A stretch of 64,000 bases of DNA from Hypanus sabinus (GCF_030144855.1 NC_082725.1:10106001-10170000), one strand, 5' to 3'. Positions 1-64,000 are shown, numbered from the stretch's first letter. Numbers and translations: made by a program. Notes: generated by a model from the sequence alone, not told the origin.

Positions 1-590
1 CATTTTCTGAAATATATGGGAGTGTGGCAATTACAAAAGAGAAATGCCAGTGGCTTTTTTTCATTTGAAGTTTGAGGAGATTGGGTATGTCAGCAAAGAC
101 TAGCAAATTTCTACAGATGTACCTTTGAGAGGATTCGGACTGGTTGCATCATTGCATTGTAGGAAGGAGCCAATGCATGGGGTTGGATAAAGCTGCAGAG
201 GGTTGTAAACTCAGCCTTCTCTATCATGGGCACTCACCTCCCGTGCATCAAGGACATCTTCAAAAGGCGGTACCTCAAGAAGGCAGCATTCATCTTGAAG
301 GACCTTTACCATCCAGAATGTGCCGTCTTCTCATTACTACCATTAGGGAGGAGGCACAGGAGCCTGAAGATGCGTACACTATTTTTAAAGAACTGTTTCT
401 TTCCTGCCGCTATCAGTTTTCTGAATGGCCATTAACACCATCTGGCTATTTTGTTTCCTTTTCGCAGTATTTATTATTTATTCTTGTAGCTCAGAGTAAT
501 TTTTTATGTATTGCGATGTACTGCTGCTGTGCAACAACAAATTTCACAACATATATCAGTGATATTAAACCTGAATCTTGATTCTGGCTG
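1..590 (+). mobile_element. Rex1/Babar-like LINE 3' fragment
   Basis: KKAAFILKDLYHPECAVFSLLPLGRRHRSLK..KNCFFPAAISFLN; tail aaacctgaatct..attctg. Confidence 0.8.
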
Positions 591-939
591 CCTTACACTA
601 AATGTCTGGAAGTCCAAAGTTCTTCATGCACAATACAGTTTCCTCAAAATTTGGTCCGTGGCGTAATATGAGAGAGAAATTGCTTTGTGGATAACTGTGG
701 ATGTGAATTAAACTAGTTGTGAAGATTGTTTTAAAGGCTGGGTTGGAAAAAAAAACCTATCCAAGGTTTGTCCATCGTGTTTCAGTTTTGTTAATGTTCC
801 ATGTGCTCAGCCGAGGGATGAACATTCCCACTGTCAGGGACATCTTCAAAAGGTGATTCCTCAAGAAGGTAGCATCAATCAGCCAAGGATCCTCACTATC
901 CAGGGCATGTCCTCTGCTCATTACTATCATCAGTGAGGA

Positions 940-2140
940 GAATTAGAATCAGATTTAATATCACCAGCATGCAGAGAAACTTGTTGTTATGTGGCAGCAG
1001 TACATTGCAATACACAATAATAAATACTGTAATTTACAATAAGTATGCATATGTATTAAAAAAGTAAAATTAAATAAATAGATATTTTATTGATCCCAGA
1101 GGATCACAGTAGCATTACGAGTGTACAGATATAAATATTAGAAGAGAAGTAGAAAGAATAAAAAAAATAAGTTGCCACAAACAGTCTTACAGGAGGGGTT
1201 CATCACTTCCCTGACTATAGGTAAGTGAGTCATTGTAGAGCTTAATGGCCGAGGGTAAGAATGACCTCATAGCGCTCTCTACTACTAAAAGCGCTCCTCT
1301 GTTCGGCCAAGGTGGCATGAAGAGGATGAGGAACATTGTCCAGAATTTTCAGGATTTTCCATAGGGTCGTTTATTCTGCTACAGCCAAAAGAGAAACAAG
1401 AGAGAATAGTGCAAAAAGGGGAGAGGGGAGAAAAAAATGGTGAGGTATTCTTCATGGGTTCAATGTCCATTCAGAGAGGAAGAAGCTATTGTGTGCCTTT
1501 AGGCTCCTGTACCACCTTCTTAATGGTAGCAATGCAAAGAGGGCATGTCCTGGGTGATGGGAGTCCTTAATAATGGATGCAGCCTTTTTTGAGGCATCAC
1601 TCCTTGAAGATGTCCTGGATGCTGGGGAGGCTATTGCCCATGATGGAGCTGACAGAGTTTATAACTTTCTGCAGCTTATTTTGATCCAGTGCTGCACCCC
1701 CCCCCCCAATAAAAGATGGTGATGCAATCAGTAGAATGCTCCCCATGGTACATCTGTAGCAATTTGTGAGTGTGTTCGGTGGCATGTCAAAGCTCCTCAA
1801 ATTCCTAGTGAAATATAGCCACTGTCATGCCTTCTTTGTTACTGCATTGATATGCTGGGCCCAGAAAAAATCCTCAAGAGATGCTGCCACCCAAGAACTT
1901 GTGATTGCTCACCTTTTCCACAACTGATCCCTCGATGAGGACAGGGGTTTGTGCCCTCGTCTTGCCCTTCCTGAAGTCCACAATCAGTTCTTTGGTCTAA
2001 TGGACGTTGAGTGCAAGATTGTTGCTGCAACACCACTCAACTCAATCAGTTGACCTGTCTCACTCCTGTATGCCTTCTTGTCACCATCTGAAATTCTGCC
2101 ATCGATATTTGTGCTGGCAGCAAATGTATAGACGGTATTT
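940..2140 (-). mobile_element. Nested Rex1/Babar-like fragments
   Basis: agaatcagatttaatatcac tail; LTNCYRCTMGSIL..KLQKVINSVSSIMGNSLPSIQDIFK. Confidence 0.75.
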
Positions 2141-2997
2141 GAGCTAGCCATACAGTCATGAGTGTGGGTACAGGAAGGAGTCTGAAGAGACACGCTCAAC
2201 GTTTTAAGTACAGCTTCTTCCCTTTTATCGTCAGCTTTCTGAACAGCCCATGAACCCATGAGCACTACCTCACTATTTTACTCTCTTTTTGCACGATTTT
2301 TTATATTCTTGTAACTTACAGTATTTTTTAATTCATTGAACTGTACTGCTGTTTCAAACAGCCAATTTCCCAACAAATGTCACATATGATAAATCTGATT
2401 CTGATCAGCTATTGCCTCTTGTCGAGCTCCAACTCTGTCCCATTTTAAATACAAAATCTTCTAACTGTGGTAGAAAGTATGCACATTTGAGGAAAAACAA
2501 TTTAAAGAAATCAGATATATTTTGACATCAGAAAACAAAACTGTTAAGTTTCGAAATCTGCAACCGGCCTGTTGTACATTTGTTTAGGGATTAATGCCCT
2601 GTTAACAATTAATAGCCTTGAGGCATCTGGTGACATTAAAGGGGATCAACTTCATTAGATGCCATTTTGTTGATTGAATTATGTTGTAGTGAGTGTTTGG
2701 CAAAGCTGGAAAGTAGATACCAAAAGCTAGAGAAGCACTCTCTCATTTGACATTATTATCCCGACATCAGTGCCAACAAAATCTGGCAGTTTGACAGGAG
2801 GTAGCTGCCATCAGCCTTGGCAGTCTATACACCAATCCCCTCGCTTCCAAAGAGAATTGAAGTCCAGTGAATGAAGAAAAAATTCCAACCTGTGGGTACA
2901 TTTTGCAGTTGGCTATATAATGTATTAATTTAAGCAAAGAAACAACTTGGAAAATTGTTGGGATGTTTTATAGAAGTATCAATTTATTATCTTTACA

Positions 2998-3456
2998 AAC
3001 ACAAGAGATTCTGCAGATGATGGAAATTTAGAATCAGGGCATATCACTGGCATATGTCGTGAAATTTGTTGTTTTACGAGTAACATGCACAAAATGCAGG
3101 TTAGCAGGTTAGACGGCATCTATAGAGAGGAATAAGCAGCCCACGTTTCAGGTAGAGATGCTTCATTGGGTCTGGAAAGGAAGGGTGAAGAATCCAGAAT
3201 AAGAAGGTGGGGGTGAAGGCAAGGAGTACAAGCCAGCAGGTGAGGGGGAAGTTTGTGGGTGAGGGGGAAGGGATAAAGTGAAAACCTGGGAAGTGATAGG
3301 TGGAAAAGGTAAAGGGCTAAAGAAGAAGGAATCAAATTGGAGACCGGAAATAGACCATTGGAGAAGGGTCCTGATGAAGGGTTTTGACCTGAAATGTTGT
3401 CTCTTTATTCATTTTCTGACCTGCTGAGTTCCACCAGCAATTGTGCATGTTACTCT
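2998..3456. mobile_element. Palindromic Penelope-derived element (degraded)
   Basis: Inverted arms, GA-rich spacer, CTGATGAagggttttgacctGAAAtgtt at 3371-3398. Confidence 0.65.
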
Positions 3457-5143
3457 TGTCTATTGAATCAAGTCTTTGTGTGCACTGTTGCTCTAAGGAC
3501 CTTCCACTTACATTCATTATAAGCCCTGAAGTTAAAAATAATTGCCTTTTAATTAACTTCATTGTCTTGGCTTTCTCTTCTCTACTGCCCTTTCCACCTC
3601 TTATCATTATCATGATCTCTGGCCTTTTGCAAATCCTCTCACCTTTTAGCTCTTTAGAAAGATTAAAAAGACAAAGATTAAAGATAGGCTTTATTTGTCA
3701 AGTAGTGCATAGTTTACTTCTCATCAAACCAGCATGGGTTACACTGCGCAGCCTGCAAAGGTTGTCCAGTTTCCAATGCCAACATATCATTTCCAGAACT
3801 CACTAACCCTAACAGTATGTGTTTGGAATGAGGGAGTAAACCAGAGCTTAATTTTTTAAACTTAAAACTCTGGAATTTTTTCCCCTACGTTTCACCTTGT
3901 GCTCATCTCTTTGAGGGTTCTTTTTTATAATCCCATTACCTCTCTGCCTCAACCTTCTTATATAAATTGTGCCTCTGCAAAGCCCTTGGGATAGTCTTCA
4001 TGAACGGCACTATACAAATGCAAGTTATTCTAAATGATTTTCTTAATGGTTACACTTGCAACAAAGGATTGTGATTCCTGCAACAATAACACGATTACAG
4101 TGATAAATTGGTTCCTCTGGTCAGAGTCAATGACATGCAAATTTGCAATCTGGCTCATAGAACTCTTTTAATGCACACTAGTTTAAACCCTGGAGTTACC
4201 GGCTGCTGCCTCTAGGGTATCTGCTGCAGCTATGGGATGCTGAAACTCAAGTTCTCTGCATTTACATGGAACCTTGTTTCCTTATTGCAGTTTTGCCTTT
4301 TGTTGCATGTTGCAGATGTTCCTGATAGTTGAGGTTGCAGGTTTAGATAATGTTTTGTGTATATTATACCTCTTTGCTTTTTGTTTAAAATAAAGTAACT
4401 GCTTTGGCCAGATTGGCTGTTCTTCACTGTTTCTAAACACACTTTTGCACGCTTTTGCTCACCGCTCCTTGCACACTCTCGTTCCCCCCTCACCCTTCCC
4501 TCCTCTCCCTGAAAATATTTTATGCAAAAACGAAGTTGTTGTGATATTGCAATGCTGCTGCTGTAATCTTTATACTAACTCCAATGAATTGATGCATTTT
4601 TGATTTTGAAAGCCTTCACCATCTTGTAATAGAAATTCAAGGAATATAAGAAACTGCTGACAGAACTCAATGGATCAACTTGCATTTGTGGATGCTGAGG
4701 GACAATCGGTAACAACAATGATGAAATTTTCAGGAAAAAGGAGTCCAGTTGCTTATTTACTTGTAATATAAGAAAAGCAAAGCCAGTACCACCTGATGTG
4801 TACACCACGTCTTCAAAGATTTCAGATCATAACGTCCAACATGACGTTTTCACAACCATCTGATACCAAGCCAGACACAGATGTTTCTTGTAAAAACCTC
4901 TCACTGATCTTAGACTGTAAACAAAATCATTTACTACATCATTTTACACTGAAGATATTGTGGGTGGGGTTTCAAGATCGAGGGGTGGCTCTGCATGCCA
5001 AGTGCTAACCGAATTTTTTTGTGTGCCATCTTGGACATAAGTGTGACTCATATCATAAACACGAGATTCTGCAGCTGCTGGAAATACAGAATAGCACATA
5101 CACAAATGCAGGAGGACTCAGCAAGTCTCCCCAGCAACCCTGG

Positions 5144-5209
5144 CAGGGGTTCCCAGCCTGTGGTCCCCTTGCTAACAGTCCATGGCATAAAATAGGTTGG
5201 GAACCCCTG
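5144..5209 (+). mobile_element. Tiny hAT-type MITE
   Basis: TIRs CAGGGGTTCCCAGCCT / AGGTTGGGAACCCCTG; internal ccatggcataaaa shared with other copies. Confidence 0.75.
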
Positions 5210-5364
5210 ATCTATGGAGAGGAATAAAGAGCTGATGTTTCATCAGGACAGAAGTGTCGGCTCTTTTTGACTTATCAAGAAGTTATTGTTGTTTGGGCAT
5301 CATACTGGGTTTAGTGATGGCATTGTTCAAAATTGTGTACTTGCAATAATTGGAATATGGCTTA

Positions 5365-5660
5365 GTTTAACGATTAGCATTATTTGTCACATAGACATTG
5401 AGACATACAGTGAACTGCGTTGTTTGCATCAAATCAAAGCAGTGAGGATTGTGCTGGGCAGCCTCCAAGTGTTGCCACGCTTTCAGTGCCAATATGGTAT
5501 ACCCACAGCTCACTAACCCTAAATGTACATCTTTGGATTGTGGGAGGAAACTGGAGCACCACACAGTGATGGGGAGAACATGCAAACTCCTTACAGACAG
5601 CGGCAGGAATCAAACCCCCATCTTACAGCTATTGCTAACCACAACACTACTGAACCACCC
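5365..5660 (-). mobile_element. V-SINE
   Basis: Reverse-complement V domain ctttggattgtgggaggaaactggagcacc. Confidence 0.75.
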
Positions 5661-6099
5661 CACAGTGTATAGTTTATATTGTAAATAATGTCTATTGTAT
5701 TTGTGATAAATACCACTTAAAATAATAGGCCAAAAATTGTTTTCAAGTGGATGAGAATTTTGTTAATAATATCAATCCTGTGGGATTTGTTTTCCTGGAT
5801 GTCATCAATGGTTTGCATATTCATGGTGGAACAATGTTAATCAGTATATCTCTTTTTAATACTAATTACATTTCCTGCCCATAGTTTTTTTTTAGCTATT
5901 AGCATAATAAATTGACTTCCTGGTCCTATTTGGTACAACAAGCCTTTCTATTTATAGTATTTTGTTGAGTTTTTTTTAGTTTCTCAACTATAAAGGCAAA
6001 CTACCTTTACAATTTATAAACTACCTTTCTCTTTATATACATTGTGTTTAAATTAGACCTTTTTTCTCTTGCTTTTTCATAACTCAGTGATATATAAAA

Positions 6100-6900
6100 T
6101 CAAATGAAAGCCATTTTACATGTATTTCTGCATGTGAAGTTGCTTTTACCCAAAGACTAGCCCAGCACCTGTTTTGCATAAATATCTGTTTAGCAATCAT
6201 TGACAAAAAGTGTATCAAGTGATCATTATTTTACGCTCATTAGCCAATGAGAAATGCACTATATATTCTGTTTATTCGCTTTAAACATATGTTTCTCATG
6301 TTATTGATAGATATATTGCCTGGTTGGAGTATTTGAACTTGTTGCAGGCACCGTTAATGGTTAAAATACTGCATATGGAAGTCCCTGCAGTCATATCGTA
6401 CTGTACCAGGAGAATTGCTAACCAGCAGTAAATGAGGTAGTTTTGATGAGAGAAAATGTGAATTGCTTGCCTGTTTAAGATTAGTTTTGAAGAGTAGTTA
6501 GCTGGCTGTAATAGGGCACACTTGAGTAATTGCATTTGTATAACAAGCCCAGCTGAAGAGGTCTGACAGGCGTAGAGATTTGTCTGCCGAGGATCTCCAG
6601 ATGGACATGACCACACAGCAGCTGGGTGGCACGTTTCTCAGCATGGTTAGCAATGCCCAGAGTGTCAGCTGTTCCCAATGACCGCAGAACCTTAGTAGAC
6701 CAGCTGGTGTTTGTTGACAGGCAACAGCCCTGGTAGACTCTCTCTTCAAACTGGCTGTCAGTGAACGAAGCCAGCAGGGATGACCAGCACAGCATAACAA
6801 GTCACTGCTGTGAGTCATTAGGAGCGCTTTTGAAACTTGCTTTTGCCCAAACCTGAAAATCTAAACCAGAAGGGTGCATTTCTTAATAATTTTGTCTTTT
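6100..6900. promoter_or_regulatory. Candidate conserved non-coding enhancer
   Basis: Repeat-free island with four CAGCTG E-boxes (6550, 6619, 6666, 6701), CAGATG (6598), several TGACAG/CTGTCA and TAAT sites; located in HIBADH intron 4. Confidence 0.5.
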
Positions 6901-7854
6901 TCAAAAAGATAAGTAATTTCTCTTTACAGCTGAGTATTTTGTAGCTTCCTTCAGTCAAATAACAAATGATGGTTTCATTTTCATGCATGTTGCAACAGCT
7001 CTGACTTCTCAGGGAAAAGCAGAGGGAAAATACTTGAGGAAGCCTGGCTATTTACACAAGGGATGTTCGACATTCTCTACTAGAGGAGCAGTTAGTGTTA
7101 CAGGTCAAATTTTGTAACATGGATGAAAATAGTATTTCTTGTCAGTCACTCTGTAATGAGAAATAAGTGATTTAAGATTTTATATATATGTTGTAATTTA
7201 TAGCTATTTTATGTATTGCAATGTACTGGTGCTGCAAAACAGCATATTTCAGGGCATATCAGGGACATTAAACCTGATTTTAATTCTGATACTGGAAAAT
7301 GTGGAGCAGCAAGAAGTGGATTCTTCTACAGAATAACTAAACCTTTATAGAAAAATTCTAAACTCCTTAGATTTGGGTCTTGGATTTGAATACTTTGCTG
7401 CATTCAGCTCAGGATTGCTTTAAAAATGAAGAGCAGTCTGTGATCAATAAACTATTATTAATCTCATCCTGCTGAAGTTGAAAGGCTGGATCTTGTCTGA
7501 AACTTCGTCATAGGATCGCAGTTACCTGTTCCAGGTACGGAGGGCCTATTTCACTGACACTCTGCGGTCCCTTGACCAGCACTCATATTCTACTGCTGAC
7601 TGAACTGCAGATGGTGCAGGGATCCTGCCTATAAAATACTCCTGACAAGTTTTGACAGATGAAAGTTCTTGGAATAGTGTTTTTCCTTGCAATCAAACCT
7701 ATCAGTAAATTTACCAGTTTGTAAACAGTTTGTAAATTAAGTTTTAAAAACAATAAATTTCTTAAAGCATTTAGAAATTAAATTATTTCCTTTTTTTAAA
7801 AAAAATAAAGTTCTTGCTTCCCCTAACTACTTTTATGCAGGCCTGGAAACCTCA

Positions 7855-8110
7855 TTGAAATCGATGAGGAATTTCTTTAGCCAGAGGGTGGTGAATCTGT
7901 GGAATTTATTGCCACAGACGGCTGTGGAGGCCAAGTCATTGAGTATATTTAAAACAGAGCTTGATAGGTTCTTGATTAGTCAGGGTGTCATAGGTTATGG
8001 GAGAAGGCAGGAGAATGGGATTGAGAGGGACTATAAATCAGCCATGATGGAATGTGCAGCAGATTCAATGGGCTGAATGGTCTAATTTTCCTGCGTCTTA
8101 CAGTGTAATG
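7855..8110 (+). mobile_element. CR1 LINE 3' end
   Basis: MRNFFSQRVVNLWNLLPQTAVEAKSLSIFKTELDRFL. Confidence 0.88.
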
Positions 8111-8399
8111 AAGTTCGATGGGGTTTTGTATCCTAGTAACTCTTGGCCTATTTGTTGGTCTCTTTTTGGGAGTTTAGTTACAGATATGACCCCCTGAATC
8201 TTTCAGTAGGCCTCAGACTTGGTGCATAAGAGCAAATTTTGATCTTGAGGTGGCATCCAGCAGTGTCTGGGACATGTCCTCTTCTCATTTCTATCATCAG
8301 GGAGGAGGTGCAGGAGTCTGAAGATCCATACTCAACAATTCGCAATGGCTTCTCCCCTTTTGCCGTCAGAATACTGTAAAAACAAATAAAGTGAATCTG

Positions 8400-9130
8400 A
8401 GGCCTCCTTCGTTCAGGGTCGCCATGGGTATTGTGTCCTTGTTGCCGAGGTGCACAAGCCAGGGCAGTGCAATATGGAGGGCAAGCTGTTGCCCATGTAG
8501 CAGACTACACTCTCCACACGTCTGACAAACCCAAATGAATGGCAGAGGTCGACAAGAGAAAATCTGCAGATGCCAGAAATCTGAGTAACACATACAAAAC
8601 GCTGGAGGAACTCAGCAGGCCCGAAGGATTTCAGCTCGAAACGTCGACTGTACTTTTTTTCCATAGATACTGCCCGGCCTGCTGAGTTCCTCCAGCATTT
8701 TGTGAGTGTTATTTGTCAGAGGCTGATGCAGTTTGTTAGTAGCAGCATCTCAGGAGTTGCCAGTCATCGTTAAACTCAATATAGGACTGCCTTAAAGACT
8801 CCAGCTCCAGGTTGACTTCCAAAGCCTTCCCCATGTATTGCTGCAAGGCTGTGGAGGTTTCAGATCTGAGTTTTCCTTCTCCTAAATGAGTTGCCCACAA
8901 CAGCTGATGAGCTCCATTTGCCCGAAGTGACTGGCTTTAAGGCATAGGTACCTGCCTTTGCCCTTTCTCTAGTCAGTAGAAACAGTTCTGCTGGGCTGAG
9001 TGGCTCAGCCACATGTGAAGGCCATGTGGTTGTCAGAGACTATTTGAGGCACAGGCCATTGGGAGGGAGCATTTAATAGGCAGTGGGAACTTGTCCCCAT
9101 TACCACCACTGGCTACAACAACCTTAAGGA
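8400..9130 (-). mobile_element. RTE-leader-derived non-autonomous repeat (interrupted at 8553-8712)
   Basis: Reverse-complement similarity to 31625-32155 (ttttccttctccta, cacatgtgaaggcc, catttaataggcagtggga). Confidence 0.6.
8553..8712. mobile_element. Palindromic Penelope-derived element nested in an RTE-related repeat
   Basis: gctggaggaactcagcaggcc...GAAACGTCGACTG (8638-8650)...ggcctgctgagttcctccagc. Confidence 0.7.
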
Positions 9131-11339
9131 ACCAAAATGAATAACAACTAAACAACAATTTTCACAGCACCTTAGTCAGTGATAATAATTCTGAATCTTA
9201 GTCGGACTTCAGTTTGAGAAGTTGAATGGAGCTACTGGGTACAACAAGTTTATGAACAAAACTAGAAGAAACATGATTAATTCATTGACAAGTTTAGTTG
9301 AGCAGTTAATTAATCAGACCAAATAAACATGAAGATGTAAGTGCATATTGTGAAAGTACTAAATAAAAGGAAAATTAGTTGCATATATTTGTAGGATGTT
9401 TGCATATAACAAAGGCCACTTTTCATTGTCCATATCCTAGTTATCTATTCCTGATGACCTTGAACTAATATCTTGCCAGGCTATTTCAGAGGACGCATTG
9501 CAGCCCATAGATGATGGTATATCCATAGCAGTGAGGTTATGGGTCTGCTGTGAAACCAGAGGCCACTGTGTAAGGAATAACATACTTCCTTTGCCTTGGG
9601 GATCAGTGAACTAAAATAAAAAAACAAAATGTTGAAACACTCAGAAGGTCACGCAGCACCTGTCGAAAGAAAAACAATTAATGCTTCTGATCTGGGACCC
9701 TTCATCGGAGCGTTTTCTAGTTTTCTTGCAGATTTGGATTTTTTAATAAGTGTGGTTTTATTAAGTTTAAATTGACTTAATCCTTTATAAAACCTTTTCC
9801 GGTGTAAGGTAGCACCACGGAAGATGTTCGACAGCTTACTGGGAAAATCATAAGGCAAGAGATGAGACTAAAAACATTACTTATAACTTCTTTTCTGAAG
9901 TAAATTGTGGTGAACTATCGCCACAGACAGTGAAGAGGCAGACTGAGGCAAGGCTGGTTTGGGGATGAGCCGTGCTGGGGCATTACAAGGTGCAACGTGT
10001 TCAGGCCAGGGAAGCAGGTGCGGTTTGTATTGCTGCCGGAGATGAAGTGATTGATTAGGAGAAGAGCTGACATGGAAGAATTTCAATGCCTTGTCCACCT
10101 AACCTGCGTGCAAGGTTGGATTGCTTCAAGTGCCAAGCCGATTTGGTGAGATTGAGAATGGCTTCGGTCTGGGTGGCCCAAGCATACTGCGGTGCCCGGA
10201 TCCATGTCCTGGAACTTGGCACTACTCCGTGCTTGGATAATTTAAATGCTGGCACCAATAGACTGGAAGTATGAGGCTGATTTTGGTCGCTCTCTCTCTC
10301 GAGTGTTCATTCCTTTCTCCACAGCACCGAGGCTCTGAACTGATCTGGCTGCTGTGCGTTTCTGCCCCGCTGGTGTGATGGTCCCCGCTGGGGACCGAGG
10401 CTTGGGCCTACTCCAGTTGCTCCAGGTGCAGATCTGGGACTCGGTCTCATTTGGGATGCTGTTGGCTTGCTTCTATTGTTTGCATGATGTGTGTTCTATC
10501 TCTCTTTCTCTGCGCTGTAGTTTTTGGTCATATTTTAAAATTGGGCTATTCGAGTTTCTTGCTTTGTGGGTGTCTATCAGCAGACAAATTACAAGGTGTG
10601 TAATTTATACATTCTTTGATAAATGTGCTTAGGATACTTTGGATATATTGGTATGTTTGTTTATGACCTTGTAGTTCTTTAACAAAATTCCTTTCTGTCA
10701 TCTAATTTGGTTGGTGCCTCATCACAATCACTATTCTGCAATAAAATGAAAGGTCGGGTTTTACTTTGAACATTTTGAATGTTGAAGACAAGATTTTTCT
10801 TTGGAGTAGGTATAATTATCATTAAAGTGGTTTAACTGTACGTATTACTCTACTGCAGTTTTATTTTATAACTCAGTATAAATTTATTATTAAAGACCAA
10901 GAAAGGCCGCATATTAAAAAAAACAATAGCAATGAGCTTTCAATGATTGAAATGTTTTGGGTTGAAGTATCGCTTCAGATATTTCACCACTAAACAGCCT
11001 CAACATGTTTTTGAGTGAGGTAAGGTGAGTGCCTTTAATCTAAAGATTATCTGTAGGAAACAATGTACACTGAATAGACATATCATGGTCACATCCTACT
11101 ATAATTAAGATACAAATTTGCTTCAGATAAAACAAAATTGGATCTTTTCTATGATTATGTATTTAAAATTCTACTCTATAGAATTGGCTTGCATTATCCT
11201 AGGTAGCTTTCCAGATGAGTAAGTGCTGTGTGCAATACCATTTCTGTTCTCCTAAATCTACTCTTCATCAAGACTTACAGATACTGAATTTACAATCTAG
11301 GTGCTTTTTTCAAATGGTGTTCAAAGTTTGCTCTAGCCT

Positions 11340-11830
11340 GTGACAGGCTGCATCATTGTCTGGTATGGGGGGGGGGGGGGGGCTGGCTACAGCACAGGGT
11401 CAAAAGGAGCTACAGAAAGTTGTAAAATTAGTCATCTCTATCATGGGTACTAGCTTCTGACATCTTTGAGGAGTGGTGCCTCAGAAAGGTGGCATCCATT
11501 ATTAAGAACCCTCCCATCACCCAGGACATGTGCTCTTCTCATTGTTACCATCGGGAAGGAGGTACAGAAACCTGAAGGCACACACTCAGTGATTCAAGAA
11601 CAGCTTCTTCCTCTCTGCCACCTGATTTTTAAATGGACATTGAACCCATGGACATTACCTCACTTTCTAATTTTTTCTGTTTTTGCACTATTTTTAATTT
11701 AACTATTTAATATACATGTATATTACTGTAATTCTTTTTTCTTCAATATTCATCATGTATTGCATTGTACTGCTGCTAAGCTAACAAATTTTACAACATA
11801 TGCCAGTGATATTATACCTGATTCTGAACG
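11340..11830 (+). mobile_element. Rex1/Babar-like LINE 3' fragment
   Basis: Same 3' region (cccaggacatg..ctcttctcattgttaccatc) and cctgattctga tail. Confidence 0.75.
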
Positions 11831-12539
11831 TACCTTAAATGACTTAAACAAATAAACCTTAAACAATTCAAATGTTCAAAATAACTTTATTATCAAAGTA
11901 TATATTTATGTCACCATATACAACCCTGAGATTCATTTTCCTGCAAGCATACTCAGTAAGTCCAATAACTGTAATAAAATCAATAAAGGACCACACCTAA
12001 AGAACAGACAGTCAGTGTACACAACAAATTATGCAAATACAAAAAGGAAGAAAAAAAGGCAATAATAGTAATAAATTAATAAGCAATAAATATTGAGGTC
12101 ATGAGATGGAGAGTTCTTGAAAGTGAGCCCATAGGTTGTAGGAACAGTTCAGTGATAACTGTGATGTGATGTGAAAATTATACCTTTTATAAAATAGTTA
12201 GCTAAACTTAAAAAGTGTACCTTATATCTCTGCATTATTAGAAGGCATTAATTTATGGGTATAAGGCAATCATCAGACCAAGCTGATTCAATTATTGCTA
12301 GCTCAAGACGTGCCTGGAAGTACTCTGTAGAATAAAGAACAAACTAATCTTGTTGTTAAAGTAGTACAGTTGGAAAATTTTAGTGTATGTTGAATGCATC
12401 GGTACACCATACATGCCAAGCAATACTGGATCTAACACGTAATGTGAAATGTTTTTAATTATTAAGAAAAAGCTTTTTAGGAGCATAGTTCTTCTTAGAA
12501 TGTTAAAAGATTGTCTGAATGATCACGAACTCCTATTTA

Positions 12540-13400
12540 GAAATGAGAACATTTTGATTAATTTTACTGCTGTTGGATGAATCATCAGGCTTTATTGGAC
12601 TATTATGATTAGGACATTAATATCTGTGAAATATTAGAACTGAAGTTTCATATATTGTGGATTTTAAATTGCCGTTTTAACTCAGCAGTGAAAATTTTAT
12701 TAAGTATATTCTTAGTTAAGAAGGAGGTGGAAGAATTACGAAATGTAGCCCACTAGAGGTCATTGTTCAGTTGTAGCCTGTTAATGAACCAGAAACATCT
12801 GAGAGGGCAATAAATTACATTGTGGATTTTTCTAATTATAAATTCATGCTTAATCATTCAACGACAAGTAGGTTGTGGCAGCACGTCTATGTATTTTGCA
12901 TACACAGTTATGCTAATGTGCTATTATATTTCAGTAGATGTTGGTTCTTCATCATTAGAGCAGTTCATTAAAGAAAAGCTCTTTGCCAAATCATAATTGC
13001 TGATTATGGGTAATAATTAACTTTTCTTCCCCTCTTGATTCTGTCTGTTTAGTCAAAAAGACCCAGTTTAGCTTTTCCTTGATTTTTTTTAAACTACTTT
13101 TTTCTGTTACCAAGCTCTTCATTGCTATCTCACAGAATTCAAATCCAGGCCAATTAAAACTCCTGCTGACAGTTGTTGTGATTGGACTTTGACTGGATTT
13201 TGATGGTCATTATGAGCAAATAATGAAGCAAGCCCACAATCACAGCAGCTGCCAGCTCTGGACTACTGTGCAGCTAAACTGGTAAAGGCCACTCAGTATT
13301 CATGAATATTTCCAGTTACAGGTCCTCTGCTTCCAACTGAGAAGCCAAAAAGCAATGCAAAATTGCTCCTATGCTATTTCAATTTTTTGGGGGGCATTTT
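12540..13400. promoter_or_regulatory. Candidate conserved non-coding enhancer
   Basis: Repeat-free; TTTATTGG (12591), CAATAAA (12808), many TAAT/ATTA, TGACAG (13167), CTCF-like CCACTAGAGGTCA (12750-12762). Confidence 0.5.
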
Positions 13401-14039
13401 AGGTAAAGCATTCAGCATCAGGGTCCATAGAATTGAATTCCTCAAAATTGCTTCTACTACTTGTGCATTTAGTCAAAGAGATCAGGATTTAATTTCTATT
13501 CTTGCACATATCAAATATATGAATAACATTGACTCTGATGTATTTAGGAATTAAAAAAAAATCTTGTCAGTATTATGTTGAAAGTTGCCTGTTGGTTATT
13601 ATGTTCTCTAGATTCTTGAACATTTACAGCTAAAGAGGGTGAAAGCAATATGCCAAAGTAACACACACAAAATGCTGGAGGAACCTAGTAGGTCAGCCAG
13701 CATCTATGGAGAAGAATAAACAGTTGACATTTTGGCAAATTGCCTGAGCAAGAATTCACTTCTGTGAAGAGAACTAGGGAGTCTTGGAATAGCTTGTGGC
13801 ATGATTATCTTTAAAAATATTCATCCTTTTAATATCCCTCCCATCTCTGCAATCTCTTTCAGCCCTACTATCTTCTGAGGTGTTTGCAGTCCAGAACTGG
13901 GTTCCTGATCATCTCCATATGTAATAGCCCCACTATTGACACTCACGTCCTTTTCTCTTTTCACCAAAACTTCTCATCAAATATTTCCTTTAGACACAAT
14001 TTTACATCCATTTCATGACATTTAAATAAAAGCAGGGGC

Positions 14040-14265
14040 AGGACGGTAGCATAGGAGTTAAGATAATGCTATTACATTGCCAGTAACCCATGTCCAATTC
14101 TGTGTGCCCGTATGGAATTTGTACGTTCTCTCCATGACCACATAGGTTTCCTCCAGGTGCTCTGGTTTCCTCCCACATTCTAAAGATTTATGGGTTCGTA
14201 GTTTAATTGGTCATGTTGATCTGGAAAGGTTCGAACTGTGCCGTATCTCCACATAAAAATAAAAA
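14040..14265 (+). mobile_element. V-SINE
   Basis: tRNA-like head and V domain ggtttcctccaggtgctctggtttcctcccacattc. Confidence 0.8.
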
Positions 14266-14509
14266 TGAAAAAAAAATCTGAGCTTTACACTTTTATTTAT
14301 GTAGCTTTCAATGGCTGGTTTCCTGTAGAAAATGAGAACAAAGTTCTTTATTAATATAAATCTAACACAATCATTTTCCATGCCTTCCATTCTCTTTAAT
14401 CATCTTCCTTTGTTCCCTTTGTTGTCTGCCACAAGGTCTATCACCTGAGCCATCAACATGTGGGTTTGGGGACAATGTCACGGTGAGCACGATCGGACTC
14501 TTACAGCAT

Positions 14510-15830
14510 AGATAGATAGAAACTTTATTGATCCCAAAGGAAATTACAGTGTCGCGGTAGCATTACAAATGCACAGATATACACATATTAGAAGAGAAGA
14601 AAGAAAGAATTAAAAAAAATTAATTACCTCAAACAGTCTAACAGGAGGGCTTTATCACTTCCCTGGATATATAACCATATACAATTACAGCACAGAAACA
14701 GGCCATCTCAGCCCTTCTAGTCTGTGCCAAACGCTTACTCTCACCTAATCCCACTGACCCACACTCAGCCCATAACCCTCCATTCCTTTCCTGTCCATAT
14801 ACCTATCCAATTTTGCTTTAAATGACAATACCAAACCTGCCTCTACCACTTCTACTGGAAGCTCGTTCCACACAGCTACCACTCTCTGAGTAAAAAAATT
14901 CCCCTTCGTGTTACCCTTAAACTTTTGCCCCCCAAGTCTCAACTCATGTCCTCTTGTTTGAATCTCCCCTACTCTCAATGGAAAAAGCCTATCCACGTCA
15001 ACTCTATCTATCCCCCTCATAATTTTAAATACCTCTATCAAGTTCCCCCTCAACTTTCTACGCTCCAAAGAATAAAGGCCTAACTTGTTCAATCTTTCCC
15101 TGTAACTTAGGTGCTGAAGCCCAGGTAACATTCTAGTAAGTCTTCTCTGTACTCTCTCTACTTTGTTGACATCTTTCCCATAATTTGGTGACCAGAATAT
15201 AATATAGAGACTCATTTTAGAGACTAATGGCCAAGAGTAAGAATGACCTCATATAGTGCTTTTTGGAGCAGCACAGTTGTCTTAGTCTGTTACTAAAAGT
15301 GCTCCTCTGTTCAGCCCAGGTGGCATGAAGAGGGTGAGAAACATTGTGCAGAATTGCCAGGATTCTGCTGCAGTCTCCAGTGTGTTCATTTTGTCTCCTA
15401 CAACAGAGCCAGCCTAATCAGTTTATTGAGCCTGACGGCATCACCTGTGTTGGTACCATTGTCCCAGTGCACGACCGCACAGAAGATTGCACTGGCAACA
15501 ATAGACTGGTAGAACATGTAAAGGAGAGGCCTGAATACTCAAAGGACCCAGTTTCCTCAGGAAGTAGAGATGACTCTGGCCCTCTGTGCTTGTGCTGCAC
15601 TCAAAGTCTGTCATCCAGGTGCACCCCCAGATACCTGTAGATCCTCACCATCAATAGGAACAGGGAGCAGTGCAGGCTTATTCTTCCTAAAGTCCATCAC
15701 CGTCTACATTGTCTTACTGATGTTAATCTGCACATGATTCTGCTTGCATCATTTGGCAAAATCCTCTGCCAGGGCCCTGTATTCATCATCTCGTCCCGTC
15801 CTCTCTTTATGCAGCCGCCTATTGCTGAGC
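14510..15830 (-). mobile_element. Rex1/Babar-like LINE fragment with (tcta)n tail, interrupted by CR1
   Basis: gatagatag..tttattgatccc tail; same subfamily as 21050-21520 (DNVSHLLHATLAEQRSTFSNRLRQL..LRSFLPSAIRLYN). Confidence 0.75.
14670..15197 (-). mobile_element. CR1 LINE 3' fragment nested in a Rex1-like element
   Basis: ORF FWSPNYGKDVNKVERVQRRLTRMLPGL..LGLYSLERRKLRGNLIEVFKI..FFTQRVVAVWNELP is the CR1 ORF2 C-terminus. Confidence 0.92.
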
Positions 15831-16134
15831 ATGGAAACAGGCCCTTTTATCCAAGAGATCTATGCCAAATAGAGAGGCACATCCAAGCTAGGCCCCTTTA
15901 TCTTTGACCCATGACTTTCTTAACCAATCCGTCAACTGTCCTCGTGTCTTTTTTTAAAAAATCGTTATTATACCTGTCTCAGCTAATTCCATATACATGT
16001 TACACCTTGTGTGTGTGTGTGTGTGTATATAAAAAAAAAAGTTGCTCAAGATCCATTTAAATCTTTCCCCTCCCGATTCAAATCTAACCCTTGATTCACC
16101 AACCCTGGGAAAAGGTTGAGTACATTCAGCGTAT

Positions 16135-16440
16135 TTATCTAATTTATTTAGAGATACAGCGCAGGATATGCCCTTTCAGTCCTTCGAGCCAGACTGCCCA
16201 GCAAACCCTGACAATCACTGATTTAACTGTAACCTAATAATGGGAAGGTTTGCAATGACCAATTAACTTCTGAACCGCTCAGTCGTTGGACTGTGAGAGG
16301 AAACTAGAGTCCTGGGAGAAATCCCATGTATTTTGTGCGGAGGATGCACACACTCCTTACAGAGGATGTTGGGATCGAACTTTGAGCTCCGATGCCCCGA
16401 GTGGTTATAAGCATTGCACTAATCATTACACTTCCATGGC
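16135..16440 (-). mobile_element. V-SINE
   Basis: ttggactgtgagaggaaactagag..gggagaaatcccatg (reverse V domain). Confidence 0.7.
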
Positions 16441-16737
16441 GCCCCTTATCTATGCTCCTTTGTGATTTAATGCAGCTTTCAGATCACCTCGCAGTCTCCT
16501 GCACTCCCAAGAATAAAGTCCTAGTGTGTCCAACCTCTCCCTATAATTCAGTGACGTCAGCTCCTGGTAACAACCTTGTAAATCTTTATTGTGCTCTTTA
16601 CAGTTTAATAAGGGTGGTCAAAACTGCGCAATATACTCCAACTGCAGCCTCATCAGCATCCTGGAAAACATTCCAACTTTTACATTCAGTTCTCTGACTG
16701 ATGAAGGCCATCTTGGCTAAAGCTTCCCATAACGAGT

Positions 16738-17193
16738 GAGTAAAACACACACAACATGCTTGAGGAACTCAGAAAGTCAGGCAGCATCTATGGAGAGGAA
16801 TAACCAGCTGACATTTCAGGCTGAGATCATTCATCAGGACTGGAAAGGAAGGGATAGAAGCCATAATAAGAAGGTGGCAGGAGGGAAAGGAGTACACTGG
16901 GAGGTGATAGGTGAGTCCAGGTGAGGAGAAAGGTGAGTAGGAGGGGGAAATGATGCAAGAAGCTGAGAGGTGATAGGTGGAAGAGATAAAGGGTCAAAGA
17001 AGAAGTAATCTGATAGGAGAGGATAGTCAACCATGGGAGGAAGGAGAGGCCTTATTTGAGTCAGATGAAGGGGCTCAGACTGAAATGTAAACCGTTTATT
17101 TTCCTTTATAGATGCTGTCTGACTTGTTGAGTTCTTCCAGCATTTCGTATGTGTTGTTCATGATTTCCAGCATCTGCAGAATTTCTTGTGTTT
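16738..17193. mobile_element. Palindromic Penelope-derived element with purine-rich spacer
   Basis: Same inverted arms. Minus-strand hammerhead remnant ~16805-16841, degenerate plus-strand one ~17060-17095, separated by a ~200 bp GA-rich spacer. Confidence 0.7.
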
Positions 17194-17544
17194 TCCATTA
17201 AGAGTCTTGTTAATTAATCCATCCTAATTTATCTCCATCTGGCCTCAGTCAAAAGTCTTTGCCCCAATGGAAGATTCATTTGAACTGTAAAGCACTATTT
17301 GGATAGGTAGACGGATGGTAGGGGTTTGGAGGTCTATGGTCCCAGTGCAGGTCGATGGGAGTAGGCAGTTTAAACAGCTTGGCATGGACTAGGTGGGCTG
17401 AAGGGCCTGTTTGTGTGCTGTACTTTTCTTTGACTCTTCTGTGACTTTAATTGTTTAAAAGAATCATTTCATAAGGAACCATTATTATTGAATTTACTCT
17501 GGAAGTGGAGCTCAATAGAAAGAAGAAAATTTTTTTAAAACAGT

Positions 17545-17845
17545 ACAGTAGCACAGCAGTTAGTGCAGTTGCATTACAGAACTGGCGATCACTGTTTGGG
17601 GCTTGATTCCTGCCACTGTAAGGGGTTTGTACGCTCTCCATGTGTTTCCTCCGGGTGCTCTGGTTTCCTCTCACATTCCAAAGACATACAGGTTAGAGTT
17701 AGTAAGCTGTGTGCATGCTAATTTGATTCCAGAAACCTGGCTACAATTGCAGGCAGCCCCCATCACCACCTCGCTGATTTGGTTTGATGCAAGCAACACA
17801 TTTCACGCTGTGCTTTGACGTTTCACTGTCCATGTGACAACCTTT
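17545..17845 (+). mobile_element. V-SINE (alternative tail subfamily)
   Basis: V domain tttcctccgggtgctctggtttcctctcacattccaaagac; tail ending catgtgacaa. Confidence 0.8.
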
Positions 17846-18314
17846 AAACTTTCTTTATCCTTAATGTGAATATATTTTTTTTTGTAAGGTTTGCTGTGAG
17901 GTCTGTGGCATTTGGTTGGTGCTTGCGTTTACAGGGCTGGGTTAAATCTTGCAATGGACCTAAAATCGGAAACAGAATGAGATTTATTGGCACAGTTATT
18001 TTTTTTTGTGCTCGGGACGTTAATGGAGTTTACAGCCTATAAATTGCTTTTGAAGTAGAATTTGCAAATGCAACAACCAAGGTGGTGACGGCATTCCACA
18101 GACACATGAGCGATAAGTGACCATTAACTAGAGTTGTTAAAATACTGTTGCCCCCTTCTTTTCTCTAATTTAAAGGCATTTATACAAAAGCAAGAACAGT
18201 GAAGGGTTGGTTACATGGTACTTTGCAAATGGGAAGCTCTATTATTAGCTATTTTTAGAGAGTGGTCGGACAAACAGGGCTTCTTATTGAATAATATTTG
18301 ATCAATCAACGCGG

Positions 18315-18980
18315 GATTCCCTGAAGGTTAACTTGCAGGTTGAGTCATTGGGAAGGAGGCAAATGCATTCATTTTGAGAGGACTAGAATATAAAAACAAG
18401 AATGTAATGCTGAGGCTTTATAAAGGCACTGGTCAGGCCACACTTGGAGTATTGTGAATAGTTTTGGACCCCTTATTTAAGAAACATGCTAACGTTGGAA
18501 AAGGTTGAGAGATGATTATCAAGAATGATTCTGTAAATGAAAGGGTTAAATGTGAGGAGTGTTTGATGGCTCTGGTCCTGTACTTGCTAGAATTCAGAAG
18601 AATGTGGGGGATCTCATTGAAATCTATTGGATACTGGAAAGCTTAGACAGAGTGGATATGGAAAGGATGTTTACTATAGTGGGGGAGTCTAGGGCCATCG
18701 GGCACATCCTCAGAACAGAGAGGTGTCCATTAAAAACAGAGATGAGGAGGAATTTCTTTAGCCAGAGGGCAGTGAATCTGTGGAATTCATTGTCACAGAC
18801 AGCTATGGAGGTCAAGTCATTGAGTATATTTAAAGCCAAGGTTGATAGGCTTTTAATTAAAAGGGTTGCAGGCAGAGGGCAGGAAAATGGGGTTAAGCGG
18901 GATAATGTCAGCCAGGATTGAATGGCAGAACAGTCTCAATGGGCCAAATAGCCTAATTCTGCTCATATGTCTTATGTTCA
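18315..18980 (+). mobile_element. CR1 LINE 3' fragment
   Basis: GDLIEIY..EMRRNFFSQRAVNLWNSL plus the CR1 3'UTR. Confidence 0.88.
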
Positions 18981-19039
18981 GTATTTGTTGTGTGCGCACT
19001 CTTTCTGTGAGGGTATTGTACAGTAGGTCATAAATGGAG

Positions 19040-19430
19040 ATACTACAAGTGCTGGAAATCTAGAGTAATACACACAAGATGCAGGAGGAACCCGGCAGGT
19101 CAGGCAGCAACTATGGAGAAGAATTAACTGCCCATGTTTCAGGTCGAGACCCTTCATCAGGACTGGGAAGGAAGGAGGCAGAAGCCAGAATGAGACGTGG
19201 ATGGGTGAATGGAAGGAGAAAAAACTGGCAGGTGTTAGCTGAAGCCAGGTGGGTAGGAGAAGGGGGATGAAGTGAAAAGCTGGGCGGAGGAATCTGATAG
19301 AGGAAAATGGACTGTGTGAGAAAGGAAGGAGGAGGGGCACTGGGGGGAGGTGATAGGCAGGTCAGAAGGGAGGAGGGAAGACAGAATGAGGAATGGAAAA
19401 GGAGAGAAGGGGAGGGGAGGAGGGGCGTCA
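19040..19430 (-). mobile_element. Penelope-derived 3' end (single arm plus pyrimidine-rich UTR)
   Basis: Minus strand reads cagtcCTGATGAagggtctcgacctGAAAC at 19136-19165, followed by the family arm sequence. Confidence 0.7.
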
Positions 19431-19523
19431 GTTGGAAAGCTGGGCAGAGCATTGGCAGTTGAAGTTTAATCTTAACAAGTGTGAGGTGACGATTTGGGAA
19501 ATCAAAGGTGGTTAGAACATGCA

Positions 19524-19850
19524 CGGAGTGGCCACTTTATTAGGTACACCTGTACACCTACATGTTAATTACAAATATCTAGTCAGCCAATCATGTGATA
19601 GCAACTCGATGCATAAAAGCATGCAGGCATGGTCAAGAGGTTTGGTTGTTGTCCAGATCAAGCATCAGAATGGGGAAGAAATGTGATCTAAGTGACTTTG
19701 ACCGTGGAATGGTTATTGGTGCCAGATGGGGTGGTTTGAGTATCTCAAAAACTGTTGTTCTCCTGGGATTTTCATGCACAACAGTCTCTAGAGTTTACAG
19801 AGAATGGTGTAAGAAACAGAAAATAGCTAAAAAATGTTGATGAACAGAGA
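19524..19850 (+). mobile_element. Tc1/mariner remnant (5' end and transposase N-terminus)
   Basis: MGKKCDLSDFDRGMVIGARWGGLSISKT..LLGFSCTTVSRVYREW, a Tc1-type paired-like HTH; terminus gtggccactttattaggtacac. Confidence 0.85.
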
Positions 19851-20374
19851 GACCTAGGCACCAAGTCTAGTGTTCCCTGAAAGTGGGGAGAATGGTGGAG
19901 GAGAAATTGGTGTGCTTTTCTTCAACGGTGGGGCACATCCTGTATGTGTTAGGATGTTCTCTTGCAACTTTACAGAACGCTGGTTAGACCGCATAAGGAT
20001 ATTGTTTGCCATTCTGGCCATCAATCACACTGTAGTATGGAGGAAATTGCTCTGGAGAAAACCCTGAGGAGATTTGCCAGGATGTGACCTGCGTCAGAGG
20101 ATTTTAGTCCACGTGGGAGATTGGATAGGCTAGGCATGTCTTCCCTGAAGTGAAGGAGACTGAAGGTTGACAACACAGAAGTATATGAAAATATGGAATA
20201 GGTATTATAGGTAGTCAAAATCATTTTTTCCATAGTAAGTATATTAACAGCAAAATGGTGTAAGTTTAAAGTGAGAGGAAAGAACTTTAAAGGCAATTTA
20301 TTTTGACAGAGTTGTTGAGATCTGTAATCCACTGAAGAGAAAACGGTGGAATCAGGTCCAAAGTACCTAGACCA

Positions 20375-20995
20375 TTACAGCACATTACAGGCCTTCCACC
20401 CCATGATGTTGTGCTGACCTTTTAACTTGCTCTAAGATCAATCGAACTCTTTCCTTCTACATAACCATCCATTTTTATTTCATCCATGTGCCTATCTAAG
20501 AATCTCTTAAACGTTCTAAAGTATCTGCCTCTACCATCATCCCTGGCATGGTGTTCCATCCACTCACCACTCGCTGTGTAAAAAAAACTTACCTCTGACA
20601 TCCCACCCCTTTACTTTCCTCCAACCATCTTCAAATTACATCCATTGTATTACCCATTGCCACCCTGGGAAAACTTCTCTGGCTATCTTCTCAGTCTGTG
20701 CCTCTTACCCTTCTATCAAATCACCCCTCATCCTCCTTCTCTCTAAAGAGAAAAGCCTTAGCTTATTTAAGCTATCCTCATAAGAAAATGTTCTCTAATC
20801 CAGGCAGCATCCTGGTAAATCTCCCCTGCACCCTCTCTGAAGCTCCCACGTCCTTCCTATAATGAGGTGACCATAACTGAACATGATATTCCAAATGTGG
20901 TCTATATAGAGCTGTAAGATTACTTTGCGGCTCTTGAACACAAACCCCTGACACCATATGCCTTCTTAACCACCCTCTCAATCTGTACTGCACCC
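20375..20995 (-). mobile_element. CR1 LINE 3' fragment
   Basis: RPHLEYHVQLWSPHYRKDVGASERVQGRFTRMLPGLE. Confidence 0.88.
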
Positions 20996-21049
20996 ATACA
21001 CCTTATTAAGTAAGGTATAGAAGTTAAGTTCCAAGGTATAGAAGTTAAG

Positions 21050-21522
21050 AATTGATCTCAGAGAAAATTACAGTGTCACAGTAGCATTACAAGTGCACAG
21101 ATATAAATATTAGAAGAGAAGTAGAAAGAATAAAAAATAACTTACCACAAACAGTCTAAAAGGAGGGGTTCATCACTTCCCTGGCTACAGAATGACTCAT
21201 TATATAGCCTAATGGCCGAGGGTAAGAATGATCTCAAATGGCGCTCTTTGAAGGAGCACAATTGTCTTAGTCTGTTACTAAAAGTGCTCCTCTGTTCAGC
21301 CAAGGTGGCATGCAGAAGGTGAGAAACATTGTCCCGAATTGCCAGGATTTCCCGTAGTGTCCTTTGTTCTACCACAGCCCCCAGTGTGTCCAGTTTGACT
21401 TCTATAACAGAGCCAACCTTTTTGATCAGTTTGTTGAGCCTGTTGGTATCACCTGTGTTGATGCCATTGCCTCAGCACAACATCACATAGAAGACTGCAC
21501 AACAGACTGGTAGAACATGTGA
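21050..21522 (-). mobile_element. Rex1/Babar-like LINE 3' fragment
   Basis: ORF 21142..21375 DNVSHLLHATLAEQRSTFSNRLRQL..RSFLPSAIRLYN. Confidence 0.8.
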
Positions 21523-23692
21523 AAATTTTTCACAAAGGGGATTAATATAAGTTGGCAAAAAGGTGATCATAGAAATGCTGGGCCAAAGGCCCTGTTTCTG
21601 TGGTGTATGACTATATTAGCCAAGGTTCAAATGAGTCTCGGATTGCAGTGATTGTGACTGCAATGACTACAGTCCGCAGCCTGTAATTTTCCTTTTGGGA
21701 TTCTGTTTCTGAACCGTCCGTATGGCCTGGCTTTGTTTGTGATATTCTGAAGGATTCAGCAAACCAGATTCGCGAGAGTGCAGGTACAATCACAGCGACT
21801 ATTACTGGAGTGGACTTGGGGCTGGTCTGAAACACCGTGCTGGATTAAAGCACCGGGGCCCGGGCAGATTGATATGCTGAGCTAGATTAAAAAGATTAAG
21901 GTGCGAAGGATGATCTGCTTCTTGAGACTTTACTTGCCTCAGTGCTGAACTGACTCTGCAGCTGTGGCCTGCAGCCATTGGCACTCACCTCAGCTCTGAA
22001 CTGGCTCCATCCATGGCTATGGCCTGCAGCCATTGGGCTCCTGGACCAGTTGCAGCTCTGAATTGGCTCTGTGGTTGTAGCCTTACTTTTAGGGACTCTA
22101 TGCTTCATGTTCTTAAGATTGTTTATGTGTTTTTTATTGCACTTTTTATTTTTTATTTTTTGCATATTGGTTGTTTGGCTGTCTTTGTGATATGGGGAGT
22201 TTCATGAATTCTATTGGTGTTTCTTTGTTTTGTGCCTGTCTGCAAAAAGACGAATTTCAAATGTAATTTGACATTGACTTTGGCACTAAGAGAATTCTTT
22301 AGATCCTATCATATGCTTTTCTTATTTCTCAAGCATTTTGATAGATGAAGAAACTTTTGATTAAATGTTTTTTTTCAAAATATCCCATTAGCCCTGGTTT
22401 ATTACAAAACAGATGTGTCACAACAGCTTTGGTCATAAGGCATTGGGTTTAGGGCTATATCCCTTCCACTCAACCCACAATCTCTTTGACCCATTACCAG
22501 CAGGAAGGTGGTACAGGAGCATCAGGATTAGGACTGCCAGACTGGGTAAGAGCTTCTTTACCCAGTCTGTGAGATGAATGAATCCCCTGCCGCCTCCGAA
22601 GTTTCGGCACCAGGACAGCAAACTGCTAACTCTTTACCTGTGCTGCACACTGCATACACTTTGAATTATATTTTATTAATTGTGGTCATATTTTGTTTCT
22701 GTGCTGTGTGTGATTTGTGTATTGTGGGTGCACTGTGACCCGGAGGAATACTGTGTAGCTTGGTTGTATATGGGGACCATCAGATGACAATACACTTTAA
22801 CTTTTGGCTTCTGGTCAAGATGGCGCACCCACGGTCGACATCTTCTGGATAGACCATGGAACTATTTATTTCACCTCCTTTATGTCTTTTATGTATCGAG
22901 TGTGTTTCTGGAACTGTTGGAGCCTGTGGTTTGCAGTTTGGAGATCTTCTGGGTGATCCAGTGCTTTGCAGTCTTCGAGAGGATTCTGGGAGGCAGAGGC
23001 AGCGAGTGTGATCCTCATAGTGAGCAGGCTGAGGTACGGGCCATGAGTGGATGTTTGACTCCACTTTGCCAATTAGTGCTTCCACTGTTTGCCGAAGAAA
23101 GCGACAAGGGAGATTGAAGCATCGAGACGAAAGTGGAGGGTGTGTGCCGGCTGCCTGCCTTTGACCTGCTGCCATTCTGGAGAATGTTAGCCCGCTTTTC
23201 TGCATTTTGGATTTGGATATGATGTGGACTTGCAATCTGGACTTTTTTTCAGTCTTATAGTTTTTTCCATATTCTATGCTTCATATTCTGATCTTACTCG
23301 TCTTTTTGTATGCGCGGAAGGGGATTCAGGGGTTGATGATCACGCTACCGTTCTTTCTTGGTTCTCTGGCTATCTGGAGAAGAATAATTTCAGAGTTGTA
23401 TATTTTGATAATAAATAAACCTTTGAATAAGTTACTGGGTTTAGGGCTTCGAGCTGCTTTCTTTCTAGCTCGCAGGTGCTGCTTAGCCTTAGTAAATGCT
23501 GTAGAGAAACTGGTCCTAATTGTGTACCCAACCATGCTGTGGAATAAAGTTATTTTACCAAAATTATTGTTTTTCTTGAAAGCTACATTCAACAACTTCT
23601 GTAAGACTCATGTATTCCTTTAAAAGATGTGACCATTGAATTAGTTCTTACCCATCTGCCTCTTCCCTTTGTCCACACATCTATTTTCTTCA

Positions 23693-23843
23693 ACACATAC
23701 AACACGCAGGAGGAATGTCCTGACGAAGCGTCTCAGCCCGAAACGCTGACTGCTCGTTTCCACGGATGCTGCCTGACCTGCTGAGTTCCTCCAGTGTGTT
23801 GTACGTGTTGCTTTGACCACAGCATCTGCAGTGTACTTTGTGT
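23693..23843 (+). mobile_element. Penelope-derived element with hammerhead remnant
   Basis: CTGACGAagcgtctcagcccGAAACgctgactg at 23720-23752, followed by the family arm. Confidence 0.7.
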
Positions 23844-24107
23844 CATCTATTTTCTTCAGTTGGTATCCCCATATTGTGTGTGATGAGAAAGTGCAAAGAG
23901 ATAAATTCTTGAATCACTGCTTACTTTGCATTCTTTATCAGGAATCCGTAAATTTGTTGGAATGCATTCAAATGTGAAGCAGCCACTCCACCAGGTTCAG
24001 GAACAGTCATTATCCCTCAACCACCAGGCTCTTAAACCAGAGGGGATAACTTCACTCACCCCAACACTTTACCCACAATCTAAGAACTTTCAAGAACTCT
24101 TCAACTC

Positions 24108-24385
24108 GCGTAGCATAGTGGTTAGCACAACGCTTTACAGTACAGACGACCCTGATTCAATTCCCACCACTGCCTGAAAGGCGTTTGTACATTCTCCCCA
24201 TGACCGCATGGGTTTCCTCCAGATGCTCTGGTTTCCTCTCACATTCCAAAGACATACCGGTTGGTAGGTTAATTAGTCATTGTAAATTGTCTTGTGATTA
24301 GGCTAGGATTAAATCGGGGGATTGCTAGGTGGTGTGGCTTGAAGGACTGGACAGCCCTATTCTGCACTGTATCTCAATAAATAAA
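24108..24385 (+). mobile_element. V-SINE (HE1-like tRNA-derived SINE)
   Basis: A box tagcatagtggttag; B-like gattcaattcc; V domain gggtttcctccagatgctctggtttcctctcacattccaaagac; (aata)n tail. Confidence 0.85.
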
Positions 24386-24429
24386 CTCATGTTCTTGATA
24401 TGTATTGATTATTTATTTATTTTTGTGTT

Positions 24430-24705
24430 GGCGCATGGCCAAGTGGTTAAGGCGTTGGTCTAGTGATCTGAAAGTCGCTAGTTTGAGCCTCAGCTAAGTG
24501 AGCGTGTTGTGTCCTCGAGCAAGGCACTTAACCACACATTGCTCTGTGACGACGCCAGTGCCAAGCTGTATCAGCCCTTGCCCTTCCCTTGGACAACGTC
24601 GGTGATGTGCAGCGGGGAGACTTGCAGCATGGCAACTGCCGTTCTCCCATACAACCTTGCCCAGGCTTCCAAGGAACAAATCCATGGTCTCTCGAGACTA
24701 ACGGT
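24430..24705 (+). mobile_element. tRNA-derived SINE with CORE-like domain and RTE-related 3' part
   Basis: A box tggccaagtggttaagg; B-like gtttgagcc; CORE-like gtgtcctcgagcaaggcacttaacc; 3' part gtgccaagctgtatc..ccttgcc shared with the 32.0 kb element. Confidence 0.7.
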
Positions 24706-25299
24706 TACATATTTCTATTTATTTTTGTTTTTTTTTTTCTTTTTGTGTTTGCAGTTTGTTATCTTTTGCACATTGGTCTGTCTTTGTAATGTGTGATTTT
24801 TTCATTGATTCTATTGTATTTCTTCATATCTACTGTGAATGCCTGTAAGAAAATGAATCTCAAGGTGAGATATGGTTTTTTATATACACACACACTTTGA
24901 TAATAAATTTACTTTGAACGTTAAACAAGGTCCGGTGGCCTTGTTGAAATTTAAGCCTATTACTGTACTGCACACAGTTCAGCTGTAGATATATTGAGCC
25001 AGGTTTTTTAAACATAAGACAAAATATTTTCAAAGGAGCGTACCACTTTCCATGTTACCTGCACTGACCCGTTTCATTAAGCATGTCCTGCCCAATCTGT
25101 GGCACGGTCTTCAGATGTCACATCGTCCTCATTAGCTACCTCATTAGATCTGAAATGGGAGCAGGTAGTCTGCCAACGGGAGGAACTGTCTGAGAAAAAT
25201 AGTAATCACCATGTACCCTTGTTACTTCTCAGCTGTTACCTCATGTAGAGATAATAGGAAGATTCATATTCATTTTAAGCATCGGCTGTAATCCTAAGT

Positions 25300-25625
25300 A
25301 AGACACACAACGTGGTGGAAGAACTCAGCAGGTCAGGCAGCATCTATGGAGAGGAATGAACAGTTGATATTTCGGGCCGAGACCTTTCATCAGACAGGAA
25401 AAGGAGGAAGAAGGCAGAGTAAGATGGGGGGTGGGGGGGGAAGAGAAGGTGCACAAGGTGGCAGATGATAGGCGAAGGCAGCTGAGGGAGGAGATAGGTG
25501 GGTAGGGGAGGGGGAATTTCAACTGTGTATTCCTCTACATAGATGCTGACTGACCTGCTGAGTTCCTCCAGCATTTAATGTGTGTTGCTCTGGATTTACA
25601 GCAACTGCAGAATATCTTGTGTTTC
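25300..25625. mobile_element. Palindromic Penelope-derived element
   Basis: Inverted arms; minus strand CTGATGAaaggtctcggcccGAAAtatc at ~25366-25393. Confidence 0.7.
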
Positions 25626-26274
25626 TACAAATTAGCGACTGTTAATGTTTTGAAAGCAATAGAGTAAATTGCTGGTTTAGTTTTGCTGACATCTCTTGGA
25701 GTGTTACTAATCAAGCAATGAATTCTTGGGCTCAAAGCTTTGACCTCGCTTTAACTCCAGGGATATCTTAATTATTTTAAGCCGGACACACAGTCATCCA
25801 CTATGCATTCACATGAGATATGGATGCGGCACAGCTTGTGGGCAATTGTGAGAAAGCAATTCCCCATTTCCTCTCCAAATCATCCAAGTCTCATTTCCAC
25901 TCTCGTGATCAAATGCTGAATGTTTTTTGTGTGAAGCAGTCTCTTGACAACTGCCTTAAATCTGCCTTTTGTTATTTTGGTCATTCTGCAAGAACTAAAA
26001 TCGCTTTGTCTTCTGTAAACAGTTTACAATCCTATCTGTTTCTCAATATTTAAAAAGCTGTCATTGGGTTTGATTGGCTCCTGCTTTCGACAAAGCTCTT
26101 TTTGTTGTTCTGTTGATTATTACTATGTTGTAATTATATATGTAGTGCAAGGTTTATTAAGCCCTCAGATATAAATTAACCTGTACCTTGAGTTTTTGAT
26201 GACTTGATATTGTCCACTTTGCTTCTCTACATGTGTAAGTTATACCGCAGTCAGATTAGACACTGCGTACATGA

Positions 26275-26785
26275 ACTCAGTGGTCGCTTTATCAGCTACT
26301 CCTGTACACCTTGTTAATGTAAATATCTAATCAACCAATCATGTGGCAGCAACTCAATGCATAAAAGCATGCAGATGTATTCAAGAGGTTCAGTTGTTCA
26401 GACCAAACATCAGATTGGGGAAGAAGTGTGATCTACTAAGTGACTTTGACTATGGATCATTTGTTGGTGCCAGATGGGGTGGTTTCAGTATCTCAAAAAC
26501 TACTGATCTCCTGGGATTTTCACACAAACCAGTCTTTAGAGTTTACAGAGAGTGGTGTGAAAATCACAAAACATCCAGTGATCGGCAGTTCTGTGGGTGA
26601 AAACACCTTGTTAATGAGAGAGGTCAGAGGAGAATGGCCAGACTGGTTCAAGCTGACAGGAAACTCACATTTTACATCAGTGTAGGCGAGCTTCTCTGAC
26701 CACACAAGAAGTCAAATGTTGAAGGGGATGGGCTATAATAAAAGAAAACCACAAAGATACATTCTGTGGCTACTTTATTAGGCCA
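26275..26785 (+). mobile_element. Tc1/mariner remnant
   Basis: Same family: GKKCDL-SDFDYGSFVGARWGGFSISKTTDLLGFSHKPVFRVYREW. Confidence 0.85.
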
Positions 26786-27399
26786 CTGTTGAGTATAGAA
26801 ACATGTATTTGTGATTGTATAGTAGTAGTAACATATATGTGTGCTGTGCCTTTTAATTCAGTAAACTATTCCTGAACTTTCAGAGATATGTCTTGAAACA
26901 AAATTTGATACTGTGCCATGTGAGGAAATTAGATTCACATGGTGTAGATTTTAGCTAGGAATTTTTTAAGGAACTAATTAAAGGTAGATAAACAGGGAGG
27001 AAGATTTTGGGGTCTTGGCTGTTGAAGTCAGTATTGCAGCGGTTTAAATTTGGGAACAATCAAGAGGCCAAGATTGGAGATTTGCTAATACTTTAGAAGG
27101 TTGTAGGGTATTGAGAAGGAACTCAATGGGCCACATGGCTGAATTCTTCTCCTATGTCTATGGTCTTATTTAAAGCAGAGGTGTTGCTTAAAAATAATAT
27201 GTTGACACTAAACTTGAAGTGTGTATCGGTGTAGGTCAGGAAATGCACACAGTGGATGAAAAGGACACCAAAACAGCATATTTGGATTTATATTCAGGTT
27301 TAATATCACCGGCATAGGGTCGGAGAGAAGTACAGCACAGAAGCAGGCTCTTTGGCCCATTTAGTCCATGCTGAAAACTGTTTAAACTGCTACTCCCAT

Positions 27400-28240
27400 T
27401 GTTACGTACTCGTGACACATGACAGTGGAGCCCTTGCCATGTGACTGGGGTTGAAGCTGTACTGGACTTGAGGTGATGGTCTTGTGATGGTGGTGACGTC
27501 ATTTTCCCGCCAGTAGAGATCATGTGACGGTTTTTTTTTTACAGGTTATAAAAGGTAGACCCCACCCTGTGAGGAGGGGCATTTTCGTGGCTGGATTTGC
27601 CAGGTTGACTTCTTGCCACTGCGTGTTTGAAGTGATGACGCAGTTTAGCTGAAGGATGAAGTTTTTATTTAATGCTAAAGTTTAAAAGGTCATTGCCAGC
27701 AGGTTCTTTATGATTCTGTTAGTTCGAAATTAGTGGAGAGTGAAGATTCGAAGTTGGAAGTTAAAGATCGAGGAGAATCGCTTTCTACGGTGAAACGGGG
27801 GCGACCTTTGTTTGATCCTTATTTGGAAGGATTTCGTTGACTATCTTCGTGTTAATCCCTAGGTTTAACTAGAAAGGATTGAAGGTAGTGGAGAAGGAAA
27901 GGTCAGTGCCTTTAAGCCGTTCTGTTTCGTGAATTCTTCGTGGGAAGTTCGACGTCGGGGATCGAAGCAAGCGACGTGAAAGAGAACCTAAATCGTCTTA
28001 TAAAGTCTCTCCTTTTAAATGGACTGTGAGCATATCGAACTTTTGGCAATACCACTTTTAAGAACTGTTTTTGGAATATCACTTTAAGAACTGTTTGGGC
28101 TGCCGCTCAGCAGCTGTTTCCGGTTACGGTAGTGTTTGTTTACTTTTGGGGGGTTTGTTTTCTGTGTTTAATAAACGTGTTGTTTGTTATAAGAAACCCT
28201 TGCCGAACTCATATATTTATTGTTGCCTGAATACGTAACA
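27400..28240 (+). mobile_element. Solo LTR (Gypsy- or ERV-like), 841 bp
   Basis: Termini TGTTACGTA...TACGTAACA (9-bp inverted, TG..CA); 4-bp TSD CCAT (27396-27399, 28241-28244); TATAAAA at 27547; AATAAA at 28170; CpG-rich. Splits a CR1 3' end (tactcccat|caacctgca). Confidence 0.9.
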
Positions 28241-28279
28241 CCATCAACCTGCATTTAGTTTTGTTTCAGAATCTTTCCA

Positions 28280-29550
28280 GGGAGAAGGTACAGAGGAGAT
28301 TTACAAGATTTTTCCTGGGACTTGAGAGATCTTATTCCCTCGAGCATAGAGACTGAGGGTAATCTTATAGAGGTATACAAAATTATGAGGGTTATAGGTA
28401 GGGTAAATGCAAGCAGGCTTTTCCTGATGATGTTGGGTGAGACTACAATTAGAGGTTAAGGATGAAAAGTGATATATTTAAGGGAGACCCGAGAGGGAGC
28501 TTCTTCACTCGTGGTGGTGCAAGTGTGGAGCGAGCTGCCAGCAGAAGTGGTAGACGTTGGTTCGATTGCAACATTTAAGAGAAGCTTGAGTAGATATATG
28601 GATGGGAGAGGTATGGAGGGCTATGGCGCATATGGGACTAGGCGAGGTACAATATGGCACAATATAAATTGGCCAAAAGGCCTGCTTCTGTTTTGTAGAA
28701 ACATGGAAAACCTGCAGCGCAATACAGGCCCTTCGGCACACGAAATTGTGCTGAACATGTCCTTACCTTAGAAATTACCTAGGGTTACCCATAGCCCTCT
28801 ATTTTTCTGAGCTCCATGTGCCTGTCCAGGAGTCTCTTAAAGACCCTGTTGTATCCACCTCCACCACTGTCGCCGGCAGTCCATTTCACACACTCACCAC
28901 TCTCTGAGTAAAAAAAACTTACCCCTGACATCTCCTTGTACCTTCTTCCAAGCACCTTAAAATTGTGCCCTCACATGTTAGCCTTTTCAGCCCCGGGAAA
29001 AAGCCTCTGACTATCCACACGCTCAGTGCCTCTCACCATCTTATGCACCTCTATAAGGTCACCTCTCATCCTCTGTCACTCCAAGGAAAAAGGCCGAGTT
29101 CACTCAATCTATTCTCATAAGGCATGCTCCCCAATCCAGGCAACATCCTTGTAAATCTCCTCTGCATCCTTTCTAAGGTTTCCACATCCTTCCTGTAGTG
29201 AGGTGACCAGACTGAGCACAGTACTTCAAGTGGGGTCTGACCAGGGTCCTATATAGCTGAAACATTACCTCTCGGCTCCTAAACTCAATCCCATGATTGA
29301 TGAAGGCCAATGCACTGTATGCTTTCTTAACCAGAGTCAACCTGTGCAGCAGCTTTGAGTGTCTTATGGACTTGGACCCCAAAATCCCTCTGATCCTCCA
29401 TACTACCAAAAGTCTTAGATCATCATATTTGACCAGCCAAAATGAACCACCTCACACCTATCTGGGTTGAACTCCATCTGCCACTTCTCAGTTTTGCATC
29501 CTATCAGTGTCCCGCTGAAACCTCTGACAGCCTCTCCACACTATCCACAA
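28280..29550. mobile_element. Two tail-to-tail CR1 fragments (+ 28280-28697; - 28697-29550)
   Basis: VWSELPAEVVDVGSIATFKR on +; GIEFRSREVMFQLYRTLVRPHLKYC on -. Confidence 0.85.
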
Positions 29551-30109
29551 CACCTGTAGTGCTCTGTGACTCTCAGGTTGGTGCCTCGGGAGCACATTTT
29601 ATTAAGAAGAGCAAGGAAAATGGCTATGGTCTTCCCAGGATATAGTGGGAGGAATGATTTTGCTTGCTCATTGCCAATGCTGGGTAGGTGGACTGACAGT
29701 TTAGAGATGGGGTCAAGGCAGGTGGCAGCGGGAAATCAGCATCACTCCTGGAAGAATGCTGTGCTTTTTGTGTCCTTGTGGAGGCAGAGCATGTAAATGA
29801 GCAAAAGGATGAGGTGAAGAATACAACTTTGCTGTATACCAGAGATGAAGTTAAAGGTTGAGAACAGAAGCTTTAGCAGTTGGCTGTTGTCCAATAGAGC
29901 TGGGCACCTTCGTAGAGACTTTAGAGGAGAGTGATCTGCTGAACTTTGTAAAGACTGCAAGCTGATAGAAAAGGATAGGTTACCTTTGTCACAATCAGAG
30001 GCTGTCATCATTGAGTTTGATAGCAGTCTTTTTAATATTGTTGGAGGATTTGAACCTTGATTTGTGAGGAGGTAATTTCTGACAACGGAGCTCTTGACAA
30101 TGGAGTATG

Positions 30110-31600
30110 AAGGATATAGATGGGGTTAATGCAAGCAGGCCTTTTCCACTGAGCTCGGGTGGATTCAAAAGTAGAGGTTATAGGTTAAGGGTGAAAGGTG
30201 AAATATTTCAGAGGAGCCTGAGAGGAAAACCATTTCACTCGTAGGGTGGTATGAGTGTGAAGTAAGTTGAGGTGGTGGATGCAGGTTCAATTGCAACATT
30301 GAAGGGAAATTTGGATAAGTACAAGGAAGGTAAAATATTTAAAGGAAACCTGAGGAAACTTCTTCTCAAGTGTGGAATGAACTGGTGGATGCAGGTTCGA
30401 CATTTAAGAGAAGTTTCTATAAGTACATGGATGGGAGAGGTATGGAGGACTATGACACTTATAGCACTAGCCAGTAACAGGTAGGCACAGACTTGATGGA
30501 GTTAGAGAACTTGTTTCTGCTCTGTCACTCTGGCTGGGAGCTTGTCTTTTATTTTGATCACATGATAGGTTATTGATGATTTCTTCTATGTTGCTACCAA
30601 GTTTGATCTGGTATGAGCATTTCACCGGACATGTTACGACTGTGACTGTTAAGTTTAGAAATCAGATATATTTGCACACGTTTATTAAGTGCTAATTACT
30701 CATATGAGCTGTTCTGTGTGTTAGAGTATACTAGGAATCATTTCTGTTTTTTGATATATATTAACAACTTGGATGTGAATGTAGGAGGAATGATTTTGCA
30801 AGAGGAGACAAGGATTTGCTTGTATTGTGGATAATGAGATTGTCCAAGGTTGCAGCAGACTGTAGATCGTAAATTGGGTGGAGAGTTGGTAGGTGGAATG
30901 TAGTCCCAAATTGTGATGGATTTTGAGAAGTCAGATAAGAGTAGGACGTGTACAGTAGGTGATAGGGCACTAAGAAATGCTGACAGAGAAACATAGAGGT
31001 CCACAGTCCTGAAAAAGACGCACCGACCTTTCAATATTGAATATTGAAAAGCCTTGTTAGAGTGGCTGTGGAGAGGATGTTTCCTATACTGGGGGTGTCT
31101 AGTATAGAGGTATGTCCCTTTAGAACAGAGATGAGGAGCTTCTTTAGCCAGAGGGTGGTGAATCTGTGGAATTCATCGCCACAGACAGCTGTGGAGGCCA
31201 AGTCAGTGGGTATATTTAATGCAGAGGTTAATAATTTTTTGAGTAGTCAGGGTGTCAAAGGTTACTAGGGGAAAGCAGGGAATGGGGTTGAGAGGCTTAA
31301 TAAATCAGCCATGATTGAATGGTGGAGCAGACTTGATGAGCTGAATGGCCTAATTTTGCTCCAATACCTTATGGTTTTATGGTCTAACTTGAAATGAAGA
31401 AGGGATATGGCCTTCATGGATCAGGGAAGAGAATAGAAGGTTTGGGAGGTTATGTTGTAAATTTATAAAACACTGGTGAGGCCACACTTGGAGTATTGTG
31501 TGCCATTCTGATCTCCACACTTTGAAAAGGATGTGGTTCTGTTGGAGATGGTACAAAGGAGATTCACCAGGATGTAGCCTGGACTGGAAAACTAGTTATG
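30110..31600 (+). mobile_element. Cluster of degraded CR1 fragments
   Basis: EMRSFFSQRVVNLWNSSPQTAVEAKS; ggccacacttggagtattgtgtg. Confidence 0.8.
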
Positions 31601-31624
31601 TGTTTTTTAGTTCCCTAAAGTTGT

Positions 31625-32155
31625 TATAACTGGGGCTGGTAGTGGGCTAAGCTCCCATTGCCTATTAAATGCTCCCAATGGTGTGCCCCTGCCAAACAAG
31701 TTCAGCTCCTGGCCTTCACGTGTGACTTACCTACGCAGCCCGGCAGAACTGCTTCTACTGACAAGAGAAGAGGATAAGATAGGTTACTGGCAGCCGAAAA
31801 CTAGTTACTCTTGGGCAAATGGGGATCTTCAGCCATGGTTAGTTGCTCACCTAGGAGAAGGAAAACTGATCTGAAACCTCTGCTGCCTTACGACTATACC
31901 CACTCATGGGAAAGGCTTCAGTAGTAAATCCCGAGGGAAAACTCCTGAGCTGGAATCCTTCAAGTAGTCCAACGTTCACTGGCAACTCCTGCAGCAACAC
32001 TGGTGCCAAACTGTATCGTTCCTTGCCGCTGCTTTGGATTCATCAGCTGTGTGGAGAGATGGAGCAACAGCTTAACTGCCATCGTACTGCCATGACTTGC
32101 TACTCACTTGCATATCATGTAGACCACTGGGGCGCTACATCCATGGACAAACACA
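31625..32155 (+). mobile_element. RTE-leader-derived non-autonomous repeat
   Basis: ctaggagaaggaaaactga..tgaaacctc is an RTE 5'UTR-type motif; homologous minus copy at 8400-9130. Confidence 0.6.
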
Positions 32156-32429
32156 AATAACTGTGGGCCTCATATGAGGGGTTGATTGGATATGCTGCAC
32201 GTTTTTCCTGGAACAAAGGAAGCTGAGTGGTGACTTCGTATCTAGTATTATGGGATCCATAGACAAAGTAAGTTGTCGAAATCTTTGCCCCATTGTAGAG
32301 AAACATGAACAAGTGGACATATTTTAGGGGGAGTTATAAGAGTTTTAAAGAGGATGTTAGGGGTAAATTATTTTACACAGAAAGTGACTAATATTTGGAA
32401 TGAACTCCCAGAGGAGGTGATAGAAGTAA

Positions 32430-32728
32430 AGATTAGCTTTATTTGTCACATGTACATTGAAGCATAGAGTGAAATGCCTCGTTTGTGTCAGTCTGAGCTT
32501 GTGCTGGTCAGCCCGCTAGTGTCCCCCCACTTCCAGTGCCAACGTACTACTGACCCTTACTAATCCATCCTGTCTTTGGAATGTGGGGGGGGGGGTGGGC
32601 AAAGCGAGCTCGTGGATTAAACTCACGCAATCACAGGCAGAACGTGCAGACTCCTTACAGTGTTGGAATTGAACCTGCGTCCTGGGCACTGTAATAATGT
32701 TCTGCTAATTGCTACAGTGCTGTGCCTC
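32430..32728 (-). mobile_element. V-SINE
   Basis: attagctttatttgtcacatg tail, tctttggaatgtggg and reverse tRNA-like head. Confidence 0.7.
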
Positions 32729-33127
32729 CCACATGTAATTTGATCTGAAGCATTAGACAGATACTTAAATGCCCAAGGCATAGGAAGATGCAGTCCCAAT
32801 GTGAGATTGGGTTGGGTGTAGAGATTAGGTACTGATTGGAATTTTTTAGAGCGTGTGCTTTTGTGTCAAACACCAGTGACCATGTTTCCTCATTCCCCAG
32901 ATTGTCCAGTTTTGTGAGCTTTTTATGGGTGTTGGTGCAAGCAGAATATGCTGCAGTGGTTTGGTGTACCAAAACTGGATGAACAAACTTTACACAATAT
33001 TTCTGTAGAGTTTCTTCACTCTTAGAAGGAAAGCATTTCCTTTCTCAAAATGTATTCCAACAATGGTTTTTCCTTATTGATCTTGTTTCCAATAGCAATT
33101 TTAAATAATGCCATGCTTTTATGTTTG

Positions 33128-33425
33128 AACATAGGAACATAAGAAATAGGAGCAGGAGTAGGCCATCTGTCTCATTGAGGTTGATCCACCATTCAATAAG
33201 ATCATGGCTGATCTGGCAATGGACTCATCTCCAACTACCTGCCTTTTCCCCATAACCCTGAATTCCCCTACTATGCAGAAATCTATTCAACCTTGTATCA
33301 AATATATTTACTGAGGTAGCCTCCACTGCTTCGTTGGGCAGAGAATTCCATAGATTCACCACTCTCTGGGAAAAGCAGTTCCTCCCCATCTCTGTCCTAA
33401 ATCTACTCCCCCAATTCTTGAAGTT
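33128..33425 (-). mobile_element. CR1 LINE 3' end
   Basis: aacataagaaataggagcaggagtaggccat tail; gaattccatagattcaccactctctg is RVVNLWN on the minus strand. Confidence 0.85.
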
Positions 33426-33974
33426 ATGTTTGTGGCTTGCAACTGTTTTTTTTTAACAGTAGCTGCTTTCAGGCCAGTTCTCTTTTTAAAGTTCAAAGTA
33501 CATTTATTATCAAAGAAAGTATATATACCCTTTGAATTCTTTTTCTTGCAGGCATTTACAGGAAAAATAAAGGAATACAATAGAATCAATGAAAAACTAT
33601 ACAAGAAGGAAGACTGAGAAACAGCCAGTGTGCAAAATAAGACAAACTGTGCTAATAAAAAAAAATCTGAGAACATGAGTTGTAAAGAGTCCTTGAAAGA
33701 GAGTCTGTAAGCTGTGAATCAGTTCAGAGTTGTGGTCAGTGAAGTTATCAATAGCCTTTTGGTTGAATGGTAATAACTGCTCCTGAACCTGCCTGTGTTG
33801 GGACTGAAAGCTTCTGTGCCTTCTATCCGATGTCAGTAGCTTCTCGTCATTTTTGGATTGGATTAAATAAGCATGATGTTGCCTGGATTGAAAGCCTGTA
33901 GTTGCAATGAGTGATTGTGTAGAGGGGGTTTATTCTCACTGGAATGTAAGAGACCAAGGGATAACCTAACAGAG

Positions 33975-34063
33975 CAGGGGTTCCCAGCCTGTGGGTCCAC
34001 CATTGCCTGGCAGTGAATGGTAGGTGTCCATGGCATCATCAAAAAAGAAGTCTCAAACCCCTG
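33975..34063 (+). mobile_element. Tiny hAT-type MITE
   Basis: CAGGGGTTCCCAGCCT...aaacccctg; 8-bp TSD taacagag/taacagaa (7/8). Confidence 0.75.
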
Positions 34064-34481
34064 TAACAGAAGTTTATAAAACAAATAATACTGAGCTATA
34101 CTGTAGGGTCCTTGAAAGAGAGCCTTTAGGTTGTAGAATGAAGTCAGTGATGTTGTCCATGTTGGTTCAGGATTTTTGAACCATGTTGGTTCAAGTGCCC
34201 CTGGTCCTAAGAGGCCTATGTATCACCTGCCTGAAGGCAGTAGTTCTTGGATTGGATTAAAGTAGTAGGATGAAATGAAACTCTGTAGAGGTAAGAAAAA
34301 ATTGGATGGATGGCTGAGGGATGACCTAATAGAGGTTTATAAAATTATGAGGGGCAAAAAAGGACAATGATTGTCTTGATCCCAGGGCATGGTAAACCTT
34401 GAACTAGAAGGCACAGGTTTCAAGTGAGATGAAAGATATTTAAAGGGGGTATAAAGGGTACATTTGAGTACAGAGAGGGTA

Positions 34482-34873
34482 GTTTGTTTGTTTCCTGTCA
34501 TGTCATATGATGTGGGTGATCATGGTCTTTCCATGACCATGACTGTTCTTTGCAAATTTTCTACAGAAGTAGTTTGCCATTGTCGCCTTCTGAGCAGTGA
34601 CTTTACAAGATGGATGACCTCAACCATTATCAATATTCTTCAGCGATTGTCTGCCTGGTGTCAGTGGTCATGCAGCCAGGAAATGTGATGCACACCAGCT
34701 GCTCACACGACCATCCACCAGCTGCTCCCATGGCTTCATGTGACCCTGATCGGGGGTGGGGGGTGTCTAAGCAGGTGCTACACCTTATCCAAGAGTGACC
34801 TACAGGCTAGCGGAGGGAAGGAGCACCTTACACCTCCTTTGGTAGAGATGTATCTCCACACCGCTATGCCAAT
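34482..34873 (-). mobile_element. SINE-like element with RTE/BovB-type tail inserted in CR1
   Basis: TSD AGAGGGTA on both sides; minus strand caatggcaaactacttctgtag resembles the Bov-A/Sauria SINE motif; (caaa)n end. Confidence 0.6.
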
Positions 34874-35454
34874 AGAGGGTAATGGTTATCTGGAGTGAAC
34901 TGGTAGAGGCAGATATAGTTAGAACTTAGAAAAGATTGTTGGACAGGTACTTAGGTAGTGAAAGGCATAGAGGGATACCATCCTAATGCAGGCAAATGGT
35001 TTTAATCCTCGAGCATCACAGTCGGCATTGATGAGATGAACAAACAGCCCATTTCCTGCTATATGATTTTACTAACAATGTTACTAGGGGAGTGATAAAG
35101 GCAGGTAATGAGTAGTATGGGGAATGATACAGACAGGTGGTGTAGAGCAGAGTGGGTAGGTGATAGAGAGTGATACAGGCAGATGGTATAGAGGCCTAAA
35201 GGCAGGTTGATAATTTTAGAAACTAATAAGGGGAAGAAAAGTGCATTGTATGGCACATAATGAACAGGAGCACCTATGCTTTTAAAAACAATTTCAACAA
35301 TCAACAAGAGGTTAAATTAATTTAAAAATGCATTTTATGCTAAGAACATATTTAGCAGGCTTTTAATAAGGGACCAAAACCTCCATCACGACTGCAATTT
35401 AAAATGGTCATCTAGGGGTACTATTCCTGTAATTATGCTGCATGAAATTGGTAT

Positions 35455-36000
35455 GTCAGTGGCTGTATTTCATTAGGAGTTTGAAGAGATTTGATAAGTC
35501 ACCAAACACTCTAGCAAATTTCCACAGATGTACAATGAAGACCCATCTCACTGGTTGCATCGGGGTGTTATGAAGGGGCCATCTGCACAGGACTGGTAAA
35601 AGTTGCAGAGGGATACATACAGACTCAGCCAGCTCCATCTTGGGCACTAGCCGCCCCAGCATCCAGGGCATCTTCAAAAGGCAATAGCTCAAGAAGAATC
35701 CCATCATAAAGGACCCCCATCATCAGGATATGCCCTCTTCTCATTGCTACCATCAGAGAGGAGAAACAGGAACCCTACATTTTAGGAACAGCATCTCCCC
35801 TTCCACCATCCGATGTCTGAACAGATAGTGAACCAACACATGAACTCTACCTCAGTATTTTTGCCCTACTTACTTATTTAATTTTAAAAATATATTTCTT
35901 ATTGTAATTTATCTATTTTGTGTATTGCACTGTACTGCTGTAGCAAAACAGCAAATTTTATGACATATGCCAGTGATATTAATCCTAATTTTGATTCTAA
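35455..36000 (+). mobile_element. Rex1/Babar-like LINE 3' fragment
   Basis: Homologous to 1-590 and 11340-11830, with the same tail. Confidence 0.75.
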
Positions 36001-36099
36001 AATTACTTTACATTTTTAAATCACTATAATATGGGAGAATTTGCAGGAAGGAAATTTGCTGATTGGGTCTCAAATTGAGAGAGCCCCCCCCCCCCCATC

Positions 36100-36850
36100 T
36101 CAATTGTCATCCATGAAGCATATTCAATAATACAAAATGATAATAGATAAAGCACATATTAAAAGTGCATTGTATTACTAATGCAAACAGACCCTTTGCA
36201 AATTCTAGAGATATATAAATCAGAGCTCTGAAGTCATTCCATGATGCTATCTTACGAAATGTAGCCGCAGATTGTTGTGAAGAAGGATTGCAGAATTCTG
36301 CACCCCTTGAACGGGGAATAAGCATGAAGATTTAAATCAGCCACTAAATAAAGAGGTGTATTTTAAACTGATTTAAATTGACTAAGCCATTCACAGAGTC
36401 TTGCATCTGTGCATTCGAAGCCTCTGGAGAACTGTCAAACACAGAAATGGGAATCAGAACAGAAAGTGGTTACAAATAAAACATGGCATGGTCTTAAACC
36501 AATTGTGCATGGTTATCTTTGGCAGAATAGAAAACTAATTGAACATGATAAACTGTAAAGTTAATTAACACACACAAGTTTGTTGATTACCTCCACAGCA
36601 TTATATTGTCCTTTTCCTGCCAGCTTTCCATCCCAGCTGTCTCCCTTTCAGAGAATGTCACTGGTAAACAATAGAGACACCATAACAAGTCGTAAACTGC
36701 CTGAGTGACAGCAGCCCCTAGTGAAGCTACATCTGTAGAAAATGATTGTGTCTGATTACCTTTTGAAGACAGCAGCACACACATTGCATACTAAGTGTCA
36801 CTTATGCATTGCTTTACTTTGTACCTGATCTATCTGTTTCATACTGACTC
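36100..36850. promoter_or_regulatory. Candidate conserved non-coding element upstream of exon 5
   Basis: Repeat-free, homeodomain-site rich (taatagataa, attactaatg, ttaattaa), TGACAG at 36706. Confidence 0.4.
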
Positions 36851-38115
36851 AAATGTATTTCCTAAATACCCCTCACCTCTATGAAATGGTATGGTAGTTG
36901 GGCAAAATTATCTTGACATGCCTCTTATGTCTAAGAATTATGACTTTGATGACAGGTGTTTACAACTGTCTAGCACTTGAGGGAAGAGGTACTGTATGTA
37001 TAAAACACTTAAAAGGCGGCTTAATATTCGCTCTCTCCTTTAGTCACAACAAAGACAAATAATAATTAGAATCAGGTTTATTAACAATAACACATGTGAA
37101 ATTTGTCATTTTGCTGTAGCAGGATAGTGCAGTACAAAAAAAAACTATAATTTACAATAAGAAATATAAAAATATAAATAATCACGTCGGTTCAGAAATT
37201 TGATGGCAGAGAGGAAGAAGCTGTTAAGGTTGGTGTTATGCTGTTAATAAATACTTAACTTTTATTTTTGCACTACTTATTTAATTTAACTATTTAATAT
37301 TCTTAATGTAATTCCCAGTCTTTTCCTCTACTGTTATGTATTTGGATTGTACTGCTGCCGCAAAGACAGCAAATTTCACGTCATAAGGTGGGGATATTAA
37401 ACCTGATTCTGATTGTGAAAATGTCAAAAGCTTGGGGCTAAACAGAGCACACTGTTATAAGAACAGTTTGAATTGAATTTACTGGATGAGTGAAATGTTG
37501 GTGAGTGCTTTTGAAGAACTGTAATACTGAGCAGATTTGAATAAGAAAAAGAAGAATGAAATTATTTATACTTGCAATGAGCTGTTGTAGGTCTTTTATT
37601 AGAAGGCTTTATATTGGAATAGACATCTTGGGGCATTAACTGTCAACAGAATTATTTTTATTCTCGATAAATCAGAGAGAACGCTTGGATATCTTTTCTT
37701 TAAAAATCTCATTTTTGATCTACTGAGTGAATTGATGAATAGCATATTTTTTAAGGACTTATTACTAAAGATTTATCAAGCAGTTTCTCAAATTACATTT
37801 TGGCTGTATTAATGCATTATTCCTTCATCTAACATAAGTGTTTGTACAACTGAAAAACTGCAGCTGTCGAAAGATTAACCAGCTGAGCAGTGTTGTCAGC
37901 ATTAGTTCGGGTCTAATAAATGAGACGATGAAGCTATTTATCAATCCCTTGTCCAGAGTAAAATCTTAGCCCATGATTAATAGTATTCTATTCGCAAGCT
38001 TTGGCAATGTTTGCGTAATTATTGTGATTGTTTTTAGATAAGGCATGTTGGAGGGGTGGCAAAAGAAAGAGTATTGCAATTATTTTAAAACTAAATGCCA
38101 ATATCCTGCTTCCAG

Positions 38116-38249
38116 GTGTCAGTGCGGCACGAGCAGGCAATCTCACGTTCATGGTTGGTGGATTGGAAGAAGAATTTAATGCAGCCAAGGAACTGCTGAG
38201 CTGTATGGGAACCAATGTGGTTTACTGCGGAGGGGTTGGAACAGGGCAG
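38116..38249 (+). CDS. HIBADH: HIBADH coding exon (equivalent to human exon 5, 134 bp)
   Basis: Translates (G)VSAARAGNLTFMVGGLEEEFNAAKELLSCMGTNVVYCGGVGTGQ, closely matching vertebrate HIBADH GVGAARSGNLTFMVGG...CGAVGTGQ. Acceptor cttccAG ends 38115; donor GTaaca at 38250; phase 1 start, phase 0 end. Confidence 0.97.
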
Positions 38250-38282
38250 GTAACAAAAAGATACCTAATTTAATTGTGGAAC

Positions 38283-38532
38283 TGTGGCGGTGTAGTGGTT
38301 AGCACAATGCTGCTACTGCTTGGAGTGTTCAGACTTTAATTCTGGTGTCTTGTGTAAGGATTCTATACATCCTTCCCGTGACCACGTGGGTTTCCTCTGG
38401 ATGCTCTTCTCCCACAGTTCAAACATGTACCAGTTAGTAGATTAATTGGTCATTGTAAATTGTCCTGTGACTAGGCCGGGGTTAAATGGGGCAGAAGCAC
38501 CTGTTCCATGCTGTATTTCAAAATGAATAAAT
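38283..38532 (+). mobile_element. V-SINE immediately downstream of exon 5
   Basis: tggcggtgtagtggttag head; gtgaccacgtgggtttcctctggatgctc V domain. Confidence 0.8.
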
Positions 38533-39904
38533 AGATTCAAAGTCAAACTCAAATTCAAATTCAAAGTAAATTTATTATCAAAGTACATATATGTCACCAT
38601 TCTCTTGTGGACATACTTAGCAAATCCAAGAACCATAATAGCAACATTGAAAGACTGCACCCAGCAGGGCAGACAAACAACCAATTTGCAAAAGACAACA
38701 AAGAGTGCAAATACAAAAGAGGACAGAAGCATGCACAAACAAATAAATAAATAAGCAAGCAAGCAATAAATATCAAGAACGTGAGATGCAGAGTCCTTGA
38801 ACGAATCACATCTTCCGGTCAAGATGTCACCAGTGAACAATGTCCTTTTGTTTGTTCCTTTTGTCTTGTTTGTGCTACAGAAACTGTTGCCTGCCTTTGA
38901 CGTACAGTTTGTAACTCCATTGAAGGATCTAGTGCCATTCAGTGTCCGGAGAGCTGCCTGTGGGGCGGGGGGGGGGGGAGAGGGGCGGGGTTGAAAATGT
39001 CTGGGAGCACGTGCTGACTCATGGAAATAACCAGAGACAAGGCGCGGGGTCAGGAATGACTCCATCTTGAAGTGGCGAGGAGGATTGAAGCGTAGAGGTT
39101 AACACGGAAGATGTCAGAGATGACTTTCAACAGAGAATGTCAGCAGCCAGTTGGGTAGTGCTCAGACGTGGGCTGACAGTCACTCTTTACGGAAGGACTG
39201 AGTTCGTGTGGCTGCCATCCTCGCATGCAGGTGGAAAGACATTTCCCATACTCTGAGATTCATGTGATTATTAGACTGTATGCTGTATTGGTTTCCTTCA
39301 GTTTTTCAGTGTTTTCTTTCTTGTGGCTGATCTGATGTGGGGTGTGTGTGTGTGTGTGTGTGGTAGGGGAGTGATTTGGTGTTTGGTGCTCCTGTCACTG
39401 TTCTTTTCTGTGAGTAGGCATGTCGAGGATTGGTGATTGTAATTATGGCTTCTTTGCTGCGGGGAAGGGGGTACTTTTGGAGTCTATGAGTTTTGCTTCT
39501 TTTTCTTGGGTGGGTGGTAAGTTGGTGTCTTTTCTTTCATCAGCACTCAGGGTCTTTCTGTATTTAATGGCTAACTGGAGGAGACAAATATAGAGATGTA
39601 TCGTACATGCATATTTTAACATTAAAATGAGCCTCTGAACCTTGAAAGTGAGTCCATTAATTTTGGGAAAAGTTCAGCGACGGAAATAAATACACTTGAT
39701 AAAAACAAATGCCCACTCAAACAGGAGTATTCAACAATCTCACATTAGCAGCTATATTTTTGGAATTCTTTAAGTTCTTTGGAACTGATTTTCTTTTCAA
39801 ATGCATGAGGACAGACGTGATAAATTAACACACGTGTCCCTGATTTGCAGATGTACTTACCAGTTTGTAATCTGAGCATTTTATTTTATTTTTTTTAATT
39901 AATT

Positions 39905-40145
39905 AGTTATGGAGAAATACAGTGCAGAACTGACTTTTCCAACCCAACAACCCACCTACTTAACATTTGACTAATCACAGTACAATTTACAATGACCAAT
40001 TAAACTACTAACAGATACATCTTTGGACTGTGGAAGGAAACCAGACCACTGGAGAAAACCCACGTGGTCACAGGGAGAAAATACAAACTTCTTTCAGATG
40101 GCACTGGAACTTAACTGAACGCCGATGCCAATAGCATAAACCCTT
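39905..40145 (-). mobile_element. V-SINE
   Basis: acaatttacaatgaccaattaa..ctttggactgtggaaggaaaccag..aaacccacgtggtcac (reverse V domain). Confidence 0.8.
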
Positions 40146-40499
40146 ACTGCTTATAGTACCGATTTGGAAAACTGTACTTACCAGTTTTGAATGGACTTTT
40201 TGGAAGAAGAATTATTTTGGCTTTGACTGTGGAGTGTAATAATTGGTGGCAGTGAATCAACAGACCACTCTGCATCCTGCTGAAAGTCATTGGAACGCAT
40301 AGCAGCACAAGCTGGCCAACAAGCTACTAATTTTACTGTTGTCTCTTAAATTATTGCCAAAAGTAAATTTCACCCTGGGCTGGGAGGTCTGTGCTTCTGC
40401 ACCAAATGTGTTTCAGCAGTAAAGGCCTTAAGCTTATTTAAAGTTTCATAATTAAATTTCATATTTACCATTTTTCTGCATTGTTTTTGTTACTTCTAG

Positions 40500-40576
40500 G
40501 CAGCAAAGATCTGTAACAACTTGCTTCTCGCAATTAGTATGATTGGAACCGCTGAAACGATGAATCTGGGAATCAG
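40500..40576 (+). CDS. HIBADH: HIBADH coding exon (equivalent to human exon 6, 77 bp)
   Basis: Translates AAKICNNLLLAISMIGTAETMNLGI(R), containing the catalytic Lys motif KICNN. Polypyrimidine tract and ttctAG acceptor end 40499; donor GTttga at 40577; in frame with the preceding exon. Confidence 0.97.
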
Positions 40577-41672
40577 GTTTGATAGACTTTTGTTCTATTG
40601 TTCTTTCTCTTTCATGACCAATGACCACCATCCTTATTCATTTTGTTCCGATTGTTGCAGTTGTGGCCACTTCTGACTGAAATCTGCTGATATATAAAAC
40701 GAAAACTGTATGTTGCAGTCTTGAGATTATCAGCTCACCCAGTATCCAGAGCTCCTAACTTTTGTGCTGAAAATGCTTTGGAATTACTTAGCTCGAATAA
40801 TAAGAGCATTAGAATCAGAGTCAGGTTTGATATCGTTGACATACATACAAGGGATGCAGAATTCTACAAACTTGTTCCATAAAAATCTGCTGCTACATTT
40901 TATAGGAAATGGAATGATTTCTCAGCTGGAATTCGTATGTCTTCCATTTTGCACAAGGGTCACCTTGTAATAGTACTACATCGCATTTGTTTATGTGTTC
41001 TATGTGTTGTATTATTGAACATTGTTGCCCTGATTGCTGGCTTCCAATTAATTGCTATGCAATATTGTTCCTTTCTGCTTCAGTACTAGCCACCATTCTA
41101 TAATTTTGGAATGAGATTTCTATCATTGCCATTAAAATGCATCAAGTGAGCTCGTACTTGTTGGAGAAGAAAGTTTGTAGTCTTTACCAATTATGTTTAG
41201 AGGTGACTGCAGATGCTTCTTTGTGTTTGGCTCATGGTTTTTATCTGAAGTAAGATAGGTAAATGTTCTACTTGGTTCAAGAGTCATTAAGGGCATGCAG
41301 TATTACATGTTGGCCATCTCAGTGACATCCACTTCCCCTCAATGAATAATAATAATAATAAAAATATTGTCCCCCCCACTTTTCCACAAAGATGTGCAAT
41401 GGGTTCGTCATGCACACTGATAACTTGTAAGATAGAGCATCCAAAATATGTCATTATTCTTCTCTAACATCCTGCTTTAGATGAATTATGGCCTTGTGTT
41501 AATTTTATGTTTACCATTCCCATTACTCTCTACCGAAAGCTTCATACCTTCCACATTGGTTCTAAGGCTACTCGAGGTATTGTTGTGATTGTGCTGGGAC
41601 TTATGTGTCCCATAGGAAATGAAGTTGAGCTGCTACCTCTGTTCTCTCATTTTAAAAAAACCTTTTCTTTCA

Positions 41673-41805
41673 CTTCATTGTCATGGCTTGTTTTTTTCCC
41701 CTTGTTAATTTTTGTTCACTGAAAGCTTTATAATCTTCATTGTCATGGCTTGTTTTTTTCCCCTTGTTAATTTTTGTTCACTGAACTTGCAAAGCTTTAT
41801 AATCT
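41673..41805. repeat. Local tandem duplication of a ~62 bp unit
   Basis: cttcattgtcatggcttgtttttttccccttgttaatttttgttcactgaa occurs at 41673 and 41735. Confidence 0.9.
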
Positions 41806-42194
41806 CCATAATCCACAACCCTTAAAATTTGGCCTAAATCTAAGCCTGTTAAAAGATCCATGTTGCTCATCACCCTTAACCTTGCTGACTAATTTGGTTA
41901 CCAGTCCAAAGATGCCTTACAAATTTTTCATTATTTGTTTTGTTACATTGTTCGCCTGTTCTTCCTTCCATTTTCCATCTTATCTTTACATTTTCTATCA
42001 AATTCCCCTCCAGCCCTGTATCCCTCAGAGCTGTATTTTTTTTCGGTATCCAGCCCTGTTAATTTCCTCAGTATCTTTTTCTAATTGCTGATGGCATTAC
42101 CTTTCCAAAAGCAACCTTTCACTACCAATCTGTTAGCTAGTTTTCTATCCAAGATACCACAGATCCTTTTTTATTTCTTTGGCATCACTTTTAA

Positions 42195-42570
42195 TGTAGC
42201 GGTTAGTTAAAAAGTAAACCACCATCACTGAGAGACAGAGCGAGAGATGCCACACTGTATGATGCACTTCCAAATTACTAAATTCCAAGTGGAAAAGTAT
42301 GTTCTTTTCTTTATTAAGAAACCAGTTAAGACAAACTATTTTGTATAGTGATATTAGAAATTAGCATAACCAAATTAGTAATGTAATGAAATAAGTGAAA
42401 TAAGAATAATTAGCAGTCAACAAAAAAAATCATCCCTCACTCACTTCCTCTCAACTAACCTAAACTAATGAGAACAAAGCATGAATATGTGATTCTACTC
42501 ATTTGCTTCTACCATGCCCAAACCCACATGACAAATTACCATAACCTATAATAAACACGCAATACAAATA
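42195..42570. repeat. Second copy of the hairpin-plus-tail repeat (left arm and tail, right arm lost)
   Basis: Shares cactgtatga..cttccaaat.actaa with the 51.7 kb arm, and aaagca.gaat..tcatttgcttctac..acatga.aaattacc with the 52.2 kb tail. Confidence 0.75.
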
Positions 42571-43123
42571 TAATACAGACAGACAATAGATGCAGGGCTC
42601 CTACCCTCTATTGTGTGACACTGTATTACCAAATATATATTGTTCCTGAACCTTCATGCTACTTCATCAAACAATTCTGTCAAGTTAGTTTGGTTTGATT
42701 GGCCTTTGAAATGCCTTTTCAGTTTGTAAAACTATTACTTCTGGTCTCAAGATTAATATTTTCTGACGTGCATCATACTTGAGAATTTTTCAGTTTTGTC
42801 AATTGACTTATAGTCAATTGTTATAAGACTTACTTATAGCAAATGCTACTGATAATTGAGTTTGTGCCCAATTATCATTAGCAATCCCTATAAGTAAGAC
42901 TGCTTTTCGCTTGTCCATATTTAAAGACAGAAGTTCTTGAAAATTCGTTGCCAAAGAATTGCATTCATGATGGTAATCCAAGGAATTTCGAAGCAGCCTA
43001 GCTACTGCAAAGTGGACATGGTGTTTGTACTGACTGGTTTCATTTCCCATTGGTTTTATTGTTCAATACTCAAAGGATGAAGTAATAAATTAACCATAGC
43101 ATTTTGGAGACAAATCTCTAGAG

Positions 43124-43201
43124 CAGAGTTCCTAACGTTTTTTATGCCATGGACCTTACCATTAACTAAGCGGTCTTTGGTCCCCAGGTTAGGAACCTCT
43201 G
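43124..43201 (-). mobile_element. Tiny hAT-type MITE
   Basis: CAGAGTTCCTAAC...GTTAGGAACCTCTG; TSD ctctagag/ctttaggg (6/8). Confidence 0.7.
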
Positions 43202-43606
43202 CTTTAGGGGAGGGGTTTTTTTTTGCTGTATTACTCCTTCAAATTTATGAATTGATGCTGTTCCATCATGACACTGTGCACATTTGATATTTGACTTGCC
43301 TAAAATAATATAATTTCACTAATAGTTCCAACCATTGCAACAGCAGAAACCACAATTCGTGATCAGATGAGGTTAAATTTATTGAAAAAAAAACTCCACA
43401 CTGAAAGGTATTTTTTAAAAATCTGGATTATGTGCTCTTTAATTTTAATTGGAAATTTTGATGTTGTTACTATAATTCCTTTAGTGCTTAACATGATTGT
43501 GCAGTATTGAACAAATATTTTGAGAGCTAACATTTTTGCAATGCCACATTTTGAGAATCTTCAAGAAGAGTCATAAATGCTTGCATAGAAGGATGGTGCA
43601 TTAGGG

Positions 43607-45977
43607 CAGGGGTCAGCAACCTTTACCACTGAAAGAGCCATTTGGACCTGTTTCCCACAGAAAAGAAAACACTGGGAGCCACAAAACCCGTTTGACATTT
43701 AAAATGAAATAACACTGCATACAATGTTTTTTTTTGCCTTTATGCTATGTATAAACAAACTATAATGTGTTGCATTTATGAAATCGATGAACTCCTGCAG
43801 AGAAAACAAAATTACATTTCTGCATGCAACAAAAACATTTTGAACTCCGAAAAAAAGACGTTGGGTTGAAGGTTACTTTTAAGTAAAATACTCAATGTCT
43901 ATTTGAGTCCTTCTTGTATTTATGAAAAACGCCGAACTTAAATTTTCCGCCAGCAGCAAACCAAAAATAACGTCAGCCAGCTGTCAACCTGAAAAATAAA
44001 AGGACTATTTCACTGAACAATGAAAAAATATGAATATATGTAAAATAATAGGCAATTAAAATATTTATCATACTTGGTTAATGGGATTTCTGCTCCTGGA
44101 CCTCAGCGCACAGCGTCTGCACATCAGGGCTGTATGACGTCACCTTCATCTTTACACAGGATCGCAAGCTGTCATCTGTGAGGCGTGCGCGATGTTTGTT
44201 TTTAATAAAGTTCATGTTGGAGAACACCTGCTCACATACATATGTGGATCCAAAGATCGACAGGACTCCAAGCGCATACTTTTTAATGTTTACATAAATG
44301 TCAGGGATAGCATTCCATGTTTCGAACACAAGTTTGTCAGGTTTGGGGAGGTTTTCAATATCACTCCATTTGTGATTCTGAGCAAGAACGGCCTTCTGAC
44401 GGGCAACATCTTCAAGGTCTGCTGTCAAGCGTCTAAACTTGGACACCCATATGTCTTTGTTGGCTATGTCGGCCAGTTCCATCTCAAGATCAGGTTGACT
44501 CACACCTGCCAATGCAGTCGTATTCAATAGGGATGAATCGATGCTTAGGGGAGTGACCGGGAAGGATAATGTGTTTTTTTCCTCTCTGAACTCACAGAAG
44601 CGTTTCCCAAAAGATGTTTGCATTGCGATGATTACAGAATGTAAATACTTCGAATTTATCATGTCGTGACCTTGTTTGAGCTCTCTCAAATTGGGGAAGT
44701 GAGACAATGTGCCTTTCTGTAAATCTCTGGCAAGCACTGTCAACTTGCGCTCGAATGCCAAAACATCCTCCAACATGTGTAGGGCTGTACATCCTTTCCC
44801 CTGAAGAGCTGTGTTCAGCGTGTTCAGGTGCGCTGTCATGTCTACCACGAAGTGTAGCTTTTCCAGCCACTCTGGCTGTTCCAGCTCAGGAAAGGTGAGC
44901 CCTTTGCTGCCCAGGAAAGTTTTCACTTCTTCCAGACATGCGACAAAGCGTTTCAGCACCTCCCCTCTGGACAGCCACCGGACTTTGTTGTGCAGCAGGA
45001 AATCAGAATATGCGCTTTCCAGCTCGTCCAGTAACAAACGGAATTGATGGTGATTTAAACTTTTTGCCATTATTTTATTGACAATCTGAATGACAACATC
45101 CATTACTTCTGTGCATTCCGGAGGAAATGTTTGAGCGCACAGTGCCTCTTGGCCTGAGCAGCAACATAACCAGCGTATGTAGTTGATTTTCCAGACTTCA
45201 TCCACTTCTTGAAATGATTTTTGCTCAGATCAACCTTCCACATCAGTTCCGAAACGGCTTTTTTTCTCTCATCTCCATCCGGGTATTTTTGAGCAAAGGC
45301 TGCGTGTTTATTCTGGAAATGTCTTGCGACATTTGACTTTTTGTTGTTTGCTAGTTTCTCATTGCATACTAAGCATACCGGTAAACCAGTCTCATCAACA
45401 GTGAAAGCAAATGAATCTGTCCACGTATCATTAAACGTTCTGTTTTCTTCAGTCACTTTTCTTTTTTTAGAATTCTTCATAGTTAGCCTACCTTGGATCG
45501 AAAAATTAAAGAAATCGCGCACTGGCGGGTGTCAGGCATTGGCAGTGGTGACGTATATTAATAGCGATAAAAACACGTTGTAGCGGTGTGCTACACACAG
45601 TCGGTAAACTGCAGTCAAAGATAACTTGATTCGAACTAAACAGCCTTGCTTTTAAGCCTCCCTCAACCCGCCCCCCCATGAGCGCGGATGCTCCAAAAGA
45701 CACGTACTCACAAACCCCCGTAGGCTATTTCCCTTAGCCTGAACGCTGGCTAATTGTGAGCTGGTTCGGATGTGCCAGGAAATGGGTCGCCACAATGTTT
45801 TATTTAGATTGTACAAGATCACCATAATCTTCAAATTTAGAATTACATTTCAAAAACTAACAAACTAACATAAAATACATTTTAATTAAATCATTTATTT
45901 TCCAAAGCCACAGGGAGCCGCAGCACAGAGATGAAAGAGACGCATGCGGCTCCGGAGCCACGGGTTGCCGACCCCCG
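43607..45977 (-). mobile_element. hAT DNA transposon (Buster/Charlie type), internally deleted, 2371 bp
   Basis: TIRs CAGGGGTCAGCAACC (43607-43621) and GGTTGCCGACCCCCG (45963-45977), 13/15 match. Perfect 8-bp TSD CATTAGGG (43599-43606, 45978-45985) with the central TA typical of Buster targets. Carries transposase sequence. Confidence 0.95.
44078..45480 (-). pseudogene. hAT transposase pseudogene (GTF2IRD2/SPIN/Buster-like): N-terminus fused out of frame to C-terminal part
   Basis: ATG at 45480 gives MKNSKKRK...CLVC...RHFQNKH (BED-like zinc finger) to YVAAQ. At ~45152 it jumps to QEALCAQ...VRWLSRG...FGSTYVCEQVFSNMNFIKNKHRARLTD (catalytic E and dimerisation domain). The first two catalytic Asp and the CxxH motif are missing. 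Confidence 0.92.
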
Positions 45978-46004
45978 CATTAGGGTAATGATTGCACAAT
46001 TACG

Positions 46005-46253
46005 GCACAGGTGCACAGTGGCTAATGTAATGGTATTGCAGCACTGGCTTGACTGCGTGGGTTTCTTCCAGGTGCTCTGGTGCCCTCCCTCATTCTAAAT
46101 GCGTATGGTTAGGGTTAGTAAACTGAGGACATGCTATGTTGGCACCAGAAGTGTGGCAGCACTTGTGGGTTGTCCCCAGCAAAATCCTCACTGATTTGGT
46201 TTGACACAAATGACACATTTCACTCTGTGTTTTGGTGTACATGTGACAAATAA
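46005..46253 (+). mobile_element. V-SINE
   Basis: gcgtgggtttcttccaggtgctctgg V domain; tail interrupted by the RTE derivative. Confidence 0.75.
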
Positions 46254-46662
46254 CTTAGCCTACTGCCCAGTACACTGCTGGCGTTTCGGGCAGCAATGAA
46301 GGTTCTCCATCTCTGGCAGTGTTCAGGGCATCCTTCAATGTGCCGGTAGCAACTTCCTGGTTTTTGTTGCTGTCAGCCGTGCAACTTCTGGCTGGAGAGT
46401 CGGGAATACCGTCGGACACAGATGTGGAAGGATTTTTCAATGCTGTTTGTGTAACAATTTTGTTTGATCAGTCAGATTTGTTAGTGCTGAGCTGAACACC
46501 CCCCCCCCCCCCACTGAAATTGGAGGACGGATGGACCTGTTTGGCCTGGGTGACCCTACCAAGAGCCAAAGCATAAAGCCCTGACTCCAGCCAAAGTACT
46601 TCTCCGGGTCATTGAGGCATGCAAGCCTCCAAACCACAACAAGGTTGTGAACCTCTTGGAAG
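46254..46662 (-). mobile_element. Bipartite non-autonomous RTE derivative (RTE 5' leader fused to RTE 3' tail)
   Basis: Minus 5' end ccttgttgtggtttggaggcttgcatgcctcaatgac...agggtcacccagg resembles BovB/Rex3 leaders. 3' end agatggagaaccttcattgctgcc is RTE-tail like. TSD tgtgacaaataa / tgtgacaaaataa. Confidence 0.7.
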
Positions 46663-47417
46663 TGTGACAAAATAAATCTGGTTTTTAATCTTCCTCTTTC
46701 ATTTTTAATGAATACCAAATGCATTCTTATTCAGTTTCACTGTGTTTGCAGCACATACCTGTTATGAATAACGGGCTAAAAATATAACGTTTTAATATTC
46801 TAAGTCACAGCATGTATAGTTGCTTTTTTCTATTCCAAATGAAAATATACTTTTGAATGGATGGTTTTAATAATTATTGTCAGATTTTATAATGTGAAAG
46901 CTGTAAAACAAATTAAATACACAAATCAGTGTCACTAGTTCCAAGGCCTGATTCTGTTTCCCGCTCAGTTCCACTTCCTGTTTTCTTTCCTCTACAATCC
47001 CTTTGGTAATCACAGCAGCACAGCCTCAATGGCTGATTAATTAGTGAAATAAATGTTTCCATTCATTTATCTTAAACTGTATTTCCATTAAAAAGCAGCA
47101 GTCAGAGCTGCCTCTATGTTCCTACCACATTTCCCTTGCATTGCTTTTAGTACTTTTCTGAATGAATGCCGATTTAAGTCTGTTACCAATTGTGCTTTAA
47201 ACCAATTCTTTCAGCTTTTGTGAAGGTGTTTTGCTTTTTACATTTAGTACATTTCCGTGAATGCTCTCTGGTATTTCTTCGGAGAGCCTGGCATTCAGGA
47301 AGGATTATCCCAGTTAACTGTGTTCCCATCCACAGCTGATATTGACAGGTGAGAACGATATCTGCCAATGGAAACTTCATTCCATCCCCTGCACTGGCCA
47401 CAATGCAGAGTTTTATT

Positions 47418-47725
47418 GCACACAAAGTGCTGGAGGAACTCAGCAGGTTAGGCCGCATCTGTGGAGAGGAATACACAGTCGACGCTTTGTGCTGAGACCC
47501 TTCTGAGAGGACCATGAGACCTGAAGAAAAGTCTTGGCTCCAAACACCAACGGTTTATTTCTCTCTATCAAGGGTTCTCAACCTGGAGTCCATTGTATAG
47601 GTCCATGGCATAAAAAACGTCGTGATACCCTGTTCTCCGTACATGCTGCCTAACCTGCTGAGTTCCTCCAGCATTTTGTGTGCGTTGTTCTGATTTTCCA
47701 GCATCTACAGAATCTCTCGTGTTTA
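47418..47725. mobile_element. Palindromic Penelope-derived element interrupted by a hAT MITE (~47569-47632)
   Basis: Inverted arms gctggaggaactcagcagg / cctgctgagttcctccagc; MITE sequence inside the right arm. Confidence 0.7.
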
Positions 47726-47961
47726 TTCTCAGTTGTCCATAGTATATTGTTGTTACTCCAGAAGAACTAAATCATTGATCTTTGAAGAAATTAAGAGTTT
47801 GTAAAGCTGCAGTTTATTGAAATAACTCATTTTTGTCTTTCTGCACCATTCACAAGAGTGTGCATGTGAGCATTTCACAGGTGTAGTAGGAGCTAGCAAA
47901 GACTACTTGGTCTTCAGTCTTGCTCCTCTATCTAATAAATCCATGACTGATCTCTTCATAC

Positions 47962-48195
47962 AGGTGACTGGGTTCAACTTACACCGCTGTCTATAAGCAG
48001 TTTGTATGTTCTCTTTGTGACCGCATGAGTTTCTTCTGTGTGCTCCAGTTTCCTCCCACAGTCCAAAGACGTACCAGTTGGTAGGTTAATTGGTCATTGA
48101 GAATTTTCCCATGATTAGGCTCAGATTAAATTGGGGGATTATCGGGTGTTGCGGCTGGAAGGCCCTATTCTGCACTGTATCTCAATAAATAAAAT
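47962..48195 (+). mobile_element. V-SINE (5' truncated)
   Basis: tgctccagtttcctcccacagtccaaagacgtacc V domain; aataaataa tail. Confidence 0.8.
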
Positions 48196-48202
48196 TGTCT
48201 GT

Positions 48203-48705
48203 ATACACTCGGCAGCTGCTTTATTAGTACAGGAGTGGAATCCGGTGTGTGATCTTCTCCCATCCACCTCAAGGTTCAATGTGTCGTGCATTCAGAGATG
48301 CTCTTCTGCACACCACTGTTGTGACGTGTGGTTATTTGAGTTACTGTCACCCTCCTGTCAGCTTGAACCAATCTGGCTATTCTCCCCGGACCTCTCTCAT
48401 TAACAAGCTATTACAGCCCACAGAATTGCAGCTCACTGGATTTTTGTTTGCTTTTCACACCATTCTTTCTAAACTTTAGAGACTGTTGTGCATGAAAATC
48501 AATTCCTGAGATGCTCAAACCCTCCCGTTTGGCACCAACAATCATTCCAGGGTCAAATCCACTTAGATCACATTTCTTCCTCATTCTGATGTTTGGTCTG
48601 AGCAACAACTGAACCTCTTGACCATGTCTGCATGCGTTTATGCATTAAGTTACTGCCACATGATTAGCTGATTAGATATTTGTATTAACGGGCAGGTTTA
48701 CCAAT
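48203..48705 (-). mobile_element. Tc1/mariner remnant
   Basis: Minus strand MRKKCDLSGFDPGMIVGAKREGLSIS; degenerate terminal repeat near 48203. Confidence 0.8.
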
Positions 48706-48724
48706 ACACTTACTAAGACCATAA

Positions 48725-50700
48725 GATATTTCACATAGAGAGTGGTGATTCACACAGAGACTAGTGGACGCGTGGAATGCACTGCCAGCGAAGGTGGTAG
48801 AGGCAGATACAATAGGGTCTTTCAAGAGACTCTTAGAGAGGTAGATGGAGCTTAGAAAATTAGAGGCCTATGCGGTAGGGAAATTCTACGCAGCTTCTAG
48901 AGTACGTTACATGGTCAGCAAAACATTGTGGGACGAAGGGCCTGTAATGTGCTGTGGATTTTCTGTGTTCTTTATAGGAGCAGAATTAGGCCATCTGGCA
49001 CAAAGTGGCCTAATTTATAAGGGAAATACTTCCCTTAAAAGTATTCAGATGTTCTGATTCCACAGCGCTTTAAGGATGAGAGTTCCAAAGACTCTTAATT
49101 CTTTGAAGGAAAAAAATTGCCTCACCTCTGTGGATTTTTTTAATGAATATCTTCCTCAACCTAATGGCACCCACAACCACTACACGTGTAACAAATACTG
49201 AGAGATTATGGACAGAAGATATATTACTGATTTGTTATGAAGACTGATTACCCTTTTATCAATCAACAGGGTTGACCACAGATATAAAGGTGGCGCCGAG
49301 CTGTGATGTCCACTGAGATCATTGTTCAGATTTAGTTGTTTGACAGAGAGGGGAGTTAGTGCTCAGGTTAGGGTTTAGGAACGGAGATTTAGAGGCACAC
49401 GCATCTATGATTTAAATCTTTAAACACAAAATGAACCTGATTTTCTTCTCAGTGGTATAATGAGTGATCAATGTGCATCATGCAAACAGTATTCTTGCAT
49501 CTAATGACAAACTTAATTGCTTTCTCTACATTTTTCTTTTACATAGAGTAGACAAACAGTCTCTTTTTCTTAGGGCTGAAATATCCAACACTGGAGGGCA
49601 TGCATTTAAGGGTAATTTAAAGGGGATATGAGGGGCAAATTTTTCTACACAGAGAGTGGCGGGTGCCTGGAATGCACTGCCTGGGGAGGTGGTAGAGACA
49701 GAAACTTAGGGACTTTTAAGAGACGTTTAGATAGACACATTATGGGAGGAAAATGGAAGGATAGAGACATTGTGTGGGGAGAAGGGATTAGTTAGCTATT
49801 TGATTACTAATTTAATTTGTTCAACACAGCTTTGTAGGCAGAAGGGCCTGTTCCTGTGCTGTTCTGTTCTAGGTTCAATGATGTAGGATCGGCTTAATCC
49901 CCTCCACTGTCAGATTTCAGAATGTGCAATGAATCCTTGAGCATTACCTCACTTTCTTTCTTTTTCTCTCTTTTTGCAGTGCTCATTTAATTTATTTAAA
50001 ATATATTTCTTTCTGTAATTTAATAGCTTTTTATTTTTACGTATTGTGATGTACAGCTGCCATAAAGGAATACGTTTCACAATATATGCCAGTGATATTA
50101 AACCTGATTCTGATTCTAATTTTAGTTTTACTTTGTTAAAGAGACGCAAGTTGATTTCTGAAGCCGACAGAAAACCTCTAATTATCTTATTGGTGATGGT
50201 TAGAATATGTAAACCTTTCTAATCGCTAACGGGAGAAATTTTTCAGAATTGTTAACACCTTTCAGACTGAGAGAGGAAGACACAGAGGCATTAATAATGA
50301 CTGACAGAAATTGGTATGAGTGTTGTATTCTTCATTCCAAGGTTTGTAAGGTTATGAGAGACATAGATAGTGTAAGCAGACAGTACGTTTTCCCTCCCAA
50401 AGTTGAAATGTCTAATACAGTACCAGTGGGCATGCAATTAAGCTGAGAGGGGGTATTTCAAAAACGTGAGGGGCAGGATAATTTTCCCTCCACAGAGAGT
50501 GATGAGTGCCTGGAATACACTGCAGATATGTTAGGAACTTTTAAGAGATGGTTACGTAGTCTCATGAATGTGAGGAAAATGGGAGGATATGGACATTGTG
50601 TAGGCTGAAGGGTTGGATGTATGATTACTAATTTAGTTGGTTTGGCACAACACTGTGGGTCAAAGGGCCTGTCCTGTGCTATACTGTTTTATGTTCTAAT
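48725..50700 (+). mobile_element. Three CR1 3' ends (~48725-48970, 49545-49875, 50340-50700)
   Basis: Repeated cacagagagtg..gcctggaatgcactgcc..gaagggcctgt..tgtgct pattern. Confidence 0.75.
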
Positions 50701-51699
50701 AATTTCCTGAGTGGTTTAGTTCTGTCAACACAGAGCTGCAGATTTAATTTTGCAATCGCAATTTTAATGCAACAATATTTACTGATCAAGCCATTTTTTT
50801 TTATAATCTGAAGATGTGATTGTTCAGCTACTGTGGCCTTGCCTCAGATGTGAGGCCATTTTCTACCTATTAAGTTGTCATCATGAAACAGAGATAAAAG
50901 AGGAGTTAAGCCAGAAGAGACTAATTGGATTGTCAATATATTTTGCCATTTACATTTTAAAAGCAACCCTCTGGAAAAGACAATGCAATCTTTATTCAGT
51001 TATTGAAATTGTAGATTAACAAAGTGCAGAGTACTAGTTTTGTCATGTATATCCCACAAATTATTTTGTTGCTACCTATTAAAATCCACTTACTGCAATG
51101 TACTGATCATTTTAATGTTTAAATGAGAAATATAGCTTTGGCAGCTTATTGTGGATCATTTGAAGCCAAGCAGAAAAACATCTTCCCAATTGTAAATCCC
51201 TTGAAAATGGACAGGGAAATAAAAATGAAATTGTCACAATAGTCATAATGTTAATATAGATAATGCTCACGTTTTGTGGAGAGATTTTGCAGTGGGTGGG
51301 GTGCAAGTGAGGAGTGATATATAGCATTACACAGGATATCTCAACAATATGTTTCTCAGAAGTATCATTTTTTCATCTGTGAATTGGATAGATTCATAAG
51401 ATTCATTAATCTTTTTAGTGAGGAATGAAAGTAGATGAAGTTTTAGTTACTAAAATCAAACTGAAATGGACAAGATTCATTGACTTGTAAATGGTGGACA
51501 ATTAAAATGTAAGTCTTGCATTATCTTAGACTTGTACAGGACAGAAAGGGACCCTTCAGAATCAGGTTTGCTGTCAGTCTTATAAGATGTGGGATTTGCT
51601 GTTTTGCAACAGCAGTAGAATGCAGAGAATCAAAATTACTTTAAGTTGTAAAATAAATAGTGCAAAAAAAAAAGAAGTCCATGCTCATGGATTCATGGA

Positions 51700-52300
51700 C
51701 TATAGTGGCAACTTGAAAACAAAACAAAACTGCCGAGAAACTGAGTAAGGGATTTGCCACTGTATGACATGCTTCCAAATAACTAAGCTCAGAATCAAAT
51801 AAGGTACTTTCAACTCTTCATTACAAAACCAGCAAAGGCGAACTCATTTATATGGGTAAGAAATTAATGAAACTAAAATTAGCGATAGAGCAAAGAACGT
51901 AAATAAGCGAAATGATAAAATAAGCATTATAGTTAGTGTAACTAAGCGAAGTTGGTGCTAATTGGAAAGCCTATTTCATTATTTTTCTTATTTACAATCT
52001 TTGCTATAATTGCTCATTTTAGTTTGATTAGTTTCTTGTCACTATATGATTGTTCGTCTTGGCTGGTTTTGTAATAAATGATCGAACGTACTTTTTTTTT
52101 GACTTGGAGCTTAGTTAAGTTGAAGTGGTTCATACTGTGCTTATTCCCGTACTCAATCTCTCAGTGGGTTTTATCACCCCCGGCCCAACCCCTTTCAACC
52201 AGATAAGACCAGCTAACTAAGGCAAAGCACGAATGCATAATTATATTCATTTGCTTCTACAACATGATAAATTACCCATAAAAAATGCACAACACAAAAT
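51700..52300. repeat. Hairpin-plus-tail repeat: ~450 bp imperfect inverted repeat (51726-52172) followed by a ~130 bp tail
   Basis: Nested complementary blocks: taactaagctc (51780) / gagcttagtta (52107); attacaaaaccagc (51820) / gctggttttgtaat (52062); aaactaaaat (51870) / attttagttt (52016); taaataag (51900) / cttattta (51987). Confidence 0.85.
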
Positions 52301-54356
52301 CCAATTGACATGGCTTCTACATGGACTGTTCAGAAATCTGATGGCAGAGGTGAAGAAGCTATTTCTGAATTGTTGGGTGTGGGTCTTCGGGCTCCATCCT
52401 GATGGTAGTGGTAAGAAGAGGGCATGTGTCAGAGTGTTCTTGGTGATAGATACCACCACCTTGCGTTAAAGTTTCTAGAAACGTTCTCGAAGGTAGGGAG
52501 GGTTGGAGCTGGCTGAGTCTGTGACCCTTTGCAACAACAATGCGTTGGTGATATTGTGCATTGGAACCTCTATACCAGGCGGAGATGCAACCAGTTGGAG
52601 GGCTATCTGCTGTACATCTAAAGAAATTTGCAGGACCCTTTGATGAAATATCAAAGCTGCTAATGCTCCTTATGAAGTAGAGTCACAGGGGTGCCTCACT
52701 GTAGCATCACTGTGTTGGGCCCAGGACAGATCCCCTAAGATGTTGACACTCGAGAATGAAGAAGCTGCGCAATGTACTGCTGCCTGAGCCAAAGGAGGCT
52801 TACAGGCTCAACGGCAAGCGGCCATCATGGTCGCTTTTCTTGATCCCTTTAGACATTGTTAGCCTGGTATGCTGCAAGTTCAGTTTGCTAACTTATTGGA
52901 TGAGAGCAGGGGTGGATGGCAGGGGGAGGTGCCTGGGCTTGGTCGTAGCGAGGATTAGGCCTTAAGCCGCAGGTCACCTGCTTTACAGCCACTAGGGGAG
53001 AGGCGTCCAAGCAGGTGCGCTCTACTGGGGCAACGTGGCACATTTGTAATCAACTGAAGATTTCAATGGACTGAAGGGTCTGAGCTATATACATGTATAT
53101 TTTGCGTGGTTGTATTTTACTAATATTCTATTTGTGCTTGTATATTTGAGAACTGGGCCTGAAGCTGCAGTGATGCCTGGTGGGCATTGGGGTTGGTGTG
53201 ATCTACCAGGGGTGTGACATAGCATCTGGGCTGGAGTCAGAGCTGTCTACCCGCCTCTGCGTTTGCTCGGTGGGAAACGAGCTCTGTTGTGTTAGAGTGA
53301 TGATTTCAATGGACTGGGGACTCTGGACTATATATAGATATATTCTGCATCATATAGTACTGATATTCCATGTGTGCTTTTTGTCTGTGCAAGGACTGGC
53401 CCTCAAGCAGCAGTATTGCCTGGTGGTGGTGGGGGGGGGGGGGGGGGTTGCGTCGGAGCCAGTGTGCTCCATAGGGATGGAGTGGTGCGCCGTACTAGCT
53501 GGAGTTGGCACCCCCCCCCCCCCACTGTTTGCTCAGTGTGAGACGGGCTCTATTGTGGTCAGGGTATCAAAGAATATAGCGGGAAAGCTGGTGTATGGGA
53601 TTGAGTGGGATTTGGGTTCAGCTATGATGGAATGGCAGAGTAGACTCGATGGGCTGAATGGCCTAATTCACACCAATGTCTTATGGTTTTATGGACAAAT
53701 AAGCTTGAATTGAATTGAACTTAAAGCTGCCCACCCTTTCCACTGCTGGTGTGGACATTGGTCATATGGGTGTAATTGGGCAGCACAAGCTCATTGGGCT
53801 GAAGAGCCTGTTACTGTGCTGTATCTCTAAATAAATAAATCGACCTAGTCCAGATTAATCCAAAATCAGAATTCAGGGCTTTGCTGCTGATTTGTTTTAT
53901 TCAATTCATCTTGCTGCTACTCAGCAAGATTCAGGAACAGGCTAATTAATGAGGTGCAGATAACATTTATGCCACAACAGTGCTGGGAAATGGCCATGGG
54001 AGAGTATAACTGCCTACTCTTATTCCCTGGCATTATCATCACAAATCCTCCATTAATATCTTGGAGTAACTACTGACAAGAAATTCAGCTGGACCATGGC
54101 TACAATATCCACTGGGTGATCGGATATCCTAAGATGACTGTTTGCCCTTCTAATGCCACTGAACATTCCCATCATCTACAACGTACAAGGCAATAGCATG
54201 GTGGGATGTTTGGTCTGACAAAACTCAAGATAGGGCTGCCCACATGATTGAGAAGGTTGTTAAGCTGATGGTGTTAAGTGACACCATCAGCTATGGACAG
54301 AGCCCTTCTCTGGAAAGTATCCCCAGTGATGTACTGATAGAAACTGTGCTGTCAAT

Positions 54357-54845
54357 AAACACAAGACATTATGCAGATCCAGAGTAAGGCACACAAAACA
54401 CAGGAGAAACTCAGCTGGTCAGGCAGCATGTAGAGAAAAATAAGCAGTCAACATTTTGGGCCAAGAAGTCTTCTTTCACCTTCCTTGCCAGTTCTGATGA
54501 AGGGTCTCGACCTGAAATATCGACTGTTTATTCCTCTCCTTTAATGCTGCCTGACCTACTGAGATTCTCCAGCACTTCGTGTTTGTTTCTTCAGGTTTCT
54601 AGAAAAAAATATTTCCCTTCCCCACCGCTCTTCTTTTATTCCTATTCTGGCCTCTTACCTCTTCTCACCCGCCTATCACCTCCCCCTGGGTCCCCTCCTC
54701 CTTCCCTTTCTCCTATGGTCCGCTCTCCTATCAGATTCCAGCACTTGATCTTTCCTATCCTCTTGGTTTCACCTATCACCTTCTCACTATTCCCCTTCCC
54801 CACCTCCCCCCTTTTTATTCTGGGGTCTTCTCCCTACCTCCCTAC
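54357..54845. mobile_element. Palindromic Penelope-derived element plus adjacent pyrimidine-rich UTR fragment
   Basis: Inverted arms around the hammerhead at 54489-54526. The CT-rich tract 54610-54845 is the reverse complement of the GA-rich spacers of other copies. Confidence 0.65.
54489..54526 (+). ncRNA. Minimal type I hammerhead ribozyme motif (Penelope-like), apparently intact
   Basis: CAGTT-CTGATGA-A-GGGT(CTCG)ACCT-GAAA-T-ATC-GACTG: stem I CAGTT/GACTG, both core boxes, 4-bp stem II, palindromic ATAT stem III and AUC cleavage triplet. Confidence 0.7.
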
Positions 54846-55502
54846 CCAGGCTCTGGGTATTGAGGAGTCTGATAACTTGGGGGAAGAAACTTGCATAATT
54901 TGGTCATGAGAGCCCTAATGCTTCGGAGCCTTTTCCCATACGGCAGGAGGGAGAAGAGTTTGTATGAGGGGTGCATGGGGTCCTTCATAATGCTGTTTCC
55001 CTTGCGGATGCAGCGTGTAGTGTAAATGTCCTTGATGGCAGGAGGGGAGAGCCCGATGATCTTCTCAACTGACCTCACTATCCACTGCAGGGTCTTGCAA
55101 TCCGAGATGGTGCAATTTCTGAACCAGGCAGTGATGTAGTTACTCAGGATGCTCTGATTACAACTCCTGTAGAATGTGATGAGGATGGGCGAGTGGGAGA
55201 TGGACTTTTCTCAGCCTTCACAGAAAGTAGAGACACCACTGGGCTTTCTTTGCTATGGAGCTGGCGTTGAGGGACCAGGTGAGATTCTCTGCCAGGTGAA
55301 CACCAAGAAATTTGGTGATCTTAATGATCTCTACCGAGGAGCCGTCGATGTTCAGCGGGGAGTGGTCGCTCCATGCCCTCCTGAAGTCAACAGCCATCTC
55401 TTTTGTTTTGTTCACATTCAGAGACAGGTTGTTGGCTCTGCACCAGTCTGTCAGCTGCTGCACCTCCTCTCTGTAAGCTGACTCATTGTTCTTGCTGATG
55501 AG
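54846..55502 (-). mobile_element. Rex1/Babar-like LINE 3' fragment (relatively well preserved)
   Basis: WCRANNLSLNVNKTKEMAVDFRR..KFLGVHLAENLTWSLN..KKAQWCLYFL, then DIYTTRCIRKGNSIMKDPMHPSYKLFSLLPYGKRLRS. Confidence 0.85.
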
Positions 55503-56282
55503 GACATCTCCAGTCCTTCATGGTCATTGGATTTCTCTGTGATGGCAATGAAGTGAAGCCCTATTAATTAGGTTTGCTTTCTGCTTTGCTCAAGCTCCCT
55601 CAACAAATACCTGCAAATATTGAGATGAATGACTAATTTATCTGCACACAAAATGGTGATGGCTCAATGGAAGAATGATGACCATAGCTTTAAAAAGAAT
55701 TTCCTTTGCTGGATTTTTTCAGAGTTCAAAGTTAATTTAACATCAAAGCATGTATAAATTATACAACCTTGAGATTTGTCTCTTACGGGCAGCTACAATA
55801 CAAGAAACCCAATTGAACCCATTGGAAAAAAATCCAAAAAAACACCCAATGTGCAGAGAGAAAAAAAACACAAATTGTGCAAACAACAAAAGGAAACAAG
55901 CAGATCATACACTACCTTGAGATTCATTCTTTTGCAGGCATTTAAAGGAAAGGAGCATAATTTTATGAAAAACTGTTAACAAACTGATCGACAAACAACC
56001 AATGTGCAGAAGGTAAACTGCAAAAATATTGAGAGCCTGAGTTGTAAAGAACCCTTGAAAATGTGTCTGTAGGTCATAGGATCAGATCAGAGTTGTGGTA
56101 AATGAAGTTATCCACGCTGATTCAGGAGCCTGGTGGTTGTAGGGGGATATTGCATTGATTCATATCTTACTCAAAATATTTTATGCTTAGCAAGACCTAG
56201 TTAGCATAGTTGAGGACCAGGTTATATTGTGAGCTCATTTCGCTATCAAGAAACTTGAACTCACAACTTTAAAGCATGATAG

Positions 56283-56932
56283 AGGCAGCACGGTAGTATA
56301 ATATTTAGCACTACACTCTACAGTGCAAGTGACCCCGGTTCAATACCTGTCACTGCCTGTAAGGATTTTGTATGTTCTCCCTGTGACGGTATGGGTTTCC
56401 ACGGTCCCAGCGACGCTTAATTATGAAAGGGATAGATAAGATAGAGGAAGAAAAGTTGTTTCCACAGATAGGTGAGACTAGAGCTAGGGGACATAGCTTC
56501 AAGATTTGGGGGAGTAAGTTTATGATGAAGATGAGGAAGAGCTGCTTTTCTCAGAGAGTGGTGAATCTGTGGAATTCTCAACCTAATGAAGCTGTGGAAG
56601 CTACCTCAGTGAATATATTTAAGACAAGGTTGGACAGAATCTTGCATAGTAAGGGAACTAAGCACTACGGGGAAAAGGCAGGGAGGTGGAGATGAATCCA
56701 TGGCCAGATCGGCCATGATCTTATTGAATGGTGGAACAGGCTTAACAAGCCAGTTAGCTTACTCCTGCTCCTATTTCTTAAGCTCTTATGTACAGATTGT
56801 TAGGTTAATTGGTCATCGTAAATTATCCAGTGATTAAGCTAGGATTAAATCTGGGGTTGCTGGGCAGTGTGGCTTGAAGGGCCAGAGGGCCTATTCCTCA
56901 TTATATCTCAATAAATAAATAAATAAATAAAA
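56283..56932 (+). mobile_element. V-SINE split by a CR1 3' fragment (~56420-56792)
   Basis: SINE head and V start at 56283-56415; CR1 peptide KSCFSQRVVNLWNSQP; SINE resumes taggttaattggtcat and ends (aata)n. Confidence 0.8.
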
Positions 56933-57863
56933 GTAACCAACTGAGCCAAGACGTATATATAGAATATTTTTGCCTCCTCAAAGGCTTGAATTTTATGCCC
57001 TCTACAATCTGCAGAAGGAACATTTTGTTAATGATCTTGAAAATTATGGACCTAATTTTCTTTCCTCTGCCTTTTATGATTCAGCAGAAACTTCCATAAA
57101 CTAATATGCAAGTAGCTGTCACATAATAATTAGGTGGCAGAGGCTTGTTGGGCTGGAAGGACCTGTTATCATGCTGTTTTTTAAAATACAATAAGTAAAT
57201 AAAGATACTAAAAGTAATAATAAAACCAATTGGGAATTTGGAGCGGGTACTGCTCCTGTGCACTTCATAACAAAGTTAGAATGTGTGCTCTATTGTGATT
57301 TGTTGGATAATGAGGTGCTGTTCCACAATTTTATGCTGAAATTCATTGGAATGGCATGGAAGTAGGATGGAGATTTTAAGTCACAGACAAGTAGATCTCA
57401 GAATGCCACATTCTGACCAAGCCAGGCATTCCACAGGAAGGTAATCCAACCTGTATTGGATCTCCCAAGTAGAAGAGACCAGATCAGGAGAAGTGAATAG
57501 GTGCACAAATCTTTTTGTGTGTTTTCCACACTGCAGTTTTGGCTTCAAGCAGAGATTAGCTTTGTGATAAAAGTGGAGCTAATGTGTATGTCCTTATACT
57601 GAAGGGAAAAGAATTGGCTTGCATACTGGCTTGCTTGTACATAGACAGATGTGATGCAGCACCCATGGTTGAAACCAACCAACGAAGGTCTCAGTTAATT
57701 ATGACCATAATAATCTGTGATGAAATCTTCTCTCATTACTGCATTTAATAAAGACGCAAGCACACAATAAACAGACACAAATCTAAGTTTGCAGACCAGA
57801 AGGAGTGTAATTGCTTAATAAATAATACAGGTGAGAGAACAGAACATCAGAGCTGTGTTAGAT

Positions 57864-57933
57864 CAGAGATTCCCAACGTAGAGTCTATGGACCCCTTGCT
57901 TAATGGTATAAAAAAAAAGGTTGGGAACCCCTG
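57864..57933 (+). mobile_element. Tiny hAT-type MITE
   Basis: cagagattcccaac...aggttgggaacccctg; same family as 5144-5209. Confidence 0.65.
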
Positions 57934-60900
57934 TGATTAAGCAAGACCATGTCTAATGTGTTTCAGCACAGATGAAGGTGAGGATATATATATTTTGGAT
58001 CAAAATTGGATAGGTCTGAGTTCTAATGTTTCAATTGTGCTTTAAACGAAAGGCTGGAATTCCAAAGCACATCAGATGTCTATTCATACTGATCATCAAA
58101 ATGTAATGCTCGGATATTACAAATTAACCAAGAAGCTAGTGAAATGAAAACCTTTACACCTCAGGCTACAATATAAAGATAATTTTTAAAAAACGGTAAA
58201 TTCTGGAAATACTGAGCAAGTTGGATATCATCTGTGGAAAGAGTAATGGAGTTAACATTTCACATCAAAGAACCTGCATCAGAATAAAATCAGTTCAGAT
58301 AAAGGGTCTTTGATCAAAATGTAATGGAATTATTACCTCAGATATACAAAGCTCAAGTACTGTGTGCCATTTGGTATATCCACTAAAGGAAAATATATTG
58401 GAAAATGTGCACCATGGAGTTCAAGTTGTAGATCATGAGGAAATATCAGATATGTAGGTTATTATTCTCTGTAATACAGAGTAGTTGCAGATTATTCAAT
58501 GGAGATTTATAGGGTTTTGGAACAGTTCGTTGAAACAAATTTTCTCAGCTATGGAACATTTAGTATGTAAAATCAGTGCCTTGTCATTTTGGTAAGCAGA
58601 CAGGAAACAGCCCTATAACAGCTCTTTCTAAAAACAATGGATGCTCACTCAATTTTGATTTTAAATATTATTTGGTGTATTTCATTGTTTTATTTTACAA
58701 AACTGAAATGATACCTGCCTTGTCAGTTTAAAGATGGATGTTTGATTTTAATCTTAATCAGTTCACCTTTATTCAATTATAACACTATACTAAATGGAAT
58801 CATGAACTCACAGTGGGTATGATAGTTCCTATGTTTGCATCTCCTTGTAACTTGACTTAGACCATTTGCAAATCTTTTGTACAGTCATTGAATTCTGGTG
58901 TTAACAGAAGAACAAAGTGAATTGTGGAAAAAGCACAAAATGCTAGAAACACTCGTCTGGTCAGGATTCACCTGTGGAAAGAGAAAGCAGTAAATGTTTC
59001 AACTTGATGACTTTACATCTTTGATTCTCATTCTCAGGTGCTGCCTGACCTGCTGAGCATTTAATGTTATTTCACCTGCTGAATTTTGCTTTTGGCAAAT
59101 TGAATTATATGTGTGATAACAAAACAAATTCTGATGTAATGATAAGATCAAAGCAGTAGCCTTGTTTGTAGCTTTAGGGCTATTTTTTTTAGTCCAATGC
59201 TGTTTTTTAACCACCCAATTAAATGTATTGTTCTGGCTTCACTTATTGTATTGTGTTTCTGAGACGATGCCGTCTTTTTCTACTCTTCCTTTTTCTTAAT
59301 TCTCTCTTCGGCATTTCTTGTTTTCACCAATCCCCCCCCCCCCCGCCCCCCCACATATATACCTCACCACCAACAAACCTGGTCCCCAGCTTCGGTGGCA
59401 CTCTATTTCTCTCTCCTGACTCTCCTCTCCACATCCTGACATCACCTGATCACTGACAGTCACATCAGTGCCCCTTTTTAAAGTTTAAAATAAATTTACT
59501 ATCAAAGCACATGTGCCACCATATACTACCCTTAGGATTCATTTTCACGCAGGCATTCACAGTAGAACGTAGAAATACAAAGGAATCAGTGAAAAGCACA
59601 ACACACACACACACACACACACACCAATGTGCAAAAGAAGACAGACTGTGTACATAAAAAAAGTAAGTAAATAATACCGAGAACATGAGTTGTCAAGCCC
59701 TTGAAAGTGAGTCCACTGGTTCTGGAATCAGTTGAGAGTTGGGAATCAGGAGCCTGATGATTGAAGGGTAATAACAGTAACTCAGACCTAGTGGAGTGGG
59801 TCCTGGGGCCCCTGCACCTCCTTCCCGACAGCAGCAGCATAGGCTGCTTGGTCAGGGTCCTTGATGGTGGATGCTGCTGTCTTGTGGCACGCTCAGTGTA
59901 ACCGAGTTAGAATAAAAGGGGAAAGATCGGGAAGCAAGGTGAGCATTGAAGAGCAAGGAAAGGTTTTTAAAAGAATAAAAATAGTAAAACCTGGGTAATG
60001 TGATGTTGTGATGAGCACTGGTGCATTTGGAATCTGAATCATGTGATGGCATGCTTCACTTCATAGACCCAGGTGTAGAACTATTCCTCTCCATACCTGT
60101 TTCCTGATTTGCTAAGTTCCTCCAGCATTTTGTGTATTGCCGTACAGACACTGGAAGGCATCAGACCACAAGACCCTACAGAGGATATTAAGAACCGTTG
60201 AGAGGATCACTGGAGTCTCCCTCTCCTCTGTTTGTGACATTTATCAGGAACAGTGAAATGCAATAGAATCAATGAAAAACTAGAAAACACACACACAAAG
60301 ACTGACAAAGAAACAATGTGCAAAAGAAGAGAAAGTGTGCAAAAAAAAGTAATACTAGAACTTGAGTTCTCAGGTAAGTGTCCTTGATGATGGATGCTGC
60401 TTACTTGTGGCAATTTTCCTTGGATATGTGTTCAGTGATGGACTGGGATGAGTCCATCACTTTTAGTAGGTTGAGCTTTGCCGCCTACTCTCTTGTGCTT
60501 TGCTGCCCTTTGTTTTCATCTTCTTCCCAGCTTAAGGGCGATAGTACATTCAGAGTTCCTGCTAGCAGGCAACCAAGTCGCATGGTTTGGAGCAAATCCA
60601 TTTGGGAATAAGATTCAATTTAGACGTACTTAATGAACAGTTACCAAGTTGGGTAGTGAACACTTAGCACTTTAAAAGAGACTGACTGAGAGAAGCCAAT
60701 GGACATATTGAATTTTTCTGTAGTTTTACAATTATTTCCCCCTTGGCCAATGTTGGATGGCAATCTTCAATACAGAAACTTGGAGCAGTTTGTATGCATT
60801 TACCAATCATTATTATTGTCTGCACCTGACAGTAAAGGATTATAAGTCCTTTGGGTGTTTAGATTCATGCAGTTCAGAAGAAGCCGTTCTTCGGAATACC

Positions 60901-61689
60901 ATCAGCAGTGTCTTTTTATTATCTGCAGTATATATATATTTTGTAAGTGGAAGTAGAATGGATGGTTGACAATGTTATGACAATTAGAATTTCTTTTTTG
61001 ACATTCAGAGTTGCTTCTCTTTCTGACCGAACACAATTTGGAGTGTTATGCCGTTGATCTATTCATGCTTGAACGCACTTGATGCCTCTTCTCATCCTGG
61101 TAAATAGCCCTGGCGTATAGCAGATTTTGGGAAGATCAACCAGTCACTCGGGAGATGGTTTCTCTTGCAGGAATACCTCAGCTGATTTTCCACAGGATTA
61201 TGGTAATACCCTATTATGTGTCAAAGTTGAATTCCTTTCAGTGAATGTAGGAGAGCCATGTAGAATTTAGCCTATGAGGAAATAATGAAGTATTTTCTAA
61301 AGCAAGAAGACTCCAGTTGAATAAAGCATTTAAAACATTAAAACAAATAAAATGAATTTCAATTTGACAACAGACCTTTTAATTATATTTGAATGTAAAA
61401 GAAATAGGCATGTTTAAGATTAGAGGTGGGAGGCCACCAGAGAAAACTTCTTCATGCAAGCTGTGGTGCGCATTTGGAATGAGCTGCCAGATATAGTTGG
61501 TTAAAGCCGGCAAATTAGCAACATTTAAAAACAAGTTTGATAAGTGCGTGGGTAGGAGAGCTTTCGAGGGCTACAGGTCAAACATGGGCTTTGGGACTCT
61601 TCGCACCATTCTGTCCTTTAATTCCAGGACAAATCCTGGTCTGTCTCCAATGATCATCTTATTTAGCTCATCAAACGTTTATATCTGGG

Positions 61690-62660
61690 AAGCAGCACGA
61701 ATGGAAAAGGCTTCAGAAAGTGATGGACACAGTCCAGCCCTTCATAAGCAAAGCCCTCCTGCCATTGAGTAGATTGTTATGGAGTCCTGCCACAAGAAAG
61801 CAGCATCCATCGTTAAAAGACCTCCACCTTTCAGGCCACGCCCTCTTCTCACTATTGTTTTCACAGGAGGTACAGGAGCCTCCAGTCACAGCACCAGGTT
61901 CAGGAAATTATCCCCTAACAATCACCAGGCTCCTGAACAGACATGGATAACTTCAGTCACCATTACACTGCAATGTACAGACTCACTTTCAAAGGCTCTA
62001 CTTGATTGTTTGTCATTCTTTGTTTACCTATGGTTTTCTTGTAGGTTCTATTGCATTTCTTTTTCTCTGTAAATGCCTGCAAGAAACTGAATCTCCAGTT
62101 AGTATATGGTAATCTGTATGTACTCTGATAATAAATGTACTTTGAGCTAACTGCGTCTAAAATTCATTGCCCTGACTCAGTTTCATTCCATCTGACATCA
62201 AAGCTCTCAATCCTGCCTTGTTATCTCCATATTCAACACTCATGTCCAAAGTTCAAAGTAAATTTATTATCAAAGTACATATATGCCACCATATACTGGG
62301 TATCCAATCAGTGTGACAGCAAACTCTGCAAATATGAAACTAAAGAAGTAATAATAATAAATAAATCAACAGTAAGTATTGAGAACATGAGATGAAGAGT
62401 CCATGAAAGTGAGTCCATAGGTTGTGGGAACATTCCAGTAATGGGGGGAGTGAAGTTATCTCCTTTGGTTCAAGAGCCCTGATGGCTCTTGATAACTGAG
62501 CCTGATAACTGTTCCTGAACCCGGTAGTGTGGATCCTGAGGCTCTTGTGCCTTCTTCCTGATGACAGCAGCGAGAAGAGAACATGTCCTGGGTGATGGGG
62601 TCCCCGATGATGGATGCCAGCTTCCTGTGACAATGTTTCATGCAGATGTGCTTAATGCTC
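61690..62660. mobile_element. Two convergent Rex1-like 3' fragments
   Basis: PHHPGHVLFSLLSSGRRHKSLRIHTTGFRNSY on -; similar on +; tactttgataataaatttactttgaac tails. Confidence 0.7.
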
Positions 62661-62927
62661 TAGCCTTTCATCCTTAAACTCTTAAGGAGCTGATTTAAAA
62701 CTCATTACCATCTTTTTAACTTTCCACCGAGTTCAATCCACCCTCATATTTATGTCTAAATCACTTCCTGGTCGTGCCATCATTTTAGGTTACTTCACAT
62801 GGCCTACAACCCCACTGAAGCCTTTTGTTTCTCCAATTTCATTTTCTCCCTCATTGTTGACAACTACACCTTCAGCTCCTCAGGTACTTCGCTCAAAACC
62901 TCTTTCTTGAAAATCAGCCGGAAAGTT

Positions 62928-62988
62928 AATGTATTAAATGTATTATCAAATGTATTATCAAATGTAATATCAAATGTATTATCAAAGT
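62928..62988. repeat. Minisatellite (AATGTATTATCA)n, about 4-5 units
   Basis: Directly visible; sits at the 3' tail end of a minus-strand retroelement. Confidence 0.85.
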
Positions 62989-63607
62989 GAGTGTATGTTA
63001 CCATATATTGCCTTGAGATTTATTTTCTTGTAGGCATTTACAGAAAAAAATGCAACAGAATCTACAAGAAAACCAGACACAAAGTAAGAATGACAAACAA
63101 CAAAGTAGAGCCCTTGAAAATGAACTTATAATTCGTAGATTCAGTTCAGAGTTGGGATGAGTAAAGCTATCCATGGTGGTTCAGGAGCCGGATGGTTGTA
63201 GAGTAGTAATTGTTCCTGAACCTGGTGGTGTGGAGCCTAAGTCCTCCTGCCTGATGGTAGTAAAGGGAAAAGCGCATGACCTGGATGGTGGATAAGTAGA
63301 CTTTGTAAGACGGAGGAAGGGACCAGAGTGGAAAATACATTGTTGAGGTTGCAAACGATTGGGTTTTAGCTGTATTCTATAAAAGGGCAAAGATCTGGAG
63401 TTTCTAGCAAATGGTGGGTTCCATTTTTCTAATGTTTATTGGAGGAAAAAGAGAGTCAACAAGGGATGAAATTTGAATGGGCATTTGGTCACTAAAGACA
63501 GGGAGCACTAAATGTGAGATGGGGAGATATTGCTGTCACCAGTATGCAGCTAAAGGTTAATTCCAGTCATTGATGATGTCACCCAGAGCAACATCAAAGA
63601 AGTAGCA

Positions 63608-63831
63608 ATGCACACAAAATGCTGGAGGAACTCAGCAGGTCAGGCAGCATCTATGGAAATAAATAAACATTTGGCATTTTAGGCCAAGACCCTTTATCAG
63701 GACCCTGATGAAGAGGCTCAGCCCGAAGCATCGACTGTTTATTCATTTCCATAGATGCTGCCTGACATGCTGAGTTCCTCCAGCAGTTTGTATGTGTTGC
63801 TCAGGATTTCCTGCATCTGCAGAATCTCTTG
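63608..63831. mobile_element. Palindromic Penelope-derived mini-element (two inverted pseudo-LTR arms with hammerhead remnants)
   Basis: cacacaaaatgctggaggaactcagcaggtcaggcagcatctatggaaat... is mirrored by ...atttccatagatgctgcctgacatgctgagttcctccagcagtttgtatgtg. Centre is atcaggaccctgat, with CTGATGA at 63705. Confidence 0.75.
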
Positions 63832-64000
63832 GGTGTTTCAAAGAAGCAGAGAAAGGAAGAGAGGATAAATCTTAAGGGGACAGCTAATGGTGCATACTTG
63901 AGAAGGTTTTGCAGCTGAATCATTGAATATAATTTGATGGATATAAATTTTAACAAAGCATTGGATGTCTCACATAGATGGATGACAGTGCAGCAGTGTT

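What the first reader, a model, noticed from the sequence alone, without database searches (positions are those of the whole stretch)
2998..63831. Dispersed family of short palindromic elements with a minimal hammerhead ribozyme at the inner end of each arm
Seen: at least nine clear copies (2998, 8553, 16738, 19040, 23693, 25300, 47418, 54357, 63608) plus older relics (~4630, 5060, 9625, 13660, 58195, 58935, 60060) share a ~110-130 bp arm, usually as an inverted pair. Aligning the inner ends by eye gives CAGTC-CTGATGA-A-GGGTCTCG(A/G)CCC-GAAAC-GTC-GACTG. That is stem I (CAGTC/GACTG), both hammerhead core boxes, a short stem II, a palindromic ACGT stem III and a GUC cleavage triplet. Established: this minimal type I hammerhead, which cleaves as a dimer, is characteristic of Penelope-like element pseudo-LTRs, and those elements often form inverted 5' repeats. 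Inference: these non-coding 150-450 bp fold-backs are non-autonomous, ribozyme-bearing Penelope derivatives (retrozyme-like). An intact copy would yield a sense ribozyme whichever strand is transcribed. They are easily mistaken for MITEs.
Basis: partly seen in the sequence, partly recalled or inferred. Interest (0 to 1): 0.85.

Follow-up and report, generated by a model that had tools for sequence, protein, structure and literature searches.

The report
Decayed Penelope-type hammerhead retroposon copies
The window holds about sixteen old, mostly broken insertions of the hammerhead-carrying end module of a Penelope-like retroelement, often as back-to-back inverted pairs, which is a known and common feature of such elements in vertebrate genomes.

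Summary
The repeat family is real. A profile search finds 25 arms at about 16 loci, covering all nine "clear" copies and six of the seven "relics"; about 4630 is not supported.

Only one arm (54489-54526) still meets a minimal-hammerhead descriptor. The rest are decayed, mostly at CpGs. Rfam hammerhead models match nothing, and stems I and II show no covariation beyond shuffles.

Three features argue against a DNA-transposon MITE and for Penelope-like element (PLE) retroposition:
- In 7 of 7 inverted pairs, only one arm reaches the sharp distal end (...CTGCAGAATCTCTTGTGTTT). The other stops 20-45 nt short, which is the published PLE "tail" asymmetry.
- Target-site duplications vary in length: 15, 12 and 12 bp.
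- Central junctions differ from locus to locus, and single 5'-truncated arms also occur.

The fold-backs were therefore most likely formed at insertion, by priming from both target strands.

No RT or GIY-YIG ORF lies in the window, so "non-autonomous" remains open. "Retrozyme-like" is not supported, because there are no tandem hammerhead arrays.

Fold-back RNA is predicted to bury the ribozyme in a roughly 100-bp hairpin.

First readers of this scan noted the same family many times elsewhere in this genome. It is a known kind of element and of low interest.

The parts
2998..3455 (-). Inverted-pair insertion E1. Arm with the full distal end lies at 2998-3169 (minus strand; it carries a ~42-nt internal insertion). 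The CT-rich upstream region (GA-rich on +) is 3170-3367. The inverted arm 3368-3455 (+) starts at GTC and lacks the distal end.
5045..5245 (-). Single arm E10, starting at GTCCTGATGA. Helix II is deleted. An unrelated small MITE is inserted at 5144-5209. The distal end is present, followed by about 12 extra nt. Candidate TSD ACACTT(A/C)TGTCC at 5033-5044 and 5246-5257.
8553..8713 (-). Inverted pair E2. The arm with the distal end is 8553-8623 (minus), internally truncated. The arm without it is 8624-8713 (+). The 9-bp flank repeat at 8540-8548 / 8714-8722 is not significant on its own.
9624..9708 (-). Old single-arm relic.
13656..13735 (-). Single 5'-truncated arm without the distal end.
16738..17191 (+). 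Inverted pair E3. Inverted arm without the distal end is 16738-16840; it continues into the CT-rich region (GA-rich on +) to about 17045. The arm with the full distal end runs from about 17046 to 17191. Possible 14-bp TSD with 3 mismatches at 16724-16737 / 17192-17205.
19030..19420 (-). Longest single copy (long form): about 250 nt of CT-rich region, then CAGTC-hammerhead (G at the cleavage position, so dead), arm and a decayed distal end. The 5' limit near 19418 matches the start of the 54614 segment. Contig depth in four runs also drops there.
23693..23843 (+). E5. A 23-nt inverted fragment (23693-23715) is joined to an arm that starts at GTCCTGACGA and runs to the distal end. Perfect 15-bp TSD CATCTATTTTCTTCA at 23678-23692 and 23844-23858. 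Contigs from two runs under other organism codes, about 1-3% diverged at this locus, span its left junction.
25290..25621 (+). Inverted pair E6. The inverted arm 25290-25393 continues into CT-rich sequence to about 25494. The right arm 25515-25621 lacks the hammerhead and has the full distal end. The left outer limit is uncertain (25278-25290).
47418..47720 (+). Inverted pair E7. The arm without the distal end is 47418-47510. The arm with it is 47514-47720, interrupted by a MITE-like insert starting at 47569.
54357..54849 (.). E8. Arm with the distal end at 54357-54470 (minus). On the plus strand, 24 nt of CT-rich sequence, the hammerhead and the arm occupy 54470-54602. After 11 nt, a CT-rich segment follows at 54614-54849 and ends at ...CCCAG. 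Together this is more than one unit of a ~378-nt tandem or circular template.
54489..54526 (+). The only arm that still meets the full minimal-hammerhead descriptor: CAGTT CTGATGA A GGGTCTCGACCT GAAAT ATC GACTG.
   Evidence: No Rfam hammerhead match even at E<=10.
58198..58330 (.). Old inverted-pair relic whose junction lies near GTC.
58928..59058 (.). Old inverted-pair relic.
60081..60136 (+). Arm fragment relic.
63606..63837 (+). Short fold-back E9. The arm without the distal end is 63606-63703 (minus sense). The arm with it is 63704-63837. The arms meet at GGAC|C|CTGATGA. TSD TCAAAGAAG(T/C)AG at 63594-63605 and 63838-63849.

Best explanation
These are dead copies of the 3'-terminal module of a Penelope-like retroelement lineage. 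In RNA sense the module reads: optional CT-rich leader, a minimal type I hammerhead, about 65 nt, a diffuse proximal start zone for reverse transcription, about 35 nt of 'tail', and a sharp distal end ...CTTGTGTTT.

Proposed mechanism. Copies arose by target-primed reverse transcription at staggered nicks 12-15 bp apart. When only one nick primed, a single 5'-truncated arm resulted. When both target strands primed on two RNA copies, two converging cDNAs were joined in the middle. That gives an inverted pair with a locus-specific junction. In every pair, one arm started at the distal site and the other in the proximal zone.

The hammerhead is a passenger that worked, if at all, in the source element's transcript. 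Published work indicates this needs dimerisation and probably the element's protein. In this window the copies are decaying neutrally.

Shown: the family, its anatomy, the end asymmetry, the TSDs, the decay and its abundance in related genomes.
Inferred: PLE enzymology, two-strand priming, and any ribozyme activity.
For: - Family and anatomy.
- One-sided distal extension in 7/7 pairs: E1, E2, E3, E6, E7, E8 and E9. This matches the 30-40 bp 'tail', often present at only one end of PLE insertions, and the inverted 5'-truncated copies described by Craig et al. 2021 (PMC8557442). It also matches the two internal RT start sites, with cleavage and extension of both DNA strands, shown for an Anolis PLE (Frangieh et al. 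2024, PMC11167929).
- TSDs: flank repeats of 15/15, 11/12 and 11/12 bp. The chance of 11 or more matches at a random pseudo-element is 0.012.
- Junctions differ between loci, and single arms exist.
- The consensus hammerhead has the traits that Cervera & De la Pena 2014 (PMC4209133) report for metazoan PLE minimal hammerheads. That paper also reports dual motifs 100-700 bp apart on opposite strands.
- One intact motif against 0.005 expected by chance.
- Summed contig depth over the arms is roughly 1e5-fold that of unique flanks in four runs from four coded organisms, and the loose ends next to the arm ends are A/T-rich.
- No tRNA gene and no 7SL or 5S match that would suggest a classical SINE head.
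Against: - No RT or GIY-YIG ORF is in the window (Pfam scan of 149 open segments of 73 aa or more). The link to a PLE enzyme therefore rests on insertion signatures and the motif, not on a linked ORF.
- Rfam hammerhead models give no match.
- No covariation: 62.7% of cells are paired against 63.0% in shuffles.
- The proximal ends are spread over about 25-30 nt rather than falling at one site. For E6 and E8 the 'short' arm may include part of the tail.
- Only three TSDs are individually convincing.
- All three frames downstream of the hammerhead are closed in the consensus, unlike the Anolis element, whose ORF starts in the hammerhead (read directly from the consensus).
Confidence: 0.8

Rival explanations
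1. A discrete non-autonomous family. On this reading a ~380-440 nt non-coding unit (CT-rich body plus hammerhead arm), and/or a ~100/135-nt mini-unit starting at GTCCTGATGA, is transcribed from its own master copies and mobilised in trans by PLE proteins. This refines the best explanation rather than replacing it.
For: - The CT-rich region gives no Pfam hit at E<=0.01 (the open segments over 3123-3408, 16772-17157 and 18981-19536 were in the set scanned).
- The long form has a defined 5' limit. The 19040 copy and the 54614 segment both start at the same reference position, and contig depth drops about 100-fold there.
- Six or so arms end at the same GTC, 3 nt before CTGATGA.
- All frames after the hammerhead are closed in the consensus.
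- Li et al. 2026 (bioRxiv 10.64898/2026.07.22.740005) argue that vertebrate hammerhead repeats are non-autonomous PLE derivatives.
Against: The window offers no autonomous element for comparison. A PLE with a long CT-rich untranslated pseudo-LTR would look the same after heavy 5' truncation. Contig depth from read laying is explicitly not a copy number. Only two copies define the 5' limit.
Confidence: 0.5
2. Simply extreme 5'-truncated or inverted insertions of an autonomous Penelope-like element, with no separate non-autonomous lineage.
For: PLE insertions are typically highly 5'-truncated, with inverted copies and tails. Unchecked first-reader notes of this scan report GIY-YIG fragments flanked by the same kind of hammerhead arms elsewhere in this genome.
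Against: About 250 nt upstream of the hammerhead is CT-rich low-complexity sequence, not recognisable endonuclease coding sequence. The recurrent 5' ends also argue against random truncation.
Confidence: 0.35
3. A SINE mobilised by a LINE, with inversions from twin priming, and a hammerhead-like motif that is either coincidental or unrelated to its mobility.
For: Variable TSDs and 5' truncation or inversion also occur with LINE machinery. A weak RVT_1-bearing LINE fragment is present in the window.
Against: There is no poly(A) or microsatellite tail, no tRNA, 7SL or 5S head, and no arm-free copy of the 3' end next to a LINE ORF in the window. Twin priming inverts without duplicating about 100 nt. 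The one-sided 20-45 nt extension is described as specific to PLEs. The full minimal-hammerhead architecture in the consensus is very unlikely by chance.
Confidence: 0.05
4. A MITE: a non-autonomous DNA transposon with terminal inverted repeats.
For: The palindromic look and small size.
Against: The ends are unequal in all 7 pairs. TSDs are 12 to 15 bp and not of fixed length. Centres vary, and single arms have their own TSD. A true MITE family in the same window (TIR CAGGGGTTCCCAACCT) looks quite different.
Confidence: 0.03

Closest known systems
Minimal hammerhead ribozymes of metazoan Penelope-like elements (Cervera & De la Pena 2014, Mol Biol Evol, PMC4209133)
   Same: Type I topology with no loop 3 and a palindromic A-C-G-U in place of helix III. 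Helix I is 5 bp. There is an extra unpaired base between A9 and 10.1, and a G10.1-C11.1 pair. The motifs are massively dispersed and mostly solitary, and some occur as pairs on opposite strands 100-700 bp apart.
   Different: Helix II is only 4-5 bp here, against 7-8 bp in the Schistosoma families and 6 bp in the Drosophila variant that the paper describes. No flanking PLE ORF was seen in this window. Activity was not tested.
PLE insertion architecture: pseudo-LTRs, inverted 5'-truncated copies and a 30-40 bp 'tail' (Craig et al. 2021, PMC8557442; Frangieh et al. 2024, PMC11167929)
   Same: Inverted arms, one partial tandem, an extension at only one end, two alternative 3' termini 65-72 and about 105 nt downstream of the hammerhead cut site, and A/T-rich flanks.
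   Different: The proximal terminus is a 25-30 nt zone rather than a point. In vitro, the Anolis enzyme showed no difference in start site between top and bottom strands, whereas here every pair is mixed. The RNA around the start sites is GU-rich, not AC-rich. No ORF starts in the hammerhead.
Metazoan non-LTR retrozymes (Cervera & De la Pena 2020, PMC7229834; Li et al. 2026 preprint)
   Same: Non-coding units of a few hundred nt bearing a type I hammerhead, proposed to derive from PLE pseudo-LTRs. Solitary 'monomers' are dispersed.
   Different: Retrozymes are defined by head-to-tail arrays and circular RNA, and usually by a canonical hammerhead with a short helix III. The window has inverted pairs and single arms, no array, and a loop-less minimal motif.
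L1 twin-priming inversions
   Same: An inverted 5' segment inside one TSD, created at insertion.
   Different: Twin priming uses one RNA and gives inversion with little overlap. Here both arms copy the same ~100 nt, which implies two templates.

Membership tests
PLE minimal hammerhead (Cervera & De la Pena 2014) | Core boxes CUGAUGA and GAAA, with a non-G base at the cleavage position after U16.1 | tested here: met
   Met in the majority consensus and in one genomic copy, 54489-54526. Five arms keep both boxes exactly; the other arms are mutated.
PLE minimal hammerhead (Cervera & De la Pena 2014) | Helix I of 4-5 bp | tested here: met
   CAGTC/GACTG in the consensus. It is present only in the five arms that continue into the CT-rich region. 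Arms that start at GTC have 3 bp or fewer.
PLE minimal hammerhead (Cervera & De la Pena 2014) | Unpaired nucleotide between A9 and 10.1, and a G10.1-C11.1 pair | tested here: met
   CTGATGA-A-GGG...CCC-GAAA in the consensus and in most arms.
PLE minimal hammerhead (Cervera & De la Pena 2014) | No loop 3; palindromic 15.2-16.2, so that two copies can build helix III | tested here: met
   A-C-G-T in the CpG-restored consensus and A-T-A-T in the intact copy.
PLE minimal hammerhead (Cervera & De la Pena 2014) | Compensatory changes within consensus families | tested here: inconclusive
   62.7% of cells are paired against 63.0% in shuffles, with no excess of double changes. The 17 copies are neutrally decaying pseudocopies, so this is a weak test.
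PLE minimal hammerhead (Cervera & De la Pena 2014) | Location in the flanking repeat of an RT + GIY-YIG element | not testable with these tools
   No such ORF lies in the window and the rest of the genome is not readable here. Unchecked scan notes claim such cases elsewhere.
PLE minimal hammerhead (Cervera & De la Pena 2014) | Self-cleavage as a dimer | not testable with these tools
   Thermodynamics alone do not favour the double-hammerhead fold: -19.9 kcal/mol against a dimer MFE of -33.7. The runs found are contigs, so RNA ends cannot be read.
Rfam hammerhead families (Hammerhead_1, _3, _II, HH9, HH10) | Score at or near the gathering threshold of a curated covariance model | tested here: not met
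   No hammerhead match at gathering threshold or at E<=10, for the whole window or for the intact copy alone. This is expected for a motif without helix III.
Penelope-like element insertion | A 30-40 bp tail present at one end only | tested here: met
   In 7/7 inverted pairs one arm ends at ...CTTGTGTTT and the other ends 20-45 nt short.
Penelope-like element insertion | Inverted 5'-truncated copy and/or partial tandem | tested here: met
   About ten inverted loci and one partial tandem at 54470-54849.
Penelope-like element insertion | TSD of variable length | tested here: met
   15, 12 and 12 bp. Chance P is 0.012 or less for each. Older copies are uninformative.
Non-LTR retrozyme | Head-to-tail array with a hammerhead in every unit | tested here: not met
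   There are no two same-strand hammerhead arms one unit apart. The only partial tandem lacks a second hammerhead.
Non-LTR retrozyme | Circular RNA product | not testable with these tools
   No RNA run on record holds the locus, and only contigs were available.
MITE / DNA transposon | Two complete terminal inverted repeats and a fixed-length TSD | tested here: not met
   Ends are unequal in 7/7 pairs, and TSDs range from 12 to 15 bp.

The most novel reading that the evidence does not exclude
Each fold-back may be a fossil of one concerted insertion, in which a dimeric PLE RT-endonuclease primed on both target strands. One protomer would start at the distal site and the other in the proximal zone (7/7 mixed pairs). 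The usual template would be a discrete short RNA that begins 3 nt before CUGAUGA, right after a polypyrimidine-CAG junction. That would be in vivo evidence for, and an asymmetry not seen in, the in vitro PLE mechanism. It would also point to a defined transcription or processing start at the hammerhead.
Probability: 0.3. Interest if true: 0.5.

Novelty: new member of a known kind. Interest (0 to 1): 0.22.

Why it matters
As a feature of this window it matters little. Dispersed, decayed minimal hammerheads in Penelope terminal repeats, including opposite-strand pairs, have been described in fishes, coelacanth, amphibians and reptiles since 2014. First readers of this scan flagged the same family hundreds of times elsewhere in this genome.

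It has two practical uses:
- Annotation. These fold-backs should be filed as PLE-type retroposon fragments, not as MITEs or as active ribozymes.
- Mechanism. A genome this rich in short, TSD-bounded inverted pairs is good material for a genome-wide test of how PLEs insert: two start sites, priming from both strands, and the position of the RNA 5' end.

Tried and rejected
- Rfam at the gathering threshold and at E<=10, on the whole window and on the intact copy alone: no hammerhead family matched.
- Covariation count on stems I and II: no signal above shuffles.
- RNAalifold on the tail region of eight arms: weak consensus (-4.65 kcal/mol) and no real covariation, so no support for a conserved stem-loop at the start sites.
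- Pfam on 149 open segments: no GIY-YIG. There was one weak RVT_1 plus ALKBH8_N (probably a LINE fragment), a hAT dimerisation domain, a zinc finger, and NAD_binding_2, which is probably a host exon.
- An automatic CpG-restoring consensus over-corrected (for example CTGACGA) and was dropped in favour of the majority consensus.
- Sequencing runs: all holders are Logan contigs and none is on record as RNA, so expression, cleavage ends and circular forms could not be examined.
- Laying contigs of four coded runs: no empty site was found. Contigs from runs under other organism codes span the E5 and E6 junctions.
- The supplement of Cervera 2014 is not held, so no direct sequence comparison with published fish PLE hammerheads was possible.
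- A Pol III SINE reading (A/B boxes, T-run terminator) and a transcription-start or 3' splice-site reading of the recurrent GTC 5' end were considered by eye only. Neither could be tested.

Full report
**Observation**

A blastn search with the copy at 63608-63832 hits both strands at about 15 places. Three rounds of nhmmer give 25 arm matches, with E-values from 1e-4 to 1e-28, at about 16 loci. Six of the seven relics are recovered too: 5060, 9625, 13660, 58195, 58935 and 60060. The one near 4630 resembles the arm by eye only.

The window is CpG-poor. One of its open segments carries a dehydrogenase NAD-binding domain, which agrees with scan notes that place the window in a HIBADH intron.

**The motif**

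The majority consensus of 17 sense-oriented arms is CAGTC CTGATGA A GGGTCTCGGCCC GAAATGTC GACTG. At the T of GAAAT the copies show ACG, ATG and ACA, which is the signature of a decayed CpG. Loose-end consensus from four public runs reads CCCGAAACATCGACTG and, on the other strand, CAACGTTTCGGGCCGAGACCCTTCATCAGG.

It has the traits listed for metazoan PLE minimal hammerheads (PMC4209133):
- a helix I of 5 bp;
- an extra unpaired base after A9;
- a G10.1-C11.1 pair;
- no loop 3, and a palindromic ACGU that can form helix III only between two copies.

The individual copies, however, are wrecks. Five arms keep exact CTGATGA...GAAA. Only 54489-54526 passes a full descriptor, against 0.005 expected per window. 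The motif holds four CpGs, which explains the fast decay.

Rfam's hammerhead models match nothing at gathering score or at E<=10, even on the intact copy alone. A pair count on stems I and II gives 62.7% paired against 63.0% in shuffles. The structure is thus a property of the ancestral sequence. Within this window there is no evidence of selection on it.

The 5' strand of stem I exists only in the five arms that continue into a CT-rich upstream region. Arms that meet head-to-head stop at GTC.

**Anatomy**

In RNA sense the full module has three parts:
- a CT-rich leader of about 250 nt;
- CAGTC, the hammerhead and about 65 nt ending in ...CATTTTGTGTGTGTT(GCT);
- about 35 nt more, ending sharply in ...CTGCAGAATCTCTTGTGTTT.

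In all seven well-preserved inverted pairs (E1, E2, E3, E6, E7, E8, E9), one arm reaches the distal end and the other stops 20-45 nt short. No pair has two long or two short ends. The short ends are spread over about 25-30 nt.

Three elements have flank repeats of 15/15, 11/12 and 11/12 bp exactly at these ends: 23678-92 / 23844-58, 63594-605 / 63838-49, and 5033-44 / 5246-57. At random pseudo-elements, 11 or more matches occur with P = 0.012.

The central junctions differ from locus to locus. Three kinds occur:
- two arms meeting near GTC (E9, E7, the 58198 relic);
- a 23-nt inverted scrap joined to a full arm (E5);
- arms joined through 100-200 nt of leader (E1, E3, E6).

Single arms also occur: 5045-5245, 13656-13735, 9624-9708, and the long copy at 19030-19420.

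**What it is**

Unequal ends, TSDs of variable length and unique centres rule out a terminal-inverted-repeat DNA transposon. They match what is published for Penelope-like elements. Craig et al. describe high 5' truncation, partial tandems, an adjacent inverted 5'-truncated copy, and a 30-40 bp tail often present at one end only (PMC8557442). Frangieh et al. show that an Anolis PLE protein cleaves and extends both DNA strands. It starts reverse transcription at two internal sites of the RNA whose spacing is the tail, roughly 85-90 nt downstream of a protein-assisted hammerhead (PMC11167929). Here the two kinds of end lie 65-72 nt and about 105 nt downstream of the GUC site.

The simplest reading is that each fold-back was made at insertion. 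Two cDNAs primed from the two staggered nicks on two RNA copies, ran inward and were joined. Because both arms copy the same ~100 nt, one-template twin priming as in L1 does not fit.

**What is not shown**

No RT or GIY-YIG ORF is in the window (Pfam on 149 open segments). Whether this is a separate non-autonomous lineage or the truncated end of an autonomous element therefore stays open.

In favour of a discrete unit:
- the leader gives no Pfam hit;
- two copies begin at the same leader position, where contig depth in four runs also collapses;
- 54470-54849 reads as slightly more than one turn of a ~378-nt tandem or circular template;
- all three frames close within 70 nt of the hammerhead.

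Against: unchecked first-reader notes report GIY-YIG fragments between similar arms elsewhere in this genome.

"Retrozyme-like" is not supported. There is no head-to-tail array, and the motif is the loop-less minimal type.

**Function**

Whole fold-backs are predicted to fold into a hairpin of about 100 bp (-133 kcal/mol on either strand). This pairs the sense hammerhead with its antisense twin. For the bare consensus, the double-hammerhead conformation is -19.9 kcal/mol, against -33.7 for the best dimer and -12.7 per monomer.

Published work points the same way. It reports low in vitro activity as dimers and dependence on the element's protein in Anolis. A lone intact copy in an intron is therefore unlikely to cut its host transcript.

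The runs that hold this DNA are contigs, and none is on record as RNA, so ends and circles could not be read.

**Age and abundance**

The two arms of E9 are 80% identical. Contigs from runs under other organism codes, about 1-3% diverged at these loci, span the E5 and E6 junctions. Summed contig depth over the arms is about 1e5 times that of unique flanks in four runs. This is not a copy number, but it marks the family as one of the commonest repeats. Sequence next to the arm ends in other copies is A/T-rich.

**Unexplained**

Six or so arms end at the same GTC, 3 nt before CTGATGA, and the free-standing leader segment at 54614-54849 ends at the same ...CCCAG. This suggests a discrete RNA 5' end or a strong RT stop. 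The leader's polypyrimidine tract plus CAG looks like a 3' splice site. In Drosophila virilis Penelope, an intron ends at the 5' edge of helix I. I could not test this.

**Verdict**

This is a real family, correctly recognised as Penelope-derived and not a MITE. It is a known kind of element in a decayed state. The claims of present ribozyme function and retrozyme character go beyond the evidence. First readers of this scan noted the same family many times on other pieces of this genome.

Noticed in passing
window 5144-5209, 57864-57933, 47569-47632; single ends at 33975, 43186, 43607, 46642: A separate small palindromic MITE family with terminal repeat CAGGGGTTCCCAACCT: 9 matches against 0.5 expected. 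Two copies sit inside Penelope-type arms at nearly the same arm position (after ...CTCCATAGAT). This suggests either a hot spot or a subfamily that spread after the insertion.
   Followed up: partly
window 44078-45522 (-): Two adjacent long open frames (374 and 138 aa) with a weak hAT C-terminal dimerisation domain and a Spin-doc type C2H2 zinc finger. This is a hAT-like transposase remnant or a domesticated gene.
   Followed up: partly
window 19517-19823, 26269-26571, 48449-48701: Another abundant repeat of about 300 bp with 80-82% identity between copies. It lies directly beside the long Penelope-type copy, and its contig depth in related genomes is as high as that of the arms.
   Followed up: no
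window 3368, 5242, 23716, 47510, 54849, 58285, 63703: The inner ends of many arms, and the end of a free-standing CT-rich segment, coincide at the CAG/GTC junction 3 nt upstream of CTGATGA. The upstream polypyrimidine tract plus CAG resembles a 3' splice site.
   Followed up: partly
window 54850-55520 (-): Coding-like sequence next to the CT-rich segment. One open segment somewhere in the window gives weak RVT_1 and ALKBH8_N hits, probably from a LINE fragment; I did not locate which segment. It may have cut off the partial tandem at 54849.
   Followed up: no
window 5045-5056 and 25622-25632: Two copies may carry 11-12 extra nucleotides between the canonical distal end (GTGTTT) and the candidate TSD. 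These could be untemplated filler or read-through of the source locus.
   Followed up: no
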